From assembly GCA_963825315.1 (NCBI GenBank), contig CAWGST010000001.1, positions 270,556 through 334,555 on the forward strand: a stretch of DNA of 64,000 bases, in the 5' to 3' direction. The stretch comes from an uncultured Verrucomicrobiae bacterium (GTDB taxonomy: Bacteria > Verrucomicrobiota > Verrucomicrobiia > Limisphaerales > Palsa-1400). How positions within the stretch are numbered: the stretch's first letter is position 1; every line of letters starts with the position of its first letter. The notes below the pieces were generated by a model that saw nothing but the letters and a program-made list of their open reading frames with translations, was not told the DNA's origin and did no database searches. This document shows, piece after piece, positions 1 through 64,000 of the stretch. Made by a program: the position numbers and the translations under genes.

Positions 1-4
1 GGAG

Positions 5-505
5 ATGACGCAAAAGTTTTTCCAGACGGTGCAGAACAAGATGCACTGGGCGGCGCACGGCCACACGGCGGCGGAAATCATCGCCCAGCGCGCCGACGCC
101 GCGAAAGCGAACATGGGGTTGACAAACTGGCCGGGGCATCGTCCGCTCAAGGCGGACGCGGCCATCGCCAAGAATTATCTGGCGGAAGACGAATTGAAGG
201 CGTTGGACCGCATCGTGACGGCTTATCTCGAATTTGCCGAAGTTCAGGCGTTGAACCGGAAGTTGATGCACATGGCGGATTGGATTGCCAAACTGGATGA
301 TTTTCTGCGGCTGGGCGAGCGGGAGATTCTCACGCATGCGGGCAAGGTGTCGCATGAGAAAGCTTTGGCGAAGGCCGAGGCGGAATTTGAGAAATATCGC
401 GCCCTGGAGGCGGCCAGGCCGAGTCCGGTGGAAAAAGATTTCGCGGCCGCCGTCGAGCAGTTGAAGCAGTTGGAGAACAAGGCGAAACGAAAGAAGAAGC
501 CGTGA
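5..505 (+). CDS. RhuM-family protein, C-terminal part (probably 5'-truncated by the window edge)
   Basis: ORF 5..505. The translation (FFQTVQNKMHWAAHGHTAAEII...NMGLTNWPG...AKNYLAEDELKALDRIVTAYLEFAE) matches my recollection of the conserved C-terminal half of RhuM-type proteins. These usually sit inside type I R-M loci, and full-length members are about twice this length. Confidence 0.55.
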   Translation: MTQKFFQTVQNKMHWAAHGHTAAEIIAQRADAAKANMGLTNWPGHRPLKADAAIAKNYLAEDELKALDRIVTAYLEFAEVQALNRKLMHMADWIAKLDDFLRLGEREILTHAGKVSHEKALAKAEAEFEKYRALEAARPSPVEKDFAAAVEQLKQLENKAKRKKKP

Positions 506-1346
506 GCATCTGACCGAAACCGATGAGTTGCGCGATGAATTTTTGGCATCGGAAGCCCGGCTGAATTCTGCGTTCTCGCTGGTCAATCATTTGGCTGACT
601 GCATCGGCTACGCGGACGAAGTTGTGTTCTATCAGCTTCTCCGCAAGCAATTAAACAAGACGACATCCGGCCCGTCGCCCAAAGACGAACAAAAAGCCAA
701 GGCAGTGCGCGAGTTGCTGGATCGCAGCATCGAGAGCAAGGGCGTTGTGGACATTTTCGCCGCCGCCGGAATCGAGAAGGCGGACATTTCGATTCTTGAG
801 GAGAAGTTTCTTGAAGAGTTCAAGTCACATGAGCAGGAGAATCTGCGCCTCAAGCTGCTCGCGAAAATTCTCGCGGACGAAATCCGTGTGCGCGAGAAAA
901 TGAATCTGGCGAAATACCGGTCGTTCAAGGAAATGTTGGAAAAGACCCTCCAGAAATATCACAACCGGGCTATTCAGGCGGCGGATGTCGTGCGGGTGAT
1001 GATCGAAATCCGCAAGGACATTGATAATGAAGCCGCGCGGAGCCAGGCGTTGAACCTGAGTCCCGAAGAGATTGCATTTTACGACGCCGTGGCTGCCAAC
1101 GTGGGCACCCTGTTCGACGAAAAAACTCTTTGTGATTTGATCCGCGATGTTGTCCGGGCCGTGAAGAAGAATCTGAAGGTGGACTGGACGAAGCCTCACC
1201 GGGAAGACGTGAAAGCCGGGGTTCGGGCTGCTGTGAAAACTGTGCTAAGGAAACGCGGAGTGAAGAAAGAGCTTCTGGACGCCTTAACTGACAAGGTGAT
1301 TGTCCAGGCGGAAGCACTCTTCAAAGAATGGCCACTGGCGGCATAA
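465..1346 (+). pseudogene. Orphan C-terminal fragment of a type I restriction enzyme R subunit (HsdR tail / DUF3387-like)
   Basis: ORF 528..1346 (the frame opens at 465, after a TGA at 462-464). The sequence (EVVFYQLLRKQL...VVDIFAAAGIEKADISILEEKFLEEF...NLSPEEIAFYDAV...VDWTKPHREDVKAGVRAAVKTVLRKRG) is the helical C-terminal region of HsdR. No helicase or nuclease motifs are present. Confidence 0.55.
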
Positions 1347-1424
1347 CATGCCGTAAACGGGTCCCGCACAATCGCTTATATCGAGATTGACAGAAGGGCC
1401 AGGGTGGGGCTTTTTGTCTGCGCC

Positions 1425-2960
1425 ATGAACAATGCCGTGCCGCCTAAAGAACCGGTTGATCAGCTCATCCGCAAGGCCGATCCTTGCGTGATGGTCATTT
1501 TCGGAGCGACAGGCGATCTGACCAAACGAAAGCTCATTCCCGCCTTGTGCAATTTGGTGGCGGCCAAGTTGTTGCCGGACCAGTTCGCCGTCATCGGCGT
1601 GGCCATGAATGACCTGACCACGGAAAGTTTTCGCCAGCAGTTGAGCGAGGCGATAAAACAATTTGCCAGTTGCCCGATTACGCCGGAGTTGTGGGACTGG
1701 TTCGTGAAGCGGCTCTATTTTGTGCGCGGCGAATTCCAGGACCCGAAAACGTTCCAACAGCTCAAGGAGCAAATCGCCAGGGTGGAGAAGGAACAGGCCG
1801 TGCCGTCAAACCATCTTTATTACATGGCGGTGGCGCCGCAGTTTTTTGGCGAGGTGGTGCGGCAGCTCGGCGCGGCAGGTTTGGCGCGGGAGGATGACGG
1901 ACATTGGAAACGGGTCGTGATCGAGAAACCGTTCGGCCGCGATCTGGATTCGGCCAGGGCACTCAATGCCGAGATCAAACAAGCGCTGGAGGAACGGCAG
2001 ATTTACCGCATTGACCATTACCTGGGCAAGGAGACGGTCCAGAACATCATGATATTCCGTTTCGGCAACGGGATTTTCGAGCCGATTTGGAACCGGCGTT
2101 ACATTGATCATGTGCAGATCACGGCGGCGGAGACGGTCGGGGTCGAACTGCGGGGCGGTTACTACGAAACAGCGGGTGCGTTGCGCGACATGGTGCCGAA
2201 TCATCTTTTTCAATTGGTGTCACTCACGGCCATGGAACCGCCCATTTCATTTCAGGCCGACGCGGTGCGGGATGAACAAGCCAAGGCCTTGCACGCCATA
2301 CAAACGCCCTCGCCGGAAGAGGTGCTGACCATGGCGGTGCGCGGACAATATGGGCCAGGACAAATCGGAGACGCGCCGGCGGCGGCCTATCGCTTGGAGC
2401 CGAAGGTCGCGCCGGATTCGACCACCGAAACCTTTGCCGGGCTGAAATTGAAAATAGACAACTGGCGCTGGGCGGATGTGCCATTTTATCTGCGCACCGG
2501 AAAACGCCTGGCGGCGCGCACGACGGAGATTGCCATTCAGTTCAAGCGCGCGCCCTTCCAATTGTTTCGCGACACGCCGGTCGAAGCCCTGGAAACCAAC
2601 CGGCTGGTGCTCTATATTCAGCCGGAGGAAGGGCTTTCCCTGCGTTTCGGCGCGAAAATTCCCGGCCCGATCATGCACATGGGGCCGGTCGAGATGAAAT
2701 TCAACTACGTTGATTATTTTGGGCGGACGCCGAGCACGGGCTATGAACGATTGATTTATGACTGCATGATTGGCGACGCCACGCTCTTTCAACGGGCGGA
2801 CATGGTCGAGGCGGGGTGGAGCGTGATCACGCCGATTCTGGATGTATGGAAGGCGCTGCCGCCGCGCAGCTTTCCCAACTATGCCGCGGGCAGTTGGGGG
2901 CCGAAGGAAGCGGACGACTTGCTGGCGCGCGACGGGCGGCATTGGAGCAACATTGAATGA
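1425..2960 (+). CDS. zwf: Glucose-6-phosphate 1-dehydrogenase
   Basis: ORF 1404..2960. The first ATG is at 1425, with an alternative GTG at 1404. Carries the NADP-binding motif [14 protein letters not shown] and the active-site motif RIDHYLGKE. Length is typical for Zwf. Confidence 0.9.
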
Positions 2961-3649
2961 AAGTCCTTGTTCTCGACGTTGGCGGGACGCATGTCAAGTT
3001 GCTGGCAACCGGGCATAGAACCCGGCTGGAATTTGATTCCGGGCCGGATTTGACCGCGAAAAAAATGGTGGCGGAGGTGAAAAAGGCGGCGGCACAGGCG
3101 GGATGGAAATACAACGCGATCTCGATGGGGTATCCGGGGCCTGTCCTGCATGACCGGCCTGTCATGGAACCGCACAATCTTGGCAAAGGATGGGTCGGGT
3201 TTGATTTCCGCCGGGCCTTTGGCTGCCCGGTCAAAATTATTAACGACGCAGCCATGCAGGCGGCGGGCAGTTATGCCGGGGGACGGATGTTGTTTCTCGG
3301 CCTGGGGACGGGGCTGGGCACGGCGCTGATTGTGGATTCGGTGGTGGAGCCGATGGAGCTGGCGCATCTGCCCTACAAAAAGGGGCGCACTTATGAGGAT
3401 TACGCCGGCCTGAAAGGATTGAAACGGTTGGGCCGCAAGAAATGGCGCAGGGAAGTGGCGGAGGTGGTCAAACTGCTCAAGGCGGCCACCCAGGCCGATT
3501 ACGCGGTCCTGGGCGGAGGCAATGCGCGGCTGCTCAAGAAACTCCCCCCCAAGACGCGCCTGGGCGATAACAACAACGCGTTCCGCGGCGGTTTTCGCCT
3601 CTGGCAAAATGCAAAATCCCGCCCGGGACGGAAACCATTTGTCCATTAA
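2957..3649 (+). CDS. ROK-family / polyphosphate-glucokinase-like sugar kinase
   Basis: 230-aa ORF. The N-terminus [10 protein letters not shown] is an ATPase phosphate-1 motif, and the protein also has INDAAMQA and GLGTGLG motifs. Its ATG overlaps the zwf stop (ATGA at 2957-2960). Confidence 0.75.
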
Positions 3650-3652
3650 GAA

Positions 3653-3724
3653 GATTGGGATTAGGATTAGGATTAGGATTAGGATTAAGATTAAGATTAG
3701 GATTAGGATTAGGATTAAGATTAG
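3653..3724. repeat. Tandem hexamer array (GATTGG/GATTAG/GATTAA) x12
   Basis: Read directly: gattgg gattag x4 gattaa x2 gattag x3 gattaa gattag. It fills the gap between the kinase stop (3649) and the HAD start (3743). ORF 3522..3746 (IRIRIRIKIK...) is just its translation. Confidence 0.95.
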
Positions 3725-3742
3725 GAGGGGTTACCCAGAAAC

Positions 3743-4459
3743 ATGAAATCCACCATGAGAAAGAGGAAGGCGGCGCGGCCGCGGGTTGTTTTTTTGTTTG
3801 ACGTGGATAACACATTGCTCGACAACGACCAGGTCGCCGTGGATTTGCAGAAGCATCTGGCGCGGGAAGTGGGCGCCGGCGGCGCGAGGCGTTACTGGGC
3901 ATTGTTTGAAGAGTTGCGGCACCGGTTGGGCTACGCCGATTACCTGGGCGCGTTGCAGCGGTATCGCATCGAATATCCGCATGATTTGCGGCTGCTGACG
4001 GTTTCGCGGTTTTTGATAGACTATCCATTTGCCAACCGGCTCTATGCCAATTCCCTGGATGCCATCGCCCATGTCCAGCGCTGGGGACTGGCGGCGTTGC
4101 TGACCGACGGCGATGTCGTTTTCCAACCGCGCAAGGTGGATCGCTCGGGACTTTCCGAGGCGGTCGGCGGCCGGGTGATGATTTACGTCCACAAGGAACG
4201 GGAACTGGCCGACGTGGCGCGACGCCATCCGGCGGAGCATTATGTGATGGTAGATGACAAGTTGCGGATTCTGGCCGCGATAAAAAAGATCTGGCGCAGG
4301 CGTGTGACCACGGTATTCGTACGGCAAGGGCATTACGCCCTGGACCCGGCCCTCGTGGCCAGCTCTCCGCCGGCGGACATGACGATCGAACACATCGGCG
4401 ACTTGCTCAGTTACAACCTGAGCGGCGTCCTGCGGGCCGCGCAACCCACGGCAAAATGA
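3743..4459 (+). CDS. HAD-superfamily hydrolase
   Basis: 238-aa ORF with HAD motif I FLFDVDNTLLDND near the N-terminus. AGGAGG at 3723-3728 lies upstream. The stop overlaps the next start (ATGA). Confidence 0.7.
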   Translation: MKSTMRKRKAARPRVVFLFDVDNTLLDNDQVAVDLQKHLAREVGAGGARRYWALFEELRHRLGYADYLGALQRYRIEYPHDLRLLTVSRFLIDYPFANRLYANSLDAIAHVQRWGLAALLTDGDVVFQPRKVDRSGLSEAVGGRVMIYVHKERELADVARRHPAEHYVMVDDKLRILAAIKKIWRRRVTTVFVRQGHYALDPALVASSPPADMTIEHIGDLLSYNLSGVLRAAQPTAK

Positions 4460-6837
4460 ATATAACGGAAAACAGCACGGCCTTCGGCGCGCCGGGGATC
4501 GAGCCTCGCTGGACCTCCAGCGCCAAGGAGGGATTCGGCACGGCCTATCACACCAGTTGCCGGCTCTGGTTCACCCTGAGCCACGGCATTGTCAACGAGA
4601 TTTATTATCCGTCGGTTGATCAGCCCAACACGCGCGATTTTCAATATCTGATCAGCGACGGCGAATCCTTCTGCCATGAGGAAAAGAGCGACCTGGACCA
4701 TGAGATGGAATATCCGGAGAAGGGCTGCCTTTTTTACCGGCTGACCAATTCGGAGCGCAACGGCCGCTACCGGGTGATCAAACACATATTGACAGACCCG
4801 CACCGCTCGGCGCTGCTCATCCGCACCAAACTGGAGATACAGGACAAAACGCTGCGGGGCAAACTGCGGCTCTACGCGCTGCTGGCGCCGCACATGGAAC
4901 GTTGCGGCGCGGGCAATTCCGGCCGCCGCACGGAAATCAGCGGGAGCAAACTGCTGCACGCGCAACGGGGCAATTTTCACCTGGTTATGGGATGCACGAC
5001 GCATTTTTCGCGGATGTCGGCCGGCTACGCCGGCGCCAGCGACGGCTGGCAGGATTTGCGCAATTTTAAAATGGACTGGGAGTTCGCCTCGGCCGAAAAC
5101 GGCAATATTGCATTGACAGGAGAGATCGACCCGCGGCGGGGGGAAGAATTCACGGTGGTCATTGCCCTGGGCCAAAGCTATCCGAGCGCGGCGGCCAAGT
5201 TGTTGCAATCGCTGGCGGACCCTTTTGAGAAACACCGGGAAACCTACGTGCGGCAATGGAAGCGCACGGTGGTGGACGCGGCGCATGAATTCCACGAAGA
5301 CACCGGCGATGGCGGTTCCACCTACCGGCTCAGCCGCTGCATCCTGCTGGCGCATGAGGACAAGGTCTTCGAAGGCGCCATCGTCGCCTCGATGAGCATT
5401 CCGTGGGGCGAGACAAAAGGGGACAATGACCTGGGAGGGTACCATCTGGTGTGGACGCGCGATCTGGTGCAAAGCGCGACCGCGCTGCTGGCCACGGGCC
5501 AGACGGCCACTCCTTTGCGCGCCATGATCTGGCTGGCGGTCATCCAGCGGCCGGACGGGAGTTTTCCGCAGAATAGCTGGATCAACGGGCGCATGTATTG
5601 GGCCGGATTGCAATTGGATGAAATCGCCGCGCCCATTCTGCTGGCCTGGCGCTTGCGGCGGGAAGGCGTGCGCCTCGGCCAATGCGATCCGTGCATGATG
5701 ATCCGGCGGGCGGCGGCCTTTCTGCTGTTGGAAGGGCCGGTCACGGCGCAGGACCGCTGGGAGGAAAATGCGGGTTACTCGCCCTCCACACTGGCCACGA
5801 TCATCGCCGGGCTAGTCTGCGCGGCGGATTTCGCCCCCCTGGAAGCGGACAAGGAATTTATTCTGGCTTATGCCGACTGGCTCGAAGCGCACATCGAAGA
5901 TTGGACGGTGACGACGCGCGGGGAGTTGGCCGAGGATTTTCCGCGCCATTACGTTCGCATCAACCCGACCGATCCCATCACGCCCGATCCGCACGCCGAC
6001 CCCAATACGACAATGATTCAAATTGCCAACGGCGGCGGGCTGCATGAGGCGCGCAACGTCGTGGGCGGGGATTTTCTGCACTTGGTGCGTTATGGGATAC
6101 GGGCAGCGAGCGATTCGATCGTGCGCTCTTCCCTTGAGGTGATCGACCGCGTGTTGAAGCGGGACTTGCCGCAAGGGCCGTGCTGGCGCCGTTATAATCA
6201 CGACGGCTACGGACAAAAGCCGGACGGCGGCGCTTTCGACGGGACCGGGGAAGGCCGGTCGTGGCCGATTCTGACCGGCGAACGCGGGCATTATGAATTG
6301 GAGGCGGGACAAGATCCGATGCCGTTCATCAAAGCGATGGAAGCCTTTGGCAACCAGGGCGGAATGATATCCGAACAGCTCTGGGACGCCGATGATCTGC
6401 CCAATGACAAAATGAAAAAAGGGCGTCCGACCGGGGCGGCGATGCCGTTGTGCTGGTCGCACGCGGAATACATCTCGCTGGTGCGGAGCCGGCATGACGG
6501 GGTCTGTTTTGATCGGATTGAACCGGCCTACCAACGTTATGTGGCCAAGCCGGTGACTCACCGGCACGAGATGTGGACGTTGCGCCATCAGATCCGGCGC
6601 ATACCACGCAAGAAAATATTGCGGGTCATCCTTGCCGACGCCGCGGCCATTATATGGTCGGCGGACCAGTGGGCAACCACCAACAACATGGAGACGGCCC
6701 GGAACGAGGCGCTCAATTTGTGGTCTGCGGATTTTGCCACTGAAAACTTGCCCCAGGGCGCGGTGCTGGAGTTTACTTTCTTCTGGAAGAAGACCCAGCG
6801 GTGGGAAGGGCGAAATTTTGCGGTGACCATCGAGTAA
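4456..6837 (+). CDS. GH15 glucoamylase / glucodextranase-like glycoside hydrolase
   Basis: 793-aa ORF. The N-terminal FGAPGIEPRWTSSAKEG...VNEIYYPSVDQPNTRDFQYLISDG is typical of the bacterial glucoamylase N-domain. The central region WGETKGDNDLGGYHLVWTRDL...DRWEENAGYSPSTLA matches the GH15 (alpha/alpha)6 catalytic region. Confidence 0.85.
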   Translation: MNITENSTAFGAPGIEPRWTSSAKEGFGTAYHTSCRLWFTLSHGIVNEIYYPSVDQPNTRDFQYLISDGESFCHEEKSDLDHEMEYPEKGCLFYRLTNSERNGRYRVIKHILTDPHRSALLIRTKLEIQDKTLRGKLRLYALLAPHMERCGAGNSGRRTEISGSKLLHAQRGNFHLVMGCTTHFSRMSAGYAGASDGWQDLRNFKMDWEFASAENGNIALTGEIDPRRGEEFTVVIALGQSYPSAAAKLLQSLADPFEKHRETYVRQWKRTVVDAAHEFHEDTGDGGSTYRLSRCILLAHEDKVFEGAIVASMSIPWGETKGDNDLGGYHLVWTRDLVQSATALLATGQTATPLRAMIWLAVIQRPDGSFPQNSWINGRMYWAGLQLDEIAAPILLAWRLRREGVRLGQCDPCMMIRRAAAFLLLEGPVTAQDRWEENAGYSPSTLATIIAGLVCAADFAPLEADKEFILAYADWLEAHIEDWTVTTRGELAEDFPRHYVRINPTDPITPDPHADPNTTMIQIANGGGLHEARNVVGGDFLHLVRYGIRAASDSIVRSSLEVIDRVLKRDLPQGPCWRRYNHDGYGQKPDGGAFDGTGEGRSWPILTGERGHYELEAGQDPMPFIKAMEAFGNQGGMISEQLWDADDLPNDKMKKGRPTGAAMPLCWSHAEYISLVRSRHDGVCFDRIEPAYQRYVAKPVTHRHEMWTLRHQIRRIPRKKILRVILADAAAIIWSADQWATTNNMETARNEALNLWSADFATENLPQGAVLEFTFFWKKTQRWEGRNFAVTIE

Positions 6838-7529
6838 TGGACCAACGACATCACGTGACAGCGGAAGCGGTCGGATCCAGTCAACGCCGAATGACGGTCT
6901 GTTATGCCGCCGGGTGGCATTTTTTCCGGTTTTATTTCTCGGTTTATCATCGCTTCCGGGTGTTTAACGCTGAGCGAGTGCCGTTGCAAGGGCCGGTCAT
7001 CCTGGCGTCCAATCACGCCAGTTATATCGATCCGCCCCTGGTGGGCGCGGGCGTGAGACGGCAGATCAACTATCTGGCGCGTGATTCCATTTTTCGCGTG
7101 CCGGTGTTGGCCTCCATCCTGCGCTCGTGGGAAGTTGTGCCGGTGGACCGGGACGGCGGCACCGGGCGGGGCCTCAAGGCGATACTGGAGCGATTGGGCC
7201 GCGGCGGGGCGATCATTTTGTTCCCGGAAGGAACGCGCTCGCGGCACGGGGAATTGAACCCGGCGCGCTCCGGGGTGGGTTTGGCGGTGATCAAATCCAC
7301 CGCGCCGGTGGTGCCGGCGAGGGTTTTTGGAACGTACGCGGCCTATGGCGCGCAAATGCTCGTGCCGCGGCCCCGTCCGCTGGCTGTCAAGTATGGCCGT
7401 CCGCTGTATTTTGAGGCGTTGCGGGCGGAGGCGCAAAGCTGCTCCAAACAGCGCTTGAAGGAGATTTACCAACAGGTGGCGGATGAGGTCATGGCAGCGA
7501 TTGCCGGCCTCGAACCGAAAGAAGATTGA
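6837..7529 (+). CDS. plsC: 1-acyl-sn-glycerol-3-phosphate acyltransferase
   Basis: Carries acyltransferase motifs NHASYIDPP and FPEGTRS. The likely ATG at 6837 overlaps the TAA of the GH15 gene (TAATG). ORF-track start is 6801. Confidence 0.8.
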   Translation: MDQRHHVTAEAVGSSQRRMTVCYAAGWHFFRFYFSVYHRFRVFNAERVPLQGPVILASNHASYIDPPLVGAGVRRQINYLARDSIFRVPVLASILRSWEVVPVDRDGGTGRGLKAILERLGRGGAIILFPEGTRSRHGELNPARSGVGLAVIKSTAPVVPARVFGTYAAYGAQMLVPRPRPLAVKYGRPLYFEALRAEAQSCSKQRLKEIYQQVADEVMAAIAGLEPKED

Positions 7530-8291
7530 TGATGAAAGCTGTCATTTTGGCGGCAGGCAAGGGAACGCGCATGGGCGGGTTGACCAGCGACCTGCCAAAA
7601 CCGATGCTGCGCGCGCAGGGCAAACCGATCCTGGAACATATTCTGGAAGGTTTGATGGAGGCCGGGGTGCGGGATTTTTTTATCGTCACCGGCTTTCGCG
7701 CCGAAGTGGTTGAAGGCCATTTCGGCGATGGAAAAAAATGGGGCGCCCGGATCAATTACGGCCGGCAGAGGGTGCAGGACGGGACGGGCAAAGCGCCTGA
7801 AGTGGCAAAGGAATTCGTCGGAAGCGGCGATTTTGTCCTGACTTACGGAGATATTCTGGTCCGGCCGCAAACTTACCAGGACATGCTGCGGCGCTATGCG
7901 GAGGGAACTTTTTCCGGAACTGGTCACCTGCACGGGAAGCGAGGATGTGACCCAAGGCGGACTCCTCCTTTTCGACAAGGCCTTCCGCCTGCGCCGCCTG
8001 ATTGAAAAGCCCGGCCCGGCCCAACTGGACCAACTCCGCCGCGAAGGCGACCTGCCGCCGGGAAGCACCGCCTGGTATAACGCGGGCATCTACATTTTCA
8101 AGCCGTCATTGTTCGACTTTACAGCCCGGCTGCAAAAGTCGCCGCGCGGCGAGTACGAATTGACCGACGCGATCAGCGCGATGCTGGCGGCGGGCCATCG
8201 TTTGGCGGGATTGGAAATCCAGGGGCGCTGGGTGGATGTGCGCGACCCGCAAGTGCTGGCGGCGCTGGAAAAAGAAGCCAGTTCATCATAA
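7529..8291 (+). pseudogene. Sugar-phosphate nucleotidyltransferase, reading frame broken near 7905-7925
   Basis: The N-terminal ORF (7526..8005) carries KAVILAAGKGTRMGGLTSDLPKPML. The conserved continuation ELVTCTGSEDVTQGGLLLFD...WYNAGIYIFKPSLFDF...EYELTDAI lies in the +1 frame (ORF 7896..8291). The tail of the first frame (GHLHGKRGCDPRRTPP...) looks non-coding. Confidence 0.7.
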
Positions 8292-8397
8292 GTTGAATCG
8301 GCACGGATGTCAGGCGCGAAAGCAGATATGTTCGGGCCATGCTTGTTCGGGGCGGCAGCAATTCCGGTCTTGCGATTGGGCCGCTTCTGTTTGCACC

Positions 8398-11300
8398 ATG
8401 TCCCCAATGAGCCGCGCCATGCCAGCGATAGTCAATTCCGTTTCCTTGTCTTTGAGGATCGGCCGCCTTGGTCTGGCTTTGGCTCTTTGGTTTGCCGGCC
8501 AGCCTCCAAGCGTCGCGCTGGCCGCTCTGCCAAGATACTTTGTCCGTAATTTGGTGGTGGAGGACGGCTTGCCGGAGGACTCCGTGTCCTCCACCCTGCA
8601 GACTGACGACGGCTATCTATGGGTTGGCACTTATAGCGGCCTGGCCAGATTTGATGGCGTGCGCTTCACCGTGTTTGACAGCGGCAACACCCCGGAACTG
8701 GCCAGCAGCCGCATCTCCAGTCTCTTTCAGGACAAGCAGGGAACTCTGTGGATCGGACACGAGGGCGGGGAATTGACCCGCTATGACAAGAACGGACATT
8801 TCCACCCGGAGGCGGTGCGCGCCTCGTGGAAGGGACGGAAGATTTTCGGCATTGCCGCTGATCAGGGCGGGGACATCTGGCTGGTCAATGATCTGGGAGT
8901 GCTGGGGCGTGTGAAGGATGGAGCGGTTGCCTCCCCTGTGGCTGGCCGACGGGAAAAACTGGTTGGATTTGCGGGTGCTTTTGACGGATCGGTCTGGGTC
9001 ACACGTGACGGCTATGCCTCCATTCTGCGCCGCGGCGTCTTGACTTCGCAGCAACTCGACGGGCCGCCCGAGGAATCGTATGTCCAGGGGATTTGCCCAA
9101 GCCGCGACGGCAATCTGTGGGTGGCCAGCAAAAACCTTGTGCGCAAATGGAATGGGACAAGGTGGGTTGACGGCGGAATGCCAGCGCCTTGGAAGGATTC
9201 GCCGCTGACCGCGTTCATTGAAACTCAGACCGGGTTGCTGGCGGTGGGGACTCAGGACAAGGGACTTTATTTGATCAGTCCCGAGCATGATACGCTGAAC
9301 TTCAGCCGCACCAATGGCTTGCTCAATGATTGGATACGGAGTTTATGGTCCGACCGGGAAGGCAATTTATGGGTGGCAACCGGGGGCGGAGGCGTGGCCA
9401 TCCTCTGCGCGAGCTGTGTGGCGGCGGTTAATCCACCTGATCAGTGGCAGGGACGCTCAGTATTATCGGTTTGCTCAGGCCGTGATGGCGGGGTATGGAT
9501 CGGCACCGAGGGCGCAGGTTTGTATCAGTTCAAGGACGGGCAATGGTCACATTTTGGCACGAACGACGGATTGATGAATTTGTTTGTCTGGTCCGTGGCG
9601 GAGGATGCGGACAGGCATCTTTGGGCAGGCACTTGGGGCGCCGGCTTGTTCGTCCAGAACAATGGCCTCATCAAACGCGCGCCGGGACTTGGGGGGATCA
9701 CCGTGCCGATGCCGGCACTCTTGTGCATCCGGGGAGGCGGCTTATGGGTGGGGACGGAGGCGGGGTTGCTGCGCTACGATGGAACGAATGGCGCCTGGCT
9801 TGGACAGAACCGGGAATCTATCCGAACGGACGTGCGCGCCATCGTGGAAGACAGCCAGGGGACGGTTTGGTTCGGCATGTTGGGTGGAGGACTGGCCCGC
9901 TTAAGGGATGGGGAATTGCAACATTTTGGCAAGGCCGATGGTCTCTCCAGTGATTTCGTCCAGTGTCTCCATCTCGATGCCGAAGGCGCGCTCTGGATTG
10001 GAACCTTTGGCGGCGGTCTGAACCGATTGAAAAACGGCAAAATCACAGCCATTACCGTGCGCCAGGGATTGCCTAATAATATCATTGGTTGCATTATGGA
10101 CGACGGGAGTGGCAGCTATTGGATGAGTTCCCACGCCGGCATTATCCGCGCGGCCAGGCAGGAATTGGATCTATGCGCGGACGGCAGAATCAATTTGGTT
10201 CATTGCTCCTCCTTTGGCAAAAGCGACGGACTGCCAACACTGGAGTGTTCCACCGGGTTCCAGCCGGCGGGATGCAAAACACGCGACGGGCGGCTCTGGT
10301 TTCCGACCGGCAAAGGCCTGGTCGCCGTGGATCCGAAGGACATCCACGTCAACAGCCGTCCCCCGCCAGTCGTGGTTGAGGAGGTGCGAGTGGATGGCCG
10401 CGCCTTCGCCACCCGCGCCACCACAGAGGAACCATTACGGATTGCGCCGGGCCAGCACCGGATTGAAATTGACTACACGGCCTTGAGTTTTGTCGCCCCG
10501 GAAAAAGTGCGTTTCCAATATCAACTGTCAGGATTGGAGACCAATTGGGAGGAAGCCGGAACCAGGCGCGGCGCCGATTTCACCTTCCTGCCACCGGGCA
10601 GTTACATTTTTCACGTCATTGCCTGCAACAACGACGGGATCTGGAACACCAGGGGAGCTGAGTTCGCCTTCCAGATCCTCCCGCACTTCTGGCAAACCTC
10701 CTGGTTTCTAGTCTTGTCAGCAGCGGCGATCATGGCCGGCGCCGCGCCGGAGTCCACCTGGACGCCCGCCGTCGCCTGCGCCGCAGGCTGGAACTGCTGG
10801 AACGACAGCGGGCCGTCGAACGCGAGCGCTCCCGCATCGCCCGCGACATCCACGACGATCTCGGCGCCACTCTGACCCGCATCTCACTCTTGAGCGACGC
10901 CATCCCGACCGAGCTGGTCAGCCCGCCCCAGGCGGGTGAGGCCCTGAGCCGGATTTTTGCCACCAGCCGCCAATTGGTGCAGGCCCTGGACGAGATCGTC
11001 TGGGCTGTCAATCCCAAATTTGACACCCTGGAAAGCCTGGCCAGCTACCTCGGGAATTTCGCGCAGGATTTGTTGGAGACGGCCGGGATCCGCTGCCGCT
11101 TGGACATGCCGGTGCAGCTACCCGTCCGCCCTTTGACGACCGAAGTGCGGCACGTCATCTTCCTGGCGTTCAAGGAAGCATTGAACAACGTGCTCAAACA
11201 CGCCGCCGCCACCGAGGTCACGGCATCGCTTGCCCTTGAAGCCGACGCGCTTGTTCTCTCGGTGGAAGACAACGGCAAGGGCTTCACTCCCCCGGCTGCG

Positions 11301-11468
11301 GCCGCCCGTCCGCCTTGCACGACCGCCCGCCCCTCCGGCGGTTGTGGTTTGACCAACATGCGGCAGCGACTGGCGGAAATTGGCGGCCGGTGCGAAATCC
11401 AAAGCGTCCCGGGTAGCGGTACGAAAGTGCAGTTCATCGTGCCGTTCAATGCCAAATCCAGCGCGTGA
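8398..11468 (+). pseudogene. Propeller/Y_Y_Y-type sensor histidine kinase (HisKA_3 + HATPase), reading frame broken near 10740-10750
   Basis: ORF 8236..10875 has a signal/TM segment, then many YLWVGT/LWIGT propeller repeats, then a Y_Y_Y-like region and the TM segment WFLVLSAAAIMAGAA. The H-box RSRIARDIHDDLGATLTRISLL and the ATPase domain (ORF 10890..11468) are in another frame that is open back through 10689. The ATG at 8398 (MSPMSRAM...) is the likely start. Confidence 0.75.
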
Positions 11469-11519
11469 CCGCCCTCCACTCCCCATTGCCTCCTTGTCCT
11501 CAGTATTGATGACGATACA

Positions 11520-12224
11520 ATGAACGATCTTTGCACTATCATCAGCAAGAATGTGAGTATTGCCGTGTCAATTGTCGATGACGACGAACCCGCGCGCCAT
11601 ATCCTGGCAGGATGGATCAACCGCGCCAAAGGATTCCATTGCGTGGGCGAGCATGGCTCCGCGGAAAGCGCGCTGGAGCATCTCTGCCAGGAAAAGCCCG
11701 AAGTGGTCCTGATGGACATCAACCTCCCCAGACTCAGCGGCATCGAGTGTGTGCGCCAATTGAAGCTGCAATTACCCGGCACCCAGTTCGTCATGCTCAC
11801 CGTCTATGAGGACGCCGACCATATCTTCAATGCCTTGTCCGCGGGCGCCAGCGGTTATCTGCTCAAACGCACTTCCCGCGAACATTTGCTCGCCGCGCTT
11901 TTGGATGTTCACGCCGGCGGTTCTCCCATGACCAGCAGCATCGCCAGGAAAATCGTGCAATCCTTTCGCCAAACGCCGTCCAGCATCTCCGCGGCGCCCG
12001 AACTCTCCCAGCGCGAGCAGGAGGTGTTGGGGCTGTTGGCCCGCGGCTATGCCGGCAAGGAGATTGCCAGCGCCTTGGGCATCAGCGTCACGACCGTCAG
12101 CACCTATGTCCGTCGCATCTATGAGAAGCTGCATGTCCATTCGCGCGCCCAGGCCGTGGCCACCTACGCCCAAATCAACCTCGATGAGAGCCGCTGGCAC
12201 AGGCGTTCTTTAAGGCCTGGTTGA
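11520..12224 (+). CDS. NarL/LuxR-family two-component response regulator
   Basis: Receiver domain (VDDDEP...VVLMDINLP...) plus a C-terminal LuxR HTH (LSQREQEVLGLLARGYAGKEIASALGISVTTVSTYVRRIYEKLHV). It lies directly downstream of the kinase. Confidence 0.85.
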   Translation: MNDLCTIISKNVSIAVSIVDDDEPARHILAGWINRAKGFHCVGEHGSAESALEHLCQEKPEVVLMDINLPRLSGIECVRQLKLQLPGTQFVMLTVYEDADHIFNALSAGASGYLLKRTSREHLLAALLDVHAGGSPMTSSIARKIVQSFRQTPSSISAAPELSQREQEVLGLLARGYAGKEIASALGISVTTVSTYVRRIYEKLHVHSRAQAVATYAQINLDESRWHRRSLRPG

Positions 12225-12577
12225 GGACAGACCGGCGCTCGGATTGCCAACGCGGAGGAACGGATGGCGCGGTTGACCGCCTTCTTATCCCCGCAGAACG
12301 CCAGGTAGCCCCCCGCCATCGCCAGCTTCCATTCCCACCCTCCCTCCCTTTGTCCTCTGTTTAGAGGACTATACAGTCTTCCATTTCTGTTTAATAATAC
12401 CATCAATGAAGCTCATGTCCATCGTCGTCAAAGTCGGCCGCGAAAACGCCCTGTCCGGTCACGTCCGGCAGCCAGCGGGACGTGTCAACCGCAACCAACA
12501 ACAGACTCCAGCCAGACAAAAACAATTGACAAAACACCTCTCGGTCTAAAAAGCGAAACTATCACCCCAAAATTCTT

Positions 12578-15500
12578 ATGAAAAAAAACATACTAATGAT
12601 ACTCGGAATGCTCGGCCTGGGCGTTGCAGCCGCGCACGCGCAAATTATAATTGACTCTTGGGAATCCACAGCCGATATAGCCCAGTGGACGATCCTTGAA
12701 CCGAGCGCCTGGACCAGTTTGGGATTGAGCACCACAGGAGTGACCGCCGGCTCCTACAGTTGGGGATTGAGCGCGTCCGCCGTTGATTACAACCCCGCGT
12801 TGCAAGGACCAGCCAGCACGGCCCTGACCACGGCGATGCTCAATGCCGCTTCCGTCAGTTTGGATTTAGATTTGGCAGGTGACCATTTTAGTTGGGGCAT
12901 CCAGATCGACCTCGAGATCACCCAGCCGGGTGGCGCCAACGGTGGTAATCCGATTGACTTGACCTCTGGCGACTACCTGGGTGATTATAGCGGCCTCGGC
13001 GAAGCCACCATCACATGGCCAGTTCCGCCGTCCACCATAGCCGCATTGAGCGTGCATCCAACTCTGCCCACCTATTTCACTTTTAGGATTGGCGGCGGCG
13101 GTGATGGGATTATGTATATAGACAATCTCCGGGTCACGCCCATAGGGTTGCTTTCCTCTTGGGAAAGCACAGCCGAGATAGCCTCGTGGACGATCCTTGA
13201 ACCAACCGCCTGGACCAGTTTGGGATTGAGCACCAACGGAGTGACCTCCGGCTCCTACAGTTGGGGATTGAGCGCGTCCGCCGTCGATTACAACCCCGCG
13301 TTGCAAGGACCATCCAGCACGGCCCTGACCGCAGCGATAGCCAATTCCTCTGCGGTCAGTTTGGATTTGGATTTGGCAGGTGACCATTTTAGTTGGGGCA
13401 TCCAGATTGACCTCGAGATCACCCAGCCGGGTGGCGCGAACGGTGGTAATCCGATTGACTTTACCTCTGGCGACTACCTGGGTGATTATAGCGGCCTCGG
13501 CGAAGCCACCATCACATGGCCGGTTCCGCAATCCGCCAGGACTGCTTTGGACGCCTATCCATCTCTGCCCTCCTATTTGACTTTTAGGATTGGCGGCGGC
13601 GGTGATGGGATTATGTATATAGACAACCTTCGGGCGACCGTGCTGCCTCCCGCTCCCGCCCAGCTCGCGGTTCGTGAACTATGGGACGACATCGCCGCTG
13701 AACAAAATCCCACCGCGGCGAGCATCACCGATAATACTTCGTCTCTTGGCTTTGTGTCTGCCTCCCCATGGGTTCCCAACCCGGCCGAAAGTGGCCTTAA
13801 CGGAACCGTCAACAACACCGGATTGATGGAGTTTCGCCCAGGTTTTTACTTTGAGGAACTGAGCCTCGACATGGGGTTGCCCGGATCTCTTGACGGGACG
13901 GGTGGATGCATGGTGCAGGAAAATGGCTGGGGCGGCTCCTATTTCCCGGCAACTGGCGGGGGTAGTTTTTGGACCTCCGGGGACTGGATGACAAGACCCC
14001 TTGCTCCCAACAACTACATCAATTTTAAAGCTGTGGGAGAATATTGGTTCTCGATGAGTGTGCAAGAATTTTCGTCGGATTCACAATACGTTATATTCCC
14101 CTCTTCGGGAGGCTGTGGCTTCGGTTTTTCCGACGGCCCCACCACCAACGCCGACTTTGTCGCGGTTGGGCTGACGCCCCTCCATCTTTACCTCGGCCCG
14201 GGTAAGACAAACGCCAGTTCATCCGTTTATGTTTCCACCGGCACCTTGGGCCAGCCCGGCGATCCCTACTCGGTGAGCAACTACAATCCGACCAACGATC
14301 CGGCTTATCTCGGGCTATATACCGGTGGGATATATACGAATGCGCCTTTTTCGGAGACCAACTTCACCGGTGGGCCGTACTACGTCAGCGCTTTCGGCGC
14401 CGCCAGCCAGGGCGACGCCTTTGATGCCACTGATAATGGCATGGTGGTGCTGGGACACCTCAAAACTTGCGCGGACGGCGTGCCCGGCAGCGGCAACGCC
14501 ACCTTGGACGCCAAATTCTATTATTACAACGCTCCAAATGGCTATAACAACGCCATGGACCTTACAACCAATAACATCCAGTGGGACGTAACCGGCTATG
14601 CGTTTAATTTCGGCGGCACCATGACAGAAATGCTGCTGTTTGAGAATGGCCAGTTTTCGACCTATGTTGACGGCTTCCGTGCCGGCACCAGCTTTACCAA
14701 TGTCGTGGGCATTGATGCCGGACGCATTGGGGCTTCGCCATTGGCCAATACTTATGCTGGTTATCCCATCATTCTGACCAACTACACGGTTGAAGCCAAT
14801 CCCAATTCCTTTTACCCGGCGCTGGGAGGAGGTTACGGAACGCTGACCTACCAATGGTACAAAAATGGCACGTCGCCCGCCAATGCGATCTCTGGCGCCC
14901 AATCATCAGTTTACAACGCCATCACCAGCGCCCAGTTGGGCGACGCCGGCACCTATTACTGCATAGCGGGAGATTATTCCGGGCAATGGGGAACAGTCAC
15001 CAACTCCATTGTCATCTCTGTCACAAATCTGGCCCCGCCCACCGTGGCCAGCGTGCAGATGTTCCATGACAGCACCACCTTCCAAGTTACCTTCAGCGAG
15101 CCTAATCTTCTCGGTGTAGGGACGAATACTCATTATGTGTTCAACCACGGAGTCGTCGTCACCAATGTCAACGTCGTTGGAGGCGCCACCTCGACCTTGG
15201 TCCAACTCCAGACCACCACCCTGCCGGTGGGAACCAAGATAACATTGACCATCAGCGACGTAACCAATGCGGTGGGAGGCACCCTGAACGGCGCCGTTGA
15301 TACAACGAATCTAACCTTCTGGACGGATCTCATCCAGACCGGCGTTGCCAACTGGCAAGGCTGGGTGACTGCTACTTCTGAGGGCTGCGGGTACTATTTC
15401 GGCACATGGCTCCCCGCCAACCCTTTGCCCCCCATCCTCCAGACCATCCAAGTCACCAGTTGGAGTGGTGTTAGCAGTGGCGTCACCATCGTGGGCGGCG

Positions 15501-16366
15501 ATGGCAACGCCGGCGAGAATATCGGCGACATCATGACCGGTTGGTTCATTCCGCCAGTCACAGGCGATTATGTGTTCTTCGTCAGTTGCGACGACGGTGG
15601 CCGGCTGTCCCTGAGCACAAACTCGAGCTTCACCAATATGTTTGTCATCGCGGCTGATAACGACTGGAATGGCCTGAACGAATGGACGAATATGTCGGAC
15701 GAGTATCAGACTCAGCCGCATCGTGGAGATGGCACCGCCACCGGCGTTGACAGTGTCGCCAACTACCTCTGGGATAACTCAGTGGCGGAGGGATCGCCCG
15801 CAACTGCCTGCGATCAAAATCGCTCCGATCAGTTTATTGTCGCCTACTTCGACGCCTTAAATGGGGGGCTTGGATTGCCCTATGAGCCGGCAGGCGCGAC
15901 GTTGGCGGAACAAGCTCAATGGGCTTCCACCGGAGATGCCTACCAGGGGGCGCTGACCATGGTCATCACGGCAACCAACTTCTGGCCGAAGACAAATGCC
16001 TGGGGCCAGGCTGAGATCACCCTCACCGCCGGCAATTATTATGCCATGCAGATGGAACACATGAATAATACCTCAGGCTACAACGACAGCGTCACCTATA
16101 AGCTTGCGAGCGATCCGGATCCGCTGTCACCATCAGCGAGCACTCTGACTGGCAGCGTAATTGCGGGCCTGGTGCCGTTCACGCCGACCATATCGATCTC
16201 CGCTGGTCCGCCAGTGGTGATCACTTACACGGGGGTGTTGCTCTCCAGCACGTCCGCGGGGGGGCCATACACGCCCGTGGTGCCGGCACAACAATCGTCA
16301 GGAGGCTCGTCAACGTACACGCCTCCGGCCGCAAGCCCGGCGTTGTTCTATATAACCAGTGAATAG
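12578..16366 (+). CDS. Large secreted multidomain protein: 2 tandem CBM-like jelly-roll modules, an Ig-like domain and a PA14-like domain
   Basis: 1262-aa ORF with signal peptide MKKNILMILGMLGLGVAAAHA. Two ~169-aa near-identical modules end in GIMYIDNLR. There is an Ig-like segment (YQWYKNG...GDAGTYYCIA) and a PA14-like segment (MTGWFIPPVTGDYVFFVSCDDGGRLSLS). Confidence 0.8.
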   Translation: MKKNILMILGMLGLGVAAAHAQIIIDSWESTADIAQWTILEPSAWTSLGLSTTGVTAGSYSWGLSASAVDYNPALQGPASTALTTAMLNAASVSLDLDLAGDHFSWGIQIDLEITQPGGANGGNPIDLTSGDYLGDYSGLGEATITWPVPPSTIAALSVHPTLPTYFTFRIGGGGDGIMYIDNLRVTPIGLLSSWESTAEIASWTILEPTAWTSLGLSTNGVTSGSYSWGLSASAVDYNPALQGPSSTALTAAIANSSAVSLDLDLAGDHFSWGIQIDLEITQPGGANGGNPIDFTSGDYLGDYSGLGEATITWPVPQSARTALDAYPSLPSYLTFRIGGGGDGIMYIDNLRATVLPPAPAQLAVRELWDDIAAEQNPTAASITDNTSSLGFVSASPWVPNPAESGLNGTVNNTGLMEFRPGFYFEELSLDMGLPGSLDGTGGCMVQENGWGGSYFPATGGGSFWTSGDWMTRPLAPNNYINFKAVGEYWFSMSVQEFSSDSQYVIFPSSGGCGFGFSDGPTTNADFVAVGLTPLHLYLGPGKTNASSSVYVSTGTLGQPGDPYSVSNYNPTNDPAYLGLYTGGIYTNAPFSETNFTGGPYYVSAFGAASQGDAFDATDNGMVVLGHLKTCADGVPGSGNATLDAKFYYYNAPNGYNNAMDLTTNNIQWDVTGYAFNFGGTMTEMLLFENGQFSTYVDGFRAGTSFTNVVGIDAGRIGASPLANTYAGYPIILTNYTVEANPNSFYPALGGGYGTLTYQWYKNGTSPANAISGAQSSVYNAITSAQLGDAGTYYCIAGDYSGQWGTVTNSIVISVTNLAPPTVASVQMFHDSTTFQVTFSEPNLLGVGTNTHYVFNHGVVVTNVNVVGGATSTLVQLQTTTLPVGTKITLTISDVTNAVGGTLNGAVDTTNLTFWTDLIQTGVANWQGWVTATSEGCGYYFGTWLPANPLPPILQTIQVTSWSGVSSGVTIVGGDGNAGENIGDIMTGWFIPPVTGDYVFFVSCDDGGRLSLSTNSSFTNMFVIAADNDWNGLNEWTNMSDEYQTQPHRGDGTATGVDSVANYLWDNSVAEGSPATACDQNRSDQFIVAYFDALNGGLGLPYEPAGATLAEQAQWASTGDAYQGALTMVITATNFWPKTNAWGQAEITLTAGNYYAMQMEHMNNTSGYNDSVTYKLASDPDPLSPSASTLTGSVIAGLVPFTPTISISAGPPVVITYTGVLLSSTSAGGPYTPVVPAQQSSGGSSTYTPPAASPALFYITSE
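12653..13666 (+). repeat. Intragenic tandem duplication, 2 x ~507 bp
   Basis: Units at about 12653-13159 and 13160-13666 are near-identical by eye at both the nucleotide and protein level (SWESTA.IA.WTILEP.AWTSLGLST.GVT.GSYSWGLSASAVDYNPALQGP...). Confidence 0.85.
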
Positions 16367-16386
16367 CGGGCTTGGCCGTTCTGAAA

Positions 16387-16418
16387 GCGTCCGAGGGCAA
16401 ATCCCTCGGGCGCTTTCC
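16387..16418 (+). terminator. Terminator-like hairpin after the large secreted protein gene
   Basis: agcgtccgaggg (16387-16398), loop caaat, then ccctcgggcgct (16404-16415), giving a 12-bp stem with one G-U pair. It is followed by ttccc, so the T-tail is weak. Confidence 0.4.
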
Positions 16419-16470
16419 CGGCAAAAGCCTCTGGTAATCATGTAATCGTTTTAGCGAATTGAAGATTTTT

Positions 16471-17373
16471 ATGGAAAAGAATTGCAGGACTGCTTTCCCT
16501 CTCCGGGAAGCCCTTCCCGTCGGGGGGCGCACCCGGAGCGGGGCCTTTACTTTGATCGAACTTCTGGTCGTCATCGCCATCATCGCCATTCTGGCCGCGA
16601 TACTGCTCCCGGCGCTGGCCAAAGCCAAGCAGCAGGGCCAGGGCGCCAAGTGCCAGAGCAATCTCAAACAACTTCAGTACGGGTGGCTTATGTACATTGA
16701 CGACAACAACAACAAAATCCCCCAGAATATCGCCAGCGATTACCCCGGCTTTCCGGGCACTCCGACGTCACCGAACTGCTTGTCCGGCCAGGCTGATGCC
16801 AGTTGGGTTTTGGGTGATGTCAGTGCATACCCCCCCACCACCGCCAGCACCAATCTGCTCTGCATCACAGAAGGGCTTATCTATCCCTACGTGAACGGAA
16901 CCCTTGTTTACAAATGTCCGGCGGATACAGGACCAAAGGCCCATCCAGGAATGCAGCATATCCGCAGCTATTCCGCGAATTGTTGGATGGATGGACTAAA
17001 CACAACCACGCCGAACTACGGTTGGAACAACGCATGTTACAACTACTTTAAGGTGTCATCGATTACCCTGCCGATGACGATGGCCTTTGTGTTCCTTGAT
17101 GAAAATCCCAACTCGATCAATGACGGTTTCTGGGCGTCGGTGCCAAACCAGCCCGAGGAATGGATAGACTTGCCCGCGATGTACCATAACAATGCCAGCG
17201 AGCTGTCATTCGCCGACGGTCATGTGGAGGTTAGAAAGTGGACAGACATAAACATTCTTACGGGTATTGATAACGGAAAAAACCCTACTACAGCGAATCC
17301 AATTAATGGCCCGGACTGCCCTTGGATGCAAGCGAGAGAGACGACAGTCATACCTCGCGGCAGCCAGCAGTAA
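16471..17373 (+). CDS. Prepilin-type N-terminal cleavage/methylation domain protein of the H-X9-DG type (pseudopilin-like)
   Basis: [26 protein letters not shown] is a class III signal/methylation motif. The C-terminal [16 protein letters not shown] fits H-X9-DG exactly. ATG at 16471, with an upstream TTG at 16459. Confidence 0.85.
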
Positions 17374-17482
17374 TTTGTTGCTTGCCCTTGTTTTTCGGCC
17401 AGCCGAACCGCCGGCAATTGTCGGCGGTGGGTATGAATTGACCGTGCCGGAATCAGAGACGCGTCAGCACGTCTGCCTCGGC

Positions 17483-17967
17483 ATGGCCAAAGGACACCTG
17501 CACGATGACGCTGGCGCCCTGGCCGAGTTTGCCGAGGCGGTGTGCGCTTGAAGCCTGATTTGCTGGTGACGCGCCTCAATTTCGGAATCGCGCTGTTTAA
17601 CCAACATCGTGACGGCGACGACGCCCGCCAATTCGAAACCGTCTTGCGCGGTGCTTCCACCAATCAGATCGCCTTGGCCTATCTCAGCCTGTTGCAACAA
17701 CGCCAGTCCCCCCGGCCAAACCCAATGAACCCGCCGGCTTCAACTCAAATCCGCTTGAGTCCTTCCCAGTTGACGAACGAACCGGTCATGACGCAACATG
17801 TTTCGCGTCTGGTGAGAAAGAAGGAAAAGGACTTATATTATTTGTTCCCGGGTCAGGGGCATGGAAAGCGGAAGCGTTTTTTCAAGCACCTGCTGGTGGG
17901 GCTTGTCGTCGGTCTGATCACGGCGGCATTGTTGGCCGTGTTGCTTTATGTCATTTCTGAGTCGTAG
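17483..17967 (+). pseudogene. Small TPR-like protein with C-terminal TM anchor, possible frame break near 17541
   Basis: Frame A ends ...GALAEFAEAVCA*. Frame B (ORF 17542..17967) continues LKPDLLVTRLNFGIALFNQHRDGDDARQFETVLR. Removing the t in gtgtgcgc would give AEAVRLKPDL, a typical TPR junction. The C-terminal segment LLVGLVVGLITAALLAVLLYVI is hydrophobic. Weak call. Confidence 0.3.
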
Positions 17968-18009
17968 CGTCGCATGTCCTGATTTTGAAGCCAGGGGCTG
18001 ATGTGAGAG

Positions 18010-18252
18010 TCAATCCTCCTGGCGCGACCAGAAATAAATGCCCGCAATGATGCCAATGGCGGCCAGACTCATCCAGAAAGCGGATGTGATCAGCCAGGAA
18101 ACGGCAATGAGAGCAACGCCGCCCACAAGAGGGGGTCCCGAACGCTGCTTCTTTCCGTAAAGCCAGAAACCGCCCCCGACGGCGCTCCAGAATAGGGAGG
18201 CAAGCAGGTAGCTGGCATCGAGTTTAAACGGGAGGATGTGATCCAGGTCCAT
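18010..18252 (-). CDS. Small integral membrane protein (hypothetical)
   Basis: Part of ORF 18010..18312. The internal ATG at 18252 (MDLDHILPF...) avoids overlap with recG and with the hexamer array. Two to three hydrophobic segments. Confidence 0.45.
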   Translation of the reverse strand: MDLDHILPFKLDASYLLASLFWSAVGGGFWLYGKKQRSGPPLVGGVALIAVSWLITSAFWMSLAAIGIIAGIYFWSRQED

Positions 18253-18276
18253 GATTAAGATTAGGATTAGGAATAG
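18253..18276. repeat. GATTAR hexamer array, 4 units
   Basis: gattaa gattag gattag gaatag, directly abutting the ATG (18250-18252) of the minus-strand membrane gene and 12 nt from the recG stop. Confidence 0.85.
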
Positions 18277-18287
18277 GAAAACGCCAA

Positions 18288-20291
18288 CTAAAAGGCAGGA
18301 TGCGCGCCCCATCCCGGCCTGAAATGCTCCCGGACCAAGGCCCGGGCGCGCTCGACCAACACCCGGTCTTGCGCCAAATCGCCGAAGCGCAAGGGCGGCG
18401 CGCCGCTCTGCTGCCGCCCCAGCAATTCCCCGGGACCGCGCAGCCTCAAATCTTCCTCGGCAATGCGAAAACCATCCGTGGTTTCTTCAAGGATTTTCAA
18501 CCGCCGCGCCGCCTCCTCCGTCTTGACGCCGGCGATGAGAATGCAATAGGACTCCGCCGCTCCCCGGCCGATCCTGCCCCGCAATTGGTGCAATTGCGCC
18601 AGGCCGAATTGTTCCGCGTTTTCGATCAGCATCAGGGTCGCGTTGCCCACGTCCACCCCCACCTCGATGATGGACGTCGCCAAAAGCAATTGCGTTTCGT
18701 TGGCGCGAAAGGCCGCCATGACCCGGTCTTTTTGTCCGTCTTTCAGGCGCCCGTGCAAAAGGCCCATTTGCCAGGGGGCGAAAATCTTTTGCAAATGTTC
18801 AAGTTCTTTTGTGACCGCTTTTATTCCGGCTGTCGAATCGGCCTCTTCCAGGCGGGAATAGACGATGTAACCCTGCCGTCCCAGGGCCAGTTGCTCGCGC
18901 ATGAATTTCCAAACCTTCGGCAGGCTCCCGCCATCGCGCACAAACGTTTTGATCCGGCCGCGCCCGGGCGGGCTTTGGTCAATGACCGATATTTCCAAAT
19001 CACCATACAATGTCAGCCCCAGAGTGCGCGGGATCGGTGTCGCCGTCATGACCAGCAGATGAGGATAAGTTCCCTTGCGCAATAATTCCTCGCGTTGCAC
19101 GACGCCAAACTTGTGTTGTTCATCAATGATGACCAGACCGAGTTTCTCCGGCGAAAACGTCTCCTGCAAAAGCGCGTGCGTGCCGATGAAAAGCGTCGGC
19201 GCGGCGAAGAGGCCGGGTTGGGCCGCCGCGTCAGACTGGCGCGTGCTGGCGGTGCGCAATTCCACCCTGACCCCCAGCGGCTCCAGCCACCGCCGAAACG
19301 TCCGGTCATGTTGCGCGGCCAGAATTTCGGTCGGCGCCATCAAGGCCGCGTTGGCCCCGCTTTCCAGGGCCATCAGCGCCGCGCAGGCCGCGACCACCGT
19401 TTTGCCCGAGCCCACGTCGCCTTGCAGCAACCGCCGCATCGGCAGCGGTCCGGCCATGTCCCGCCGGATTTCCCGCAGCACCCGGGTTTGGGCCTCTGTC
19501 AAGTGGAATCCCAGCGCGGCCAGCAGCGGCTTGATCCAATGATTGTCACCCGCGCAAGGAAAGGCCCTGGCGTTTTTTTCCAGGTTCTTGCGGCGCCGGT
19601 GAATGGCTTCCTGCAATTCAACGAACTCATCCAGGGCCAGCCGCGCGCGCCCCATTTCGATGTCGCTCATCTCTTCCGGAAAATGAATCCGCTTCAGGGC
19701 GTCGGCGCGCGCGGGCGTCAGCGCCAGCTCCGGATGCGGCTCGGCGACGGCGGGCGCGAATTCTTCCACCAACCGCCAGAGCAAAGACCGCAGCCAGCGC
19801 TGGGGCAATCCTTCCGTCAATGGATAAATCGGCGCGATCCGGTTCAAGTGAATCGATGCCCCCAATTCGGGCACCACTTCCGTTTCAGGATGATCGATGG
19901 TGCGGGGGCGCAGGGAGACCGGTTTGCCGAACACGACCACTTCGTCGCCCGTCTTGAAATACTTTTCCATGAACGGCAGATTCCACCACCGGCAATGCAG
20001 CCGTCCGCTGCCGTCCTCCAGAATAAATTCAAACACCGAACGTCCGCCGCCGCGCCAGCGTTTCAATCCGGCTGCCACAATCCGGCCGCGGATCAGCGCC
20101 GGCTCCTGCAATCGCAAGTCCGCGACGCGCTGAAAATGGCGGCGGTCCTCGTAGCGGCGCGGCCGGTGCAGGAGCGCGTCCTCCACCGTGCGCAATTCGA
20201 GCCGCAGCAATTGGGCCGCGCGTTCCGGGCCGACGCCGCGCAATTCACTGAGCGGCATCAGCAACGGGTTTGGCAAATTTGACACACCCAA
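18288..20291 (-). CDS. recG: ATP-dependent DNA helicase RecG
   Basis: 667-aa ORF with Walker A DVGSGKTVVA, DEQHKFG, TATPIPRTL and QLHQLRGRIGRG motifs, plus a wedge-domain-like N-terminus. Confidence 0.9.
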   Translation of the reverse strand: MGVSNLPNPLLMPLSELRGVGPERAAQLLRLELRTVEDALLHRPRRYEDRRHFQRVADLRLQEPALIRGRIVAAGLKRWRGGGRSVFEFILEDGSGRLHCRWWNLPFMEKYFKTGDEVVVFGKPVSLRPRTIDHPETEVVPELGASIHLNRIAPIYPLTEGLPQRWLRSLLWRLVEEFAPAVAEPHPELALTPARADALKRIHFPEEMSDIEMGRARLALDEFVELQEAIHRRRKNLEKNARAFPCAGDNHWIKPLLAALGFHLTEAQTRVLREIRRDMAGPLPMRRLLQGDVGSGKTVVAACAALMALESGANAALMAPTEILAAQHDRTFRRWLEPLGVRVELRTASTRQSDAAAQPGLFAAPTLFIGTHALLQETFSPEKLGLVIIDEQHKFGVVQREELLRKGTYPHLLVMTATPIPRTLGLTLYGDLEISVIDQSPPGRGRIKTFVRDGGSLPKVWKFMREQLALGRQGYIVYSRLEEADSTAGIKAVTKELEHLQKIFAPWQMGLLHGRLKDGQKDRVMAAFRANETQLLLATSIIEVGVDVGNATLMLIENAEQFGLAQLHQLRGRIGRGAAESYCILIAGVKTEEAARRLKILEETTDGFRIAEEDLRLRGPGELLGRQQSGAPPLRFGDLAQDRVLVERARALVREHFRPGWGAHPAF

Positions 20292-20318
20292 CTAATAGAA
20301 GACGAACCCCAAATTTTG

Positions 20319-20346
20319 AACTTTAAACTTTAAACTCCGAACTTTC
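20319..20346. repeat. Heptamer tandem array (AACTTTA-like) x4
   Basis: aacttta aacttta aactccg aactttc, in the divergent intergenic region between recG (-) and ORF 20363 (+). Confidence 0.8.
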
Positions 20347-20362
20347 CCCATACCCTGTCGTC

Positions 20363-20965
20363 ATGGCAGAATCGTTGCCCGACCGCCTTTGGAAGGAATA
20401 CAGTCTGGCTTTTGAAGAGTTCGATGATTTGACGCTGGCCCGCTGGCTGGCCCAAACCCTCAGTCAATTGCAGGGTCGAATCTGGCGGTTTTCTCATCCG
20501 CTGATCGGCGCTTACCGGCTGGCGGCCGAACTGGCCCATCGCCGCCAGATTTGGCTCAAGCGTCTGGCCAATGTCCCGGCCGGCTTTGCCCCGGCCCCCT
20601 GCTGCCGCGCTCCCACTCTGCCCCTGTTCAGCCGCGACATCCTGCAGAGCGGTTTGATCTGTCAGCATTGTTCGGAGACTCTGGTGCCCTTTGAAGAACT
20701 GCCCGCGGACCTGCAACCGCCCCTTCAGCGCTGGGTGGACGACTACGCCGCCGTCCATGCCGTGGCGCATTGGGACGATCACCAGCGCAAGAGCGTGGCC
20801 GATTACGACCAGGCCTGCGACGACGCGGCGGCCAAAGCCGAAACACTTTTGGCCTTTGCCGCCAACCGGTTGCTGCCGCGCTTCCTGGATCATTATGCGG
20901 CCATCCTCTGGGAGGACCAGGACGAGTGCCTGGAGGTCCTGCCGGAAGACATTGTCCTGTCATGA
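20363..20965 (+). CDS. Hypothetical protein with a Cys cluster (CC...CxxC)
   Basis: 200-aa ORF with protein-like composition. I recognise no family. Cysteines occur at PCCRAP and CQHCSE. Confidence 0.5.
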   Translation: MAESLPDRLWKEYSLAFEEFDDLTLARWLAQTLSQLQGRIWRFSHPLIGAYRLAAELAHRRQIWLKRLANVPAGFAPAPCCRAPTLPLFSRDILQSGLICQHCSETLVPFEELPADLQPPLQRWVDDYAAVHAVAHWDDHQRKSVADYDQACDDAAAKAETLLAFAANRLLPRFLDHYAAILWEDQDECLEVLPEDIVLS

Positions 20966-20972
20966 AAATCTT

Positions 20973-21644
20973 ATGAGACGTCTTATCCGCTGGGCGCTTT
21001 ATCTTTTCATTGTCCTGGTCGTCCTGATCGTGGCCGCGGTTCTTTTGCTCAACACGATTGTCAAGCAAGTGGTCGAGAGCCGGATGCGCGCCAGGACGGG
21101 CATGGACACGAGAATCGGACTGATCGACGTCGGCCTCCTTTCGCCCACGATCACCATTGAAAACTTCAAACTCTACAACACGGCGGATTTTGGCGGCTCC
21201 GTTTTTATTGACATGCCCGAACTGCACCTGGAATACGATCCCCTGGCGGTCCGCTCCGGCAAACTTCATTTCAAACTGGTGCGGCTGGATCTGGCCGAGG
21301 TCGCTCTGGTGCAGGACAAGAAAGGCCGGTTGAATGTGCAGGATTTGGAGAACAGAAGCCGCCAGGCATCCCGTGGGAAAAAATCTTCCGCCGATGATTT
21401 CAAGTTCACGGGGATTGACACGTTGAATCTGACCCTGGGCAAATTTCGGCTGTCAAACCTTGCCTCGGGCCGCGAGGAGGAGATTGAGTTTGGCATCAAG
21501 AACCAAATCTCGCACAACGTAAAGTCCGAGGCCGACCTGGGGGGCATAAACCTCCTTCTGGCCGCCCGCGCTGCGTCGGTTTCGTCATCCGCCAAACCCA
21601 CCCTCGACTTGCCCGCGCTTCTGCAAAGCCTCACCGCGCACTAG
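20973..21644 (+). CDS. Membrane-anchored hypothetical protein (AsmA-N-terminal-like)
   Basis: An in-frame ATG at 20973 gives MRRLIRWALYLFIVLVVLIVAAVLLL (a signal anchor). The ORF-track start at 20691 would overlap the previous gene. The resemblance to AsmA/DUF748 N-termini is from memory only. Confidence 0.45.
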   Translation: MRRLIRWALYLFIVLVVLIVAAVLLLNTIVKQVVESRMRARTGMDTRIGLIDVGLLSPTITIENFKLYNTADFGGSVFIDMPELHLEYDPLAVRSGKLHFKLVRLDLAEVALVQDKKGRLNVQDLENRSRQASRGKKSSADDFKFTGIDTLNLTLGKFRLSNLASGREEEIEFGIKNQISHNVKSEADLGGINLLLAARAASVSSSAKPTLDLPALLQSLTAH

Positions 21645-21733
21645 CGTGGAATCGTCGAAGCGCTCATCCCTGCCCGATCCACACGAAAGTTAGGTTGCGC
21701 TGGCTGCCCGATGGGTTAAATTCATAAGTGAGT

Positions 21734-21967
21734 ATGACAATGCTGACCTGCAAAATACCGGAGAGGCTCGACGCACGGTTGGAAGAACTGGCGCGGCATA
21801 CAAAAGTGCCGAAAGCGAAGATTGTGCGCAAAGCGTTGGAGCAAGCAGTTCGTAAAACGCCCAGAAATGGCGCGGCCTTTGCCTTGGTCAAAAACTTGTG
21901 TGGCTCTCTCAGCGGGCCATCCGATCTGGCTACGAATCCGAAGCATCTGGAGGGTATGGGTGCCTGA
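21734..21967 (+). CDS. Ribbon-helix-helix (CopG-like) antitoxin, VapB-type
   Basis: LTCKIPERLDARLEELARHTKVPKAKIVRKALEQAV is a typical RHH fold signature. It overlaps the downstream PIN gene by 8 nt. Confidence 0.7.
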   Translation: MTMLTCKIPERLDARLEELARHTKVPKAKIVRKALEQAVRKTPRNGAAFALVKNLCGSLSGPSDLATNPKHLEGMGA

Positions 21968-22376
21968 AACCCATATCATCGTTGACACCGGTCCACTCGT
22001 CGCTTTCCTGATCAAGGAGGAAGCACATCATCGCTGGGTCTCGGACCAATTCCAGCGCCTGCCCGCGCCATTCGTGACTTGCGAACCCGTCCTCACGGAA
22101 ACATTCTTCCTCCTGCGCCGCATCCCTGACGGGCCGGCGAAGTTCTTCGCGCTGCTTGATAGCGGCCTGCTGCAAGTCGATTTCTCCCTGTTGGCCGAAA
22201 AGGATTCCCTGGAAAGGCTCATTCGACGATACGCCAACGTCCCGATGTCACTGGCCGATGCCTGCCTGGTCCGACTCGCGGAATTGAATCCCCGGTCTTA
22301 CGTATTCACTCTGGACGGCGACTTTCACATCTACCGTCAGCACGGACGCCAGGCAATTTCCCTCTTAACTCCGTAA
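21960..22376 (+). CDS. vapC: PIN-domain toxin, VapC-type
   Basis: A GTG at 21960 gives VPETHIIVDTGPLVAF... (first PIN acidic residue in VDTGP). LADACLV and TLDGDF are the later acidic motifs. About 138 aa. Confidence 0.75.
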   Translation: MPETHIIVDTGPLVAFLIKEEAHHRWVSDQFQRLPAPFVTCEPVLTETFFLLRRIPDGPAKFFALLDSGLLQVDFSLLAEKDSLERLIRRYANVPMSLADACLVRLAELNPRSYVFTLDGDFHIYRQHGRQAISLLTP

Positions 22377-22506
22377 CGATGTCAAACCCATATCTTTCGT
22401 CGCGATCGCACCAGCCCGCATGATTCGCAAACCATTTTACACGCCGCCTGGAAATTTTAGCGATGGTGCGTGATGGTTTCGGCAGGTTTTCCAGCCTGCG
22501 ACCAGT

Positions 22507-22793
22507 TCAAAGCGTGCCGTGGCAAGTGTAAGGCGCAGGTGAGATGCCTGCGCCCTCTTGTTTTCTGTGGGGTCCAATCCGCTCCAAGACACCGTCATCT
22601 TCCAGCTTCATCCGTCCACCTTGCCGGGCGATGAACCAAACGAGGTTGTGCTCCGCTCCGCCTCTACGTCCTCGAAAGACATTCTGACCTCCTGCCGGAA
22701 CCATTCGAAGGAGGGCCGGCGTTTCGAGAAAAAGAGATGGCTCGACCGACTCCGATGATAGTCCGACGATCCAAATCAACCGAATATTCATCC
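22507..22793 (-). CDS. Hypothetical small protein (95 aa)
   Basis: The internal ATG at 22793 of ORF 22507..23139 lies 35 nt downstream of the stop of the basic protein gene. No family recognised. Weak. Confidence 0.25.
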
Positions 22794-22828
22794 CCACCAC
22801 GCATTGACGACCGCGTTCCGTGATTGGC

Positions 22829-23200
22829 TTACAACGTCGTCTTCCCTTCTGCCCTCGCCTTGACCCATCTTGCCCTGGCACTGGCGGCCAACTTTGCTCT
22901 TGCCGCAGCACTAAACTTCCTCCGTTTCTTTGCAGGCTTGGATTTCTTTGCCCCTTTGCCTCGATATTTGGCCCATCTCGCCCTGGCCGCAGCAGCAATT
23001 GCAGCCCGACCAGCCCGAGACATGCGCCGTTTCTTCCTTCTGGTGGTGAATGGACTGGACATGCCGCCACCCGCAATTGAATCGATCTTGCCTTGCAGTT
23101 TCTCAACCCTCCTCTCGATGGCAATTTGCAGTTTCTCAATCTTTTTCTTGATGACGATAATGCTTCGGATTTTGTCCGTTGATAAATCTTTGATATTCAT
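22829..23200 (-). CDS. Small basic protein: coiled-coil N-terminus plus two R/K/A-rich ARARWxK repeats
   Basis: The internal ATG at 23200 gives MNIKDLSTDKIRSIIVIKKKIEKLQIAIERRVEKLQ. This is followed by RMSRAGRAAIAAAARARWAKYRGK and KFSAAARAKLAASARARWVKARAE. No family name is assigned. Confidence 0.5.
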   Translation of the reverse strand: MNIKDLSTDKIRSIIVIKKKIEKLQIAIERRVEKLQGKIDSIAGGGMSSPFTTRRKKRRMSRAGRAAIAAAARARWAKYRGKGAKKSKPAKKRRKFSAAARAKLAASARARWVKARAEGKTTL

Positions 23201-23351
23201 GGGGAATTGGTAATCTGGGTGGGGCTTGGGAGTCAATGGCGGAGATTTCGGCTCTTTCCAAAACTGCTGCAAAGAAATCCTGTTGGCAGGCTCCAAAACA
23301 AGCAAAAGTTTGGTTTGACCCCTGCCACGAGGAGATTGCCAAAGGGGACTT

Positions 23352-24725
23352 ACTAGTATTACTCTGTTAAGTTATATTGACACATTTTGAGGGGGTGCTA
23401 CAGTGTTGGTCATGAAGTGGAATTCCGCACACTGGCGGCGCAAGGTTGCCGCGTTTCAAAAATTCATCGAGCCACTGGTGGCCGACATCGGACGGAGCGA
23501 GCGGCGGGAGAGCGCAGCGCTCTACGTGCAGGGCCTTTTAATGCCCGGACAACGCAAATCCATCGAACCCATCGCGCAGCGGCTGCAGGTGGACAGTCAG
23601 AAGCTGCAGCAATTCGTGAGCGACAGTCCCTGGCAGGAGAGCCACGTCTGGCGGGCGATTCGGCGTGAGGTCATTCCGGCGATGGAGCCGTTGCAGGCGT
23701 GGGTCGTGGACGAAACCGGCTGGCTCAAACAAGGCAACCATTCGGTGGGAGTCAGTCACCAATATTGTGGGGCGGTGGGCAAACAGGCGCAGTGCCAAGT
23801 AGCCGTCGAGTTGGTGGTCACGGATGGGGACATTGCGGCCCCGGTGGGAGGAAGGCTCTATCTGCCGGAAATCTGGACCAGGGACCGATCCCGGCGGCGG
23901 GAGGCCGGAGTGCCCGAGCAGGTGAACTTTCAGACCAAGCCCGACATTGCTGGAGACTTGATCGAGGAGGCGCTGGCGGACGGTTTGACGGCGGCCCCGG
24001 TTTTGGGCGATTCCGCTTACGGAAGAACCCCCGAGTGGCGGCGGCGCCTGCGCGGGTTGGGACTGGAATACTTCCTTCACGGCGAAGAACACTGGCTGGC
24101 TTGGGCGCAACGCCCCAAGCTGGCCCACGGCTACAAACTTTGGAGGGTCACCAAGACGGCCCCCAAAGCGCAGTCGTTGCGGCGTTTGGCTGAAGGCTTC
24201 AAAGCCCGGGAATGGCAGGCGGCGACTTGGGAGGCGGCCGACGGCGAAAAGCGCGCGACACGCCTGGCGTGGAGGCAGATTTATCTCAACACCGATTTGG
24301 ACGAGAAGAGCGGAGAGTGGCCATCCTGCTGGCTGGTGGTGGATTGGCCCGAAGGCCAGCCCGATCCGTATCATGTTTATGCTGCCTGGCTCAAGCAACC
24401 GCCGACCAAGGGGCGGAGCCTGCGCTTGAGCCGCGGCCGCTGGCCCATCGAACAGTATTTTCAACGGGGCAAAGACGACTTGGGCTTGGACCACTATGAG
24501 GGACGCAGTTGGCGCGGATTCCACCACCATCTGGTCATGGCCGCCGTCGCCTATTTGTTTGTGGCGATGGATTATCTACGCGCCAAAAAAAACTTCTGGC
24601 CTCACGTGGGAACAGGCGTTGCGGGCGATGCAGCCATTGATCGTGCGCTCGCGCGGCTTGTGTCCCTGCTGCCTGACTGAATTTGAAGATTTTTCGCCTA
24701 TTTCTACTTAACAGAGTAATACTAG
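23352..24725 (+). mobile_element. IS701/IS4-like insertion sequence (~1.37 kb) with 20-bp perfect terminal inverted repeats
   Basis: The left end ctagtattactctgttaagt (23352-23371) is the exact reverse complement of acttaacagagtaatactag (24706-24725). The element encloses a single DDE transposase ORF. Both ends start and finish with CTAG, so the TSD/IR boundary is ambiguous. Confidence 0.8.
23403..24680 (+). CDS. IS701-family DDE transposase (conserved C-terminal tail out of frame after an A8 run at 24585-24592)
   Basis: 425-aa ORF. The N-terminus ...FIEPLVADIGRSERRESAALYVQGLLMPGQRKSIEPIAQRL is the IS701-type signature as I remember it. After the aaaaaaaa run, the +1 frame (ORF 24496..24711) encodes KKTSGLTWEQALRAMQPLIVRSRGLCPCC, which looks like the family's normal C-terminus. 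Confidence 0.75.
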   Translation: MLVMKWNSAHWRRKVAAFQKFIEPLVADIGRSERRESAALYVQGLLMPGQRKSIEPIAQRLQVDSQKLQQFVSDSPWQESHVWRAIRREVIPAMEPLQAWVVDETGWLKQGNHSVGVSHQYCGAVGKQAQCQVAVELVVTDGDIAAPVGGRLYLPEIWTRDRSRRREAGVPEQVNFQTKPDIAGDLIEEALADGLTAAPVLGDSAYGRTPEWRRRLRGLGLEYFLHGEEHWLAWAQRPKLAHGYKLWRVTKTAPKAQSLRRLAEGFKAREWQAATWEAADGEKRATRLAWRQIYLNTDLDEKSGEWPSCWLVVDWPEGQPDPYHVYAAWLKQPPTKGRSLRLSRGRWPIEQYFQRGKDDLGLDHYEGRSWRGFHHHLVMAAVAYLFVAMDYLRAKKNFWPHVGTGVAGDAAIDRALARLVSLLPD

Positions 24726-25900
24726 CGTGCAGCCAGTTCCGTGTCCTCGAAAGCCATGCCGGAGAATTGTTGCACGAACTCGGGCACTGGAATGGTGAAC
24801 AGGCCGTTCTGGGTCGGGTAGCCGTTGGTCAGGCCCGGCGGGCCTTTGGGAATGAACTCGTTGCCGTGCGGGTTCCACAAATCGATGGTGTCATATATCG
24901 GATCATACGCCAGCAGCGCGTAAACGTGACGGGGCGTGAGACCCGGAGTCGTCGGCTTTAGCGTCGAGCAGGTCACCAAACGCTTTTGACCGGTGGCATC
25001 GGCCAGTTTCCTGCGCAACGCGGCCAATCTGGTGTCGCGCAACGCAGCCGGAGCGGCGGGATCCTTGCCGAACTCCAGCGAAAAGCCGCTGACTTTATGG
25101 CCGGTAAGATCGGAAATGACCCTTCCGGCGGAACCGCCACTGGCAATTGCCTCAATGGACGAGTCAGATTGCTGATCCGGCGATTTCAGGCTATTGTGCA
25201 ATTGGCCGATCGCTTCCTCGTAGAGATCCACCCAAAGGCCATCGTGACTGTTGTTCGCCATCCTGCCCATGGCCCGCTCCGCGTCGGTGGGCAACGCCAC
25301 CACAACAGCCTCGGTGCCGATCTTGACGACGCAATGGTACTCACCTGCCATGGAAAACATGGAGGCAACCTCCTGCGGGTCGCGATGAACCATGGCGCCG
25401 ATCGGGGCCAGGCAAAAGCAATCGCCTATGTGCCCTTGGCGGATGGTTTCCAAGCGCGGCAGGCTGGAGGCGAAAAGCTGGCCATTCGTGAAACCGTTGA
25501 TGCGCCGGAGACTATCCAAGTACAGGCGCACCAAATTCGGCTGATGCCTGGCTGGCGGACGGCCGGCAAGCTCGCGGATATTGTTGAAGGTCAACGGAGG
25601 CACGGTGTAATTAGTTGAGAGCGAAGCGCGTTTAAGCGCTGCCAGCGCGGCGGCCGACTGATCGGAATTGGCTGGATCTTTGATGGCAACGTCCAACTCC
25701 TCCATGGACAGGGTTTCATTATGATCCAGATCCCAGGCGTAAAACCTGGCGGCCACCGCTTCGATAAATGGGCCGCCGGTTTTGTCTTGCGCGCGGACGC
25801 TGCATGAAGGCGTGACAGCCAGGAGCAGCAGCAATAGCGCTGGCAAAAAGCCCTGGCGGCGCCCGTATTTGGTTGTAAAGACCAAAGATCTTCCAATCAT
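24722..25900 (-). CDS. Secreted calpain-like cysteine peptidase (peptidase C2-like) with N-terminal EF-hand-like loop
   Basis: Has a signal peptide (LPALLLLLLAVTPSCSVRAQ) and an EF-hand-like loop DLDHNETLSMEEL. The putative catalytic triad contexts are QGHIGDCFCLAP (Cys), RHVYALLAY (His) and LWNPHGNEF (Asn). The stop codon TAG lies inside the CTAG at the IS right end. Confidence 0.7.
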   Translation of the reverse strand: MIGRSLVFTTKYGRRQGFLPALLLLLLAVTPSCSVRAQDKTGGPFIEAVAARFYAWDLDHNETLSMEELDVAIKDPANSDQSAAALAALKRASLSTNYTVPPLTFNNIRELAGRPPARHQPNLVRLYLDSLRRINGFTNGQLFASSLPRLETIRQGHIGDCFCLAPIGAMVHRDPQEVASMFSMAGEYHCVVKIGTEAVVVALPTDAERAMGRMANNSHDGLWVDLYEEAIGQLHNSLKSPDQQSDSSIEAIASGGSAGRVISDLTGHKVSGFSLEFGKDPAAPAALRDTRLAALRRKLADATGQKRLVTCSTLKPTTPGLTPRHVYALLAYDPIYDTIDLWNPHGNEFIPKGPPGLTNGYPTQNGLFTIPVPEFVQQFSGMAFEDTELAAR

Positions 25901-26173
25901 GGGTAAGAGTCAAGCACCTGCCGTGCCACGTAATGCCTTAATTTGAAATTTATATGTCCAAGTGTCACTTTTAAAACTCTCGCCTTATGTGGGTTGCTCC
26001 ATCATTCGAGCATTTCGAGGGTATGTGTTTTGTCAGTGGAGCGGTCCTGAAAAACTCAAGCGGCAATTCTTATCCGGGAAGTGGCAACCTCGAAGGCGAC
26101 CAAGGGCGCACAACTGCCATACAATTACGTCAAGTGTTGAGTGGGGTTTTCCCTTTGAATTTCATCAGGATGG

Positions 26174-28248
26174 TCAGTTTGAGAAGAATTTTTCGTCCTT
26201 GAGCATCGGGAGAACTTTTTGGGCGATCGGATCTGAGGCGAAATGCTTCTGAACACACTGGTCGCCCAGGTAATTCGCGAGCGCGAGAAAGATCATTCCT
26301 TGGTCAAGCACGAGGTATTTATAGGCGACTTCGCCGGAAACGGGGTCGACGGCGTCGTAGAATCCATACTGGCCGTAGATGTCATATTTCTCGATCAAAT
26401 TGCGAAGGTTCGCAATGGCCTCGGCGGGTGTGACATAGAGGGCGAGCGCGGTCACGTGCGGCGTGACGACTCCCGCCTTGTAGCCGCGAACGCCGAGCAC
26501 CTTCACGCCATATTCCGAGTAGCTGTCGGTGGCCGTCATGGAGCAGGGCGACATCCCCCACACGGGATATTTCAACGTTTCAAGGGCATAACGGCGCTGG
26601 ATCACCGCGTGGATCACGTCATTGGTTCCGACGTTTTCCGGTCCGTATTGCTTTTCATCGATGATGACGGTCGGCATCAGCGCCTCGAAAAGACTGCCGC
26701 CCCAGCTTGGAACATATCTGAGACCGTTCCATTCGTACCAGCCGCCGATCGTTTCGTGTCTGCGCACGGTTTTCGCCTTGCGCTCACGTGGCGTGAGCGA
26801 TTGCCAGTCCGCGTTGGACGGGAATGTTCGCAGGAGCCGGAACCAGTGTTCCTCTGGAACATCGCCCTTGCCGATGGCGATCATGCTGCCGGCGCGCGAC
26901 TCCGCGTAGAGCAGGCCATAATTATAGTCTGCGCGACATTTCATGTGGACGTAGAAGCCGTGGTTCATCACCTGATCGACATCATCATAAAAGAATTTGT
27001 AGTTACCGCGATCGATGAGTTTCGTACAGCGCGGGATCAATTCCGGAAAAGCCTGCCGCACTACCATGAGTCCCGACGTCAGCCACGCGCTGTCGGCGAA
27101 CGAAATGAAGTTGCTCGTGCGCTCGTTCGTCGTCGTGTCGTAATAGTTGTAGAGAAACCCTTCGTATGATTCCATTCCCTCGATCGAGTCGAGCGTGTGG
27201 CGCAGGCGTTCGAGAGCTTCGTCGCGCGTGATCAGCTTAAGATCACAGGCGGCCGTGACCGACAGGAGGTAGATGCCGATGTCGGTGACGTTTGAATAAT
27301 CGCCGGCGCGGCTTTCCGCGGGATCGACCGATTTTTTGCCGAAGCGCACCTGGTCGAAAGGCAGCCGATGCTCCCTGTCACAGAGCGAATCGATGCCGGT
27401 CCAGGTGTCGCGCGCGACACGCAGCAGAAATTCTCGATCATCCTTCGGAAACGAGGATTTGTCCGCGAGCAGGGTGGTGGGCCATCCTGCGAGGCGCTGA
27501 CGGATGAACGGCCGGGCCGCGACCTCTCCTCCGTGGGCCTGTTCCCATGCGCGTTTCTTCGGAACGGGCACGGGATCGTGGATGGACGGGCCGGGATCGC
27601 CGGTTTTGACAAAGGCGATGTCGTCGATGAAAACCGCCCCGTGCGTCACCTTTTCGCGGCGCGAATGGAATCCGATGACGAACTGGTCGAGATCCTTCCA
27701 CGTCTCGATGCCGTTCATCATGTTGAGCGGAATGCGGAAGCGCTGCCACTCATCGGTGATGCCCTGGATGACGAAGCTGCCCTTGAGCGTTTCGCCCGGT
27801 GAGTCCGGCTTGGGCTGCTTCACTTCGATTTTGAGCGACTTGGCGAAGCCCTGTTTCGGATCACCCTTTACCCAGAGCTCCAGGTGGTCATAGTCGCGGG
27901 CGTCGAGCCGGTTGAGGCTCATCCAGAATCCGTTCTGGGACGATTTGTTCGGATTGAGCCGGTATGCGAGGTAGAGCGAGTTGCCTTCAGTGCCGCGTTT
28001 GGTCTGCGCATCGAGGATGCACGTGCAATCCGATTTGGAATCAGTCGGATCGAGATTCCACGTTCCAGCATTGCCGCCAAGATTGTTTTGAATGCTCGGA
28101 CGGTCGAAGTCATGCACGACGAGCCGCTTCAGCGTGGCATCGGCAGCGGGTGCGTTCGTGGGAGCGACGGGGTCGGCCCGACATAGGAAAGCGGTTAGAA
28201 CGAGAACACAAACAGTGGAGGGGAACCTGGAGATCGCAAAGATCATAA
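26174..28248 (-). CDS. Secreted DUF3131 / GH144-like glucanase-family protein with N-terminal CBM-like module
   Basis: The internal ATG at 28248 gives a signal peptide (MIFAISRFPSTVCVLVLTAFLC). The N-terminal jelly-roll-like module ends in AVFIDDIAFV. The C-terminal region (YSNVTDIGIYLLSV...FLYNYYDTTT...SAWLTSGL) resembles the glucoamylase-like DUF3131 family. The family call is from memory. Confidence 0.6.
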
Positions 28249-28435
28249 GAAAAGGGCTGCCTGTTTGGCAGCCCTGGCTGGCTGCACCTGCTTGATACTC
28301 CCAGTCAAGCCCTCGTTGCTTTTTGCTATCATCGGTAAAGATCAGTCCCGCATATTGCATTGTTTTCCTTTCTCATTGCAGGCGCAGTGCGTTGGCGGCG
28401 TAACCCGCCGTCCCCATCCGTAAATGGCTTGCTAT

Positions 28436-28960
28436 CTACGCCGACGTCATCGTCGTCTCCGAACGCAGGCGTTGTGCCATGTCCAGCTTCACCCCGTCCG
28501 CTTTGCGTTGCCGGCTCAGTTCCGCATCATTCCATCCCCGCCGTCGCAATTCTTCGGCCAACACGCGTTCGGCCTTCGCCATCGCTGTCCCCTGCCGCTC
28601 GCTCCCGCCATGCTGCCTCCCGATTTGCCCGCTCATTTGTTCCAGCAGTTCGGCGCGGAAGGTTTCCTCGCCAAAACGGCCGCCTGTCAATATAGTAAGC
28701 ATAAATACTTACTATGCAAACACCCTATTTCCCCGTGGCGAGGATGACGGTGCCGCCCGAGTCCACTTTCTTGTATTTGCACAGCCTGTGGAAAAACTCG
28801 TTGCGCACACGGGTTTTTCTGTTGGCGTAGCCCGCACCGCCTTAACGCCGCGGGTGCTCGCTGGCGCCAGCTCGTATTCGCGCATCATTGATTTCAAGCG
28901 CATTTATAACAATGTCGAACGCAACCATTCAAGCGGAATGCTCTTCAACTGGCTGGTCAT
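28436..28960 (-). pseudogene. Decayed IS200-like/RAYT-like (Y1 transposase family) remnant
   Basis: ORF 28436..28702 (GEETFRAELLEQMSGQIGRQHGGSERQGTAMAKAERVLAEELRRRGWNDAELSRQRKADGVKLDMAQRLRSETTMT) matches the C-terminal region of a PVC-typical IS200-like transposase family. Upstream, another frame reads GYANRKTRVRNEFFHRLCKYKKVDSGG, reminiscent of the core F..RYK motif. The pieces are in different frames and the middle of the gene is missing. Confidence 0.45.
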
Positions 28961-29271
28961 CTCGCGCTGACAAAATCAACGCCTGCAAGACGGCCATTGT
29001 GGAATGGATTGGCCCGTAGCGCCACGCCCAACGACTGCGTTGGACCTTGCGCCAACGTCAAATCATTTTCCGCTTGCTTTTCCAAGACTTTGAACGGACG
29101 ATCGGAACTATGCTGCAGCATGATCACCGACGTCTGGCCACCTTCTGGCGAGTCACCGTCAAAGCTTGGCTCCGACCCCCGGGTCTGATCTGCGTCCGGC
29201 AAAACCAAAAACCAAAAGTGTCAACCGATTATCCGGAAAAGTGGTCTCATAATTAACTTTGCCGCTCAATT

Positions 29272-31362
29272 ATGATAGATCAGGAAATAACTGCGGTTCA
29301 CAAAACAAAACTGGAAGACCGTATTCATTTTTCACAATTAGCTGCCTATGGTGCCGGGGGCATTATTCCCATTGCCCTCTTCAACATTGCCGGCATACTC
29401 GTAGGCTTGATGGGAAATATAAGCCTGGGGCTCAGTGCCTTCTGGCTGGGCGTAATCTTGATCATCCCGCGTTTGTGGGATGCGCTTTCTGATCCCATCA
29501 TCGGTCACCTTTCCGATAATACAAGGACCCGTTGGGGGCGCCGGCGTCCATACCTGCTGATAGGAGGCATACTGGTTGCTGTCTTTTTTGTGGTCATGTG
29601 GTGGATCCCCAAAGGTGATAGGGTGCGGGTCTGGTTCCCGACAGAAACGGGCTTCCAGGCGTTTCAGCTGGTCTATATTCTTTTCTCCCTCCTGTTATTT
29701 TTCACTGCCTGTAATATTTTTGAGATCCCTCATGGTGCCCTGGGCATGGAGATGACCACTGACTACCACGAACGCACTCGCCTTTTCAGTGCCAAGAGTT
29801 TTTCCGGCAATCTTTTTGCCATGAGCACACCCTGGCTTTTTGCCCTCGCCAACATGAAACTTTTCAAAGGCGCAGGAAACGAAGCCGATGGCATGCGTTA
29901 TGTGTCCATCATGATCGCGGCTTTGATCATCCCCCTCTCTTTCTGGTGGTTTTTCAAATTGCGCGAGCCGGGATTTGCAAATGCGGCAAAGCATGAAAGG
30001 ACCCCCTTCTGGAAAGATATCAAACGCACCGCCAGCAACAGGAACTTTCTTATGCTGACCCTGACAATTTTCACCCTGGCCATGGGTTTCAATTTCGTCC
30101 AGCTTCTCGGGTCATACATCCCTATTTTTTATGTTTTCGGGGGTAACAAAGCTGCGGGCGCTTATCTGCTCGGAATCAACGGTACCATCTGGGCCATCAC
30201 CGGACTACTGGCCGTTTTCCTACTGAACTGGATCAGCCCAAAATTGGGCAAACGGAATACCCTTACGATGGCCATCTTACTCATGTGCCTGGCACAACTC
30301 TCTAAGGTTGTCTGCTACAATCCTAGCTTTCCCTACCTGATCATTATACCCACCGTTCTGCTTTCCGCGGCGATGCTGTTCTTCTTCACACTTGGATCTT
30401 CTATGGTAGGCGATATCTGTGATGAAGATGAATTAAAGACGGGTTATCGCGCCGAGGGAAGTTACTACTCTATATTCTGGTGGTTGATTAAAATGGGAAC
30501 GGCATTTGCCAGCTTTGTCGCAGGCGCACTGATAGTATTGACCGCCTTTGACCAAATCCAGGTTACGAAAGTCGATAGCATCTCGGGGATTATCAGGGGA
30601 ATTCGCAGCGAGGTTCAGTCCTGGGGAGGCGATCAGGCTTTCAGCGGCACCAACACGCAGTTGCTGGGGAAAACCAAAACGCAGGTCACTGAGGCACTCG
30701 ATGAGGCAAAAGAATACGTGAGCTACCTGCAGAAGAAATCTGTAAAACAACAAAACAAATCTGAGGAATCTGTTACTAAATACCAAACCGGCCAGCGCGA
30801 CAGGTTGCTGAATGCATTGTTCGCGGTAAAAGCCTCGGCCGCAGGACTGGAAGAGTTGCGATTGCATTTGGAGAACCTTGGGCCCCAGGCCCTGGACTCC
30901 CAGGTCAAAGCCACTGTGGCAGAAGCCATTCGCCTGACACTTCAAACCAAGGTTGAGAAAGCCAGGATGTATTCGTTTGAGCTTATGTCGCATCTGGAAT
31001 CCAAATCAGAGGAGAGTAAAAACAGTGTAGAGCATTATCAGGAGATCATCAGGAACATCACCACATTAGATAACCACCTTGCCAGCCTGAATGCGGCGTC
31101 ATCCCTGCATATTGTGGACAATGAGCTGGCAACAATAGAAAAGGACATTTTACCGCTGACAAAACAAACACCTTATACCCTTCTGATGATGCGGGTGGTC
31201 GAGATCGGGCTGCCCTTGTTATTGAGCATTTTTTCCATCTTTTTTCTCCTCCGTTACTCGTTGACTGAAAATCGGTCGCAGGAGATCAAAAATCTTTTAA
31301 AGCAACGTAATGAGGAACGTTCAAAAGAGGCCATCAAGGCGACGGGATCAGCGACTGTTTAA
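29272..31362 (+). CDS. GPH-family (MelB/YicJ-like) glycoside:cation symporter with a ~208-aa insertion between the last two TM helices
   Basis: Carries the GPH hallmark DALSDPIIGHLSDNTRTRWGRRRPYLL. I count 11 TM segments up to aa ~426. A hydrophilic heptad-rich segment follows (aa ~427-634), and then the canonical last helix plus tail LLMMRVVEIGLPLLLSIFSIFFLLRYSLTENRSQEI. Confidence 0.8.
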   Translation: MIDQEITAVHKTKLEDRIHFSQLAAYGAGGIIPIALFNIAGILVGLMGNISLGLSAFWLGVILIIPRLWDALSDPIIGHLSDNTRTRWGRRRPYLLIGGILVAVFFVVMWWIPKGDRVRVWFPTETGFQAFQLVYILFSLLLFFTACNIFEIPHGALGMEMTTDYHERTRLFSAKSFSGNLFAMSTPWLFALANMKLFKGAGNEADGMRYVSIMIAALIIPLSFWWFFKLREPGFANAAKHERTPFWKDIKRTASNRNFLMLTLTIFTLAMGFNFVQLLGSYIPIFYVFGGNKAAGAYLLGINGTIWAITGLLAVFLLNWISPKLGKRNTLTMAILLMCLAQLSKVVCYNPSFPYLIIIPTVLLSAAMLFFFTLGSSMVGDICDEDELKTGYRAEGSYYSIFWWLIKMGTAFASFVAGALIVLTAFDQIQVTKVDSISGIIRGIRSEVQSWGGDQAFSGTNTQLLGKTKTQVTEALDEAKEYVSYLQKKSVKQQNKSEESVTKYQTGQRDRLLNALFAVKASAAGLEELRLHLENLGPQALDSQVKATVAEAIRLTLQTKVEKARMYSFELMSHLESKSEESKNSVEHYQEIIRNITTLDNHLASLNAASSLHIVDNELATIEKDILPLTKQTPYTLLMMRVVEIGLPLLLSIFSIFFLLRYSLTENRSQEIKNLLKQRNEERSKEAIKATGSATV

Positions 31363-31425
31363 GCTGGGCCACGAGTATGCCCTTCGGACTGTGACGCTTA
31401 GTAATAAAAATATACAATCAAGAGA

Positions 31426-33862
31426 ATGACATTCAATATTAAAGAAAGCAATTTTTATTTAAATAAAAAGAAAGTGTTCGTGAATTCAGGGGAGATCCAT
31501 TATTTCAGGGTCAGACGGGAACTGTGGGACAAGCACCTGGAAGCAGCCAGGGAGGCCAGGCTTAACCGCCGTCAGCACTTACGTCCCTTGGGCATGGCAC
31601 GAATCAGAGGAAGGCGTTTTTGATTTTGACGGCGCCTCATGCCCGGAACGCGACCTCGAAGGCTGGCTGCAGCGATGCCAGGCCAACGGATTGACCTGCA
31701 TCGTCAAACCGGGGCCGTTTATCCTGGCCGAGACCCGTGGAGCGGGGCTACCGGACTGGTTCATGGATGAATACCGGGAAGAAGTCAAGATGCGCAACAG
31801 TAAGGGTGAGACCGTGCCAGGCGACGGAGTCAGTCTGTTCAACCCAAAATTCCTGGAGAAGGTAACGCATTGGTACGACCAGGTCATGCCCTTGATCAGC
31901 AAAGGCGAAATATCGGCCGGCGGTCCGATTATCATGATGCAGATCTGTAATGAGATCGGTGTATTCTCATGGCTGGCGCACCAGGGAGACTATTCTGAAA
32001 ATGTCAGGGCTCGTTTCATTTCATACTTGTCAACCAAATTCAAAAATATTGCGGAAATTAACGGCCGGTGGGGAACGGTTTACCCGGACTTTGCCGACAT
32101 AGAACTTCCCCCTGACGGCAGGCTTTCTTATGCCTCAAAGGTTGACCGAAGCCGTGATTATGAATGGCATTGTTTCTGGAGAACCTATTACGGCGATTAT
32201 TTAAGAATGCTGACCGGCATGGCCAGGGACAGGGGGGTGACGGTTCCGTTTTATCATAATCTTCCGGGCTGGATCTATGGAAGCGGCTATGAATTCCCGG
32301 TCAATATCACCATGTACCAAGATCTCTTCGGGGATAAGAGCGAGATCATGTTCGGCGTCGATCATATCCCGGAATTCCTTTCGCACCGTAACATGCACGA
32401 TGATCGAATCATAAACGACATCACTTTTGCCATGCAGGGGAACAAGCCGTTGTTTGCCGCCGAGCTCCAGTGCGGCTCCCGGGAATACCACGTGGTGACG
32501 AACCCCCGTGAGATGGAACTTTTCTACAAAGCAAGCATCGCCCACGGACTGACCGGCTGGAATTATTACATGTTCTCCCAGGGGCGAAACCCAAGGCACA
32601 GGGGCTATTCCGGGGAAACGTTCTACTGGTTCACCCCGTTGACGCCGGAAGGCGAGCGCACCAGCGCTTTCCCCCTGATTAAACGGATGAGCAAAATCGT
32701 TAAGACTGCCGAAAACCTGATCGTTGAGGCAAAACGTAAGGCAGAGGTCTGCGTCCTTTTCTATCCGCCTTATTATACCACCGAACTCGAGAGACCTGAA
32801 ACAGGAGCAAGCGAGCTTCTATACAACCCTTCAGCCATCCGCAGGCCGGCCTATTTCGACGGCTTGCTGAAAGTGCTCCAGGTGCTCAACATTGATTATG
32901 ACATGCTGGACCTATGCCAGGCTACAACTGAACAATTAGGCAAATACAAGCAGGTCTGGGCGTTCAGCACCGATGAAATGGATGCCGGGGATCAACAGAC
33001 CCTTGTTGATTATACCAAGGCCGGCGGCATGTTAGTTATGTTTCCGTATCTGCCTGAACGCGGGATGTCGCAAAAGCCTTGCACCATCATACGAGATGCC
33101 ATCTTAGTAAAGCCATCCGAGACGGAGATCATCGATTCTCCCCTGATCGATATATATGACTTGAAGGACATCAAGTGTGCCAATCCCCAAATCATTTATG
33201 ATGAGCCATCGCTCGCCGATGCAGAGGTCATCGCAAGGACGATTCGCGGTTCCGCGTGCGGATTCACAAAAGCCCTTGGCGGCGGCGCCATCATACACCT
33301 GGGAACGTGGATCGGATTTGACACTGAAAGGCATAAAGAAGTGTATGAAGCCATCCTCACGAAATCAGGTTCAAAGCTCAGGCAGGCATCAGCATCCAAT
33401 GACAATATAGCAGTCAGGGAGCGCTTTACGCCTGATCATGCCGCAGTTCTTTTCATTGGCAACTATTACAACGACGAACAGGACGGCAAAGTCACCTATA
33501 CGCATCCTGAAAGCGGGGAGGCCATCAATGTACCATACGCGCAGGACGGGATGATATGGCCGCCCCTTTACGGCGTATTGACCCCGGTGTGCATGGATGT
33601 TTCTGATGGCATTAAGATCCTGCATAGCACCTCGGATATTCTCGGTGTTGCAGGGAAAAACGGCCAGATGGAGATCACCATGTACGGAGATCGAGACCTG
33701 GCCGGGGAGATCGTTTTTGAGGGTGCCATGGTTGATAAGATCAAATCTGCGACAATTTGCGGCAACCCTGTAAAAATGGTTCGTGACGACACACGCATCA
33801 CATTCATATACAGTCACAAACATAAACAAGAAATAACCATAAGTATCAAGATAATATCATGA
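31426..33862 (+). pseudogene. GH35-like (clan GH-A) beta-galactosidase-family hydrolase, reading frame broken near 31558
   Basis: ORF 31426..31623 has FVNSGEIHYFRVRRELWDKHLEAAREA and then junk. The +1 frame continues GLTAVSTYVPWAWHESEEGVFDFDG...CIVKPGPFILAETRGAGLPDWF...MMQICNEIG (ORF 31691..33862). An extra nucleotide around gcc-a-ggc explains the split. Confidence 0.7.
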
Positions 33863-33993
33863 AAAGTCACTCTGTGAACCTCCGTATAACAATTATGTAT
33901 AAGTTGCACAGACTTATACAGCGGGATTACAGAATAACACAGAGGACTCATAATACACTCTTATAACCAATCACTTTGAAAGACTAGAAGAAG

Positions 33994-36900
33994 ATGTCCT
34001 TGAACAACAATATGACTCTTAAGAATTCTCTTGGTTTATCTTTTGCATTCCTTAAAAATGGCTCTCTGAAGAGCATGGAAGCTCATCTTATCAGGATAAA
34101 CCTCAAAGCTGCAACTCCTTTTTCAAAACCAGGTGCGAACCTCTACCTGAGGAAAAGAAAACAACCATTTGAATATACCGCTCTTCTAGGCCCGGAAGGT
34201 AACAGCCTTTTTAAAATGGCCGGCGATGCTTTTATTGCCAGGGGAGGCTGGGCCGGTCTTGATTACACCTGCGTGCTGCGACTGTCAAAGAACAGCCTGA
34301 GCTGGCAGTGGAGTGTTGGTATCAAAAATCTGTCTGACAATCCTGTTGAACTGGATCTGATTTACGTCCAGGACGCCGGGCTGAAGCCAGTGAATGCCGG
34401 GTTGATCAACGAATACTATGTGAGCCAGTACCTGGAACGCCGCATCCTCGAAGATAAAATCTTTGGTGCCGTGGCATGCTGCCGTCAGAACATGAAGGAA
34501 TCAACCGGCCATCCCTGGTTTATGATGGCATGCAAAAACACAGCAGTGGCAGGTAGTGTCGACGGCATGCAGTTTTATGGCAAGACATACCGGGAAACAG
34601 GCATCCCGGAAGGGCTGCTTGCAGATAACCCGGGGGGTGATTATGCCGGGGAATCTTCGGTATTTGCCTTGCGGGAAACACCGTTCAGCCTGGACGCCGG
34701 CGGGGTTCATAACAGTGTTTTTGTTGGTACCTATCTGCCGGATCATCCACAGGCCACATCAGAGGATGATCTTAACCGCTTACCCAGCCTAATGCTCGAA
34801 TGCAATGATGAGACCCCGTTTCAGCACGCGAATGACCTGATTTCCCCGGCAAGGAATTTATTCAATACAACTCCTTTCTTACCGGTGGATGATCTGAATG
34901 ATGATGAGCTTAACCGCTTTTTTGATAAGGAAAGGCGCCATCGTGAAGATGAAAATGGCCGGTTGCTGTCATTCTTCAGCCTGCAAAACAACCATGTCGT
35001 GCTGCGGGCTAAAGAGGTAATGGCTGACCGGCCGCATGCGCACATTATGCAAGCCCGGGCCGGGTATGTGCCTGATGAAAGCATTATGTCCACCACCTCC
35101 TTTGCATTTGGGGTTTTCAATTCACATATAACACAGGGCAATACCATTTTCAACGTGCTGCTCTCGGTCTGCACCAGCCAGTTCAATCTCGCCCCGGAAA
35201 CGGGTCAGCGGATCTTTGTGGAGGTGGATGGAAGGCGCTATTTGCTTGGGGTTCCCTCTGCTTTCGAGATGGGCCTGAATCACTGCCGGTGGATTTATAA
35301 ACACGGCAATTACTGCTTCCAGGTCCGTTCCTGGACCTCTAAAGCCGCTCCGCAGGTCAATATGGACTTTAAAGTGATCAGTGGAAATAAAGTGAAGTTG
35401 CTCATTACTCATGATTTTGATGCTCTTGACGGCTGGACCATTTACCCCGGGAGCAAAGCCGGTGAATATATGGCCAAACCAAAGGCAGACAGCATGATCG
35501 CGGGCAAATTTCCGGATGCACGATTCAGCATTTTGATAAACAGCGCCGGTTCTGATTACCGGGCTTGTGGCGACGAAGCGCTATATCCTCACCATAACGG
35601 CCAGGGAGGCTGTTTGTTCGTCCTCGATGTCCGTGAAACCGCAGATTTCTGCATGAGTTTCATCGGTGAAGCGCATTCTGCCGCCGATGCGGTTAAATTT
35701 GAAGATCCTGATCGTCAGTGGCTCTCAGATTGCCAGGATGCACGCTCTTCCTGGAAAGATTTGAGTTTGAACCTTTCCCTGCAAGGAATCCAGGAAGACA
35801 TCGCAGCCATCCAGGAGATCCTGCCCTGGTATGGCATGAACGCCATCACCCATTTTCTGACCCCTTACGGGCTGGAGCAATTCAGCGGCGCCGCCTGGGG
35901 CACGCGCGATGTGTCCCAGGGGCCGCTTGACCTGCTGTTAACCCTTGAAAAGTATGATGAAGCCAGGCAAGTGTTGTGCATCATATTCTCAAACCAGAAC
36001 CCGGATGGCGGATGGCCGCAATGGTGGATGTTCGACAGCTACTCGAATATCCGGGCTGACAGCTCCCACGGCAATATCTTTCACTGGTGCATCATTGCCC
36101 TCAGCAACTATGTCGAAGTTACCGGCAACCTGAAAATTCTGGACGAGGTCCTTCCTTATTATCATGAAAAAGGTCCTGCCCAGGCTGAGCAAACGCCGCT
36201 CAGCGAGCATGTTGACCGGCTTATTAAAATGATCGTTGATTCATTCATTCCGGGCACTGCATTTGCACCCTTTGGCGGCGGTGACTGGAATGATTCCCTG
36301 CAGCCGGTCAGTAAGGAATTAGCACAACGAATGATCTCAAGCTGGACAGTCGAGATGAATTACCAGGCCTTTTCTCAATACCAATTGGTATATGAACAGA
36401 CCGGTAATACAAGAAAAGCCGGAGAACTGAAAGAAATCTGCGAAAAGATCAAAGCTGATTTCAACAAATATCTGGTCAAGGATGGCGTCGTTGCGGGATA
36501 TGGCCTGGTTGAAGACGACCGTAGCATTAGCGTACTGCTACACCCAAGTGATACCAAAACCGGGATCCGGTACAGTATCTTGCCAATGAACCGTGGCATC
36601 ATCAGCGAGATATTCACTAGCGAACAGGCGCAGCATCACCAGGATCTCATTGAACTGCATCTGAAAGGCCCTGACGGCGCCCGCCTTTTGGACCGTCCGC
36701 TAAGGTACAAAGGGGGTATCCAAACCATTTTCCAGAGGGCGGAAAGCAGCACCTTCTTTGGCCGCGAGATTGGCCTGATGTACGTGCATGAGCATATCCG
36801 TTATGCAGAAGCACAGGCCCGTACAGGCAGGGCGGATGCCTTCATGAAAGCGCTCCGCCAAGCCATCCCGGTGGGGTACAGGGATGTTGTCCCATGCGGG

Positions 36901-37356
36901 GATATCCGCCAGTCAAATTGCTATTACAGCAGCTCGGATGTTATCTTCAGGAACCGTTATGAGGCGGATGAACGTTACGATGAAATACTAACCGGCAAGA
37001 TCACGCTTAGAGGCGGATGGCGGGTGTATTCCAGCGGGCCTGGTATATACATCGGCCTGGTCGTTTCGCGATTGCTTGGCTTGCGGATTGTATCAGGGAA
37101 GATCATCGTCGATCCTGTCATGCCGCATTCCCTGGATGGTTTATCCGCCTCAATGGATTTATTGGATCATGCTGTGACGTTCAATTATGCTGTCAAGGAA
37201 GGTAATTTCAGCCCCAAAGCTGTTTCCATTAATGGCAAGGCCATTCAGTTCAAGTATGAAGAAAACAAATACCGCAAGGGCGGAGCAGTGATGTCAGTTG
37301 AGCAATTTTTAGCCATGCTGGATCGGCAGCAGAATGTTGTGGAGGTAAGGTTATAG
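33994..37356 (+). CDS. Large GH94-like (alpha/alpha)6 glycoside phosphorylase/hydrolase superfamily protein (GH94/GH149/GH161-type)
   Basis: 1120-aa ORF. The central/C-terminal region (SGAAWGTRDVSQGPLDLLL...NPDGGWPQWWMF...GGGDWNDSL...FFGREIGLMYVHEHIRYAEAQARTGRAD) resembles the catalytic barrel of cellobiose-phosphorylase-like enzymes. The exact family cannot be assigned by eye. Confidence 0.55.
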   Translation: MSLNNNMTLKNSLGLSFAFLKNGSLKSMEAHLIRINLKAATPFSKPGANLYLRKRKQPFEYTALLGPEGNSLFKMAGDAFIARGGWAGLDYTCVLRLSKNSLSWQWSVGIKNLSDNPVELDLIYVQDAGLKPVNAGLINEYYVSQYLERRILEDKIFGAVACCRQNMKESTGHPWFMMACKNTAVAGSVDGMQFYGKTYRETGIPEGLLADNPGGDYAGESSVFALRETPFSLDAGGVHNSVFVGTYLPDHPQATSEDDLNRLPSLMLECNDETPFQHANDLISPARNLFNTTPFLPVDDLNDDELNRFFDKERRHREDENGRLLSFFSLQNNHVVLRAKEVMADRPHAHIMQARAGYVPDESIMSTTSFAFGVFNSHITQGNTIFNVLLSVCTSQFNLAPETGQRIFVEVDGRRYLLGVPSAFEMGLNHCRWIYKHGNYCFQVRSWTSKAAPQVNMDFKVISGNKVKLLITHDFDALDGWTIYPGSKAGEYMAKPKADSMIAGKFPDARFSILINSAGSDYRACGDEALYPHHNGQGGCLFVLDVRETADFCMSFIGEAHSAADAVKFEDPDRQWLSDCQDARSSWKDLSLNLSLQGIQEDIAAIQEILPWYGMNAITHFLTPYGLEQFSGAAWGTRDVSQGPLDLLLTLEKYDEARQVLCIIFSNQNPDGGWPQWWMFDSYSNIRADSSHGNIFHWCIIALSNYVEVTGNLKILDEVLPYYHEKGPAQAEQTPLSEHVDRLIKMIVDSFIPGTAFAPFGGGDWNDSLQPVSKELAQRMISSWTVEMNYQAFSQYQLVYEQTGNTRKAGELKEICEKIKADFNKYLVKDGVVAGYGLVEDDRSISVLLHPSDTKTGIRYSILPMNRGIISEIFTSEQAQHHQDLIELHLKGPDGARLLDRPLRYKGGIQTIFQRAESSTFFGREIGLMYVHEHIRYAEAQARTGRADAFMKALRQAIPVGYRDVVPCGDIRQSNCYYSSSDVIFRNRYEADERYDEILTGKITLRGGWRVYSSGPGIYIGLVVSRLLGLRIVSGKIIVDPVMPHSLDGLSASMDLLDHAVTFNYAVKEGNFSPKAVSINGKAIQFKYEENKYRKGGAVMSVEQFLAMLDRQQNVVEVRL

Positions 37357-37362
37357 AGATTC

Positions 37363-37560
37363 TTATTCCTTATGTTCGTCTTCAATTGTCAGTTGGGCGT
37401 AGTAGCGGCCGTTGCGCACCCACAAACCGCGAATCGGGTGCTTGCGCTCGTCGAACACCTTGAGGTAGGGTAACGCCTGATGATGAACTTCAGCCACAAC
37501 GTGTGCGGCGGCGGCCGGAATTGCCTGGCTGCCATTGCTTGGGCTGGTATTGCCTTTCAT
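37363..37560 (-). pseudogene. N-terminal stub (~65 aa) of a tyrosine-integrase-like gene
   Basis: ORF 37363..37578. LPYLKVFDERKHPIRGLWVRNGRYYAQLTIEDE resembles integrase N-terminal arm-binding regions. The frame terminates (HKE*) exactly where G+C drops and the GH94-like gene ends (37356). Confidence 0.4.
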
Positions 37561-37641
37561 GGGGCAACACCAGCACAATCACCAGCACAACGTCAAATGA
37601 GAAGAAGCGTAAAAGTTGTAAGGTGTTCATAATCAATATGT

Positions 37642-37725
37642 GCGCGAGTGGTGGAATGGCAGACACGCCAGACTTAGGATCTGGTCCCGCAGGGGGTGGA
37701 GGTTCGAGTCCTCTCTCGCGCACCA
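37642..37725 (+). tRNA. tRNA-Leu (anticodon UAG), class II with long variable arm, CCA encoded
   Basis: Folded by hand. The acceptor GCGCGAG pairs with CTCGCGC. The anticodon stem is CCAGA/TCTGG with loop CTTAGGA (anticodon TAG). The T-arm is GGAGG-TTCGAGT-CCTCT, followed by a terminal ACCA. Confidence 0.9.
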
Positions 37726-37848
37726 TTTGTCTGCAAAGGCGCGGGCCAATTCCAACTCGATTTCAGTCTTTCGCCACAATCGAACCACTGATTTGCGGCA
37801 AAGAACCGCCAGAAAGGCAAGATGGGATGATAGGAGGTCTGAAAAACC

Positions 37849-37930
37849 CGTAACACCGTAACAAGTGTTGATAGTCAACGACTTAACCCGTAACATTTGC
37901 CGTTACAAACCCGTAACAAGCCCGTTACAT
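37849..37930. repeat. Cluster of six 8-mers: CCGTAACA x4 (direct) and CCGTTACA x2 (= TGTAACGG inverted)
   Basis: CCGTAACA at 37849, 37857, 37889 and 37912. CCGTTACA at 37901 and 37923. The cluster lies 124 nt 3' of the tRNA-Leu. Confidence 0.9.
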
Positions 37931-37956
37931 TAACGATAAAGCCGGCTTCCGAAGTG

Positions 37957-38058
37957 AATTAAGATTTAAGAAGTAAGAATTAAGAAATCTGAAAAACAGC
38001 CAAAAGTCGAACCGGATTCCTCTTTTGACTTCTTAATTCTGCCTTCTTCCTTCTGCCT
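37957..38058. repeat. Inverted pair of AT-rich TTCTTAA-type repeat blocks
   Basis: gaattaagatttaagaagtaagaattaagaaatc (37957-37990) faces cttcttaattctgccttcttccttctgcc (38030-38058). It contains the reverse complement of the 16-mer TTCTTAATTCTTACTT (37972-37987) and the 20-mer CTTCTTAATTCTGCCTTCTT (38030-38049). Confidence 0.85.
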
Positions 38059-38082
38059 TTTTCATGGGTGCCCGGAGAGATC

Positions 38083-38289
38083 ATGGAAACCTTCAATTTC
38101 GGCAAATTGTCCGGTCCGGCGACGCCTTTGAACGGTTCAATCGCCCCCAAGACGGGCCTGTTGAAAGTGACTTTCGGGAGCGGCGCGTCAAAAACAACCG
38201 GCTACGGCGTGATTTTGCTCAATGGAACCAATGGCGGCGGTTATTTTCTGAACAAAACCAATGCCGGAGCGGTCATCTTGGAGCCTTAA
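38083..38289 (+). CDS. Small ORF, possibly an orphan C-terminal fragment of a large surface protein
   Basis: METFNFGKLSGPATPLNGSIAPKTGLLKVTFGSGASKTTGYGVILLNGTNGGGYFLNKTNAGAVILEP is beta-rich and resembles C-termini of large PVC surface proteins as I recall them. It overlaps an alternative-frame ORF (38064..38318). Weak. Confidence 0.25.
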   Translation: METFNFGKLSGPATPLNGSIAPKTGLLKVTFGSGASKTTGYGVILLNGTNGGGYFLNKTNAGAVILEP

Positions 38290-38521
38290 ACGCATCGCAA
38301 CCACCCCCGAATCATTAGCGATGTGCCTGGGAACTCACCAAATAGGCGCACCAAAATAGGCGGGGCGGTTTCGGACGACTGGTTCCGTCGGCGGGACGCC
38401 GACGGATGCGGTCGAGACGACCGCGCTCCTGAAGAAATCGCTAATACGGCTTCCGGCCTATTGACGGTCATGCTAGAGTTTTTTATTTGAAAAAGAATTA
38501 TGAACTTGGAAAAAGCAGTTT

Positions 38522-38644
38522 AACCACGGATGAACACAGATAGACACGGATTGGGAACAGCTTGCGAGGATAGGCGATTTCACCCAAAAGGTGATGCTCT
38601 CCAATGGCATTTTTATCCGTGTTCATCCGTGTCCATCCGTGGTT
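38522..38644. repeat. REP-like inverted repeat: two ~30-nt arms, each built of three CACGGATG-type decamers
   Basis: The left arm aaccacggatgaacacagatagacacggat (38522-38551) faces atccgtgttcatccgtgtccatccgtggtt (38615-38644). About 25 of 30 positions are complementary. It lies just upstream of the folC start. Confidence 0.8.
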
Positions 38645-38671
38645 TGTCTTCCCTCAACTGCCGTTTTTAGG

Positions 38672-40069
38672 ATGAATTACAGCGAAGCCATCCATTTTCT
38701 ATACCAGTTGCGGCTTTTTGGGCTGAGGTTCGGGTTGGAGAAGACGCGCCATTTGGCCGAGCTGGCCGGCCAGCCACAGGACAAACTCCGCTTCATCCAC
38801 GTCGCGGGCACCAACGGCAAAGGGTCCACTTGCGCGATGCTGGAAAACATTTATCGCGCGGCGGGATTGCGCGTCGGTTTGTTTACTTCGCCGCACCTGG
38901 TCTCTTTTGCGGAACGCATCCAGGTGAACCGAAAGTGGATCGCGCCGGAGGACGTGGCGCGGCTGGTGGAGGAGATGAGGAACGCGGCTGCTTTTTCCGG
39001 CGGCGGGGAGGTCTGCCCCACTTTTTTCGAGGTCGTCACGGTGCTGGCGTTGAAATACTTTGCGGAGCAACGGTGCGACCTGGTGGTTTGGGAAACCGGC
39101 CTGGGCGGAAGGCTGGACGCAACCAATATTGTTGCCCCGCTGGCCAGTGTCATCACCAACGTGCAGTTGGACCATCAGCAGTGGCTCGGCAACACCCTGC
39201 CGGAAATCGCCCGCGAAAAAGCGGGGATTATCAAGGACACTGTTCCAATTATCACCGGCACGGAGGACGCGGAGGCCTTGCAGGTGATTGCCGAAACGGC
39301 TCGAAAACATCACGCCCCGCTCAGTGTTGTGACGCCGTCCGACGGGCGGGCGATGGCCCGCTACGAAATCGCGCTGGCGGGGGAGCATCAACGGATGAAC
39401 GCGGCCGTGGCGGTGAGGACGGCGCAAATTCTCGACGGGCAGATTCCGGTTCCTGAAACGGCCCTGCGCCGCGGATTGAAGGAAACGCAGTGGGCCGGGC
39501 GATGCCAGATCATCCAGCGCGGCAACGGGCAAACCGTGTTGCTGGATGGCGCCCATAATCCAGCCGGGGCGCAAGCGCTGGCCGGCGCGTGGCAACGCCA
39601 ATTCGCCGCGAAAAATGGCGCGCTGATTTTGGGCATGATGCGGGACAAGGACGGCGGGGCCATCTGCAAGATTCTGGCGCCGTTGGCGCGGCGGATATTC
39701 CTCGCGCCCATTGGGAGCGAACGCAGCGCAGACCCGCGGTTGCTGGCGGACCCTTGCCGCCGGGCAAATCCAACCGCGCCAATCACCGTTTGCCGGAACC
39801 TGGCCGAAGCCTTCACCAAAGCCGGGGCCGAACCATTTGTGGTGGTGACCGGGTCGCTTTACTTTGTCGGCGAAGCGCTGGAATGGCTCGGCGTGGTCCC
39901 TCCCTCGCGGGAGCGCGCGCTCAACGAATATGGCGGGGCGCCCGCCGGCGATTCGTCCATTGGCGCGGTGACGTTCGGCGTGGAAGACACGTTGAACGAA
40001 CTGGCCGTCCGTCCGGCGGAGAATAAGACGCCTTTGGCAGGCGCCCAAGCCGAGGCTCAAGGCTTTTAA
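38672..40069 (+). CDS. folC: Bifunctional folylpolyglutamate synthase / dihydrofolate synthase
   Basis: The in-frame ATG at 38672 gives MNYSEAIHFLYQL. Has the P-loop HVAGTNGKGST and a Mur-ligase-type middle and C-terminal domains. The ORF-track start at 38591 runs through the inverted repeat. Confidence 0.85.
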   Translation: MNYSEAIHFLYQLRLFGLRFGLEKTRHLAELAGQPQDKLRFIHVAGTNGKGSTCAMLENIYRAAGLRVGLFTSPHLVSFAERIQVNRKWIAPEDVARLVEEMRNAAAFSGGGEVCPTFFEVVTVLALKYFAEQRCDLVVWETGLGGRLDATNIVAPLASVITNVQLDHQQWLGNTLPEIAREKAGIIKDTVPIITGTEDAEALQVIAETARKHHAPLSVVTPSDGRAMARYEIALAGEHQRMNAAVAVRTAQILDGQIPVPETALRRGLKETQWAGRCQIIQRGNGQTVLLDGAHNPAGAQALAGAWQRQFAAKNGALILGMMRDKDGGAICKILAPLARRIFLAPIGSERSADPRLLADPCRRANPTAPITVCRNLAEAFTKAGAEPFVVVTGSLYFVGEALEWLGVVPPSRERALNEYGGAPAGDSSIGAVTFGVEDTLNELAVRPAENKTPLAGAQAEAQGF

Positions 40070-40138
40070 TTCATTTGACCCCGGCGGCGGCAGTCATTAG
40101 CCTTTCTCAAAGATATGGAATCAGGAATAGCTTAATTA

Positions 40139-40843
40139 ATGATCAGCTTTTTTCGTAATTTATTTTGTTCCTCCTTGGGCAAAAAATACCTTATGGCGGG
40201 CACGGGTCTGCTGATGATTCTCTTTGTCATCGGCCACATGGCGGGCAATTTGCAAATTTTCCTCGGCCCCGAGGCGATCAACCGCTACGGCCATTTTCTC
40301 CAGTCCAACGTGGAGATTCTCTGGCCGGTGCGCATCGCGCTCATTGCGATCATACTTCTCCACATCTGGTCCGCCACGAAACTGACCTTGGAGAATCGGG
40401 CGGCGCGTCCGGTCGCCTACCAACAGTGGGAGCCGACCGCGGCCAGCTACGCTTCGCGCACCATGATGGTCAGCGGAGTCATTGTGGCCGTGTTCATCGT
40501 CTATCATCTGCTCCATTACACGGCCATGGTGCAGGCGGTGAATCTGACGGGGAAAGACTTCAACGCCAAACCGGAGTTTTTCGATGGGGAGGGGCGGCAC
40601 GACATTTACAAAATGATGGTGGTGGGGTTCAGCCAGCCGTGGGTCTGCCTGTTCTATATTGTCGGAGTGGGGCTGCTGTGCCTGCATTTGAGCCACGGGG
40701 CCAGCGCCATGTGGCAATCGCTGGGCTGGAAGAAACGCCCTTATGGCCCGTGCCTGGACCGCATGGCCATATGCGGCGCCGGCTTGATTTTTCTGGGCTA
40801 TATTGTCATTCCAATTTCGATTTGGCTGAAGTGGATCCAATGA
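40139..40843 (+). CDS. sdhC: Succinate dehydrogenase/fumarate reductase cytochrome b subunit (b558 type)
   Basis: 234-aa, 5-TM protein with conserved His residues (GHMAGNL, LLHIW, YHLLHY, HLSHG). It lies immediately upstream of sdhA, with an ATGA overlap. Confidence 0.8.
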
Positions 40844-42753
40844 AACTCGATTCCAAAATTCCGACCGGACCACTGGAGCAAAAGTGGGATCAACACAGGT
40901 TCGCCATGAAGCTGGTCAATCCGGCCAACAAGCGAAAATACGACGTCATCGTCGTCGGGACCGGATTGGCCGGGGCGTCGGCGGCGGCGAGCCTGGCGGA
41001 GCTGGGCTACAACGTGAAGGCCTTTTGTTACCAGGACAGCCCGCGCCGCGCCCACAGCATCGCGGCGCAGGGGGGAATCAACGCGGCCAAGAATTATCAG
41101 AACGACGGCGACAGCGTGCGGCGGCTGTTCTACGACACGATCAAGGGCGGGGATTTCCGGGCGCGGGAAGCCAATGTCTATCGGCTGGCGCAGGTCAGCG
41201 TCAACATCATTGATCAATGCGTGGCCCAGGGGGTGCCCTTCGCCCGGGAATACGGAGGGCTACTGGCCAACCGGTCGTTCGGCGGCGCGCAAGTCTCCCG
41301 CACCTTTTACGCGCGGGGGCAGACCGGACAGCAATTGTTGCTGGGCGCTTACCAGGCCCTGTGCCGGCAAATCGGCAAAGGCAACATCAAAATGTTTCCG
41401 CGCACCGAAATGCTCGACCTCGTGGCCATCAACGGCCACGCCAGGGGCATCATCGTGCGCGACCTGGTCAGCGGAGAAATTTCGGCCCACGCGGCGGATG
41501 CGGTCGTGCTGGCGACGGGCGGTTACAGCAATGTTTTTTACCTGTCCACCAACGCCAAGGGCTGCAATGCCACCGCCATCTGGCGGGCTTACAAAAAAGG
41601 GGCGGCCATGGCCAATCCTTGTTACACCCAGATTCATCCGACGTGCATCCCGGTCGGCGGAGATTACCAATCCAAACTGACTTTGATGTCCGAATCGCTG
41701 CGCAACGACGGGCGCGTCTGGGTGCCCAAAAAGAAGGGAGACACCCGGCCGGCGCGCGACATACCGGAGGAGGAACGGGACTATTATTTGGAACGGAAAT
41801 ATCCGAGCTTCGGCAACCTGGCCCCGCGCGACATCTCCTCGCGCGCGGCCAAAGAGGTGTGCGACGACGGGCGCGGCGTGGGGCCGGGCGGGCGCGGCGT
41901 TTATCTGGATTTTGCGGACGCGATCCGCAGGATCGGGGTGGCGGAGGTGCGCGAGCGCTACGGAAATCTTTTTGACATGTATGAAAAGATCACGGGCGAA
42001 AACGCCTACCATGCCCCCATGCGCATTTATCCCGCCGCCCATTACGCCATGGGCGGGTTGTGGGTGGATTACAATTTGATGAGCACCATTCCGGGAATGT
42101 TTGTGCTGGGCGAGGCCAATTTTTCCGATCACGGCGCCAACCGCCTCGGGGCCAGCGCCCTCATGCAGGGATTGGCCGACGGCTATTTTATTCTGCCTTA
42201 CACCATCGGCGATTATTTCGCCGCGGCTAGACAGCCCAAGGCCCGCGCCGACCAGCCCGAATTCAAAAAGGCGATGAGCGACGTCGCCGCGCTGACCCAA
42301 AAGCTGCTCGACATCAACGGCAAGCGCACGGTCAACTCGTTTCACAAAGAGCTGGGGGCCATGCTTTGGGAGAAATGCGGCATGGCCCGGAACGAAAAGG
42401 GATTGACGGAACTGCTGCAACAAATTCCGGCGTTGCGGGAGGAATTTTGGAAAAACGTCAAAGTGGCCGGCCAAAATGAAGAGTTGAACCAGAACCTCGA
42501 ACACGCCGGGCGCGTGGCGGATTTTCTGGAATTCGCCGAACTGCTTTGCCTGGACGCCTTGCAACGGCGGGAATCGTGCGGCGGCCATTTTCGCACGGAA
42601 TTTCAAACCGAAGACGGCGAGGCGAAGCGGGATGATGAGAATTTCGCCTACGTGGCCGCCTGGGAATACGCCGGGCCGGGCCGGCCGCCGGTCTTGAACA
42701 AGGAACCGCTGGTCTATGAAAACGTCCACATGAGCACACGAAGTTACAAGTGA
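40840..42753 (+). CDS. sdhA: Succinate dehydrogenase/fumarate reductase flavoprotein subunit
   Basis: The in-frame ATG at 40840 gives [10 protein letters not shown]...[16 protein letters not shown] (FAD fold). [17 protein letters not shown] contains the covalent-FAD His context. The 40165 start in the ORF track is an artefactual extension across sdhC. Confidence 0.9.
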
Positions 42754-42760
42754 GCCTGAA

Positions 42761-43531
42761 ATGAATCTTACCTTGAAAGTTTGGCGGCAAAAGGATGCCA
42801 GGAGCGAAGGCAGGCTCGTCAGCCACGAAGCCAGGGATGTCCTGGCGGACATGTCCTTTCTGGAAATGCTCGATGTCGTCAATGAAAAGCTCATCGCCGC
42901 GGGCCAGGAACCGATTGCGTTCGATTCCGATTGCCGGGAAGGCATCTGCGGCACTTGCTCCATGGTCATCAACGGGCGGGCGCACGGAGGTCAACGCGGC
43001 ACCACGGTTTGCCAGTTGCACATGCGCCATTTCAACGATGGCGACACGATTGTCATCGAACCCTGGCGGGCGCGGCCATTCCCGGTGCTCAAAGATTTGG
43101 TCACCGACCGCAGCGCGTTCGACCGGATCATCCAGGCGGGCGGATTCGTCTCGGTCAACACCGGCGGGACGCCGGACGCCAATGGCCTGCCCATCGCCAA
43201 GACGGACGCGGACACGGCGATGGACGCGGCGGCCTGCATCGGCTGCGGGGCCTGCGTGGCGGTGTGCAAGAACGCCTCGGCCATGCTGTTCGTCTCGGCC
43301 AAGGTTTCCCATCTGGCCGCATTGCCGCAGGGCAAACCGGAACGCGAACAGCGGGTGCTCAACATGGTGCGGACCATGGACGAGGCGGGCTTCGGGGCCT
43401 GCACGGTGACAGGCTCGTGCGAGGCGGTGTGCCCGAAGGAAATTAGTCTTGACTTCATTGCCCGCATGAACCGCGAATACGGCAAGGCCATCCTGAAAAA
43501 TTCGCCTCCGGCCAAAAGCGGCGGCGACTAG
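42761..43531 (+). CDS. sdhB: Succinate dehydrogenase/fumarate reductase iron-sulfur subunit
   Basis: Cys clusters [26 protein letters not shown] and [12 protein letters not shown]. Confidence 0.9.
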
Positions 43532-43540
43532 GAGTTTTTC

Positions 43541-44401
43541 TTGAAGATCGTCACCGATCCCCGCTGCACCGAATATTCCGCGCCGGGCCATCCCGAACGG
43601 CCGGAACGGATCAGCCGCACCGTCGCAGCGCTCAAGGCGCAGGGCAAGCTGAAATTGACCTGGACTGAGCCGGCGCCCGTCGAGGACGCTGTCATTCTGC
43701 GCGCGCACACCGCGCAACATCTCGCACAGCTTCAGACGCCCTTCGACTTCGACGCCGACACCCCGGCTTACCCGGACATCACGGCACAGGCGCGGCGTTC
43801 GGTGGGAGGGGCCTGGCAGGCCCTGCAATCGGCCCGCGCGGGAGAAGCCGCTTTCAGCCTGATGCGCCCGCCCGGCCATCACGCCATGCGGGAGCGGGCC
43901 ATGGGTTTTTGTTACCTCAACTCCATCGCCATCGCCGCGCTCGAAGCCAGGGCCGGCGGGTGCAAACGGGTCGCGGTCTTTGATTTCGATGTGCATCACG
44001 GCAATGGCACGGAAGACATTCTGCTTGACCAACCCGGTTGCGCTTTCATCTCCACCCATCAACACCCGGCCTATCCGGGGACCGGCCTGGAAAACCGCGG
44101 GAGCAATTGTTTTAACTTCCCGGTGCCGCCGGCCGCGCCGCGCCTGGAGTATCGCGCCATTTTATCAAGGGCATTCGAGACGTTGAAAAACTTCCGGCCC
44201 GACATGGTGGCCGTTTCCGCCGGGTTCGACGCCTATCGCGGCGATCCGCTGGCCGATGGAACGCTGGAAGTGGAAGACTTTTATTGGCTGGGCGAAACGA
44301 TTCGCCGGTTGGAGGTTCCGGCCTTCAGTGTTTTGGAAGGCGGCTACAGCACGGCGCTGCCGGACCTTATTTTGGCCTGGTTGTCCGGGGTGAACGGATG
44401 A
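43541..44401 (+). CDS. Histone deacetylase-family (acetoin utilisation/deacetylase-like) protein
   Basis: RPPGHHA, DFDVHHGNGTEDI and EGGY motifs. 286 aa. Confidence 0.8.
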   Translation: MKIVTDPRCTEYSAPGHPERPERISRTVAALKAQGKLKLTWTEPAPVEDAVILRAHTAQHLAQLQTPFDFDADTPAYPDITAQARRSVGGAWQALQSARAGEAAFSLMRPPGHHAMRERAMGFCYLNSIAIAALEARAGGCKRVAVFDFDVHHGNGTEDILLDQPGCAFISTHQHPAYPGTGLENRGSNCFNFPVPPAAPRLEYRAILSRAFETLKNFRPDMVAVSAGFDAYRGDPLADGTLEVEDFYWLGETIRRLEVPAFSVLEGGYSTALPDLILAWLSGVNG

Positions 44402-44955
44402 AAATTCTCGTTGCCATCACGGGAGCCAGCGGCGCGATGTATGCGCAGCGCCTGCTTGACAAGCTCGACCCGCGCCAGCACGAGATCCATGTGGTGTTGA
44501 GCAACTACGCGCAAGTCGTGCTGGCCGGGGAATTGCCCGGCGGCCTGCGCCTGCCCGAGGGCGTCAAGACCCACGGCTTGAAAAGCATGAACGCGCCCTT
44601 CGCCAGCGGCTCCAACCCGCTCGATGCCATGGTCATCATCCCCTGCACGATGGGGACGCTGGGCCGCATCGCGCACGGATTCAGCGAGGACGTTTTGTTA
44701 AGGGCCGCGGACGTCACGCTGAAGGAAGGTAAAAAATTGATCCTGGTGCCGCGCGAAACTCCGTTGAGCCTGGTGCATGTCAAGAATTTCGAATTGCTCC
44801 TGCTCGCCGGGGCCACGATTCTGCCCGCCAATCCGTCCTTTTATCATAACCCAACGACCATCGAGGGCGTCATTGACACGGTGGTGGCCCGGGTGCTGGA
44901 CCATCTGGGCATTCCACAGAATCTCCTCCCGCGCTGGGGGGAAGAACCGGAATGA
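44398..44955 (+). CDS. ubiX: UbiX-family flavin prenyltransferase
   Basis: The in-frame ATG at 44398 (ATGA overlap with the previous gene) gives MKILVAITGASGAMYAQRLL. Also has PCTMGTLGRIAHG and LILVPRETPL. About 185 aa. Confidence 0.85.
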   Translation: MKILVAITGASGAMYAQRLLDKLDPRQHEIHVVLSNYAQVVLAGELPGGLRLPEGVKTHGLKSMNAPFASGSNPLDAMVIIPCTMGTLGRIAHGFSEDVLLRAADVTLKEGKKLILVPRETPLSLVHVKNFELLLLAGATILPANPSFYHNPTTIEGVIDTVVARVLDHLGIPQNLLPRWGEEPE

Positions 44956-44964
44956 GCGCGGAGG

Positions 44965-44990
44965 CCGCCATTTTTTGGGTGGCGGTTTTT
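44965..44990 (+). terminator. Weak terminator-like hairpin after ubiX
   Basis: A ccgcca...tggcgg 6-bp stem with a 9-nt loop, followed by ttttt (44986-44990). Confidence 0.3.
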
Positions 44991-44995
44991 GGCTC

Positions 44996-45019
44996 CTAAT
45001 CTTAATCGTAATCTTAATC
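44996..45019. repeat. Hexamer array (CTAATC/TTAATC/GTAATC) x4, complement orientation of GATTAR
   Basis: ctaatc ttaatc gtaatc ttaatc, read directly. Confidence 0.85.
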
Positions 45020-45077
45020 TCCAAAACGGCGCGAAATCCGTGTTGATTTAGCCATCTTTCCGGGTTAGTTTTTCTGC

Positions 45078-45293
45078 ATGACCGTCGAAGCAATGCGCGA
45101 ATTGCCCCGGAGCGAAAAGCTCAAACTGATGGAGGCGTTGTGGGAGGCATTGAGCCGCCCGGATGACCATTTCGAATCGCCGGCCTGGCATGCAAATGAA
45201 CTGGCAGAAACGGAGCGACGCCTCACAGAAGGCAAAGAGGAAGTGCTGGATTGGGAAACCGCCAAAAAAGCGCTCCGCAGCAGATTTGAATGA
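45078..45293 (+). CDS. Putative addiction-module antitoxin (small acidic helical protein)
   Basis: 71 aa. LPRSEKLKLMEALWEALS...SPAWHANELAETERRL resembles the TIGR02574-type addiction module component. Its stop overlaps the ATG of the ParE-like gene (ATGA). Confidence 0.6.
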   Translation: MTVEAMRELPRSEKLKLMEALWEALSRPDDHFESPAWHANELAETERRLTEGKEEVLDWETAKKALRSRFE

Positions 45294-45592
45294 GAGTGCG
45301 GATACTCACTTTCGCGCTCAACGACTTGGCCAAGGGGCGCGAGTTCTACTAAAAGCAGGCAGAGGGCGTCGGCAGTTATTTTTTTGATTCCCTTTTCTCG
45401 GATATTGATTCGCTCGCTCTGTACGGCGGAATCCATGCCCAAGTGTTTGGGTTCCATCGCTTATTGGCGCGCCGTTTTCCCTACGCGATTTACTATAAGA
45501 GGGACTCCGATGGCGCGGTGGTCGTTTATCGAATTCTGGACTGCAGGCAAGACCCTGCCAAAACCGCCACGGCTTTGAAAACCGGGGAATGA
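45290..45592 (+). pseudogene. ParE/RelE-like toxin gene with an in-frame TAA at codon 21 (45350-45352)
   Basis: One frame reads MRVRILTFALNDLAKGREFY * KQAEGVGSYFFDSLFSDIDSLALYGGIHAQVFGFHRLLARRFPYAIYYKRDSDGAVVVYRILDCRQDPAKTATALKTGE*. The sequence stays protein-like across the stop. Confidence 0.65.
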
Positions 45593-45643
45593 GCAGTTTG
45601 TGTTAGACAGAAATCAATGCCGGCAGCGTCCTGTTTGAAAGAG

Positions 45644-45790
45644 ATGGCATCCGCGCCCAACATCGAACGCCTCTATGACGACCACGCCCCTGCCCTGTTC
45701 GCCTTTCTCCTGAACCTGCTCCGCAACGAAGCGGACACGCAGGACGTTATGCAAGGCGATTGGGTCTGGCAGTATCCCGAGGGGAATTGA
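45644..45790 (+). pseudogene. N-terminal stub of an ECF sigma-70 factor
   Basis: MASAPNIERLYDDHAPALFAFLLNLLRNEADTQDVMQ resembles the start of sigma region 2. The sequence then diverges and stops after 48 aa. Confidence 0.4.
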
Positions 45791-45927
45791 CCCGTTCGTC
45801 CAGGGCAGACGCATCTAAATTCTTGCCACTCATTGCATCAAGGAGGGTATGGCCCGGAGTTCAGGCTGGGGCGATAGAAGACGTTCGATTACTTTTGATT
45901 ATTTTCCCTTGACATAGAGGGCCAATG

Positions 45928-45976
45928 AAATATGCTCCGCCCGCGTTGCGGCTTTTAACGCGGGCGGAGCATATTT
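45928..45976 (+). terminator. Perfect 20-bp hairpin followed by a T-rich tract
   Basis: aaatatgctccgcccgcgtt (45928-45947), loop gcggctttt, then aacgcgggcggagcatattt (45957-45976), followed by tatttg. No obvious intact upstream gene. Confidence 0.5.
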
Positions 45977-46101
45977 TATTTGCAGCAAAGAATTCGTTCC
46001 TGTTGGGTTCTTGCGGCGGATTTCAGATGAGTCTGCTCTGCCGATCGTCTTGACCCGTTCGTCTTGACCGGCCTGCTCTTACAGGCTTGAATCTACGCTT
46101 G

Positions 46102-47037
46102 ATGCAAGCTCTGTTCCAGCAACTGCGAAAATGGTCCGAATTCATCAAATTCCCCCATACCATCTTCGCCTTGCCCTTCGCCCTGGCCTCAATGGCCGTG
46201 GCGGCGCGCGATCATCATGGCTGGCCGGGGTGGAGGATTTTTTTGCTGATCCTGGCGGCGATGGTTTGCGCGCGGACTTGCGCCATGTCGTTTAACCGCA
46301 TCGCCGACCGGGAGTTTGACCGGGCGAACCCCCGGACGGCGTCGCGGCCTTTGCCGGCCGGCCGGATTACGCTGGGGGGCGCGTGGGCGCTTTGCCTGTT
46401 GAGCGCGGCGGGCCTGGTTGCGGCAAGCTATTGGATCAACCCGGTCTGTTTTTACCTTTCGCCGGTCGCGCTTTTTTTTGTCTGCTTCTATTCGTTGACG
46501 AAACGGTTCACGGATTTTACGCATGTCTTCCTCGGCCTGGCGCTGGCGCTGGCGCCGATAGGCGCATGGCTGGCCGTGAAAGGGAATTTCCGCCTGTTCC
46601 CAACGGGCTACGGCTGGCAGACGTTGCAATACAGCGCCGTGCTGCCATTGCTGCTGGCGGGAGCTGTGGTATTCTGGCTGATCGGTTTCGACATCATATA
46701 CGCCTTGCAAGATTACGAGTTTGATCAGAAACAAGGACTGCATTCGCTGGTCGTGCGTTGGGGGGTGAAAAACGCGCTGGCGGCGTCGTTCCTTTCGCAC
46801 ATGATTATGTGGGGCGCGCTGGCGGCGTTTGGGTTTCTGGCCGGGTTCCGGCTGGCTTATTGGGTGGGGCTGGTTTTTATTTTGGGTTGCCTGGTCATGG
46901 AACACTGGCTGGCGCGACGACGCAGTTTGAACTGGATTCATCACGCTTTCTTCCGTCTCAACGCTGTGATCAGCGTCGTGTTTCTGGTTGTGGCCCTGGT
47001 GGAAATTGTGTTTCCATTCCTTCGATTTAAACGGTGA
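46102..47037 (+). CDS. UbiA-family aromatic prenyltransferase (futalosine-pathway MqnP-like)
   Basis: Multi-TM protein with NRIADREFD (a UbiA Asp-rich motif) and a second motif DIIYALQDYEFD. Alternative TTG start at 46087. The stop overlaps the mqnE GTG (GTGA). Confidence 0.75.
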   Translation: MQALFQQLRKWSEFIKFPHTIFALPFALASMAVAARDHHGWPGWRIFLLILAAMVCARTCAMSFNRIADREFDRANPRTASRPLPAGRITLGGAWALCLLSAAGLVAASYWINPVCFYLSPVALFFVCFYSLTKRFTDFTHVFLGLALALAPIGAWLAVKGNFRLFPTGYGWQTLQYSAVLPLLLAGAVVFWLIGFDIIYALQDYEFDQKQGLHSLVVRWGVKNALAASFLSHMIMWGALAAFGFLAGFRLAYWVGLVFILGCLVMEHWLARRRSLNWIHHAFFRLNAVISVVFLVVALVEIVFPFLRFKR

Positions 47038-48401
47038 AATTTTTCTGGCAAAACCACGAGTTGCGCGGCCTTTACGAAAAGGTCGCGGCGGGCGAACGCA
47101 TTTCGGACGACGATGCGCTGCGCCTCCTGCAAAGCAAGGACCTGAACGCGCTGGGGGCCATGGCCGATCTTGTCCGGGCGCGCAAGACGGGCAATCGCGC
47201 CAGCTACATCATCAATTGCTATATCAACTATTCCAATTACTGCATCTTGAGCTGCCAGTTCTGCGCCTTTGCCCGCAAGAAGCGCGACGCGGACGGCCTG
47301 CAATACACCGTCGGGGAAATCGTGCAGAAGGCGCGCGCAGCCCTGAAGTTGGGCATCACGGAGTTGCACATCGTCGGCGGATTGCATCCCTCCCTGCCCT
47401 TCAGTTATTACACGGAGATGTTGCGCGCGCTCAAGGCGCTGGATGCGCGCCTGCAATTAAAATGTTTCACGGCCATTGAAATACTGCACCTGGGCTGGCT
47501 GGCCAAAAAAACCGTGCGCGAGACGCTGCTGGCCTTGCGCGAAGCCGGGCTGGAATCCCTGACCGGCGGCGGCGCGGAAATTTTCCGCAAGGAAGTCCGT
47601 TCGCAAATCGCCAGGGGAAAAGAATCGGCGGAGGAGTATCTGGACGTGCATCGCACCTGGCACCAACTGGGCGGGCGCAGCACTTGCACCATGCTTTACG
47701 GGCATGTCGAGTCGCTGGCCGACCGCGTGGACCATTTGCAAAAGCTGCGACATTTGCAGGATGAAACCCATGGCTTCACCGGCTTCGTTCCCCTGCCCTA
47801 TCAGCCGGACAACAATCAAATCCCGGTCACGACCACGCCGAGCGGCTTTGATTCATTGCGCACCCTTGCCGTCAGCCGGATTTATTTGGACAACTTCGAT
47901 CACATCACAGCCTATTGGGTGGGATTGGGTTTGAAACTGGCGCAAGTGGCTTTGAATTATGGAGCGGACGATCTGCACGGCACGATTGTGGAAGAAAACA
48001 TTTTTCACATGGCCGGCGCGCGCGCGCCGCAATTGCAAACCGAAGCCCAGATGATCAAAGCCATTCGCGAAACAGGCCGCACCCCGGTGCAGCGCGATAC
48101 CTTTTACCAGGCGATCAAAGTCTGGGACGACGCGCCGCCTGGCCGAAGGTGCGGCCGACCCAGGCCCGTCAAAAATTCTGGAGGACAACCTTGCCTCGGC
48201 GTGAGCCGCTGCTTTTTTTTATGCCAACGCCCGACAATGCTCCGAAACTGCGCCTGGCCCCGCCTGAAACGCCGGAGGAACTGGCGCATCGCTTCGCGCG
48301 GGAAACCCGGCCCGTTCTGCTGCAACGGGAGTGCGCGCTGGAGAACTCCCTCAGCCCATTCAGAGTCGGGTCCGTGCCTTACCTCAACGCGGCGCCTTTG
48401 A
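47034..48401 (+). CDS. mqnE: Radical SAM menaquinone-biosynthesis enzyme of the futalosine pathway (MqnE/MqnC type, likely aminofutalosine synthase); abnormal 3' end
   Basis: CILSCQFCAF radical-SAM cluster. Homology-like sequence runs to about ...VQRDTFYQAIKVWDD (aa ~366, nt ~48132). The frame then continues for 90 R/C/P-rich residues across the mqnA start without a stop. Confidence 0.7.
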   Translation: MKFFWQNHELRGLYEKVAAGERISDDDALRLLQSKDLNALGAMADLVRARKTGNRASYIINCYINYSNYCILSCQFCAFARKKRDADGLQYTVGEIVQKARAALKLGITELHIVGGLHPSLPFSYYTEMLRALKALDARLQLKCFTAIEILHLGWLAKKTVRETLLALREAGLESLTGGGAEIFRKEVRSQIARGKESAEEYLDVHRTWHQLGGRSTCTMLYGHVESLADRVDHLQKLRHLQDETHGFTGFVPLPYQPDNNQIPVTTTPSGFDSLRTLAVSRIYLDNFDHITAYWVGLGLKLAQVALNYGADDLHGTIVEENIFHMAGARAPQLQTEAQMIKAIRETGRTPVQRDTFYQAIKVWDDAPPGRRCGRPRPVKNSGGQPCLGVSRCFFLCQRPTMLRNCAWPRLKRRRNWRIASRGKPGPFCCNGSARWRTPSAHSESGPCLTSTRRL

Positions 48402-49105
48402 CCCGCGGATTGGAAGAGCAAATCATTTTCGTGCCGCCCTCGGCCCTGGCGGAGAAGCTGCGCCGCGACGAGCTGGACGCGGCGCTGGTCAGCGTCACAG
48501 AAGTATTATTGACTGAGCGCTACGACATTCTGGACGGGATTGCCGTGGCGTCGCTGGGCGAAGTGCAAAGTGTTTTTCTGGCTCATCGCCAGCCGCTGCA
48601 GGAAATCCGCGAGATCTTTTGCGACCCAGCCTCGCTGGCCGGCCTCAACCTGCTCAAAGTGCTCCTGGCCGAACACGGATTGAAGCCGGCGCTGCAACCG
48701 CTGCCGGGTTACAAGGACGCGGCCGCATTGCCAAATGTTTTTATGATCGGCGATCCCGCCCTTGAATTCATTCGCGCGCCCCATCCGCATGAGATTTGGG
48801 ACCTGGGCGCGGCCTGGTATGAATTGACCCGGCTTCCGTTCGTCTATGCGGTCTGGGCGTTGCGCCGCATTCCGAACGAGCCGTTGCGCCGCCGCTTGCG
48901 CGAAGCGAAACATTTCGGCCTGGACACGCTGGACTACATTATTTCCAGCCGGAATGAATTCGATTACGCGTTTCGCAAGGACTACCTGGAATGGCACATT
49001 CATTACCACCTGGGAACCGAGGAACGGCGCGGGATTGCCCGCTTCATCGAACTGTTGCGCAAGCATGGTTTGGGGCCGGTCCACGAACCCCGTTTCGTGC
49101 CGTAA
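48221..49105 (+). CDS. mqnA: Chorismate dehydratase (futalosine pathway MqnA)
   Basis: FRVGSVPYLNAAPL and PFVYAVWAL motifs on a periplasmic-binding-protein-like fold. The ATG at 48221 lies just after a T8 run, and the protein has a ~45-aa N-terminal extension relative to my expectation. ORF-track start is 47915. Confidence 0.75.
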   Translation: MPTPDNAPKLRLAPPETPEELAHRFARETRPVLLQRECALENSLSPFRVGSVPYLNAAPLTRGLEEQIIFVPPSALAEKLRRDELDAALVSVTEVLLTERYDILDGIAVASLGEVQSVFLAHRQPLQEIREIFCDPASLAGLNLLKVLLAEHGLKPALQPLPGYKDAAALPNVFMIGDPALEFIRAPHPHEIWDLGAAWYELTRLPFVYAVWALRRIPNEPLRRRLREAKHFGLDTLDYIISSRNEFDYAFRKDYLEWHIHYHLGTEERRGIARFIELLRKHGLGPVHEPRFVP

Positions 49106-49117
49106 ATGGGCGCAAAC

Positions 49118-49140
49118 TTCTTAATTCTTAATTCTTACTT
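49118..49140. repeat. Heptamer array TTCTTAA TTCTTAA TTCTTAC TT
   Basis: Lies between the mqnA stop (49105) and the apbE ATG (49144). Contains the 16-mer TTCTTAATTCTTACTT (49125-49140). Confidence 0.9.
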
Positions 49141-49143
49141 GGT

Positions 49144-50118
49144 ATGCAAACCGTCATCCTCGCCTGCCACGCCATGGCGACCCGGTTTGAGATTGTATTG
49201 CATGGTGAAAGCCCGCCACGGTTGCGGGCCGCCGGCGAAGAAGCGCTGGCCGAAGTGGAACGGATCGAGGCGCAATTGAGCATTTACCAGCCGACGAGCG
49301 AAATGGCGCGGGTCAACGCCTGCGCCGCCCGCCAACCCGTGCGGGTCACTCCGCCGGTCTTTCGCCTGCTCGAACAGGCGCGCCAACTCCATCGCGACAG
49401 CGGCGGCGCTTTTGATATTACCATCGCGCCATTGGTGCGCTGCTGGGGTTTCATGGACGGTTCCGGCTCCTGGCCCGATCCCGCGGAAGTGGCGCGAGTC
49501 CGCCGGCAAGTCGGCATGCAACACGTCATTTTGGATGAGGAAAATCTGACCGTCCGATTCGACGGCGAAGGCGTCATGCTCGATTTGGGCGCGATTGGCA
49601 AAGGCTATGCGATTGATCGGGCGGCGGAGACGTTGCGCGAAGCCGGCATTGCCAGCGCGCTGCTGCACGGGGGAACCAGCACCGTCCATGGGCTGGGCAA
49701 GCCGCCCGGGGACGACGCGTGGAAGGTGGCCATTGAATCTCCGTCCGTTGACGGCGCCACGCCGCAATTGCTGGCCACGGTGTCATTGCAAGACGAGGCG
49801 TTGTCTGTCTCGGCGGTGTGGGGAAAATGCTTTGAACACGAGGGAAAGACCTTCGGCCATGTGCTGGATCCGCGCTCCGGCCAACCCGTCTCCAACGCTG
49901 TTTTGGCGGCGGTGGTTTTGCCGTCGGCCACGGAAACTGATGCGTTATCGACCGCATTGCTCGTGGTGGGAGCGGAGGGCCATGAAAAAATCGCGCAATT
50001 GCGTCCCCGCATGCGGACGCTGGTCGTGGGCGCAAGCGCAACCCATTTTCGCGCCGACAGCAAGGGAATCGCGCTCAAAATGCGGGAAAGCATTGAAAAA
50101 CCACGTGGAAACGGTTAA
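49144..50118 (+). CDS. apbE: FAD:protein FMN transferase (ApbE family)
   Basis: 324 aa. AMATRFEIVL, GGAFDITIAPLV and DLGAIGKGYAIDRA motifs. Confidence 0.8.
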   Translation: MQTVILACHAMATRFEIVLHGESPPRLRAAGEEALAEVERIEAQLSIYQPTSEMARVNACAARQPVRVTPPVFRLLEQARQLHRDSGGAFDITIAPLVRCWGFMDGSGSWPDPAEVARVRRQVGMQHVILDEENLTVRFDGEGVMLDLGAIGKGYAIDRAAETLREAGIASALLHGGTSTVHGLGKPPGDDAWKVAIESPSVDGATPQLLATVSLQDEALSVSAVWGKCFEHEGKTFGHVLDPRSGQPVSNAVLAAVVLPSATETDALSTALLVVGAEGHEKIAQLRPRMRTLVVGASATHFRADSKGIALKMRESIEKPRGNG

Positions 50119-50129
50119 GTTCTGTTGCG

Positions 50130-51035
50130 ATGCTGAATGATCGGTCATACATGCGAACAGAATATCGGCCTGCGTGGTCGATGACCAAGATTCTGTTGAT
50201 CTTGGTGTTCGCCTGCTTCGTCGTGCAAAGGATTGCGGAGGGGGTCTGGGGTGCGGGCTGGGTGGACTCATGGTTCGCCCTCAGCACCCAGGGATTGAGA
50301 GACGGTCGGATTTATCAGTTGATTACCTTTCAATTCATGCACGCCGGCTGGATGCATTTGCTCGGCAACATGTTCACGCTTTATTTCATTGGCCGCGCCA
50401 TGGAGGAAACGCTGGGAAGAAAGGGTCTGCTAAGGCTTTACCTGCTAAGCGGCACCTTTGGCGGGCTGCTGCAAATCATCCTGGCTTTTGCTTTCCCGTC
50501 TTATTTTGCCGGCGGCGTGGTCGGCGCTTCGGCGGGAGTGTTTGGATTGATAGCCGCTTTCGCGGCGCGCGCGCCCGATCAACCCATCACGATGTTCATC
50601 TATTTCTTCCCCGTCACAGTCCAGGCAAAGGTCCTTTTGTTCGGTGAAGCAGTCATTTCCCTCCTCGGGCTTTTGGGGCCCCTGATACGCTTCACGGCTT
50701 TCACCGGTAATATTGCCCATGCGGCGCATTTGGGGGGCATGCTCACCGGCATCTTCTACATCCGCTGGGCGGGAAGGGTGCCGCGCCCGTTCGAATTCTG
50801 GCGTCCCTTCGCCCGCCGCAACCCGCCCCCCAAACGGGAATTGGTCAGCGCCGCCCCCCGGCGCGCCTGGCGCGGCGCCAGCAGAAAGCCGGCCGAAGAT
50901 TTGCCGGCCGCCGAATTTATCAGCCGCGAAGTGGATCCGATCCTGGAAAAAATTTCCGCCCAGGGCATTCACAGTTTGACCGAGCGCGAGCGGCAGATTC
51001 TGGAAGCGGCCCGCAATAAAATGGCCAAACGCTGA
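50130..51035 (+). CDS. Rhomboid-family intramembrane serine protease with C-terminal soluble extension
   Basis: HAGWMHLLGNMFTLYFIG, GASAGVFGL (catalytic Ser) and AHLGGMLTG (catalytic His). The C-terminal tail is REVDPILEKISAQGIHSLTERERQILEAA. Confidence 0.8.
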   Translation: MLNDRSYMRTEYRPAWSMTKILLILVFACFVVQRIAEGVWGAGWVDSWFALSTQGLRDGRIYQLITFQFMHAGWMHLLGNMFTLYFIGRAMEETLGRKGLLRLYLLSGTFGGLLQIILAFAFPSYFAGGVVGASAGVFGLIAAFAARAPDQPITMFIYFFPVTVQAKVLLFGEAVISLLGLLGPLIRFTAFTGNIAHAAHLGGMLTGIFYIRWAGRVPRPFEFWRPFARRNPPPKRELVSAAPRRAWRGASRKPAEDLPAAEFISREVDPILEKISAQGIHSLTERERQILEAARNKMAKR

Positions 51036-51100
51036 CCTTTCCGATTGCGGATGATTCCTCCAGGACGCACTATCATGCCAAAGATGAATCGCCCACCAAC

Positions 51101-52426
51101 ATGATTCAGCGATATTCGCGGGCCGAAATGAGGGACATCTGGACCGAGCAGCGCAAGCTCGAACTCTGGCTGCAAATTGAATTGCTGGCCGCCGAGGCGC
51201 TGGTCGCGGAGGGCATCGTGCCCGAAAGGGATTTCGCACAAATGAAGGCCAAAGCCGCCTTCAACATGGATCGTTGCAAAGAACTGGAGAAGACCCTCAA
51301 CCACGACGTCATCGCCTTCACCACCAACGTCGCGGAAAACATCGGCGCGCCCGCCGGCCGCTGGCTCCATTTTGGACTGACCAGCAGCGACATCACCGAC
51401 ACGGCTTTTGCGGTGCAAATGGCGCAATCGGCCGGCGTGCTCATCGGCGATGTCAAAGCCTTGCGCGAGGTCATTGCCCGCAAAGCGCGCCAGCATCAAT
51501 TTACTCCGATGATTGGGCGCAGCCACGGCATTCACGCCGAACCGACCACGTTCGGTTTGAAAATGGCGCTCATGCACGATGAGTTCACCCGCGCCTTGCG
51601 GCGGCTGGAAGCGGTCCGGGAAACCGTCGCGGTCGGAAAGCTTTCCGGGGCGGTCGGAACCAGCGCGCATCTGTCGCCGCGGGTGGAGGAGTATGTTTGC
51701 CGGAAACTGGGCCTTCGGCCCGCGCCCATCGCCACGCAGGTGGTGGCCCGGGATTTGCACGCTGAGTTTATCTGCGTCCTGGCCTTGATCGGGGCCGGCA
51801 TCGAACGTTGGGCCACTGAATTCCGCCACTTGCAACGCACGGAAGTTTTGGAAGCGGAAGAATTTTTCGGGGAGGGGCAAAAGGGTTCCAGCGCCATGCC
51901 GCACAAGCGCAACCCGATCACCGCCGAACGCCTGACCGGGCTGGCCCGCGTGCTGCGCGGCAACGCGGTGGCGGCGCTGGAGAATGTGGCCCTCTGGCAC
52001 GAACGCGATATCAGCCACAGCTCGGTGGAACGAATCATTTTTCCCGACTCCTGTACGTTGCTGGATTACATGCTGGCGACCCTCAAGAAACTGACCGACG
52101 GCCTGATCATCTATCCTGAGAACATGAAGCGGAACCTGGCGCTCTCCCTCGGCATGTGGAATTCCCAAACCGTCTTGCTGGCCCTGATCAAGAAGGGCCT
52201 GACCCGCGAAGCCGCCTACGAGTTGACCCAGCGCAACGCCATGCAGACCTGGCAGGCCAAACACGCCGGGCGGGACGAGGCGGATTTTCTGGCGCAACTC
52301 CAGCGCGATCCTGAGGTGAAAAAACATTTTGCCGCGGGCGAACTGGAAAAACTCTGCTCGCTGGATTTCCATTTGCAGAATGTGAAAGCCACATTTGAGA
52401 AAGTTTTTGGCCCCGAAAAACCCTGA
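51101..52426 (+). CDS. purB: Adenylosuccinate lyase
   Basis: 441 aa. Carries the fumarate-lyase signature GSSAMPHKRNP and an N-terminus typical of PurB (MIQRYSRAEM..W). Confidence 0.9.
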   Translation: MIQRYSRAEMRDIWTEQRKLELWLQIELLAAEALVAEGIVPERDFAQMKAKAAFNMDRCKELEKTLNHDVIAFTTNVAENIGAPAGRWLHFGLTSSDITDTAFAVQMAQSAGVLIGDVKALREVIARKARQHQFTPMIGRSHGIHAEPTTFGLKMALMHDEFTRALRRLEAVRETVAVGKLSGAVGTSAHLSPRVEEYVCRKLGLRPAPIATQVVARDLHAEFICVLALIGAGIERWATEFRHLQRTEVLEAEEFFGEGQKGSSAMPHKRNPITAERLTGLARVLRGNAVAALENVALWHERDISHSSVERIIFPDSCTLLDYMLATLKKLTDGLIIYPENMKRNLALSLGMWNSQTVLLALIKKGLTREAAYELTQRNAMQTWQAKHAGRDEADFLAQLQRDPEVKKHFAAGELEKLCSLDFHLQNVKATFEKVFGPEKP

Positions 52427-52431
52427 AACGG

Positions 52432-53907
52432 ATGAAAATTCTTCTCATCAGTCCGCAAACGCCAGACACCTTCTGGAGTTTCAAGCATGTGCTGCGTTTC
52501 GTTTCCAAGCAGGCCTCCTTCCCGCCTCTGGGTTTGCTCACGGTGGCGGCCATGCTGCCCCAGGATTGGGAATTGCGGCTCGTGGACATGAACGTCGAGC
52601 GGCTCAAGGACGCCGATTTGCGCTGGGCGGACTTCGTCATGATCAGCGCGATGATCGTCCACAAGGATTCGGTGCGGAACATCGTGGCCCGATCCATTGC
52701 CAACGGCAAACCCGTCATCGCTGGCGGGCCGTTGTTCACCACCGGACATGAGGCCTTTCCTGATATTCAACATTTCGTTCTCGGTGAAGCCGAGGAAATC
52801 ATGCCCCAAGTCGTCCGGGACCTGCGCCACAATTGCCTGCAACACATCTACCAAGCGACACGCTGGCCGGACCTCGTGCAAACGCCCGTTCCGCGCTGGG
52901 ATTTGATTGACCCGCGGCATTATGTGACGATGTCGGTGCAGTTTTCACGCGGCTGCCCCTTCAATTGCGAGTTCTGCGACATCATCGTCATGAACGGCCG
53001 TGTGCCTCGAACCAAGTCGCCGCGGCAGTTGATCACCGAACTGGAAGCGCTCCGCGTTCGCGGCTGGAAGGAAATGGTCTTCATCGTGGACGACAATTTC
53101 ATAGGCGACAAACGAAGCACCCGCGCCTTGCTGCGCCAAATGGTGGCATGGCGCCGGCGCACGCGGGCCAAAATGGGATTCCTGACCGAAGCATCCGTCA
53201 ACCTCGCGGACGACGCGGAGCTGTGCGCGTTGATGGTTCAAGCCGGTTTCACGAAAGTGTTTGTCGGCATCGAAACGCCGTCGGTGGAATCGCTGGAGGA
53301 ATGCCGCAAGCTCCAGAATCGCGGGCGCGATCTTGTCGAAGCCGTGCGCCTGTTGCAACAACGCGGGCTGGAAGTCATGGGCGGATTTATCGTGGGCTTC
53401 GATAGCGACAAGACGGACATCTTCAAGCGCCAGTTCGACTTCATCCAGCGCTCCGGCGTCGTGACGGCGATGGTCGGCTTGCTCACCGCGCTGCCGCAAA
53501 CGCGCCTCTACAATCGCCTCAAGACCGAGGGCCGGCTCGAATCGGAAACCAGCGGCAACAACGTCAATTCCGCCCTGAACTTCAAGCCCAGGCTCAATCG
53601 TGAATTCCTCCAATCCGGCTACCGCGATCTGATGAAAAAACTCTACGAGCCCAAGGCCTATTACCAGCGCGTCCGCACCTTCTTCCAAAACCACAAGAAC
53701 ACCGCGCCGGCTCCGCGGCGGCTGTCGCGCGCGGATTTCCTGGCCTTCATAAAATCCTTCTGGCTGCTGGGCATCTGGTATCGCGGGCGCGTGGCCTACT
53801 GGCGATTTTTCTGGGGCACACTCTTGCGCCGGCCCCGTCATTTCCGTCGCGCCATTGAGTTCGCCATACTCGGCTATCACTTCCGCCGCATCGCCCGGGA
53901 ATGTTAG
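52432..53907 (+). CDS. B12-binding-domain radical SAM protein (DUF4070-type C-terminus)
   Basis: N-terminal B12-binding-like domain (MKILLISPQ...PPLGLLTVAAML) and a radical SAM cluster CPFNCEFCD. 491 aa. Confidence 0.8.
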   Translation: MKILLISPQTPDTFWSFKHVLRFVSKQASFPPLGLLTVAAMLPQDWELRLVDMNVERLKDADLRWADFVMISAMIVHKDSVRNIVARSIANGKPVIAGGPLFTTGHEAFPDIQHFVLGEAEEIMPQVVRDLRHNCLQHIYQATRWPDLVQTPVPRWDLIDPRHYVTMSVQFSRGCPFNCEFCDIIVMNGRVPRTKSPRQLITELEALRVRGWKEMVFIVDDNFIGDKRSTRALLRQMVAWRRRTRAKMGFLTEASVNLADDAELCALMVQAGFTKVFVGIETPSVESLEECRKLQNRGRDLVEAVRLLQQRGLEVMGGFIVGFDSDKTDIFKRQFDFIQRSGVVTAMVGLLTALPQTRLYNRLKTEGRLESETSGNNVNSALNFKPRLNREFLQSGYRDLMKKLYEPKAYYQRVRTFFQNHKNTAPAPRRLSRADFLAFIKSFWLLGIWYRGRVAYWRFFWGTLLRRPRHFRRAIEFAILGYHFRRIAREC

Positions 53908-54298
53908 ATAAGTTGCGCCAGGGGGTCGCTGTCTAATCGTTTAATGGGCCTACGTAATACGACGCAATCACGCTCCGGCACGCTTCTTCCGATGGCTGAC
54001 GGGTCCGCGGCGCCAGCGCCTTGCCGCCCACGCTCGCCATTTGCCTCTTTCTCCCTGGAACCGGCCCCCGCTCTCCCCTGGCCGCCTCCCCGGTTCTCCG
54101 CTGTTTCATCACGTCCCTCCCCGTTGCGGAGCCGCATGGCAATGGACCGGCCGGCTTGGGTGCTGTCAATAATGGCGTGCTCATGGCCTACCCGTAGCTT
54201 TTCCTTTGCCGCCGTGCTCTCCACATATTGCGAAAAACACCGTCTTTTTTGGCGGCCATATTTTGTCCAAGCAAGCGCATATAAAGACCATGACCAGG

Positions 54299-54414
54299 AA
54301 ATGACTAAGGTCCAAGCACGAATGACCAATCAATGACGAAGCAGCAATGACGAAGTTTCCAAGTTTCGTCATTCGGTCATTTGGGCATTGATGGGTCATT
54401 AGGATTTCGTCATT
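54299..54414. repeat. Palindromic cluster: AATGAC x4 (54300-54351) facing GTCATT x4 (54368-54414)
   Basis: AATGAC at 54300, 54321, 54332 and 54346. GTCATT at 54368, 54376, 54395 and 54409. The core aatgacgaa...ttcgtcatt is centred near 54360. Confidence 0.85.
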
Positions 54415-54562
54415 GGACATTTCCCCCCCCCATGCTCCCAAAGTGGAGTTGACCAGCCGGAGCCTTCAGCGTATATATCAGCGCAACAAGTGCAAAGCAT
54501 CCGCCAGGAACCGGCAGGACGCCGATCCGGCGCGGAATGACCGTTTTGCCAGAAAGCTTTCT

Positions 54563-55837
54563 ATGTCAAACATGGATCAAACCGAGGTTTTGGTAACCGG
54601 AGCGGGCCCGGTGGGAATGCTGACCGCCCTGCTTCTGACGCAGAACGGGATTAAAACGCGGATCATTGACCAGGAGTCCCGCACGGCCGGACACAGTTAT
54701 TCCTGCGCGCTTCATCCCCGATCCATCCAACTGCTGCACCAGGCGGGCATCGCCGCCGACGCCATCGAATTTGGCCGCCGCATTGACTCCGTGGGCTTTT
54801 ATGAAGGAAGCGAGCGGCGCGCCGAAGTAAAGCTTTCCGAACTCCCCGCCGAATTTCCCTTCGCGCTGGTGTTGGAGCAGAGCGCCCTGGAAAATTTGCT
54901 CGAGCAAAGGCTTCGGCAGGCCGAGGTCAGAATCAACTGGGACCACAGGCTGGCCAATTTGGAAATGGATGACCGGGGAGCCGCGGCGACCATCGAGAAA
55001 TTAGGCATGACAGGGAAAGGCTATGGCGTGCCGGGCCTCGAATCAGGGGTGAAAGATAATTTGCAGGCGCGGGCGGAGTTTATCGTCGGCGCTGACGGAG
55101 CAAACTCGCTGGTGCGGACGCGGCTGGGCATTCCATTCGAGCGCGCGGGCGCCCCTCAACACTTTGCCGTATATGAAGTCGAAGCCGGCGGCGTGTGCGG
55201 CCACGAAGCCAGGGTTGTCCTGGACGACGCCACGGCCAATGTCCTCTGGCCCTTGTCGGATACACGATGCCGATGGAGCCTTCAACTCAATCCGGATGAA
55301 GAGAGCGGCGATTTTCCAGGGAAAGAGCGGGACCGGATGGTGGTAGTCGAGCGGCCCGGTGAGCAAGACGGCCTGCACCAGTTGCGCCGGTTGTTGAACG
55401 GCCGCGCGCCTTGGTTCCAGAGCCAGATCCAGGAGATCGTCTGGACCGCCGATGTGCAATTTGAACCCCGGCTGGCCCGCCAATTCGGCCAAAACCTCTG
55501 CTGGCTGGCCGGCGACGCCGCGCACCAGACCGGACCCGTCGGCATGCAGAGCATGAACATCGGGTTCCGGGAGGCGGCGGACTTGGTGGACGTGCTCACG
55601 CAGATCCTGCGCAAAGGCGCATCCAGAGATTTGCTGAAACGTTATGATCGCGCGCATTGGGGCGAGTGGTCGCAGTTATTGGGCCTCAAGACGGGAGCGA
55701 CATCCACGGACAAAGCCGCGGAGTGGGCGCGGCGGCGGGCCGCCCGGATTGTGGGCAGCATTCCGGCGTCGGGCGCTGATCTAACCTCTCTGCTCAAACA
55801 ACTGGGAATTGATTTGGTTTTTGCCTCCCCATCCTAA
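54563..55837 (+). CDS. FAD-dependent monooxygenase (UbiH/aromatic-ring hydroxylase-like)
   Basis: The in-frame ATG at 54563 gives MSNMDQTEVLVTGAGPVGMLTALLL (GxGxxG). AGDAAHQTGPVG is the FAD-binding motif. The ORF-track start at 54413 runs through the repeat cluster. Confidence 0.75.
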   Translation: MSNMDQTEVLVTGAGPVGMLTALLLTQNGIKTRIIDQESRTAGHSYSCALHPRSIQLLHQAGIAADAIEFGRRIDSVGFYEGSERRAEVKLSELPAEFPFALVLEQSALENLLEQRLRQAEVRINWDHRLANLEMDDRGAAATIEKLGMTGKGYGVPGLESGVKDNLQARAEFIVGADGANSLVRTRLGIPFERAGAPQHFAVYEVEAGGVCGHEARVVLDDATANVLWPLSDTRCRWSLQLNPDEESGDFPGKERDRMVVVERPGEQDGLHQLRRLLNGRAPWFQSQIQEIVWTADVQFEPRLARQFGQNLCWLAGDAAHQTGPVGMQSMNIGFREAADLVDVLTQILRKGASRDLLKRYDRAHWGEWSQLLGLKTGATSTDKAAEWARRRAARIVGSIPASGADLTSLLKQLGIDLVFASPS

Positions 55838-55901
55838 TCCTAATCTTAATCCTAATCCTAATCTTCTTCAATTCGGATTAAGATTAAAATTAAGATTAAG
55901 A
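55834..55901. repeat. Inverted hexamer arrays: (CTAATC/TTAATC) x5 then (GATTAA/AATTAA) x4, able to form a long AT-rich hairpin
   Basis: The arrays at 55834-55865 and 55876-55901 are separated by cttcaattcg. They lie between convergent genes. The left array begins inside the TAA stop (55835-55837) and the right array ends 5 nt before the minus-strand stop (55906-55908). Confidence 0.85.
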
Positions 55902-55905
55902 GCAG

Positions 55906-56634
55906 TTACCTGGCGGATATAGCCGATCCCGGCGCGTTGTGCTTTAACGCGAGATCACCCACGATTGCGGCAGCGTGGGGCAGTGTCACCCAGTCCGTAT
56001 TGATGACCAAATGATACTGTAGTGGATCGTCAATGTCTTTGCCGAAGTACCGTTTCAGATAGCGGCGCCGGCCTCCATCTTCCCGCTCGATGCGCGCCAG
56101 CGCATCCTTCTCATTCAACTTGTCGAAGACCTGCATGTGGGCGACGCACCGTTCCACCGAACCGACCAGGCGCACGTGCAAGGCCCACGGCAACCGCGCG
56201 GTAATGATATTGGCGCCGCGTCCCAGAATAATCACATTGCCCAATTCGGCCAGGCGCAAAATGGTTTCCGATGTCTGCCGCACCAATGTCTCCGTTGGCG
56301 GATGCAGGCTGAACAAATCCTCGATTATATCGTGCATTTGCGAAACCCGGTCCTCCGGCATGAAAGCCGCCAGACGGGAGGGCAAGTGATGGTCCTGCAA
56401 AACCGCTTCCATCAGAGTGCGGTCAAAAATCGTCCACGGTACTGCGCTATGGGGAAGGTGGGACTGGAGCCAGGCCGCCAATGCTTCGGCAAAAACATGG
56501 GCGCCACATCCCGATTGCCGGGAAACGGTGACACATTTGACAAAGCCAGCGTCGCCGACGCGAGATGGTTTTGGCGCCTGCAATTGACAATTGATGAAGG
56601 AAAAACAGCGATCAAGGCCAAAGTTCGTGTTCAT
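55906..56634 (-). CDS. Cytidylate-kinase-like family protein (P-loop NTPase-like)
   Basis: 242 aa. VTVSRQSGCGAH is a degenerate P-loop, and ILGRGANII...HVRLVGSVERCVAHM...RRRYLKRYFGKDIDDPLQYHLVINTD is typical of this family as I recall it. Confidence 0.65.
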   Translation of the reverse strand: MNTNFGLDRCFSFINCQLQAPKPSRVGDAGFVKCVTVSRQSGCGAHVFAEALAAWLQSHLPHSAVPWTIFDRTLMEAVLQDHHLPSRLAAFMPEDRVSQMHDIIEDLFSLHPPTETLVRQTSETILRLAELGNVIILGRGANIITARLPWALHVRLVGSVERCVAHMQVFDKLNEKDALARIEREDGGRRRYLKRYFGKDIDDPLQYHLVINTDWVTLPHAAAIVGDLALKHNAPGSAISAR

Positions 56635-57212
56635 AAGTCACCTCGAGATTCCGGTTCTGATGAGAACGCCCATTTGTATGCCGGATGTTTGTTCTCATAT
56701 AGTAATTTACTCGAAGCCCGCTGAAAAACAATCCCGGATTTTGGAAAAGTGCAGGACAGAATTTTTCGCGGGGGGGATGGTTCCAGTGGTTGCAGAGCGA
56801 CGGCGGAAATTAGCCAGACACGGAGTGTCTGGCGAACGCCGCGCAATGATTTCGTCCTGCCGCCGTCGCGCCGTAGCGGCGCTTTGGCGCGCCGCGAAGG
56901 CGGAAAGGGACGAAGGGCCTTTCGCCAGACGCCTGGCGGGCGGGGCGATAAATTTGGCCTTTTTTCGCCCAAAACCGCCCAAAATCCAAAGAATTATCCG
57001 CTTTTCCAAAAACTTATCCGTTGCGCAAACCGCGCCATTCGTGATGAAATAGAACGTATGTTAACCAACACGCCAAGCCAGTTGGCGCGAGCAGTTTGCC
57101 GCGGGCGAGTCCTGCGGCGCATGGGGAGATTGCGCGTGTTGCCCCCCGCCTCAGACAAACAGCAGTCAATATGCATCGAAACCAACCATTAGATAATTAA
57201 GGAGATCATATT

Positions 57213-58253
57213 ATGAAGAAGCTCAACACCATGATCGAAGACGGACTCTTAACCCCCCTGTCGGACCCCGTTCCCCGTGGCCGCCAAAGGCAATTCCCTA
57301 TCAGCGTTATTGTCGCGTGCTGCGCCGCGCTGTTCCTCCGGCCGGCCGCCTCTCTCGCCATCGGGGACAGCATGTCCCGAAGTGGTCCGACGGTAGCCAG
57401 CATTGTCTTTACAGCAACGCCTGTTAACCATGGAGGAGTTTCCGCAAGCGGCGCATTCACTCAAATTTACGCCGCTTCGGAGGTGAACACGACAATTGAT
57501 GATAACGACGCGGTGCCGCCAGCAGCGCCCTACGTTGCGGCCGGCTCCTACGCAACAACGCAGACGAGTGTCACTGGCGTCAAGTTCATCCCGGAATCCA
57601 AGGTAGCGGCTAACATCACTATTATGAACGCTGGACCGCCGGTTAAATTAGGCTGGAACACGGTGGCCGCTGCCTATGGAATTGACGTAACAGGACCAAC
57701 CGGGGGAACTCGCGAAACGGCATATGCGCATTGGCATGTGCTCGACCCGTTGTCCGTTTCGGGTCTGGCGGCAGGGGACACCATCGGCGTGGCTTTTTCA
57801 CCGGCCAGCGGCATGGGCATGATCTTCCCTGATGCGAACCCGAATGCCAGTTACTCATCCACCTTCTCGGCCTCTGCGCAGACTGACGTCCCCGGCCTCT
57901 CATCACTCTTTTCGCTGTCAATCCAAATGAGCAGCGCCACACCAGGTAACGTGGGGGTCAGCTTCACCAGCAACCCCCTCCTCGGCCTGAACGATGCCGC
58001 GATCACATCCGAGCTGGTCAGTGGATTCCAATATGACAGTACGACCGGAGACTACTCGTTCGATCCCACCGGCCAGGAAATAGACGCCACCATGACAGTC
58101 CCCGCGGGCGTCTCCGTAGTCAACGTCACCTCCGGCATGGGGGACGAACTTGACGCCTCCGTCGTCCCCGAACCCTCCACCGTTGCCCTGCTCGGCATCG
58201 GTGCAGTCAGTCTGCTGGCCCGCGAGTGGCGGCGGCGAACGGCAAAATCGTAA
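57213..58253 (+). CDS. PEP-CTERM sorting-domain secreted protein
   Basis: The C-terminus VVPEPSTVALLGIGAVSLLAREWRRRTAKS is PEP, then a TM segment, then a basic tail. AAGGAG lies upstream of the ATG. The N-terminus has a hydrophobic signal-like segment. Confidence 0.8.
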   Translation: MKKLNTMIEDGLLTPLSDPVPRGRQRQFPISVIVACCAALFLRPAASLAIGDSMSRSGPTVASIVFTATPVNHGGVSASGAFTQIYAASEVNTTIDDNDAVPPAAPYVAAGSYATTQTSVTGVKFIPESKVAANITIMNAGPPVKLGWNTVAAAYGIDVTGPTGGTRETAYAHWHVLDPLSVSGLAAGDTIGVAFSPASGMGMIFPDANPNASYSSTFSASAQTDVPGLSSLFSLSIQMSSATPGNVGVSFTSNPLLGLNDAAITSELVSGFQYDSTTGDYSFDPTGQEIDATMTVPAGVSVVNVTSGMGDELDASVVPEPSTVALLGIGAVSLLAREWRRRTAKS

Positions 58254-58331
58254 AGCGGTCTAAAGTAGTCGATTCTAACATAAACTGGCCGGTTCTAACA
58301 ATTGACAATCCTTGTCGGCCTGGTTGGTTTT

Positions 58332-59399
58332 CTAAAGGGGTCGTGTGCTGGAATTGGCCGCTTGAAAGTCCTCTTTCTCCCTTTCCCCCATAAATTCGCG
58401 AATCAATTTTTCGAGGAAATCCAGCCACAGCGGATGCTCATTCAAGCAAGGAACCAGGTGAAAGTCCGTGCCACCGGCGTCCAGGAAGATTTTCCGGCCG
58501 CGCATCCCCATTTCTTCCAGGGTTTCCAGGCAGTCCGACACGAAGGAGGGGCAGATGACCAGCAGCTTCCTGGTCCCGGCCCTGGCCAATCCTTCAATGA
58601 CCCAATCCGTATAGGGTTTGAGCCACGGCTCGCGTCCCAATCGGGATTGAAAGGCGACCGAATACTTGGATTTTGGAATCGAGGCCATCCGCACAAAGGC
58701 TTCCACCGTTTTGAAACATTGCGCGCGATAGCAGGTGCTCAGGACAGGACTGTCGCCCTCGCAGCAATCCCGCGACCTCAGGCAATGGCGGCCCGTCGGA
58801 TCGGCCTTGCGCAAATGTCTCTCGGGTATGCCGTGAAAACTGAACAGCAAATGGTCGTAGTCTCGATTGAGATACTCGGACGCTGTTGCCGTCATGGCCC
58901 GGATGTAATCCGGATGATCGTAGTACGGCGGCACGACCGTGAGCGACAGGCGCGGCGCGACTTCAGCCATGACTTCCCGCACCCGCTCGACGGCCGTTTC
59001 ATAACTGGACATGGCGTAGTGCGGAAAAAGCGGGATGAGCAGCACCTCGTGGATGCCTTCGTCGCGCAACTTGCCGATGGCATCCGGGATGGACGGATTG
59101 CGATAACGCATCGCCAGTTCCACCCTCACGCTGGCGCGCTCTTGCAGCGCCTTTCGCACCTTCCGGCTGGTCGCCACCAGGGGCGAGCCTTCGGGCGTCC
59201 AGATTTTCTCGTAGGCCTCAGCCGATAGCGCCGGGCGCCTGGGCAAAATGGTGAGATGAACGATGCACCAGCGCACGGGATACGGCGCATCCAGAACACG
59301 GCCATCCATGAGAAATTCACCCAGATAGGTCCGCACATCTTCGACCGACGCGGAATCAGGCGACCCCAGATTCACCAGAAGAACAGCTTTCGTGCTCAC
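58332..59399 (-). CDS. hemH: Ferrochelatase
   Basis: 355 aa. LLVNLGSPDS...VRTYLGEFLMDGRVLD and C-terminal motifs are typical of HemH. The GTG start overlaps the stop of the hemY C-terminal frame (GTGA). Confidence 0.9.
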   Translation of the reverse strand: MSTKAVLLVNLGSPDSASVEDVRTYLGEFLMDGRVLDAPYPVRWCIVHLTILPRRPALSAEAYEKIWTPEGSPLVATSRKVRKALQERASVRVELAMRYRNPSIPDAIGKLRDEGIHEVLLIPLFPHYAMSSYETAVERVREVMAEVAPRLSLTVVPPYYDHPDYIRAMTATASEYLNRDYDHLLFSFHGIPERHLRKADPTGRHCLRSRDCCEGDSPVLSTCYRAQCFKTVEAFVRMASIPKSKYSVAFQSRLGREPWLKPYTDWVIEGLARAGTRKLLVICPSFVSDCLETLEEMGMRGRKIFLDAGGTDFHLVPCLNEHPLWLDFLEKLIREFMGEREKEDFQAANSSTRPL

Positions 59400-60806
59400 G
59401 CGGAAACGGGGTGTTGCAGGGTGTTGCGGCGACCTTGCTCCAAGCTCAAAAATGTCTCGATTCTCCCCGCCACCTTGTGGCCGGAGACAATGGAATCACC
59501 CAGCGAAACTCCGTCGCGGGCGTGTCCGGCCACAAACAGGCCCGGCGCCTTCGCTTCCATGTCATTCATCAACTGCGCGGAATTTTCCGAAGCCCAGATT
59601 GTATTGTGGAATGGCCTGGCGATAAACGGCGACGTGCTGAAATGTTGGCCGGCCCCGGACTCCCAATATCGTTCCCAAGTCTTTGACTGCGATTTCTGTC
59701 AACACTTCCGGCGTGCCCAGGGGCAGGAGCGGTTGGCGCGCGCCGCCGATGTAACAGGTAATGGCCACTTCGCCTTCCGGGGCGCGATTGGGAAAGAGCG
59801 ACGACGAGAAGAGCGCGCCCAGGATGTTAAACCCTTCCTTTTCCGGAATCAGCATGCCAAATCCATCCAGCGGATGCGCCACATCGGCGCGGCGAAAGCC
59901 CAGCACGACCGAGGCCACGGGCGGATAATAGACTTCGGCCAACGACGAAACCTCGAGCGCTGGAGTGGTGATGATCTCCAGGGAAGCCATTTTGTGGCTC
60001 GGCAGGGCGAGGAGAACCGCGCCGCACTCCACCGGGCCGCCGTGTTCCAATTCGATCCACCAGCCCTCCTCCATGCGCCGCAAACAACGAATGGGCGCGG
60101 CGGTTTGAATGTCTCCCTCCAGACGGGATTGCAGCGCATCAATCAGCACCTGCAAGCCGTCATCGAACGAAAACTTCTTCGCGTCCTGTTTGGAAACCTC
60201 CCCGCTGCGTTTGCGCGCGCGCGCCCCCAGAATTTGCCCCAAAAAGAGCGAACGATAGCGTTGCTCCAGCGCGTGGAGTTTCGGAAAGGCCTGCGACACG
60301 GAAAGCAGTTGCGGCCTGCCGGCGTAAATCCCGGCCACCAAGGGATCAATGGCGTAGTCAAGAAATTCCTGGCCGAGCCGCCGCTGCACGAATTGGGCAA
60401 CCGACTCTTCCAAACCGTCCGGCGCCCTCCCGATGAACGGCTCGGCCAAAACGCGCAGCTTGGCCGGGAGCGAAAACAGGGGCGTCGTCAGAAAACCTCC
60501 CGCGGAATTTGGAATGACCACCGGCTTTTTGTTCCGCACCACGTAGCGCTTTTCCGCCGATGCATTGGAATAAACCCGCCGCGATTCCAACCCCAACTCG
60601 CGCACCACATCGGATATGACCGGCGATGTCTCCAGGATGCTGTTGGGACCAAATTCGGCCAGATACCCGTCGCGGCGCGCGGATTGGATCACGCCGCCCA
60701 CGCGATCGGCGGCTTCAAACAGGCGCACGGGGATGTCGCGCTGCTTGAGACAGAAGGCGGTGGTCAGCCCGGTAATGCCGCCTCCGACGATGGCAACAGG
60801 TTTCAT
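59396..60806 (-). pseudogene. hemY: Protoporphyrinogen/coproporphyrinogen oxidase (HemY family), reading frame broken near 59565-59580
   Basis: ORF 59562..60806 has VAIVGGGITGLT (FAD fold) and ends prematurely at ...IPQYNLGFGKFRAVDE*. The conserved C-terminus (LMNDMEAKAPGLFVAGHARDGVSLGDSIVSGHKVAGRI...) is in another frame and terminates at 59396. At 57-58 codons, that piece falls below the ORF-track length cut-off. Confidence 0.75.
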
Positions 60807-62176
60807 ATCGTTTTGGAAAAGCGTCGTTCCTTGGCCGCCGGAAGATACCGATCAAAGCGCATGGCAATGTTGCGGATGAAAAGCCGGCCCGCGTCGCTGA
60901 CCACCAGGCCGTTGGCCTCGCGCCGCAACAGGCCGTCCTTTTCAAGGTCCGTCATGGAATCCAGTTCGGCCTTAAAATAGCGGGCAAAGTCCATCCCCAG
61001 GTCCTGTGAAAGTCCGGCGTAGTCCAGACTCATGTCGCACATCAGCCGCATGATCGTATGGCGGCGAATCTTGTCGTCCCCGCTCAAAACGTAGCCTTTG
61101 GCAAACGGCTCCCCGCCGGATTCCAGGGCCTCGTAGTATCCGGCCAAATCCTTGATGTTTTGCCAATAGACCCCGTCGGCCTGCGAAATGGCCGACATCC
61201 CGAAACCATAAATGTCCGCCCCGCCTTTGGTGCTGTATCCCTGGAAATTTCGCTGCAATGTTTTCTGGCGTTGCGCCACCGCCAGTTCATCCGTCGGCCG
61301 CGCGAAGTGATCCATGCCGATGTAGGTGTAGCGGTCGTTTTGTGTCAGCTTCTCGATGACGAGTTTTAAAATGCTCAGCTTGGTTTCCGCGCTGGGCAAG
61401 GCCTGCTCCAGTATCTTTTGCGCCGGCTTCATCCACGGCACGTGCGCATAACTGAAAACCGCCAGCCGGTCGGGCCCAAGCTTTATGATTTCGTCCAGTG
61501 TTTCCTCGAAGGATTCGACCGTCTGGTAAGGCAAACCGTATATCAAATCCAGGTTGATGGATTGAAAACCCGCGGCCCGCGCCCACTCCATGGCTTGCTC
61601 GGTTTGCTCGCGCGGCTGTATCCGATGCATGGCCGTTTGCACCGTCAGATTGAAATCCTGCACGCCAATCGAAGCCCGGTTGAATCCCACCTCCCGCAAG
61701 GCGGCGAAGTGATCGCGCGTCAGCCGGCGCGGATCAATCTCCACTCCCGCTTCCATCCCGGGCCCCAGATTGAAATGCTTGCGGATGGACTGGCCCAGAA
61801 CGCGAATTTCATCGGGCGACAGAAACGTCGGCGTGCCGCCGCCCCAATGCAATTGCACCACCTGGCGCTGCGGATTGATGCGGGCGCTCATCCGTTCCAT
61901 TTCCCTGTCCAGGTATTGCAGGTAGATCGCTCCTTTTTCCCGTTGCGTCGTGATGACGGTCGTGCAGCCGCAATACCAGCAGAGCGACTCGCAAAACGGA
62001 ATGTGGAAATAGAGGGAGAGGCCGCGCCCGGACGACTGCGCCTGGGAAATCTTCGCCGCCACCTCCGGCCAGGTCACTTGATCGGTAAACTGCGGGGCGG
62101 GTGGATAGGAGGTGTAACGCGGCCCCGGCACGTTGTACTTTTCAATCAACTCGAGATCAACGTTCAGTTCGCTCAT
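60803..62176 (-). CDS. hemN: Oxygen-independent coproporphyrinogen III oxidase (radical SAM)
   Basis: 457 aa. LSLYFHIPFCESLCWYCGC radical-SAM motif and PRYTSYPP N-terminus. It has ATGA overlaps with both neighbours. Confidence 0.9.
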   Translation of the reverse strand: MSELNVDLELIEKYNVPGPRYTSYPPAPQFTDQVTWPEVAAKISQAQSSGRGLSLYFHIPFCESLCWYCGCTTVITTQREKGAIYLQYLDREMERMSARINPQRQVVQLHWGGGTPTFLSPDEIRVLGQSIRKHFNLGPGMEAGVEIDPRRLTRDHFAALREVGFNRASIGVQDFNLTVQTAMHRIQPREQTEQAMEWARAAGFQSINLDLIYGLPYQTVESFEETLDEIIKLGPDRLAVFSYAHVPWMKPAQKILEQALPSAETKLSILKLVIEKLTQNDRYTYIGMDHFARPTDELAVAQRQKTLQRNFQGYSTKGGADIYGFGMSAISQADGVYWQNIKDLAGYYEALESGGEPFAKGYVLSGDDKIRRHTIMRLMCDMSLDYAGLSQDLGMDFARYFKAELDSMTDLEKDGLLRREANGLVVSDAGRLFIRNIAMRFDRYLPAAKERRFSKTI

Positions 62177-63274
62177 ACGAAGTTTTGCACGGTGCTGACC
62201 AGTGCTTCGAGGTTTTCCATTTTGGCGTCGGGCGGCACGCCGTGGCCGAGATTGAATATGTATCCGTCCCGACCGCGCATCAATTCGAGCAGGCGGCTGG
62301 TTTGCGCCGCCACCAGCCGCGGTTCCGCGCTGGCCAGCAGTTCGGGAGCCAGATTGCCCTGCATGGCGACGCGCGCGGGCAGTTGTTGCTTCGCCTCGGC
62401 CAGGTCAATTTCGTGATCTATTCCAATGGCTTGCGCCCCAGTCTGGATCAGTGATTTCCAACTGCGGGCGCCTTTGGAATAAACAATCACCGGAACCTGT
62501 CCATTGAGGGCGGAAACAATCGTTCGCATCCACTGGCCCGAAGCCTCCTCGAAATCCTCCAACGGCAACAGCCCGCCCAGGCTGTCAAATATCTGGATCG
62601 CATCCACGCCGGCCGTGATTTGCATCTGTAGAAATTCGATCACCGCCAGCGTCAATTCCTCTGACAGCGAATCAAACAGCGCCCGGTCGCGTCGAAACAG
62701 TTGCAAAGCTCTGGTCTGGGCGCGCGCGCTGCCGCCTTCGAGCATGAAGTTGGCCAGCGTCCAGGGTGAACCGGCAAAGCCCAGCAACGCCGTGCCGGGG
62801 CCCAGCTCCGATTTGACACACCGGATTGCCCCGGCCACGTATTGCAGGCGATCAGCTGATTGCCCGGGTATTGAGCCGTCGAACATCATTGCGGTCCCGC
62901 ACCACGTAATCCATTTCGACCCCTCCACCGTCACGGAAGTTGAAGCCCTGGCCCAACGCTTCCGGCACCACAAGAATGTCACTAAAAAGAATGGCGGCGT
63001 CGAAATGAAACCGCCGCACCGGTTGCAACGTCACTTCCGCGGCCAGTTCCGGGATTTGGATCAGTTGACGGAAGGAGTATTTCTCCTTGAGCGCGCGGTA
63101 CTCTGGAAGGCAACGCCCGGCCTGGCGCATCAGCCAGACTGGCGGACGGTCCACCGGCGAACATTCCAAGGCGCGCAGCATCCGTTGCCGGCGCGTGACT
63201 TCCGTCCCCGTCGGTTCCAAAGGCGCAACCCCACACGCCTTCCACTTTGTTTCATCCGCCAGTAAATCCTGCAT
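62173..63274 (-). pseudogene. hemE: Uroporphyrinogen decarboxylase, reading frame broken near 62861-62870
   Basis: ORF 62852..63274 has [21 protein letters not shown]...[14 protein letters not shown] and ends ...[12 protein letters not shown]. The continuation [15 protein letters not shown]...LLGFAGSPWTLANFMLEG is in another frame (ORF 62173..62982). The junction lies at the acccgggca run. The true start may be the internal ATG at 63181. Confidence 0.8.
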
Positions 63275-63413
63275 GACAACAAAGTAGAGTCTAACGCCAA
63301 ACCAAGCTTCACTTCAATTGGCAAACTATGGACATTTCTTGCGCATGGATACCGCCATTTATGGCCAGTCCCCCCGGTGGGGCAACTCCGTCGAGCCGTG
63401 ACTCTGCTTTTCA

Positions 63414-63444
63414 CTTCTTAATTCTGCCTTCTTAATTCTTACTT
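63414..63444. repeat. TTCTTAA-type AT-rich repeat block
   Basis: cttcttaattctgccttcttaattcttactt. The first 20 nt are identical to 38030-38049, and the last 16 nt are identical to 49125-49140. It overlaps the last codons of the SGNH hydrolase gene. Confidence 0.9.
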
Positions 63445-64000
63445 TTCAAAAGGGGTGCAAGCACTCTGGCAAAAATTTCCGCCTGGCGCGTGAAACCCAG
63501 GTCGGTCGCATGCGAGCCGTCCACACTGCCCTCGCCGTCGTCGCCATAGAGATGTTCGCCGGGAATGTAGTAGAGGTCTTTGACGCCGGATTTTCCCAGC
63601 CGTTCGTAGGCCGCTTTCAATGCCGCCCGATCAGGCAGATGGTAGTATTCCATGCGGCCGGAGATGAGAAAGGAATCCTGCATGGTGCGGTCTTCCACCA
63701 GCACGATCGGCGTGTTCGGATGTGCGGCGCGCAGTTTGTGGACAAAAGGTTCCACGCGCTCCTTGATTTCATCGGCGACCAGGTTGGGCAGACAGTCGAG
63801 GATGTAAATGGACGGATCCAGTTCGGCGAGCAGGCCGGCCATTTCCGGTTCCATTTTCCCATTCCCGGAAAAACCCAGATTGATGGTCGGCCAATTAAAG
63901 CGCCGTCCCAAAATGGCGCTGTGGACCATGCCGGGGCGCGAAGCGGAAAGTCCCTGCAAAATGGAGGTGCCGTAAAACACAATCGGTTTGCGCTCGCCCG
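63432..64000 (-). CDS. SGNH/GDSL-type hydrolase-family protein (N-terminus beyond window end)
   Basis: ORF 63432..63980 and its upstream extension read FYGTSILQG (block I-like), then GFSGNG, then DGSHATDLG (block V DxxH). The ORF is open to the window edge. Confidence 0.55.
   Translation of the reverse strand, partial: GERKPIVFYGTSILQGLSASRPGMVHSAILGRRFNWPTINLGFSGNGKMEPEMAGLLAELDPSIYILDCLPNLVADEIKERVEPFVHKLRAAHPNTPIVLVEDRTMQDSFLISGRMEYYHLPDRAALKAAYERLGKSGVKDLYYIPGEHLYGDDGEGSVDGSHATDLGFTRQAEIFARVLAPLLKSKN

Follow-up and report, generated by a model that had tools for sequence, protein, structure and literature searches.

Genes in the window and assemblies compared

The window, i.e., the whole 64-kb stretch of DNA analyzed here, originated from an uncultured bacterium of the Verrucomicrobiae (Limisphaerales-like) and is part of a contig of 3.04 Mb. 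It carries genes for a sugar nucleotidyltransferase, a sensor kinase, a GH35 beta-galactosidase, the menaquinone enzyme MqnE and the heme enzymes HemY and HemE, as well as an IS701-family transposase, the remnant of a TPR gene, and a ParE-like gene next to an antitoxin gene. In a preliminary description, nine breaks of reading frames were listed among these genes (approximately one lesion per 7–8 kb) and ascribed to indel errors of the assembly.

Independent assemblies of the same strain (99.85–100% DNA identity), obtained from samples different from that of the window, spanned approximately 57.6 of the 64 kb, and approximately 4 kb (38362–42437) lay outside this comparison. A contig of GCA_052915825.1 was 99.975% identical to window positions 1–20202, with three substitutions and two indels in total; both indels coincided with claimed breaks. 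Between 24639 and 38018 (99.94% identity) the single indel was at 31558, and between 42431 and 63909 (99.85%) there were three indels, at 48140, 59575, and 62855. A Logan contig showed 100% identity across 3.3 kb. For the assemblies of the window and of GCA_052915825.1 we infer the sequencing platform, and the label "nanopore/Flye" as used here is based on the names and lengths of the contigs and on the error spectrum; a literature search found no paper naming the accessions JBLFKL, GCA_052915825, ERZ25039540, or SRR31840466. Synteny searches based on hemN yielded 80 species-level loci, which spanned the hem operon alone because synteny stops at hemH.

Single-base breaks in six genes

Six of the nine claimed breaks were single-base indels private to the window (7918, 10743, 31558, 48140, 59575, and 62855). 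Each of the five insertions was missing from all other assemblies covering the site (two to three per site, from different archives, DNA alignment), and these agreed with one another against the window. The density of breaks was approximately 1 per 10 kb (six private indels in approximately 57.6 kb of comparable sequence) rather than one per 7–8 kb; approximately 6 of 50 genes were affected.

The NTP transferase (sugar nucleotidyltransferase) gene (7529–8291, plus strand) contained an extra A at 7918 (CCGG[A]ACTGG), within the interval in which a break had been noticed (7905–7925), and was split into pieces of 158 and 131 aa. The Pfam NTP_transferase domain was correspondingly distributed over two frames (profile positions 1–128 in one, 138–235 in the next). 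The extra A was missing in L086, L087, and L089, and the gene without it coded for 253 aa, as called in L086.

The sensor kinase gene (Reg_prop/Y_Y_Y; 8407–11468, plus strand) lacked a G between 10743 and 10744 (GCCGGCGCC[G]GCGCCGG), so that the half with HisKA_3 and HATPase_c was out of frame, as described for positions 10740–10750. This G was kept in L086, which coded for an intact protein of 1016 aa (P0124), and orthologues were approximately 1000–1020 aa long with both domains present. Three long-read assemblies gave three different sequences at this site, and the frame was open in the GCA_052915825.1 contig only. The missing G was contradicted by GCA_052915825.1 alone because the two other long-read contigs (L087 and L089) were each garbled differently at the same repeat.

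In the GH35 beta-galactosidase gene (31426–33862, plus strand), an extra A at 31558 (GAGGCC[A]GGCTT) split the frame at the position originally reported, and the large ORF of the window began only at profile position 77. L097 and L095 did not have this base. The corrected gene coded for 811 aa, and nearly all of the 120 homologues listed were 808–816 aa long.

The mqnE frame (47034–48401 as read, plus strand) had been described as lacking a stop near its conserved end (approximately 48132). We found an extra T at 48140 (CGCC[T]GGCC), close to the 3′ end, by which the frame overran the true stop and overlapped mqnA (start at 48221). The product was 455 aa long in the window vs. 367–389 aa for those listed members of its 90% cluster that are near full length; three shorter listed entries were on contigs of 1.6–3 kb. 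The T was missing in L091 and L090, and the corrected length of 389 aa was that called in L091. The tail was not conserved at the distance of a further homologous locus (L017), and the point was decided by the same-strain contig L091.

Both heme genes were split on the minus strand, at the junctions first noticed or only a few bases away (59565–59580 and 62861–62870). In hemY (protoporphyrinogen oxidase; 59399–60806), the extra base at 59575 (plus strand, AACT[G]CGCGG) was missing in L091, L090, L092, and six other species; the corrected length of 469 aa equaled the L091 call, and identity to the nearest species was 88% after the break and 91% before it. In hemE (uroporphyrinogen decarboxylase; 62173–63274), the extra G at 62855 (plus strand, GATCA[G]CTGAT) distributed the Pfam URO-D domain over two frames (profile positions 2–110 and 116–345). 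It was missing in L091 and L090, and also in L001, L002, and L004, the three relatives with DNA aligned across the site. By tblastn, a search that the preliminary description had proposed, hemE was a single ORF in six of six relatives. The corrected protein was 366 aa long; its part after the break was 93% identical to that of the nearest species, and its part before the break 90%.

Changing these six bases resulted in proteins of 253, 1016, 811, 389, 469, and 366 aa, lengths that equaled the gene calls in the GCA_052915825.1 contigs and fitted those of orthologues in other species. None of the six genes was broken in GCA_052915825.1. No added divergence was seen 3′ of the breaks, in segments too short for formal dN/dS. 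The six breaks were found neither in independent assemblies of the strain nor in relatives, as a genuine pseudogene of the lineage would be, and the search for orthologues that naturally end or split at the same positions spoke against a real lesion at every one of the six sites.

Lesions shared by independent assemblies and the IS701 transposase

Two of the remaining claims concerned sequence that was also present in other assemblies. The ParE-like gene (45290–45592, plus strand), a toxin pseudogene downstream of an Unstab_antitox antitoxin gene (45078–45293), has an in-frame TAA at 45350–45352 (codon 21). The region of this stop was identical in GCA_052915825.1 and contig_9731. With the stop replaced, the ORF matched Pfam ParE_toxin (PF05016) across the TAA over profile positions 7–89 of 89 (E = 0.0023, 18.9 bits, cut-off 23). 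It thus resembles ParE at a score below the gathering threshold, at which family membership is not established.

The TPR remnant (homology at 17468–17979, plus strand) is truncated at its 5′ end and contains a GT insertion at 17541..17542 (GGCG[GT]GTGCGC), in the last approximately 500 nt of the remnant. A second +1 shift near 17710 merges the end of the TPR sequence with a small membrane ORF (17542–17967). The site was identical among the window, L086, L087, and L089, and in a relative (L100), which lacks the GT, the TPR ORF was unbroken for at least 349 aa. The 141-aa ORF at this locus had no homologue outside the strain except P0337. The break near 17541 is present as claimed, but it consists of two nucleotides instead of one and affects a remnant instead of an otherwise intact conserved gene. 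Because the TAA and the GT insertion are common to independent assemblies, both are to be regarded as real; the TAA was correctly noticed, and neither lesion fits the reading as an assembly error. These two lesions are ordinary features unrelated to the assembly errors.

The claimed break in the tail of the IS701-family transposase (23412–24680, plus strand, 422 aa) did not hold. The product matched NCBIfam NF033540 over profile positions 1–361 of 363 (339.6 bits, cut-off 150). The A8 run (24585–24592), at which the frame was said to be lost, was unchanged in two other contigs, and the frame read through it contains the tail KKNFW.DVG...SLL that is kept in homologues (39–68% identity); in seven of these the alignment reached the last residues. 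The identical 422-aa protein was found on 12 contigs, one of them a Logan assembly. A version with seven A residues scored only 3 bits higher, on one secondary model of NCBIfam, and was contradicted by the tails of the homologues. The transposase is intact.

Private indels and substitutions

When only columns covered by at least three assemblies were counted, the window had 0.87 private indels per 10 kb. The corresponding rates were 1.5 in ERZ25039526, 2.1 in ERZ25039509, 5.4 in ERZ25039540 contig_9731, and 21.9 in ERZ25039473, and zero in the Logan contig and in GCA_052915825.1, excepting for the latter the kinase site, where it alone was open. Each of the four ENA contigs named in Flye style (contig_N) had private indels of its own elsewhere (1.5–22 per 10 kb), and other genes were split in these contigs (GH15, RecG, mqnE, hemN, and sdh).

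The window also showed 18 private substitutions across 3007..63227, at which all other covering assemblies disagreed with it. Twelve of the 18 were G>A or its complement (3007, 4361, 14780, 23447 [complement], 33764, 36073, 36127, 43477, 50400, 50804 [complement], 61625, and 63227). Seven G>A substitutions were in the context [GC]CGA[CT], and four affected the same base of GGC[G]ACC, which occurs 19 times in the window (P about 2e-11). Two of the private changes were Asp>Asn replacements in a 1120-aa phosphorylase, at one invariant and one near-invariant residue. In GCA_052915825.1, private substitutions numbered 16, and there were no real indels.

The six indels were mostly insertions, and the insertions were at non-repetitive positions. 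Four of the six were in a CCGG context vs. a background of 6.4% (P about 2e-4, with only six events). The long-read sister contigs showed no CCGG enrichment of indels (2 of 31 and 4 of 41), and the association in the window may be specific to it or an effect of small numbers. The 18 substitutions are probably base-calling artefacts that share their origin with the indels, and the private differences as a whole would fit a nanopore-like signature.

Origin of the breaks

The comparison of assemblies leads us to consider it very likely that the six single-base breaks arose as consensus errors in an error-prone metagenome assembly from long reads and not as mutations of the organism. A sequencing artefact is preferred over genome decay, since the genes are intact in independent assemblies of this strain. 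The initial attribution to assembly indels was right for these six breaks, which are private and whose correction restores the genes; it failed for the ParE-like and TPR lesions, which are real, and for the transposase, which has no lesion.

The same differences could in principle have been very recent mutations in one clone, as in a mutator lineage or by mutagenesis at methylated motifs, with loss of heme and menaquinone synthesis among other functions. They are private to one assembly with its own sample, different samples would allow clone-specific mutations, the G>A changes recur at a CpG-containing motif as deamination of 5-methylcytosine would produce, and the strain does have two real lesions (ParE and the TPR remnant). 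We nevertheless regard this origin as very unlikely. Six indels to 18 substitutions, with all indels in coding sequence, is unlike what selection leaves, and the 16 substitutions of GCA_052915825.1 came with no real indel. Moreover, hemE, hemY, and mqnE would be broken in a genome in which succinate dehydrogenase and the remaining steps of both pathways are encoded, two Asp>Asn changes would have hit an invariant and a near-invariant residue, and sequence downstream of the breaks has not diverged further. The contig_N sister contigs, with far higher private indel rates elsewhere, demonstrate that this class of artefact exists. Slightly less probable still is the extended form of the idea, in which methylated CCGG and GGCGACC would be mutational hotspots from which both the indels and the G>A changes at motifs arose, and a free-living soil Verrucomicrobium would be starting to lose heme and menaquinone synthesis.

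The reverse case, a correct window and errors or frame corrections in the other assemblies at the six sites, finds some support in the visible unreliability of other long-read assemblies at the kinase site. It is highly improbable because, at each of the five insertions, two to three assemblies from separate archives agree against the window; the version without the extra bases gives open frames that fit orthologues of other species (65–92% identity), and the absence of the hemY and hemE insertions extends to the other species aligned there. Programmed recoding, by ribosomal frameshifting or transcriptional slippage, has only a superficial resemblance in its favor (short runs such as T5 and A8 near some junctions), and we give it a negligible probability. 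At all six sites, which we inspected for slippery sequences and for conservation of the break, orthologues and same-strain copies were uninterrupted. The junctions had no common slippery motif, the insertions were at non-repetitive positions, and the reading frame continues unbroken across the only A8 run.

Under the preferred explanation of consensus error, DNA of the strain would have been read with nanopore-type technology, a platform presumed from the features given above, and assembled without short-read correction. This would have left approximately 1 indel per 10 kb, biased toward insertions and gathered at CCGG-containing sequence, and G>A miscalls at the recurrent GGCGACC and the related [GC]CGA[CT]. 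Both types of motif (CCGG and GGCGACC) are probably sites of DNA methylation, which would account for the motif bias, and gene callers would then have split or lengthened the affected genes.

Comparison with known systems

G>A miscalls linked to motifs are a described nanopore artefact (PMC11610573; bioRxiv 10.64898/2026.01.14.699587), and a nanopore-only metagenome pipeline of the Flye/Medaka type has also been described (PMC12313526). As in MAGs from such pipelines, single-base indels split conserved genes in the window, the error rate varies between assemblies of one organism, and G>A miscalls are found at a recurrent short motif. Unlike the classic nanopore deletions in homopolymers, the indels of the window are mostly insertions at non-homopolymer sites. 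Compared with nanopore-only MAGs, the platform is here presumed rather than documented, and CCGG and GGCGACC are candidate methylation motifs.

The window shares with genomes of the Mycobacterium leprae type many frameshifted genes, housekeeping and biosynthetic genes included, at one per several kilobases. Genomes undergoing reductive evolution (M. leprae and recently host-restricted symbionts) are rich in pseudogenes, with lesions common to independent isolates, downstream decay, and many nonsense codons and deletions. In contrast, the six lesions described here are private to one assembly, their flanks match intact copies at 99.85–99.98% identity, and the sequence downstream has not decayed.

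The ParE-like ORF is similar to inactivated toxins of type II toxin–antitoxin systems (ParE/RelE superfamily) in that it directly follows an Unstab_antitox gene and has one premature stop in all assemblies. It differs in that its ParE_toxin match is below the cut-off (18.9 < 23 bits) and in that no intact orthologue was retrieved to show the original codon.

Consequences for the biology of the organism

Taken at face value, the breaks would describe an organism seemingly without heme and menaquinone synthesis and apparently in decay. Judged from the sequence comparisons, intact hemE, hemY, mqnE, GH35 beta-galactosidase, sensor kinase, and nucleotidyltransferase genes are almost certainly present in this bacterium; they should be handled as such, and the assembly should be polished before pathways or pseudogenes are analyzed. 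Extrapolated to the 3.04-Mb contig, approximately 1 per 10 kb would, if it holds throughout, mean some 300 artificially split genes. The non-random positions of the errors (CCGG and GGCGACC) provide testable candidate methylation motifs of an uncultured bacterium.

Results

Frame breaks and same-strain assemblies

Three-frame translations and Pfam coordinates confirmed that family sequence runs on in an adjacent frame at the breaks. The NTP_transferase profile was matched over positions 1-128 in 7526-8005 and 138-235 in 7896-8291, the Reg_prop/Y_Y_Y sensor occupied 8236-10875 with HATPase_c in another frame, the first profile position matched by the GH35 ORF was 77, the Amino_oxidase match of hemY ended at 383 of 443, and the URO-D profile was parted in hemE (2-110 and 116-345). 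Both hemY and hemE were single ORFs in six other species and mapped onto two window frames; DNA alignment gave a one-base surplus in the window relative to all six species for hemY and to the three species that aligned for hemE. Sensor kinase orthologues were approximately 1000-1020 aa long, with HisKA_3 and HATPase_c; the window's product, P0001, had 822 aa. A search with the kinase fragment matched P0001 at 100% identity, and its 90% cluster, which led to the same-strain contigs, included P0124, an intact protein of 1016 aa that otherwise matched the window fragments exactly, as well as variously truncated kinases (825, 501, 245, and 164 aa) from different assemblies.

Same-strain DNA came from seven other assemblies: GCA_052915825.1 (three contigs, L086, L091, and L097), GCA_052915745.1, one Logan assembly made from run SRR31840466, and four ENA assemblies with contig_N-style contig names. 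Counting alignment columns represented in three or more assemblies, these and the window covered approximately 57.6 kb. Relative to GCA_052915825.1, the window showed three substitutions and two indels in 1-20202 (a surplus A at 7918 and a G lacking at 10743), seven substitutions and one indel in 24639-38018 (a surplus A at 31558), and 30 substitutions and three indels in 42431-63909 (a surplus T at 48140, a surplus base at 59575, and a surplus G at 62855). All six indels coincided exactly with the single-base breaks that the preliminary description had placed in the nucleotidyltransferase, kinase, GH35, mqnE, hemY, and hemE genes, and the compared spans held no further private window indel. 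The five insertions were missing from every other covering assembly. At the kinase site, the repeat GCCGGCGCCGGCGCC read differently in each of three long-read assemblies, with an open frame in the GCA version only; because it was garbled in three ways, the fault at this GC-rich repeat (10730-10750) is systematic and not due to chance. Reverting the six bases resulted in ORFs of 253, 1016, 811, 389, 469, and 366 aa, the lengths of the GCA contig gene calls and also typical of orthologues. The ORFs in 38362-42437 (folC-like, sdhC, sdhA), a stretch with no same-strain counterpart, looked intact.

Private indels and substitutions

The window had 0.87 private indels per 10 kb (1.04 with the kinase site included), compared with 1.5 in ERZ25039526, 2.1 in ERZ25039509, 5.4 in ERZ25039540 contig_9731, and 21.9 in ERZ25039473. 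The rate was 0 in GCA_052915745.1, in the Logan contig and, once the kinase site was credited to it, in GCA_052915825.1. The contig_N assemblies broke other genes (GH15, RecG, mqnE in a different place, hemN, and sdh); therefore, such errors demonstrably arise in this data type, of which the window is probably a better-covered example.

Among the 18 window-private substitutions, 12 were G>A and eight were non-synonymous. Seven of the G>A changes lay within [GC]CGA[CT]: four hit one same base of GGCGACC (GGC[G]ACC; 3007, 23447, 33764, and 36127), a motif with only 19 sites in the window (P about 2e-11), and further recurrent-motif sites were 14780, 36073, and 63227. In the 1120-aa phosphorylase, private Asp>Asn changes affected one invariant and one near-invariant Asp. 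This substitution pattern is unnatural. CCGG was found at four of the six indels against a background of 6.4% (P about 2e-4, from six events only), an association not seen in sister contigs.

Loci with other explanations

Three further breaks had been proposed. The TAA at codon 21 of the ParE-like ORF (45290-45592), downstream of an Unstab_antitox antitoxin gene, was present, and the sequence was identical in the window, GCA_052915825.1, and contig_9731; because of this identity it is a real, if unremarkable, nonsense mutation in a putative toxin gene and not an assembly error. With the stop replaced, the ORF matched the whole Pfam ParE_toxin profile with a score under the cut-off. In 44398-47037, a toxin-antitoxin cassette of the antitoxin gene, the dead ParE-like gene, and a 57-aa ORF lies between flavoprotein (UbiX-like) and UbiA-family prenyltransferase genes; at a Limisphaera sp. 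locus (L068), one 553-aa open frame matches both flanks of the cassette.

The TPR break near 17541 also exists, although not as a single-nucleotide error in an intact gene. The sequence agreed in all four assemblies of the strain. The only homologue of the 141-aa ORF found beyond the strain was a 79-aa protein, whose contig (L100; approximately 88% DNA identity) contained a TPR ORF that ran without a break for at least 349 aa. Relative to L100, the window carried two inserted bases, GT, at 17541-17542 and another +1 near 17710, and homology started only at 17468. The locus is a real, older, 5′-truncated gene remnant. In 17468-17967 the remnant continues, with no change of frame, into an ORF for a small membrane protein, and gene callers take the resulting 141-aa hybrid as a normal gene.

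The break postulated at the A8 run of the IS701 transposase (23412-24680) was ruled out: the NCBIfam IS701 model was matched end to end, and seven homologues (39-68% identity) conserve the tail as encoded in the frame that passes unbroken through the run. By these comparisons the gene has no lesion. The identical 422-aa transposase occurred on 12 contigs and near-identical variants on others, the element being multi-copy in the population. Contig L097 terminates within this gene, at 24639.

Genomic setting

The G+C content of the window was 56-61%, except for a stretch of approximately 50% at 30-38 kb. In this low-GC block (~29300-38000) lie genes for an MFS transporter, a GH35 beta-galactosidase, and the 1120-aa GH94-like phosphorylase; GH35 homologues named from Bacteroidota were 73-83% identical. 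L096, a contig of another assembly, was collinear with the window up to 29313 and entirely different beyond. Unless L096 is chimeric, the block resembles a sugar-utilisation island that was acquired horizontally and varies among strains. A 1262-aa ORF (12578-16366) had no Pfam match and contains a tandem repeat (12655-13133 and 13156-13634, each approximately 480 bp, ~91% identical). Substitutions between assemblies were patchy (4250-6540, 18660-20720, and 58660-63230), with long identical stretches elsewhere, which suggests sub-strains living side by side, or recombination; the sister long-read contigs have their own private indels concentrated in the same patches. Database records assign the window's proteins to a single contig of 3,041,123 bp (NCBI and ENA). 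With hemN as probe (60803-62176, minus strand), the nearest species-level genomes were uncultured Verrucomicrobiae/Limisphaerales MAGs, the best being MFD01112.bin.2.19 (92% protein identity).

Discussion

The preliminary description favoured assembly indel errors as the explanation of the breaks, and for the six single-base breaks this was borne out: they are private to the window, and reverting them restores orthologue-length ORFs. Very recent genome-wide pseudogenisation, its notable alternative, is not supported: its lesions should be common to independent assemblies, and those assemblies do not carry the six. Programmed frameshifting should show breaks conserved across orthologues, and these are not. 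Because both expectations fail, the error reading is supported. That one clone truly carries these changes is very improbable.

The pattern match supports residual long-read consensus errors as the origin of the six breaks. G>A miscalls tied to motifs at methylated sites are a recorded nanopore artefact (PMC11610573; bioRxiv 10.64898/2026.01.14.699587). The nearest relatives of the window belong to a long-read MAG catalogue produced with Flye and one Medaka round without short reads (PMC12313526); we infer a Flye/Medaka-type pipeline for the window, and likewise the platforms. If the errors are methylation-linked miscalls, GGTCGCC and CCGG would be candidate methylation motifs of this uncultured bacterium.

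Follow-up and report, generated by a model that had tools for sequence, protein, structure and literature searches.

A predicted Sec-exported calpain-type cysteine peptidase with an N-terminal EF-hand-like module in an uncultured Verrucomicrobiae bacterium

Calpains are the textbook Ca-activated proteases of eukaryotes, while the main survey of their bacterial relatives describes these as lacking EF-hand domains and as mostly Ca-independent (PMC4631099). Could a bacterium nevertheless export a calpain that carries a calcium-binding loop of its own? The question is raised by one gene in the window analysed here, a stretch of 64,000 nucleotides from an uncultured Verrucomicrobiae bacterium of the GTDB order Limisphaerales, which a first-pass annotation had described from the letters alone as a secreted calpain-like protease with an EF-hand-like loop. 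Our reading, to which we give a probability of roughly 0.72, is that the product of this gene is a calpain-type cysteine endopeptidase (MEROPS C2, CysPc fold) that is exported by the Sec route and has an N-terminal EF-hand-type module. The gene and the mobile element at its 3' end are as follows.

24722..25900, minus strand: protease ORF, complete, 392 aa, precursor of the predicted EF-hand-bearing calpain-type (C2) cysteine peptidase
23353..24725, plus strand: IS701-family insertion sequence, 1373 bp, with a transposase ORF at 23403-24680; outside the protease system and given for context only

All four motifs originally quoted for the ORF were found in the 392-aa translation, and their codon coordinates were confirmed: DLDHNETLSMEE covers residues 57-68, QGHIGDCFCLAP residues 155-166, RHVYALLAY residues 324-332, and LWNPHG residues 341-346. 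The mature form is predicted to comprise 355 aa (~38.5 kDa, pI 5.7). Perfect terminal inverted repeats of 20 nt bound the insertion sequence (23353-23372 and 24706-24725). The stop codon of the protease falls within the CTAG that ends the element, and the ORF is undamaged. We considered and rejected a truncation of the protease by this insertion because an IS-free relative (L011) ends identically, in ...ELAAR-TAG; the CTAG at the end of the element is the native target site.

Most of the protein is occupied by the putative catalytic domain, which contains four residues of interest.

24731..25483, minus strand: calpain-like protease core (CysPc), residues ~140-390, from Pfam PF00648 and Foldseek matches to calpain cores
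25436..25438, minus strand: Gln155, putative oxyanion-hole glutamine; invariant, aligned to QG.LGDCW of calpain-3, -5, and -9
25418..25420, minus strand: Cys161, putative catalytic nucleophile; invariant in the homologue alignment and aligned with calpain-3, -5, and -9
24926..24928, minus strand: His325, putative catalytic base; invariant, inside the Pfam match
24872..24874, minus strand: Asn343, putative third triad residue; in at least 90% of sequences, replaced by Asp in two (P0078 and P0120)

The calpain-like identity proposed for the protein was borne out by its profile match, its modelled fold and its catalytic residues. Peptidase_C2 (PF00648) matched residues 150-347 with 33.3 bits against a gathering score of 23.8 (E 3.5e-8), a span that includes Gln155, Cys161, His325, and Asn343, and the same profile matched 35 of 35 homologues (best E 1.2e-13). 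Conservation of the catalytic residues was scored across these 35 homologues, among which W342 was invariant as well. The Cys motif aligns with QGELGDCW of calpain-3, -5, and -9 (HMMER). In these roles, Cys161 would attack the peptide bond with His325 as the base, while Asn343 would orient the histidine and Gln155 would form the oxyanion hole.

An AlphaFold2 (AF2) model of the protease (pLDDT 87.4, pTM 0.80) placed it in the same family, with the two-lobed core fold of calpains. The top 40 Foldseek matches in the PDB were all calpain protease cores (probability 1.00, E 2.9e-11 to 4.8e-6); phytochelatin synthase came next in the ranking at E ~1e-3, and other clan CA folds scored E>=1e-3. In the Foldseek superpositions, Ca-bound cores and Ca-bound m-calpain (3bow, 3df0) reached TMq 0.45-0.47, and the fit to Ca-free m-calpain (1kfu, 1df0, 1u5i) was poorer (TMq 0.37-0.40). 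By sequence alone the core resembles solved calpains only marginally (E ~0.03). A profile of the PC1 half gave only marginal calpain matches in the PDB (E 0.03-0.28) and one of the PC2 half gave no calpain match, phmmer with the single protein against PDB sequences returned no calpain and one marginal WD40 match, and a search of NCBIfam returned no model for the protease. The catalytic-domain profile also matched designed WD40 proteins in the PDB, with E down to 7e-17. These matches were rejected as a repeat artefact, since each 'G..L..LTGH....F..D' stretch contributes 3-6 bits that are summed over as many as 12 identical repeats.

Ahead of the core lies a small helical domain that carries the proposed calcium loop.

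25496..25771, minus strand: N-terminal helical module, residues 44-135, from AF2 models and Foldseek of the isolated domain
25697..25732, minus strand: EF-hand-type 12-residue loop DLDHNETLSMEE, residues 57-68, from family conservation, EF-hand HMMs, profile search, and hhalign
25586..25621, minus strand: second loop of the module, LSTNYTVPPLTF, residues 94-105, without acidic ligands, from alignment, AF2, and hhalign

In the AF2 model the module consists of two helix-loop-helix units and one further helix, with single beta-bridge residues at 64 and 103 that resemble those of an EF-hand pair. Helices 44-56 and 66-73 of the model enclose the first loop as its E and F helices, with a beta-bridge residue at 64. 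The putative Ca ligands are D57, D59, N61, the carbonyl of T63, S65, and E68, and the hydrophobic position 8 is held by L64. Across the 35 sequences, Asp at position 1, Asp or Asn at 3, Asp, Asn or Ser at 5, Leu or Ile at 8, and Glu at 12 occur without exception (35/35 each), and Ser or Thr occupies position 9 in 32. Position 6 is Gly in 23 of the 35, Gln in 9, Asn in 1, and Arg in 1, and the window copy has Glu62. The EF-hand loop pattern (PROSITE PS00018) allows any of DNQGHRK at this position. Thirty-two of the 35 relatives fit it strictly, and the loop of the window protein departs from it at position 6 only. The loop had been called canonical-looking; its ligand positions and hydrophobic position 8 agree with that description but the Glu at position 6 does not, so that nearly canonical is the better term.

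With its invariant Asp1 and Glu12, the strict pattern in 32 of 35 homologues and a family profile that reaches calmodulin, the EF-hand-like loop is more than a chance motif. The pattern with position 6 left free arose in 52 of 20,000 shuffles of the protease and occurs once in the 51,148 residues of the six-frame ORFs of the window. The first-pass annotation had proposed profile searches on both modules, and while Peptidase_C2 was found as described above, the Pfam EF-hand HMMs gave no match to the window protein at E<=1. In the 35 family members, the same threshold yielded EF-hand_6 in 22, EF-hand_1 in 14, and EF-hand_5 in 11, all weak matches below the gathering score (12-19 bits against cut-offs of 25-30; best 19.3 against 25). 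Over the loop region, the family profile matches calbindin, calmodulin, and calerythrin (E 2e-4 to 1e-3), and hhalign pairs residues 46-77 with EF-hand 1 of calmodulin (10-41; probability 74%, E 2.9e-5). That alignment covers the first EF-hand only, and a single EF-hand is recognisable by sequence; the second loop is presumably a degenerate, non-binding partner. Foldseek with the isolated N-domain listed EF-hand proteins throughout its top 50, none of them at E<=0.001 (best E 0.077, TMq 0.32-0.42). Module and core are inherited together, because most tblastn matches in 80 genomes extend from residue ~45 or earlier to ~385.

Is this loop a calcium site, and is there another in the protein? The core of rat calpain-2 holds two Ca sites, formed by I89/G91/D96/E175 and by E292/D299/Q319/E323 (PMC4631099). 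The site-1 Asp, nine residues before the Cys and three before the Gln, aligns to Thr152 in the HMMER alignments with calpain-3, -5, and -9. For site 2, the positions 6 and 13 residues after the Asn are F349 and G356, as obtained by residue counting from the published numbering and not by alignment. Both intrinsic Ca sites of eukaryotic calpain cores thus appear to be missing from the protease, which leaves the EF-hand as its sole recognisable Ca site. This apparent absence agrees with the finding of Rawlings for bacterial homologues (PMC4631099).

From its ligand pattern, the EF-loop could bind Ca2+, an expectation weakened in the window copy by the Glu at position 6. The most likely role of such a site would be to take up Ca2+ after the protein has left the low-Ca cytoplasm. 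Binding may then stabilise or activate the protease only after export, comparable to what is reported for Tpr from Porphyromonas gingivalis, whose autoprocessing depends on Ca.

A doubtful reading, although the best placed of the alternatives, accepts the exported C2 protease as genuine and regards the EF-like loop as a structural relic. The enzyme would be Ca-independent and the N-terminal module a scaffold or pro-domain, with Glu or Gln at position 6 keeping the loop from closing around Ca2+. This would fit the Glu of the window copy, the Gln found instead of Gly in the nearest clade (9 of 35 sequences), the failure of EF-hand HMMs to match either the window protein or its close relative P0009, and the prediction by Rawlings that most bacterial calpains are not Ca-dependent (PMC4631099). 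Yet the side-chain ligand positions 1, 3, 5, 9, and 12 are kept in the window copy and its relatives (position 9 with the three exceptions above), and their persistence speaks for metal binding still being under selection. The pattern, moreover, permits Gln at position 6, and the Gln-bearing relatives of that clade pass its strict form. The IS-free relative L011 likewise has Glu at position 6, so the substitution is not a one-off lesion. We therefore retain an exported calpain-type protease with an EF-hand-type module as the preferred reading.

Export of this protease is predicted from its N-terminus.

25790..25900, minus strand: predicted Sec signal peptide, residues 1-37 (MIGRSLVFTTKYGRRQGFLPALLLLLLAVTPSCSVRA), from hydropathy and the N-terminus alignment of 35 homologues

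The signal peptide named in the first-pass annotation is supported, as a prediction, by family conservation. A basic n-region (K11, R14, R15) precedes the h-region FLPALLLLLLAV, in which the 11-residue window from residue 19 has a mean Kyte-Doolittle value of 2.98. The h-region is followed by a VRA-QD junction whose Ala-Gln recurs among the homologues, and 35 of 35 of these have signal-like N-termini by hydropathy and alignment. To judge from this motif, the peptide is probably removed after Ala37. Tat export was rejected, the RR pair being unconserved (HR, FR, and PI in relatives), as was a lipoprotein, TPSC being a poor lipobox match with an unconserved Cys. Being Sec-exported, the protease would be a periplasmic, cell-surface or extracellular enzyme, and its substrates are probably envelope or environmental proteins or peptides.

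The hydrophobic segment might instead be an uncleaved signal anchor, holding the enzyme unreleased on the cytoplasmic membrane and facing the periplasm. We consider this unlikely. The length and high hydropathy of the h-region (up to the mean of 2.98 given above) would suit an anchor, and membrane-associated bacterial calpains were noted by Rawlings (PMC4631099). On the other hand, a small-residue -3/-1 motif (VRA-Q) comes after the h-region, and the Ala-Gln junction recurs in homologues whose signal sequences are otherwise unrelated, as cleavage by signal peptidase I predicts. In addition, residues 1-5, 9-14, and 30-40 of the AF2 model have pLDDT <50 and make no structured contact. A cleaved Sec signal peptide is therefore preferred.

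A different use of the fold was also weighed. Amidases and transglutaminases are also built on the clan CA fold, and the calpain fold could serve a non-proteolytic or cell-wall-directed reaction, such as hydrolysis of peptidoglycan stem peptides or transpeptidation, in place of general proteolysis. A hint in this direction comes from a Verrucomicrobiaceae clade (9 loci) in which a secreted NlpC/P60 gene precedes the protease gene by 0-12 nt and a PATR-repeat surface protein is encoded downstream of it. That synteny, however, does not extend beyond a single clade (34-42% identity) and is not seen in the window, the conserved Gln/Cys/His/Asn set is complete and typical of peptidases, and Tpr, in the passages describing it as the only characterised bacterial calpain, is a protease. 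A cell-wall role is thus improbable, and proteolysis remains the favoured activity.

Gene context in the window involves one upstream neighbour.

26174..28360, minus strand: Glycoamylase (PF10091)/DUF3131 protein, same strand as the protease, 273-nt gap; PF10091 80 bits

This neighbour had been presented as a secreted glycan-active protein, and the glycan-active part stands on its Glycoamylase match; the functional link that its position implied does not, the adjacency being lost at 75% identity. It is very improbable that the protease forms a working unit with the beta-1,2-glucan utilisation genes and the secreted glucanase next to it, for instance as the enzyme that processes or activates their products: the two genes share a strand, lie 273 nt apart and stay paired in four near-identical contigs, including one (L002) with a different flank farther upstream, but the pairing is gone at 75% identity (P0014, with GH39 and ABC transporter neighbours), at 64% (P0019, with an amidohydrolase and an M50 peptidase), and in P0040 and P0091, and ORF clustering over 80 genome loci disclosed clade-restricted synteny only, with no family-wide neighbour or operon partner. 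These data lend no support to a functional tie between the protease and the neighbouring beta-1,2-glucan genes. A promoter and terminator scan of 24500-26400 gave nothing above shuffle expectation.

The combined EF-hand/calpain family is large, with 594 representatives of 50%-identity clusters at E<=1e-30 from Verrucomicrobiota, Planctomycetota, and Armatimonadota. Cultured strains with members include Zavarzinella formosa, Limnoglobus roseus, Gemmata algarum, Brevifollis gellanilyticus, and Tundrisphaera sp. TA3. Since the name "C2 family cysteine protease" is already attached to some members, recognising a protease here adds nothing new. The architecture of an N-terminal EF-hand followed by a calpain core was not found in the searchable literature, and a 2022 paper on cyanobacterial calpains makes no mention of EF-hands, Planctomycetes or signal peptides.

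Tentatively, and at less than even odds, we propose that Verrucomicrobiota, Planctomycetota, and Armatimonadota independently fused an N-terminal EF-hand Ca2+ sensor to an exported calpain core, with the loop serving as an export-gated switch. The protease would be inactive at the sub-micromolar Ca2+ of the cytoplasm and would gain stability or activity only on meeting the higher Ca2+ outside the cell. Such a fusion would be convergent with the eukaryotic classical calpains, whose C-terminal penta-EF-hand came late. If true, this would be a case of convergent evolution of Ca-regulated calpains, and the statement that EF-hand domains are absent from bacterial calpains would no longer hold. The family offers a simple single-chain system of ~38 kDa in which to ask whether the calpain fold came under Ca control on more than one occasion, and it could show how an EF-hand attached at the other end of the core signals to the active site. 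Its practical value is modest, possibly a Ca-switchable secreted cysteine protease, and an EF-hand calpain opens no new category of biology.

Compared with the eukaryotic classical calpains (calpain-1, -2, -3, and -9; C2; CysPc plus a C-terminal penta-EF-hand), the protease has the same core fold (Foldseek E ~3e-11, TMt 0.54-0.58, ~295 aligned columns), the same Gln/Cys/His/Asn catalytic set with the QG.LGDC motif, and likewise an EF-hand-type Ca module fused to the core. The identity, in contrast, is only 16-21%. Classical calpains are cytosolic whereas the protease is predicted to be exported by its signal peptide, and their penta-EF-hand is C-terminal whereas the protease has a single EF-hand with a degenerate partner at the N-terminus. 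It also differs in having neither a calpain-III/C2L domain nor a small subunit; Pfam gave no Calpain_III or C-terminal EF-hand match in the protease or the 35 homologues, and the chain stops at residue 392, just past the core. Thr152 takes the place of the classical site-1 Asp, site 2 appears to be absent, and the motif at the Asn reads W-N-P-H-G in place of N-P-W-G.

Among bacteria, Rawlings 2015 compiled 67 calpain homologues, one from Planctomycetes and none listed from Verrucomicrobia (PMC4631099). Those were rare and patchy C2 peptidases, some with a signal peptide and most without the core Ca sites, as appears to be the case here; none was credited with an EF-hand domain, whereas the present family counts its 594 cluster representatives and has a conserved N-terminal EF-hand loop. 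Fusions of calmodulin-like EF-hand modules to enzymatic domains are described in Verrucomicrobia and other phyla in the main text of Schaffer et al. 2020 (PMC7016017), which mentions no peptidase or calpain fusion. Passages on Tpr (thiol protease) of Porphyromonas gingivalis in two papers (PMC4631099, PMC7912814) present it as the only biochemically characterised bacterial calpain, and report that Ca2+ drives its autoprocessing in vitro into active forms (PMC7912814, citing Staniec et al. 2015; PMC4631099). Tpr comes from Bacteroidota, and Rawlings 2015 attributes no EF-hand domain to bacterial calpains (PMC4631099). As those passages describe it, Tpr is, like the predicted protease, a bacterial C2-family peptidase active outside the cytoplasm, and by analogy it would be the closest functional precedent for a Ca-gated activation after export.

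The protease gene was confirmed where the first-pass annotation had placed it, at window positions 24722-25900 on the minus strand, encoding 392 aa from an ATG start. It is termed EF-C2 here, for a calpain-type (C2) cysteine peptidase with an EF-hand-like loop. All four motifs named in that annotation were found in the protein, and their codon coordinates were checked feature by feature.

Motifs of the EF-C2 protease in the window
Residues 57-68: EF-hand-like loop DLDHNETLSMEE
Residues 155-166: Cys-region motif QGHIGDCFCLAP
Residues 324-332: His-region motif RHVYALLAY
Residues 341-346: Asn-region motif LWNPHG

The calpain-type assignment made from these motifs is supported by a Pfam HMM, the predicted fold, and the conservation of the catalytic residues. 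A Peptidase_C2 (PF00648) search, the check proposed with that assignment, matched residues 150-347 with 33.3 bits (E 3.5e-8; curated gathering score 23.8), and the same model matched 35 of 35 homologues scanned (best E 1.2e-13). An AlphaFold2 model from an alignment of 35 sequences reached a mean pLDDT of 87.4 and a pTM of 0.80. Its 40 best Foldseek matches in the PDB were calpain protease cores throughout (calpain-1, -2, -3, -5, -8, and -9), with probability 1.00, E 2.9e-11 to 4.8e-6, ~295 aligned columns, 16-21% identity, and target TM-scores of 0.5-0.58 against isolated cores; the next fold family, phytochelatin synthase, first appeared at E ~1e-3. The TMq was 0.45-0.47 against Ca-bound assembled cores and Ca-bound full-length m-calpain, compared to 0.37-0.40 against Ca-free m-calpain.

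Gln-155, Cys-161, His-325, and Trp-342 are invariant in the homologue alignment, and Asn-343 is kept in at least 90% of the aligned sequences, with Asp in two. In HMMER alignments the family motif QG.LGDCF corresponds to QGELGDCW in calpain-3 and -9 and to QGQVGNCW in calpain-5. Since similarity to solved calpains by sequence alone is otherwise marginal (E ~0.03) and an NCBIfam search of the window protein returned no matching model, the calpain assignment is carried by the Pfam HMM together with the fold. In the PDB searches, residues ~258-295 (window ~25016-25129; G..(I/L)..LTGH....F.L.F..D) gave additive weak matches to WD40 units, reaching E 7e-17 against designed proteins of 12 repeats; WD40 homology was rejected as a repeat-summing artefact, one that could mislead automated annotation.

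The signal peptide read by the first-pass annotation is supported by hydropathy and by a junction that recurs among homologues. The n-region is basic (Lys-11, Arg-14, Arg-15), the very hydrophobic h-region includes an 11-residue stretch from residue 19 with a mean Kyte-Doolittle value of 2.98, and a VRA|QD junction comes after it. All 35 homologues have a signal-like N-terminus, in sequences otherwise unrelated there, and the Ala-Gln junction recurs as AAQT, NAQT, FAQT, or VRAQ, which fits signal peptidase I. For the window protein cleavage is inferred, with a predicted mature form of 355 aa, 38.5 kDa, and pI 5.7. Lipoprotein processing is unlikely because Cys-33 varies among homologues and TPSC is a poor lipobox, and Tat export is unlikely because the RR pair also varies.

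We consider it quite probable (about 0.8-0.85) that the gene product is exported by the Sec route and works as a C2 cysteine endopeptidase in which Cys-161, His-325, and Asn-343 would act as the catalytic residues and Gln-155 would form the oxyanion hole.

The loop at residues 57-68, read as a canonical-looking EF-hand, held as a family feature beyond chance but not in canonical form, the window's copy failing the strict pattern at position 6.

Residues at EF-hand loop positions among the 35 sequences
Position 1: Asp 35
Position 3: Asp 24, Asn 11
Position 5: Asp 21, Asn 11, Ser 3
Position 6: Gly 23, Gln 9, Glu 1 (the window's copy), Asn 1, Arg 1
Position 8: Leu 34, Ile 1
Position 9: Ser 27, Thr 5
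Position 12: Glu 35

The strict EF-hand loop pattern (PROSITE PS00018) is matched by 32 of the 35 members, and the window's copy departs from it at position 6 only. When any residue was allowed at position 6, the pattern occurred in 0.26% of shuffles of the window protein and a single time in the 51,148 residues of the window's six-frame ORFs; judged by this conservation and rarity, the loop is more than a chance motif. Pfam EF-hand profiles matched relatives at E<=1 (EF-hand_6 in 22 of the 35, EF-hand_1 in 14, EF-hand_5 in 11), all under the gathering scores (best 19.3 versus 25 bits), and therefore the domain is absent from annotations. The full-length family profile, run against PDB sequences, found its best matches in EF-hand proteins (calbindin, calmodulin, calerythrin; E 2e-4 to 1e-3), located on the loop region. 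In a direct comparison, hhalign paired residues 46-77 with calmodulin 10-41 (EF-hand 1) at a probability of 74% and E 2.9e-5.

Both AlphaFold2 models fold the N-terminal module as two helix-loop-helix units and place a single beta-bridge residue at 64 and another at 103, a predicted topology as in an EF-hand pair. The second loop, LSTNYTVPPLTF, is without acidic ligands, and hhalign against calmodulin recognised no EF-hand there by sequence. The Foldseek top 50 for the isolated N-domain were EF-hand proteins only, none significant (best E 0.077, TMq 0.32-0.42). We read the module as a single EF-hand-type site with a degenerate partner. For the family, calcium binding is plausible; for the window's copy it is less certain because of Glu-62, and there we would put the chances at about even. 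This Glu is no one-off lesion, since an IS-free relative (contig L011, 83% identity) also has Glu at loop position 6. Orthologues from the cultured strains Limnoglobus roseus PX52 and Tundrisphaera sp. TA3, for example, have the canonical Gly.

The core calcium sites of rat calpain-2 are formed by I89/G91/D96/E175 and E292/D299/Q319/E323 (PMC4631099). The Asp of site 1 in calpains precedes the catalytic Cys by nine residues and the oxyanion Gln by three; HMMER alignments with calpain-3, -5, and -9 match it to Thr-152. By residue counting from the catalytic Asn, the site-2 counterparts would be Phe-349 and Gly-356. Therefore, the EF-hand appears to be the only recognisable calcium site of the protease. 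A PC2 profile search for calpains among PDB sequences found none.

The protein collection gave 130 matches at E<=0.001 among 8,000 scored word-sharing candidates, mostly of 360-400 aa, and some of ~600 aa with TPR repeats. Longer members of ~560-650 aa or more include P0057-P0059, P0073, P0074, P0081, P0084, P0086, P0088, and P0108, together with P0121 (826 aa) and P0212 (1067 aa); in some of them the TPR repeats (PF07719, PF00515) lie C-terminal to the EF-C2 unit. An exhaustive profile search of 50%-identity cluster representatives returned 594 at E<=1e-30, a number that rises to 2,378 at E<=1e-10, and one-genome-per-species data (185,579 species) held 105 loci with a relative. The best matches were Limisphaerales and Verrucomicrobiota MAGs (83% and 78% identity), which makes a verrucomicrobial origin of the window probable, and the family ranges over Verrucomicrobiota, Armatimonadota, and Planctomycetota (Gemmata, Zavarzinella formosa, Limnoglobus roseus, Tundrisphaera, Phycisphaerae). 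Most genome matches start at or before residue ~45 and extend to ~385; thus, the EF module is inherited along with the core.

The protease gene abuts an insertion element.

Features between the PIN gene and the protease gene
21822-22376, plus strand: PIN-domain protein (PF01850), with an adjoining small ORF
22829-23305, minus strand: 158-aa ORF between the PIN gene and the element
23353-24725: complete IS701-family element, 1373 bp, transposase at 23403-24680

The transposase matched NCBIfam transpos_IS701 (339.6 bits) and Pfam DDE_5 (210 bits). The element, a single copy within the window, is bounded by perfect 20-nt terminal inverted repeats (23353-23372 and 24706-24725). CTAG stands at both of its ends, and the TAG stop codon of the protease falls inside the terminal CTAG. 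Because the gene ends identically in the IS-free L011 (...GCA CGC TAG; ELAAR*), CTAG is a native target site that became duplicated when the element entered, and the protease ORF has stayed intact; the insertion removed any native 3' flank of the gene. Four near-identical contigs all have the element at the same site or end in it. In one matching contig (L001) the PIN gene has an RHH_3 antitoxin-like gene as its partner, likely a toxin-antitoxin pair adjoining the element. The C-terminal half of the 158-aa ORF is lysine/arginine/alanine-rich with repeated AAARA(R/K)W.K motifs.

Upstream on the same strand, 273 nt away, lies a Glycoamylase (PF10091)/DUF3131 protein (26174-28360). Past this glucanase come an MFS_2 sugar transporter, a GH35/42-like enzyme with a GLMA_2nd domain, and a SOGP/GH94-type 1,2-beta-oligoglucan phosphorylase, products of a low-GC island (~29000-38000, 0.49-0.50 versus 0.57-0.61 elsewhere; ORFs 29272-31362, 31691-33862, and 33994-37356). 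Together with the PF10091 gene they resemble a cluster for beta-1,2-glucan utilisation; a strain-variant contig (L002) carries other genes at the island's position, which suggests that the island is recently acquired or variable.

Further carbohydrate- or surface-related genes of the window
4456-6837, plus strand: GH15 glucodextranase (Glucodextran_N, 319 bits)
8236-10875, plus strand: Reg_prop/Y_Y_Y beta-propeller sensor-like protein
12578-16366, plus strand: 1262-aa protein with weak PA14 and Ig matches

The functional tie to the adjacent glycan-active gene that the first-pass annotation implied was rejected, because the adjacency occurs in near-identical contigs only and flanking-ORF clustering over 80 genome loci found no family-wide partner gene. 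Neighbours are a GH39 and an ABC ATPase at 75% identity, an amidohydrolase and an M50 peptidase at 64%, and a CAP-domain protein or SBP_bac_10 proteins in remoter members. The clustering also revealed a block restricted to Verrucomicrobiaceae in nine loci, Brevifollis and Prosthecobacter included. In it a BPL_N/class-I GATase-like gene is followed by a secreted NlpC/P60 gene, whose end lies 0-12 nt short of the C2 start; the EF-C2 gene and a giant PATR autotransporter-repeat protein come next. For this clade, the arrangement may point to a role at the envelope or surface.

Loci of the Verrucomicrobiaceae block
With coordinates: L041:5129-5989, L058:823-2490, L048:7275-9044
Further loci: L042, L050, L052, L053, L056, L068; L054/L065 in part

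The protease call itself is not new, since calpains of bacteria have been described before (PMC4631099; PMC9380684) and some members already carry the NCBI names 'C2 family cysteine protease' or 'peptidase C2'. An exported protein with an N-terminal EF-hand and a CysPc domain was not found in the literature searched, and the portions consulted of a 2020 survey of bacterial calmodulin-like EF-hand fusions (Schaffer et al. 2020, PMC7016017) mention no peptidase fusion. According to Rawlings (2015, PMC4631099), bacterial calpains are without EF-hand domains. In the proposed mechanism, the EF-hand probably takes up Ca2+ after the protein has left the low-calcium cytoplasm, and the loaded EF-hand would stabilise or activate the exported enzyme; a real calcium switch seems doubtful, at well under even odds. 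The functional precedent for calcium-dependent activation after export is Tpr, a thiol protease of Porphyromonas gingivalis, which at high Ca2+ is reported to process itself into active forms (PMC7912814, citing Staniec et al. 2015). Eukaryotic calpains carry their EF-hand domain at the C-terminus and gained it late ('node I' of Rawlings' tree, PMC4631099), whereas the EF-C2 family has it at the N-terminus; the bacterial fusion would thus be independent of the eukaryotic one.

Follow-up and report, generated by a model that had tools for sequence, protein, structure and literature searches.

Folded extracytoplasmic domains are rare in transporters of the MFS, and those that have been studied (PepT1/2, SV2, AmpG1 and Rv1410) couple transport to a partner or to the hand-off of substrate. 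The loop that carries the AmpG1 domain is equated with the canonical TM9-10 loop, which is also the site of the PepT extracellular domain. Acinetobacter baumannii AmpG1 has 14 TM helices, and its periplasmic domain, inserted after TM11 and before TM12, binds Slt; the extracellular domain of PepT1 and PepT2 binds trypsin (PMC13507758). In each of these MFS importers, one of the extracytoplasmic C-bundle loops holds a domain of some 200 residues, and this domain binds the enzyme by which the substrate is made (PMC13507758). A different kind of elaboration is found in Rv1410, where transport depends on a TM11-TM12 extension that has been proposed to guide substrate to a periplasmic partner, with LprG as the partner (PMC10576003). 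In Rv1410 and MHAS2168, and reportedly in QacA, the extension consists of helices that reach out into the periplasm next to the cavity. The precedents that we found in the canonical loop 11-12 are all short helix extensions of this type, about 30-40 (31-38) residues and roughly 20 Å long, in DHA2 lipid and drug exporters (PMC10576003).

The second body of work that bears on the present locus concerns the utilisation of beta-1,2-glucans. The characterised clusters import Sopn by means of an ABC transporter and a dedicated Sopn-binding protein (PMC8861115). The SOGP cluster of Listeria innocua and the SGL/IaSGT cluster of Ignavibacterium album contain the same enzymes as the cassette described below (a GH94 SOGP, a GH35 SGT and a GH144-type glucanase), but they rely on the ABC transporter and binding protein, whereas the cassette described below has a single secondary transporter with a predicted periplasmic domain in one of its loops. 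A literature search for this TM11-TM12 domain architecture, or for beta-1,2-glucan clusters served by an importer of the MFS, returned analogies only and no description of either.

The cassette lies in a window of 64,000 nucleotides (the whole stretch of DNA that was analysed) from an uncultured Verrucomicrobiae bacterium, and all positions given here are those of the window.

A divergent GPH symporter

The transporter is encoded by a complete gene of 696 codons on the forward strand (29272..31362), and it belongs to the GPH/MFS_2 group of cation:sugar symporters. The Pfam model MFS_2 (PF13347) matches residues 49-429 with 224.2 bits, well above its gathering threshold of 27 (E 2.9e-66); the match spans profile positions 25-389 of 427 and so ends short of the last helix. 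The NCBIfam model TIGR00792 ("gph") matches in two stretches with 161.5 bits, below its cut-off of 231.35. As judged from these profile matches, the protein is a member of a divergent GPH subfamily in which the TIGR00792 model appears to be interrupted by an inserted segment.

Residues 35-395 of MelB align colinearly with residues 51-426 of the transporter, that is, from TM2 to the end of TM11 (E 5e-13). The core from TM1 to TM11 (residues 1-424; 29272..30543, forward strand) carries a MelB-type cation-site motif, D70-x-x-S73-D74. In the alignment this corresponds to D55, N58 and D59 in TM2 of MelB, with both aspartates kept and N58 replaced by serine, and D124 in TM4 of MelB corresponds to a glutamate, E151. 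Transport is likely to be coupled to a cation on the evidence of these residues, which do not distinguish Na+ from H+. The core is near-invariant among 279 homologues, with a mean entropy of 0.53 bits. A full-length AF2 model is weak in the core (mean pLDDT 64); Foldseek searches with it returned MelB and MFSD2A and otherwise generic MFS matches that are uninformative on the insert.

The transporter thus shares with MelB and other members of the GPH family (TC 2.A.2; MFS_2) a homologous core and, by prediction, 12 TM helices with both termini inside. The two differ in the TM11-TM12 loop, which is some 13 residues long in MelB and around 210 in the transporter, where it is predicted to be folded, and apparently also in substrate, which is a galactoside for MelB and probably a beta-1,2-glucooligosaccharide here.

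Topology of the protein

Hydropathy analysis (Kyte-Doolittle, 19-residue window) places all of the core hydrophobic helices before residue 431, followed by one strong helix at residues 635-665. The latter is TM12 (residues 634-662 in the AF2 model, with a hydropathy peak of 2.42; 31171..31257, forward strand), and the invariant junction L629-T-x-Q632-x-P634-Y-T-L-x-M-M-R lies just before it. It is followed by a K/R-rich tail (residues 663-696; 31258..31359, forward strand) that is predicted to be helical and cytoplasmic. Between the core and TM12 lies a hydrophilic segment of 208 residues, residues 427-634 (30550..31173, forward strand), in which hydropathy stays below the threshold of 1.5 throughout residues 432-634 and reaches a maximum of only about 0.8 near residue 520. 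The predicted layout is therefore that of MelB-type proteins, with two six-helix halves and both termini in the cytoplasm. Lysine and arginine are distributed as expected for this layout, the cytoplasmic loops having 28 of them and the short loops on the periplasmic side 5; the C-terminal tail is basic too. Because of the homology to MelB, the count of eleven helices before the insert and one after it, and the strong positive-inside bias, the insert most probably faces the periplasm.

These results agree closely with an earlier note on this DNA, which had described an insert of about 208 residues between TM11 and TM12, followed by a canonical final helix, in a loop that faces outward. The coordinates proved exact, the order of hydrophilic segment and final helix is evident from hydropathy, and the outward orientation is backed by the considerations just listed. 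Extra TM helices in the insert, which the note had named as grounds for abandoning the idea, appeared neither in the hydropathy profile nor in the AF2 model. The note had also called the segment heptad-rich, and this part of the description held only in a limited sense, as discussed below.

Predicted fold of the insert

An AF2 model of the insert alone consists of six antiparallel helices packed in a compact bundle (pLDDT 89.6, pTM 0.86). The model predicts a self-contained, up-down six-helix bundle rather than one long coiled coil. Helix H1 (residues 425-450; 30544..30621) leaves the membrane after TM11 and opens with the family-invariant sequence T424-x-F-D-x-x-Q-V-T-x-V-D-x-x-Q-G. Helix H2 (residues 461-495; 30652..30756) runs antiparallel to H1 and bears a conserved stripe made up of A475, E478, Y482, L486 and E489. 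Helix H3 (residues 503-535; 30778..30876) has the lowest conservation among the helices, and H4 (residues 542-581; 30895..31014), with 40 residues and a length of about 60 Å, is the longest; L555, L557, K563, A564, L571, H574 and L575 are conserved in it. The domain ends in a short hairpin of H5 (residues 586-605) and H6 (residues 612-630), together at 31027..31161, with conserved S585, H588, Y589, L619 and L629. All of these helices are encoded on the forward strand.

Covariation gives some support to this arrangement. In an MI-APC analysis of variable columns, whose signal is usable but noisy, an antiparallel H1-H2 hairpin (i+j of about 917) and an H3-H4 hairpin (i+j of about 1077-1085) were detected, and the base of H1 was placed near residue 582 and residues 507-509. 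A mean-field DCA of the insert region was dominated by artefacts from invariant columns and was discarded.

The description of the insert as heptad-rich can now be qualified. Some 28-residue windows, but only some, are strongly amphipathic; a 3.5-residue hydrophobic periodicity over the whole insert does not exceed that of shuffled sequences (Fourier analysis of hydropathy, p = 0.41), and a periodicity of 3.67 residues exceeds it weakly (p = 0.017). A canonical coiled coil was accordingly rejected, there being no sustained 3.5-residue signal and the monomer closing as a bundle of six separate helices in the model. Self-BLAST found no internal repeats in the insert.

Searches for known domains placed the insert in no described family. 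Against Pfam there was no match at E < 0.3 (searched to E 10). Foldseek searches with the insert model found nothing in the PDB at E <= 0.001, the best match having an E of 0.056 and TM-scores being at most 0.34, and no significant neighbour in BFVD. The periplasmic helical-bundle sensors (4HB_MCP/Tar and TorS) and elongated bundles such as XaxA and the TTYH ectodomain are likewise extracytoplasmic, all-helical, antiparallel and anchored by flanking TM helices. A 4HB_MCP or TorS-like sensor domain was nevertheless not found by Pfam at E < 0.3, and the Foldseek match to TorS had an E of 0.57; as far as the model goes, the resemblance to TorS, XaxA, TTYH and the like is one of generic helix packing only.

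The transporter precedents introduced above fare similarly. The AmpG1 and PepT domains have Ig-like beta folds, whereas the present insert is predicted to be all-helical and lies in the canonical loop 11-12; with no strands in the AF2 model and no Pfam match, it falls outside the class of Ig-like importer domains. Compared with the Rv1410-type extensions, it is a six-helix domain of 208 residues in a putative GPH importer, and the relationship is one of analogy only, with no similarity in sequence or structure; MHAS2168 appeared in the Foldseek search with the full-length model just as a weak whole-MFS match.

Distribution and evolution of the insert

Relatives of the transporter fall into over 200 protein clusters and are encoded in 391 species genomes of the Verrucomicrobiota and Bacteroidota. 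The carriers, about 400 environmental species in all, are Bacteroidota and Verrucomicrobiota of soil, peat and lakes, among them culturable ones such as isolates of Draconibacterium or the Prolixibacteraceae. Out of these 391 genomes 80 loci were retrieved, and each of them contains the insert, with its length conserved, as does every homologue that was read. Equal length and full coverage were found for more than 120 clusters (73-100% identity). Shorter matches (419-603 residues) were considered as possible close relatives that lack the insert, and the four that were read (P0167, P0178, P0237 and P0249) turned out to be N-terminally truncated gene calls or fragments in which the insert is retained. 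No family member lacking the insert but otherwise more than 80% identical was seen among the homologues read.

The rate of evolution is two- to threefold higher in the insert than in the core, with pairwise dN/dS values of 0.21-0.60 and 0.09-0.24, respectively; the values for the insert, all below 1, are those of real coding sequence under selection. Its columns are nearly free of gaps (maximum gap frequency 0.07), and about 25 positions within it are near-invariant in the alignment of 279 homologues. The conserved residues are identical across phyla. The strongly conserved positions lie at the base of H1, the lower stripe of H2, the lower part of H4, the start of H5 and the end of H6. With the helix register that we assigned, 18 of 92 positions below about 20 Å are strongly conserved, versus 6 of 81 above. 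The gradient is weak, however: on the same assigned register, height and entropy correlate with a Spearman coefficient of 0.16-0.21 (p = 0.02-0.03), and mean entropy yields p = 0.14 in a Mann-Whitney test.

Among 1.84 billion representative proteins the insert matches just 32, and the ten that were read (10/10) all show it in the TM11-insert-TM12 context. From these matches the domain appears to be exclusive to this transporter family. The earlier note had considered the architecture unusual for the family, and this judgement is upheld by so small a number of matches together with the lack of a Pfam match or a structural neighbour. It had also raised the prospect that the reading frame is a fusion of two genes, which is at odds with the finding of the same architecture in 80/80 loci and every homologue read. 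The insert is a trait of a family of beta-1,2-glucan cassette transporters, not an oddity of a single genome, and by the AF2 prediction it constitutes a conserved, confidently foldable and so far unannotated domain.

The surrounding beta-1,2-glucan cassette

The genes around the transporter point to a beta-1,2-glucan pathway. Upstream and divergently transcribed (26174..28360, reverse strand) is a gene for a secreted enzyme of 728 residues, of the GH144/GH189 type, that acts on beta-1,2-glucan (Glycoamylase/DUF3131 in Pfam), with matches to PDB entry 8WY1 (E 3e-41), to a cyclic glucan synthase domain (2e-37) and to the GH144 SGL 5GZH (2e-9). Downstream, on the forward strand, is a GH35 beta-1,2-glucosyltransferase (SGT; 31426..33862), identified by Pfam and as a homologue of IaSGT (PDB 7VKX, E 5e-121; PMC8861115). 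DNA alignment to the loci L025 and L008 revealed that a single extra nucleotide near 31556-31559 breaks this gene in two, and the cassette may therefore be in decay in this genome. The next gene (33994..37356, forward strand) encodes SOGP, a GH94 1,2-beta-oligoglucan phosphorylase with SOGP_N, SOGP_2nd, GH94 and SOGP_4th domains (PDB 5H3Z, E 2.7e-172). The low-GC island around the cassette, as delimited by the GC profile, ends on the right at a tRNA-Leu gene (37642..37725, forward strand; ARAGORN). A scan for promoters and terminators around the transporter gene found sites no more numerous than in shuffled sequence.

This association is general in the family. The neighbours are almost always a GH94 SOGP, usually a GH35 SGT, and GH144-type glucanases, and the order transporter, GH35 SGT, SOGP is found in 73/80 and 59/80 loci, respectively, with most of the remainder cut by contig ends. 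The GH144-type genes lie upstream of the transporter, and in loci with annotated neighbours they are adjoining and encode secreted proteins. Two further co-encoded GH144 homologues have 465 and 750 residues. A protein of 1061 residues with a signal peptide is encoded immediately upstream in most of the listed Bacteroidota loci and in L025, and is absent from the window. A divergent clade of the transporter occurs within a SusC/SusD PUL together with GH144, GH3 and SOGP, and there GH97, FG-GAP and CBM proteins take the place of the 1061-residue protein. The combination of SOGP (GH94), a GH144-type glucanase and a probable oligosaccharide importer in one place is the one expected of a beta-1,2-glucan locus. 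SOGP and SGT start without a hydrophobic, signal-peptide-like segment (sequences read by eye), and for this reason both are taken to be cytoplasmic; the oligosaccharide would therefore need to cross the inner membrane.

Possible roles of the insert

Substrate capture, partner docking and gating had all been suggested in the earlier note, and the present evidence does no more than tilt the balance among the three. The reading that we favour, tentatively, is that the transporter couples the import of linear beta-1,2-glucooligosaccharides (sophoro-oligosaccharides) across the inner membrane to a cation, and that the bundle forms an entry vestibule that captures the substrate. We infer both the substrate class and the capturing or guiding role. 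The transporter would be part of a horizontally mobile beta-1,2-glucan utilisation cassette, in which the secreted GH144/GH189-type enzyme would cut the glucan outside the cytoplasm, the transporter would import the resulting oligosaccharides, and the cytoplasmic SOGP phosphorylase and GH35 glucosyltransferase would process them. The expanded TM11-TM12 bundle would stand on the C-domain, in a putative placement beside the mouth of the outward-facing cavity. A membrane-proximal set of polar and aromatic residues (D427, Q430, T432, D435, Q438, E478, Y482, E489, K563, H574, H588, Y589 and Q632) may then allow the conserved base of the bundle to prolong the vestibule, so that flexible oligosaccharides, for which a DP of 3 or more is probable, are captured, aligned and fed into the cavity. 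The bundle would in this way take over part of the job done by the solute-binding protein in ABC-type beta-1,2-glucan systems, with its fast-evolving distal half serving as a scaffold. Several considerations weigh against capture. All-helical bundles poor in aromatic residues are atypical carbohydrate binders, and there are 1 W, 5 Y and 3 F among the 208 residues of the insert. The gradient of conservation with height is weak, as noted above. In addition, the conserved base could simply pack against the MFS core, which is conserved to an equal degree.

A serious competitor, though on balance a somewhat unlikely one, is that the bundle is a docking site for the enzyme by which the substrate is made, or for a carrier that brings it, so that products are released at the mouth of the transporter. 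Candidate partners are the GH144/GH189-type glucanase, the conserved secreted protein of 1061 residues and a component on the SusC/SusD side. Docking has precedents in both MFS importers and exporters (PMC13507758, PMC10576003). It would fit the position of the genes for secreted GH144-type enzymes next to that of the transporter in annotated loci, and that of the 1061-residue protein directly upstream in most of the listed Bacteroidota loci and in L025; the fast-evolving distal surface of the bundle would likewise fit co-evolution with lineage-specific partners. However, the periplasmic neighbours vary by clade, yet the conserved residues of the insert are the same across phyla, and conservation is strongest near the membrane rather than at the tip.

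We consider it quite improbable that the bundle binds neither substrate nor enzyme and instead works as a gate or regulator, either a lid over the outward-facing state or an allosteric brake on it, or else as a module for dimerisation or clustering. The invariant motifs at the exit from TM11 (T-x-FD-x-x-QVT-x-VD) and the entry to TM12 (L-T-x-Q-x-P-YTL-x-MMR) would tie any motion of the bundle to C-domain helices, but in MFS transporters TM12 has a supporting role at the periphery, and a lid anchored to it would have to reach across to the cavity. Amphipathic helices could pair between protomers, but the monomer model is already closed and confident and so needs no partner helix, and there is no global heptad signal.

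Two further explanations are highly improbable. A cytoplasmic or partly re-entrant insert with an intracellular role, for instance through a miscounted core helix, could appeal to the low confidence of the AF2 core model, but MelB is colinear from TM2 to the end of TM11, the K+R bias is strong, the tail is basic and the insert lacks a hydrophobic segment. A functionless segment, whether a neutral passenger insertion or an artefact of annotation or assembly such as a two-gene fusion, would accord with the faster evolution of the insert and its lack of a known domain, but is contradicted by its conserved length in all 80 retrieved loci from two phyla, the dN/dS values and near absence of indels, the near-invariant positions, the confidently predicted fold, a continuous reading frame in which TM12, needed by the MFS fold, lies downstream of the insert, and the retention of the insert in the truncated database entries.

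Implications

The vestibule reading can be extended to a bolder proposal, which we regard as unlikely, namely that in the insert a novel type of carbohydrate-binding module, all-helical in structure, gives an MFS symporter high-affinity capture like that of a binding protein and allows the import of long (DP 3 or more) beta-1,2-glucooligosaccharides. If true, this would be a one-polypeptide alternative to binding-protein-dependent uptake, spread horizontally between Bacteroidota and Verrucomicrobiota. In its probable role as an importer, the transporter fills the place of the missing inner-membrane importer in a widespread type of beta-1,2-glucan utilisation locus. The family offers a tractable system, in the setting of beta-1,2-glucan foraging, for studies of how a secondary transporter handles oligosaccharides without a binding protein, and the insert would justify a new domain family entry and a better annotation of the "MFS transporter" genes of about 400 species.

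A predicted periplasmic domain inside a GPH transporter

The transporter gene (29272-31362, plus strand) is a single unbroken ORF encoding 696 amino acids, and the insert lies within it on the same strand at 30550-31173, exactly amino acids 427-634. By sequence, the protein is a member of the glycoside-pentoside-hexuronide (GPH) type within the major facilitator superfamily (MFS). Residues 49-429 match Pfam MFS_2 (E 2.9e-66), with the match ending just short of the last transmembrane (TM) helix because only profile positions 25-389 of 427 are covered. The best NCBIfam matches (gph, MelB, glucuronide transporter and YagG) each score under their curated cut-offs; the core, i.e. the MFS part before the insert, belongs to GPH/MFS_2, yet falls under the stricter TIGR00792 cut-off. 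Among solved structures, residues 35-395 of the Salmonella melibiose permease MelB are colinear with residues 51-426 of the transporter (E 5e-13). The two cores are homologous, but the TM11-TM12 loop has only about 12 residues in MelB versus about 210 in the transporter. The transporter retains, as D70 and D74, both aspartates that TM2 contributes to the cation site in MelB, with MelB N58 replaced by Ser73 and D124 by Glu151, making it likely that transport is coupled to a cation, Na+ or other.

An earlier note on this DNA had described eleven hydrophobic helices, some 210 hydrophilic residues, and then a twelfth helix and tail, and this arrangement is borne out by hydropathy and by the MelB alignment. 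In a scan with a 19-residue window, the hydrophobic helices all lie before residue 431 except for one strong helix at 635-665, and the search for additional TM helices found no segment close to the TM threshold at residues 432-634. Predicted cytoplasmic loops contain 28 Lys+Arg residues, compared to 5 in the short predicted periplasmic loops, and the C-terminal tail is basic. This bias and the standard MFS topology uphold the proposal that the TM11-TM12 loop faces outward, which would locate the insert on the periplasmic side.

Conservation of the insert

Among 5.8 billion proteins, at least 120 clusters are 73-100% identical to the transporter, nearly all of them 680-700 amino acids long with 97-100% query coverage. 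When the most divergent members were used to build a profile, it recovered at least 120 further matches, again of about 690 amino acids. The few shorter entries that were read are internal-methionine starts or fragments, and the insert is still present in all of them. Relatives of the transporter occur in 391 of 185,579 species scanned (one genome per species), and the 80 loci retrieved from these genomes all match residues 1 to about 686, insert included. The transporter with its insert is conserved across two phyla, in about 400 species.

Seven close Verrucomicrobiota genes gave dN/dS values of 0.21-0.60 for the insert, compared with 0.09-0.24 for the core. These values argue that the insert is translated and under purifying selection, about two to three times looser than that on the core. 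Retention at full length in 80 of 80 loci, together with this selection, disposes of the concern that the ORF might be an artefact of gene fusion. An alignment of 279 sequences shows an almost invariant core (mean entropy 0.53 bits) and TM12 (0.59 bits) and a variable insert (1.89 bits) that is practically without indels (maximum gap frequency 0.07). The dS of the transporter core is low (0.11-0.54) between Verrucomicrobiota genomes distinct at the species level (the window versus related loci L001-L008 and L025), consistent with a recent spread of the cassette within this group.

Predicted structure and novelty

When residues 424-636 were predicted alone with AF2 from a 57-sequence alignment (mean pLDDT 89.6, pTM 0.86), the insert was modelled with confidence as an all-helical domain of about 200 amino acids with six helices, H1-H6 (425-450, 461-495, 503-535, 542-581, 586-605 and 612-630). 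The same six helices recur in a full-length model with a low-confidence core (mean pLDDT 64). Mutual information between variable columns fits an up-down helix bundle. In it, H1 and H2 pair as an antiparallel hairpin (454-464, 450-467 and 440-477, with i+j near 917), as do H3 and H4 (515-562 and 536-544/545), and the base of H1 (425, 429) contacts H4 at its end (582) and H3 at its start (507-509). The earlier description of the insert as heptad-rich holds in part: some 28-residue windows are strongly amphipathic, but a 3.5-residue periodicity over the whole insert did not stand out from shuffled sequences (p = 0.41). The insert has no internal repeat and no cysteine. Its longest helix, of 40 residues (about 60 A), would be too short for contact with the outer membrane.

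Several searches argue that this domain is confined to the transporter family. Pfam gave no match to the insert (best E-value 0.31, at chance level), and a Foldseek search of the PDB gave none with E <= 0.001; the top match was XaxA (E 0.056, TM-score 0.27), followed by designed bundles, trypanosome receptors, TorS and TTYH (TM-scores <= 0.34). A BFVD structure search returned nothing. With the insert alone, phmmer found 32 matches among 1.84 billion representative proteins, mostly fragments by length. Ten of these were read, including one full-length protein (P0132, 682 amino acids), and all share one arrangement, in which FD-x-x-QVT-x-VD at the end of TM11 is followed by the insert, then by PL-x-x-Q-x-P-YTLLMMR and TM12. 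On this evidence, the domain is limited to this transporter family and falls outside every described family. The literature that was searched does not describe such a TM11-TM12 insert architecture.

Genomic setting and substrate

Two genes follow the transporter in the window. The first (31426-33862) encodes a GH35 protein homologous to the Ignavibacterium album beta-1,2-glucosyltransferase IaSGT (PDB 7VKX, E 5e-121), and the second (33994-37356, plus strand) SOGP, a GH94 1,2-beta-oligoglucan phosphorylase, which matches PDB 5H3Z at E 2.7e-172. The GH35 gene is split into ORFs 31426-31623 and 31691-33862 by one extra base near 31556-31559 relative to the intact orthologues of 811-814 amino acids at L025 and L008; either the sequencing or assembly is at fault, or the gene is a pseudogene. 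GH35 follows the transporter in 73 of 80 related loci, with SOGP then following in 59 of 80 in the same order, and most of the loci lacking GH35 or SOGP are cut short by contig ends. At L006 (10151-15922), GH35 and SOGP form one 1923-amino-acid ORF, and at L023 (2559-7109) and L026 (3440-7945) a 465-amino-acid GH144 and a 1061-amino-acid secreted protein share one ORF of about 1500 amino acids; these ORFs could be genuine gene fusions, or stop codons could have been lost in the MAG assemblies.

Upstream, on the opposite strand and divergent from the transporter, is a secreted beta-1,2-glucan enzyme of GH144/GH189 type (26174-28360, minus strand), a 728-amino-acid "glucoamylase/DUF3131" protein. 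Its similarity to the cyclisation (transglycosylase) domain in synthases of cyclic beta-1,2-glucan (8WY1, E 3e-41; NdvB/Cgs, 2e-37) far exceeds that to 5GZH, an endo-glucanase of family GH144 (2e-9), and it may thus be a GH189-type transglycosylase or glucanase, not a classical SGL. In Bacteroidota loci, GH144-type genes and the conserved secreted 1061-amino-acid protein usually lie ahead of the transporter. The most divergent insert-bearing clade (P0180/P0132) resides in a SusC/SusD polysaccharide utilisation locus of classical type; the contigs encoding P0180 (L081/L082) carry GH144, GH3, GH97, an FG-GAP/ASPIC protein, SOGP and a pair of CBM-like proteins, of which one bears a Por secretion tail, and no GH35 gene.

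The transporter-GH35-SOGP cassette, at about 29-38 kb of the window, has a GC content of 49-50% versus 57-61% around it, a tRNA-Leu (37642-37725) adjoins the end of this low-GC island (~29000-38000), and its proteins are 69-76% identical between Bacteroidota and Verrucomicrobiota. Together, these features indicate that the cassette was probably gained by horizontal transfer.

SOGP acts on substrates of DP 3 or more. Neither SOGP nor GH35 has an obvious signal peptide on reading of their starts, and both are therefore taken to be cytoplasmic. Given the linkage, these presumably cytoplasmic enzymes and the chain length that SOGP requires, the cargo of the transporter is probably beta-1,2-glucooligosaccharides, possibly longer than disaccharides.

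Possible functions of the domain

Strongly conserved insert positions in the 279-sequence alignment lie at the exit of TM11 (T424, F426, D427, Q430, V431, T432, V434, D435, Q438, G439), in a stripe on H2 (A475, E478, Y482, L486, E489), on H4 (L555, L557, K563, A564, L571, H574, L575), at the start of H5 (S585, H588, Y589) and toward TM12 (L619, then L629, Q632 and P634), with W451 between H1 and H2 and L526 on H3. In a helix register resting on noisy covariation, not on inspected coordinates, D435 pairs with Y482, and D427/Q430 with E489/L486. In that register, most of the strongly conserved positions would be membrane-proximal: they make up 18 of the 92 positions lower than about 20 A and 6 of the 81 higher up. 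Height correlates weakly but positively with entropy (rho 0.16-0.21, p = 0.02-0.03); mean entropy did not differ significantly between low and high positions (p = 0.14). This distribution favors a role beside the transporter mouth. The conserved polar and aromatic base would extend the periplasmic vestibule and help to catch and align a flexible oligosaccharide, with the variable distal half as scaffold. We put this capture role forward tentatively.

The main rival, which we consider possible but somewhat less probable, is that the insert docks a secreted partner. Models are the periplasmic domain of AmpG1, which binds Slt (PMC13507758), the TM11/12 extensions of Rv1410, which work together with LprG (PMC10576003), and the extracellular domains of PepT. 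Like the Rv1410 and QacA extensions, the insert is helical and lies in the TM11-TM12 loop, but it is a domain in its own right and six times their size; with the AmpG1 and PepT domains it shares size and logic, but neither fold nor loop. Docking suits the variable distal surface of the bundle and the secreted GH144-type enzymes, which are a constant presence. A point against it is that the set of secreted neighbors changes from clade to clade, whereas the conserved insert residues stay the same. The uncharacterised 1061-amino-acid protein is a candidate partner. It is length-conserved and immediately upstream of the transporter in most Bacteroidota loci listed (about 4790-7980; e.g. L045, 4806-7979) and in one Verrucomicrobiota locus (L025, 4793-7978), and is absent from the window; only an F5/8 type C domain is recognisable in it, and it has no sequence homologue in the PDB.

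A gating or oligomerisation module is possible but less probable than either of these, and an insertion without function, for a segment apparently under purifying selection, or a topology other than that upheld by the charge bias, is very improbable. Listeria innocua and I. album have characterised beta-1,2-glucan clusters in which sophoro-oligosaccharides (linear beta-1,2-glucooligosaccharides) are taken up by an ABC transporter with a dedicated binding protein (PMC8861115). The import job of that system would here be taken by an MFS transporter, a GPH importer carrying a predicted periplasmic domain within its loop that is new to the databases and literature searched.

Follow-up and report, generated by a model that had tools for sequence, protein, structure and literature searches.

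We propose that a dense cluster of octamers lying 3' of a tRNA-Leu gene in a Verrucomicrobiae genome is probably an orphan, origin-like site for a putative initiator of the RepAM type, the gene for which has been lost. The cluster lies in what we call the window, the whole 64-kb stretch of DNA that was analysed, and it belongs to a family of modules, roughly 90-160 bp in size, in which two abutting 8-bp iterons are followed by a hairpin-forming spacer and then by 3-5 further iterons that share one helical face. We observed homology among these modules, their linkage to genes for DUF3631 proteins, and the co-variation of their 8-mers with those proteins; the binding of 8-bp repeats by RepAM is taken from the literature. 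The features of the window on which the argument depends are the following.

29272-37356: low-GC island, about 0.50 against 0.58-0.60 G+C, with an MFS sugar transporter, a GH35/42-like enzyme and a phosphorylase
37363-37578, minus strand: integrase N-terminal remnant, an ORF of 65-71 aa, assigned from the resemblance of a few homologues
37642-37725: tRNA-Leu(TAG)
37783-37948, plus strand: whole module (left flank, iteron pair, palindromic core, iteron array, right flank), delimited by BLAST homology
37848, 37856, 37888, 37900, 37911 and 37922, plus strand: starts of the six octamer copies, from a pattern search
37848-37863, plus strand: distal iteron pair CCGTAACA CCGTAACA, abutting, 8 bp start to start, from a pattern search
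37863-37884, no strand assigned: palindromic core or hairpin, AAGTGTTGA-TAG-TCAACGACTT, from a DNA fold
37888-37929, plus strand: proximal iteron array CCGTAACA, CCGTTACA, CCGTAACA, CCGTTACA, 12, 11 and 11 bp apart, about one helical turn

A distance of 6 bp separates the end of the remnant ORF from the stop codon of a gene resembling that for 1,2-beta-oligoglucan phosphorylase, which closes the low-GC island, and to the right of the cluster an AT-rich stretch with a 22-nt inverted repeat and a 68-aa ORF is followed by folC and sdhCAB. Neither the 68-aa ORF nor the integrase remnant has a significant match in Pfam or PHROGs, Rfam searched over 36500-39500 (E up to 1) returned nothing except the tRNA, and a literature search for the octamer and core sequences gave just primers and an unrelated terminator table.

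Four of the six octamer copies are CCGTAACA and two, those starting at 37900 and 37922, are CCGTTACA; all six fit the consensus CCGTWACA perfectly on the plus strand, with start-to-start distances of 8, 32, 12, 11 and 11 bp. The first-pass annotation had recognised the cluster, and its six copies in 82 bp are real, but every coordinate that it gave was one base too high, and the two copies that it took to be inverted lie on the plus strand as CCGTTACA, in the same orientation as the other four. They are same-orientation variants because TGTAACGG is the reverse complement of CCGTTACA and not of CCGTAACA, whose own reverse complement is TGTTACGG. A central A-to-T change separates CCGTTACA from CCGTAACA, and the self-complementary part is the 5-bp core GTAAC/GTTAC only. 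The same annotation had named two findings that would refute it, an octamer that is common and unclustered and a cluster that is absent from other assemblies. Neither is the case: CCGTWACA has 7 matches in the 64-kb window, 6 of them inside the 82 bp, against a mean of 1.56 matches in dinucleotide-preserving shuffles of the window, none of which (0 of 100) reaches 7; and the cluster is base-for-base the same in three further public assemblies of the organism (L001, L002 and L004), while a fourth contig (L003) breaks off within it and differs by one SNP, which changes the last copy to CCGTTACG.

The 2 + 4 iterons are arranged on either side of a 24-nt spacer (37864-37887, AGTGTTGATAGTCAACGACTTAAC), an imperfect palindrome whose A+T content is 62%, the genome as a whole having about 58% G+C. 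The sole stable local hairpin in a DNA fold is the one at 37863-37884 (9 + 4 pairs); folded alone as 26 nt, the spacer gives -5.5 kcal/mol with RNA parameters, and the z-score for the fold of the whole 96-nt region is just -0.74. The tip of the hairpin is GTTGAT (37867-37872), which agrees with CTTGAT at 5 of 6 positions, and the core has one mismatch to the IHF consensus WATCAANNNNTTR. Both the 8-mer allele of the window, CCGTAACA/CCGTTACA, and its core are intact.

To what extent is this arrangement peculiar to the window? When one genome per species was searched for CCGTWACA in three copies spaced by 10-13 bp, more than 115 loci were among the matches listed, where about 0.5 would be expected by chance according to our estimate, which supposes uniform base composition; many of the matches from other phyla are simple tandem repeats or repeats within coding sequence. 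The window architecture recurs exactly in Verrucomicrobia MAGs (Verrucomicrobiae MFD00008.bin.2.151, Pedosphaera sp. RYN_620, MFD01112.bin.2.19 and a Limisphaerales bin) as two copies at 8-9 bp, then a gap of 32-50 bp and 3-4 copies at 10-12 bp, and among related modules more generally the proximal position is taken by arrays of 2-5 copies with a spacing of 10-13 bp. About 25 homologous modules were found in Verrucomicrobia MAGs. The closest relatives, L052 and L042 in MFD01112.bin.2.19, show BLAST homology over window positions 37783-37895 and 37885-37948, after which it stops. In the sister modules at these loci the core 18-mer TTGATAGTCAACGACTTA (37868-37885 in the window) is kept and all the 8-mers have changed together, to CGGTAACA, CCGCAACA or GTGCTACA; a conserved core with co-varying repeats is typical of specificity repeats (iterons).

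Several modules may be present in one genome. MFD00008.bin.2.151 has at least 11 gene-less copies with a single 8-mer allele, several module copies in MFD00008 lie within a repeat of about 330 bp or more, and Pedosphaera RYN_620 has 6 modules with a RepAM gene at only one of them. Some orphan modules are carried on MITE-like repeats. No shared gene was found beside the Verrucomicrobia modules, either by all-against-all BLAST or by Pfam searches on 101 ORFs. In two Firmicutes loci (L083 and L100) the stop codon of an 800-aa VapE-like primase-helicase gene is followed at once by a similar array in two parts, and the neighbours at a Micromonospora plasmid locus (L077) have no Pfam match.

A partner gene is indicated by the Pedosphaera locus L050, where a 2 + 5 module of CCGTTACA lies 183 bp upstream of, and co-oriented with, the gene for a 450-aa protein with Walker A and B motifs and a DUF3631 domain (E 1.8e-44). 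Homologues of this protein number more than 2,670 at E<1e-20, those with a named source come from Verrucomicrobiota or Limisphaerales, and some carry the JGI label "putative DNA primase/helicase". Upstream of homologues with 58-67% identity we found the same architecture, built from CCGTTACA in L304, from CCGTCACA in L306 and from CCGTTARG in L310 and L311. A metagenome scan for DUF3631 loci added 80 loci. Our module detector is strict, in that a 6-mer must be repeated exactly at a distance of 8-10 bp and be followed, after a gap of 28-62 bp, by 2 or more additional copies at 9-13 or 19-25 bp; run over the window in 316 tiles, the detector fires only at the real site. We examined 66 distinct DUF3631 loci, namely L050, one more, and 64 that came from look-ups and the metagenome scan. 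A module is present at 32 of them and was not detected at the other 34; many of the contigs of these 34 are short, and the detector needs exact 6-mers. Each of the 32 gene-linked modules has the abutting pair with locus-specific 8-mers, and 17 of them precede the gene in the same orientation, 12 come just after its 3' end in inverted orientation, and 3 are arranged otherwise. This recurrence of the architecture, with co-varying 8-mers, beside genes of the DUF3631/RepAM family supports the general reading of the cluster as a multi-site protein-binding region, for which iterons had been among the examples named at the outset.

The 8-mer alleles found beside DUF3631 genes include CCGTTACA, CCGTCACA, CCGTGACA, CCGTTGCA, CCGCAACA, CCGTAAGG, CCGTTAGG, CCGTCAGG and CGGTTACA; the exact CCGTAACA allele was found beside no DUF3631 gene. 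The closest gene-linked copy to that of the window, L325, reads CCGTCACA CCGTCACA AGTGTTGATGATCAAGGACTTAAC CCGTCACA tttg CCGTCACA..., has the spacing (8, 32, 12) and the core of the window, with 83% identity to window positions 37843-37929, and is followed about 300 nt downstream by its DUF3631 gene. Window homology to the gene-linked modules L325, L324 and L340 is confined to 37843-37929. When two loci share an 8-mer, the C-terminal DUF3631 halves of their proteins are 67.4% identical against 55.2% otherwise, and the N-terminal halves 71.4% against 65.7%. The 8-mer would therefore seem to co-vary with the protein, most strongly with its C-terminal DUF3631 half, which is suggestive only, the sequences being phylogenetically related. 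Modules of the type found in the window, with the TTGAT palindrome, are a minority of those linked to DUF3631 genes; in the majority the spacer is 42-43 nt long and contains a small GC-clamped hairpin and a T-run, but no TTGAT. Among the Verrucomicrobiota DUF3631 genes no conserved neighbour, such as int, xis or tra, was found in the flanks examined; HTH_31 regulators adjoin two of these genes. The module geometry is rare at distant viral RepAM-like genes (29-43% identity), where 2 of 21 have it.

These proteins belong to PF12307/DUF3631, the family of RepAM, which initiates replication of pMEA300, an integrative element of Amycolatopsis (PMC3218068). According to a review of actinomycete integrative elements of the AICE type (PMC2440964), RepAM in purified form binds to multiple 8-bp repeats, identical to one another and able to form a hairpin, and all such hairpins have a sequence resembling CTTGAT, the nick site of pC194, in the unpaired part, with the 8-bp repeats flanking it. 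According to the same source, RepAM is unrelated to the known rolling-circle Rep proteins, and a regulatory role has been proposed for its binding (PMC2440964). The AlphaFold model of the L050 protein (P0007) has a mean pLDDT of 73.5, with low confidence at residues 147-221 and a predicted winged helix in the C-terminal domain at about residues 340-425. Its matches to PDB structures are weak (best E 2e-3, TM about 0.2-0.3), and the top ones are all SF3-helicase or initiator folds: the C-terminal region of NrS-1, AAV Rep40, large T antigen, PriRep1 and ORC/Cdc6. A sequence search of the PDB and NCBIfam with P0007 gave no match. Points that count against the RepAM reading are the 34 of 66 loci without a module, the lack of CCGTAACA beside any DUF3631 gene, the lack of a cognate gene in the window, the direct and intergenic repeats (inverted and within repAM in pMEA300), the different spacer of the majority class, and these weak fold matches.

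The copy in the window is an orphan, because the 64-kb window has no DUF3631 homologue (tblastn, best E 0.22) and because homology to gene-linked modules stops at the module edges. We suppose that a RepAM-like protein, with a P-loop ATPase in its N-terminal half and DUF3631 in its C-terminal half, would recognise the 8-mers through its C-terminal part and oligomerise across both repeat sets. The oligomer might then distort or extrude the central palindrome with GTTGAT at the tip, and opening or nicking of the palindrome would start replication, and possibly act in gene regulation too, as has been proposed for pMEA300. Binding, melting or nicking at the site in the window is what we infer.

Without a RepAM gene in the window, the site could act only in trans, or else it may be an inert relic. 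A trans partner, if there is one, could be a RepAM whose gene lies in another part of the genome or arrives on an incoming element. That orphan modules are not relics at all but work in trans is possible, if rather unlikely, and such a role could take several forms. The modules could be origin-only hitchhikers that are replicated or mobilised when an element with a matching RepAM is active; they could be sinks that set the availability of the initiator through titration or handcuffing; or they could be decoy origins that absorb the initiator of invading elements, a natural form of "phage-encoded resistance".

The core palindrome is also found in more than 120 uncultivated viral contigs, with the consensus cGTAAsTCGTTGATAATCAACGACTTACG, of which the 18-mer TTGATAGTCAACGACTTA of the window forms part. 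It often occurs in several copies per contig, sometimes with other short iterons after it, and its halves are kept complementary by compensatory changes. BLAST gave no match to it in isolate phages, no neighbouring protein family is common to the viral contigs (at most 13 of about 120 loci share one), and the palindrome has no strand bias relative to genes. If orphan modules do work in trans, the core shared with the viral contigs would point to a cis-element in wider use, among the phages that infect these hosts.

An explanation that we consider unlikely is that the cluster is a promoter-operator cassette, in which a transcription factor, possibly RepAM as an autoregulator, controls a promoter in or next to the spacer, here for the 68-aa ORF and folC. 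The 17 co-oriented modules upstream of DUF3631 genes are compatible with such a cassette, as is the regulatory role suggested for RepAM binding (PMC2440964). Several Pedosphaera and MFD00008 copies sit between divergent genes, and viral arrays of the form 2-(23 nt)-3/4 stop 16-26 nt before the start codons of DUF1492 and helicase genes. However, the 12 inverted modules past the 3' end of DUF3631 genes make no sense as promoters of those genes, and the occurrence of modules both upstream and downstream argues for a cis-site such as an origin over a promoter-operator alone. The 23-24-nt spacer is too short for both promoter hexamers, the one sigma-70-like candidate (TTGATA-17-TAACAT) is a single 9/12 match where 1.2 are expected from shuffles, and the copies borne on MITE-like repeats have random neighbours. 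Autoregulation may nevertheless exist alongside an origin role.

It is very unlikely, in our judgement, that the cluster is a non-functional relic or a product of chance, created by slippage or duplication of an 8-mer or left as a fragment of a decaying mobile element without present activity. No partner gene lies within the window, one strain variant already has a SNP in the last copy, and a sister copy in L052 is interrupted by a MITE of about 237 bp with a 9-bp target duplication, and therefore modules can be disrupted without obvious harm. Against this stand the six perfect matches to CCGTWACA, with a spacing within a base of that in gene-linked modules, and the dozens of orphan copies in related genomes that keep both repeat sets and the core, which is unexpected under neutral decay. 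Chance as the origin of the cluster is excluded both by the shuffles and by the excess of loci among the listed scan matches over the expectation for uniform base composition.

The first-pass annotation had favoured a different reading, in which the cluster consists of the remaining arm-type sites for the integrase, with Xis, of a decayed integrative element at tRNA-Leu. An integrase N-terminal remnant and a low-GC island do adjoin the tRNA gene, and in the viral contig L151 a tyrosine integrase gene (DUF6538 + Phage_integrase) is preceded, at a distance of 12 nt, by three copies of CCGTAACA at 12-bp spacing, so that such octamer arrays can accompany integrases. It is possible that the locus once hosted a mobile element. 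The tRNA, however, has the remnant on its 5' side and the cluster on its 3' side. A protein search with the remnant found six homologues, all of them short (65-114 aa) and none a full-length integrase; those of 88-114 aa resemble integrase N-termini. Two of their loci, L005 at tRNA-Leu(CAG) and L006 at tRNA-Pro, have the same divergent layout at the 5' side of the tRNA, and they have in common with the window (37568-37590) a different repeat, two copies of CACYAGCACAA directly upstream of the integrase start. The CCGTWACA cluster is absent downstream of the tRNA in L005, and L006 covers only 39 bp past its tRNA. As far as these loci tell, the repeat that travels with the integrase family of the remnant is CACYAGCACAA and not the octamer cluster.

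The arm-site interpretation fares no better among the homologous Verrucomicrobia modules, which have no common flanking protein family and co-vary with DUF3631 proteins instead; Phage_integrase is matched by only 1 of the 101 ORFs that flank them. A tRNA is nearby in just 2 of 17 module loci, leaving 15 without one. Indeed, the tie of the cluster to the tRNA, which the annotation had also drawn, does not hold more widely: 47 of 50 DUF3631 loci have no tRNA nearby, and in the window the homology to the closest modules begins 58 bp past the 3' end of the tRNA. One of the three DUF3631 loci that do have a tRNA nearby, L340, consists of a tRNA cluster, followed directly by a module of the window type and then by the DUF3631 gene. 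Lambda-type attP arms are, moreover, far less compact than a two-set layout of 82 bp around a palindrome. Taken together, we regard leftover integrase or Xis arm sites as highly improbable. Lambda cos or pac sites, P1 parS, dif/Xer sites, FNR or Fur boxes, T7-type promoters, sigma-54 or ECF promoters and CRISPR-like arrays were dropped, since their sequence or context does not fit.

If the cluster is an orphan RepAM-type site, a little-studied initiator system is extended to a new phylum. To our knowledge, RepAM-type initiators and their 8-bp sites have been described so far just for a few actinomycete integrative elements, and the type combines a rolling-circle-like nick motif with no known HUH protein. 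To judge by its homologues, the DUF3631/RepAM family is very large in Verrucomicrobiota, and its cis-site there appears as a module between genes that is easy to recognise and whose 8-mers are hypervariable; copies without the gene are scattered in the genomes. These loci constitute a natural set of matched protein and site pairs, usable for work on the recognition code and on the mechanism of initiation, and they raise the question of what role orphan initiator sites have in a chromosome. For annotation, the consequence is that octamer clusters beside tRNAs are not automatically att arm sites.

Several known systems can be compared with the module. The arm sites of a lambda-type attP resemble it in that the repeats of the window are short and direct, follow one another at about 10-11 bp and fall into two sets, with a possible bend site between the sets. 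They differ in that the window has no full integrase gene and no core site overlapping the 3' end of the tRNA, and in that its repeats do not travel with the homologues of the remnant and its whole array is 82 bp. In satellite phage P4, which integrates at a tRNA-Leu gene, the origin has octamer iterons, TGTTCACC, bound by the C-terminal domain of the SF3-type alpha primase-helicase, and a further cluster of iterons, crr, is located apart from the gene. The P4 iterons are in both orientations and have no sequence or family relationship to the module, and the window has no alpha-like gene.

In the origin of SaPIs, and of PICIs more generally, the iterons form two sets around a central region and the origin lies beside the rep gene (PMC9371898). 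The module is similar in having two iteron sets around a more AT-rich centre and an element-specific iteron sequence matched to the initiator, which in SaPIs is a Rep helicase with a C-terminal winged-helix domain; the adjacency of origin and initiator gene (PMC9371898) likewise has its parallel in the 12 modules just 3' of a DUF3631 gene. SaPI iterons, in contrast, are 5-6 nt long with at least 2 per side in opposite directions, whereas the 8-mers of the window are all on one strand. The initiator is of another family, the centre in the window is a conserved palindrome and not a plain AT-rich tract, and the SaPI origin is immediately 3' of rep, whereas the window has no rep gene.

The system to which we relate the module is pMEA300, and here too there are differences. 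The host of pMEA300 belongs to the Actinomycetales and those of the module to the Verrucomicrobiota; the repeats of pMEA300 are the inverted arms of a hairpin, whereas those of the window are direct, in a 2 + 4 arrangement; and the pMEA300 site is within the 3' end of the repAM coding sequence, whereas the Verrucomicrobial modules are intergenic, upstream or downstream of the gene. Unlike this AICE, the Verrucomicrobial DUF3631 genes have no conserved int, xis or tra neighbours, and many module copies, that of the window included, are gene-less orphans. What the two have in common is the partner family, PF12307/DUF3631, at the gene-linked relatives of the module, together with multiple 8-bp repeats (in the window six CCGTWACA, four of them identical). 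A hairpin-forming sequence between the repeats, with a CTTGAT-like motif (GTTGAT in the window) at the unpaired tip, may be a further resemblance, given the weak fold z-score of the whole region and the TTGAT-free spacer of most gene-linked modules. A setting that combines a mobile element with a tRNA is plausible for the window as well.

On the 5' side of the tRNA-Leu(TAG) gene the window holds the remnant of an integrase gene and, beyond it, an island of divergent composition:

Window 29272-37356: low-GC island, about 0.49-0.50 against 0.58-0.60 G+C
Window 37363-37590, minus-strand ORF: truncated integrase N-terminal ORF with its upstream repeat
L005:1587-2038 and L006:40-515: related truncated integrase ORFs at two comparison loci

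The truncated ORFs form a family of 65-114 aa with the conserved motif RGLWVRNGRYYAQ, and each of them adjoins a tRNA gene (Leu-TAG, Leu-CAG or Pro-TGG) on its 5' side, in divergent arrangement, with a conserved direct repeat, CACYAGCACAA in two copies, immediately upstream of the ORF start. Among the 5.8 billion proteins searched, no full-length integrase with this N-terminus was found. Only 6 bp separate the ORF in the window from the end of the low-GC island, whose products include an MFS sugar transporter, a GH35/42-like enzyme and a homologue of 1,2-beta-oligoglucan phosphorylase (SOGP). The island probably represents beta-1,2-glucan utilisation genes that were acquired horizontally and took the place of the remainder of an integrated element.

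On the other side of the tRNA gene, between the octamer cluster and folC, lie two further features:

Window 37968-37989 / 38027-38048: 22-nt inverted repeat, 86% complementary
Window 38083-38289: 68-aa ORF rich in Gly, Asn and Thr

The inverted repeat, which is situated between the cluster and the ORF, is made up of the motif CTTCTTAATTCTGCCTTCTT and has an RNA fold z-score of -2.2; the motif recurs near the window end (63390-63446, 82% over 57 nt). The repeat may represent a small intergenic family of its own. The ORF has no match in Pfam or PHROG, and four public contigs encode an identical product, in each case between the module (the octamers with their palindromic core) and folC.

Modules are also associated with repeats resembling miniature transposable elements (MITEs), as at the two loci carrying the closest relatives of the module:

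L052:3858-4095 and L042 from about 1345 onwards: MITE of roughly 237 bp with terminal inverted repeats GTTCCTCAACGTTTTCGGTGGA

Here the MITE interrupts a window-type module, separating its third iteron from its fourth, and is accompanied by a duplicated 9-bp target, CAACATTTG. In MAG MFD00008.bin.2.151 modules are carried by a repeat at least about 330 bp long, which is bounded by a terminus resembling that of the MITE (GGTTCTTCGCTGTTTTCGGTGGA), and at L036 a module copy lies within another pair of inverted termini, GAATGGCGCTTAGATAAGG.

Octamer arrays precede genes in viral contigs as well:

L151, about 4771-4814, minus strand: three copies of CCGTAACA at 12-bp spacing

This array ends 12 nt ahead of the initiation codon of a gene for a 431-aa tyrosine integrase (DUF6538 + Phage_integrase), an unrelated context from which the octamer can plausibly be judged able to serve as an arm-type site. 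The 2-(23 nt)-3/4 geometry of the module is found in arrays of five low-GC phage contigs (L123, L128, L130, L164 and L180), some consisting of two divergent modules, that stop 16-26 nt short of the start codons of DUF1492 (RinA-like) or DEAD/ResIII helicase genes; their spacer, cccgcataaataaagggtttt, is similar to the majority spacer of DUF3631-linked modules. The core palindrome, cGTAAsTCGTTGATAATCAACGACTTACG, is present in more than 120 uncultivated viral contigs (L184-L303) and in none of 50,697 isolate phage records. It is mostly intergenic, often paired across GC-rich spacers, reaches six copies within 6.7 kb (L229), and its halves vary in compensatory fashion.

The window itself contains a second, weaker copy of the core:

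Window 37619-37636, minus strand: TTGATTATGAACACCTTA, 3 mismatches to the module core

Such matches are expected 0.05 times per window. The tRNA-Leu gene begins 6 bp downstream of this copy, whose orientation is opposite to that of the core at 37868-37885; the tRNA gene thus has a core-like sequence on either side. Clusters of 7-9 tRNA genes also hold modules, inside or directly after them (L074:2854-3025, L340:528-1817), and at L340 the tRNA cluster is followed by the module and then by a RepAM-like gene. The succession of tRNA cluster and module at L340 resembles that of the window, where the module likewise follows the tRNA gene.
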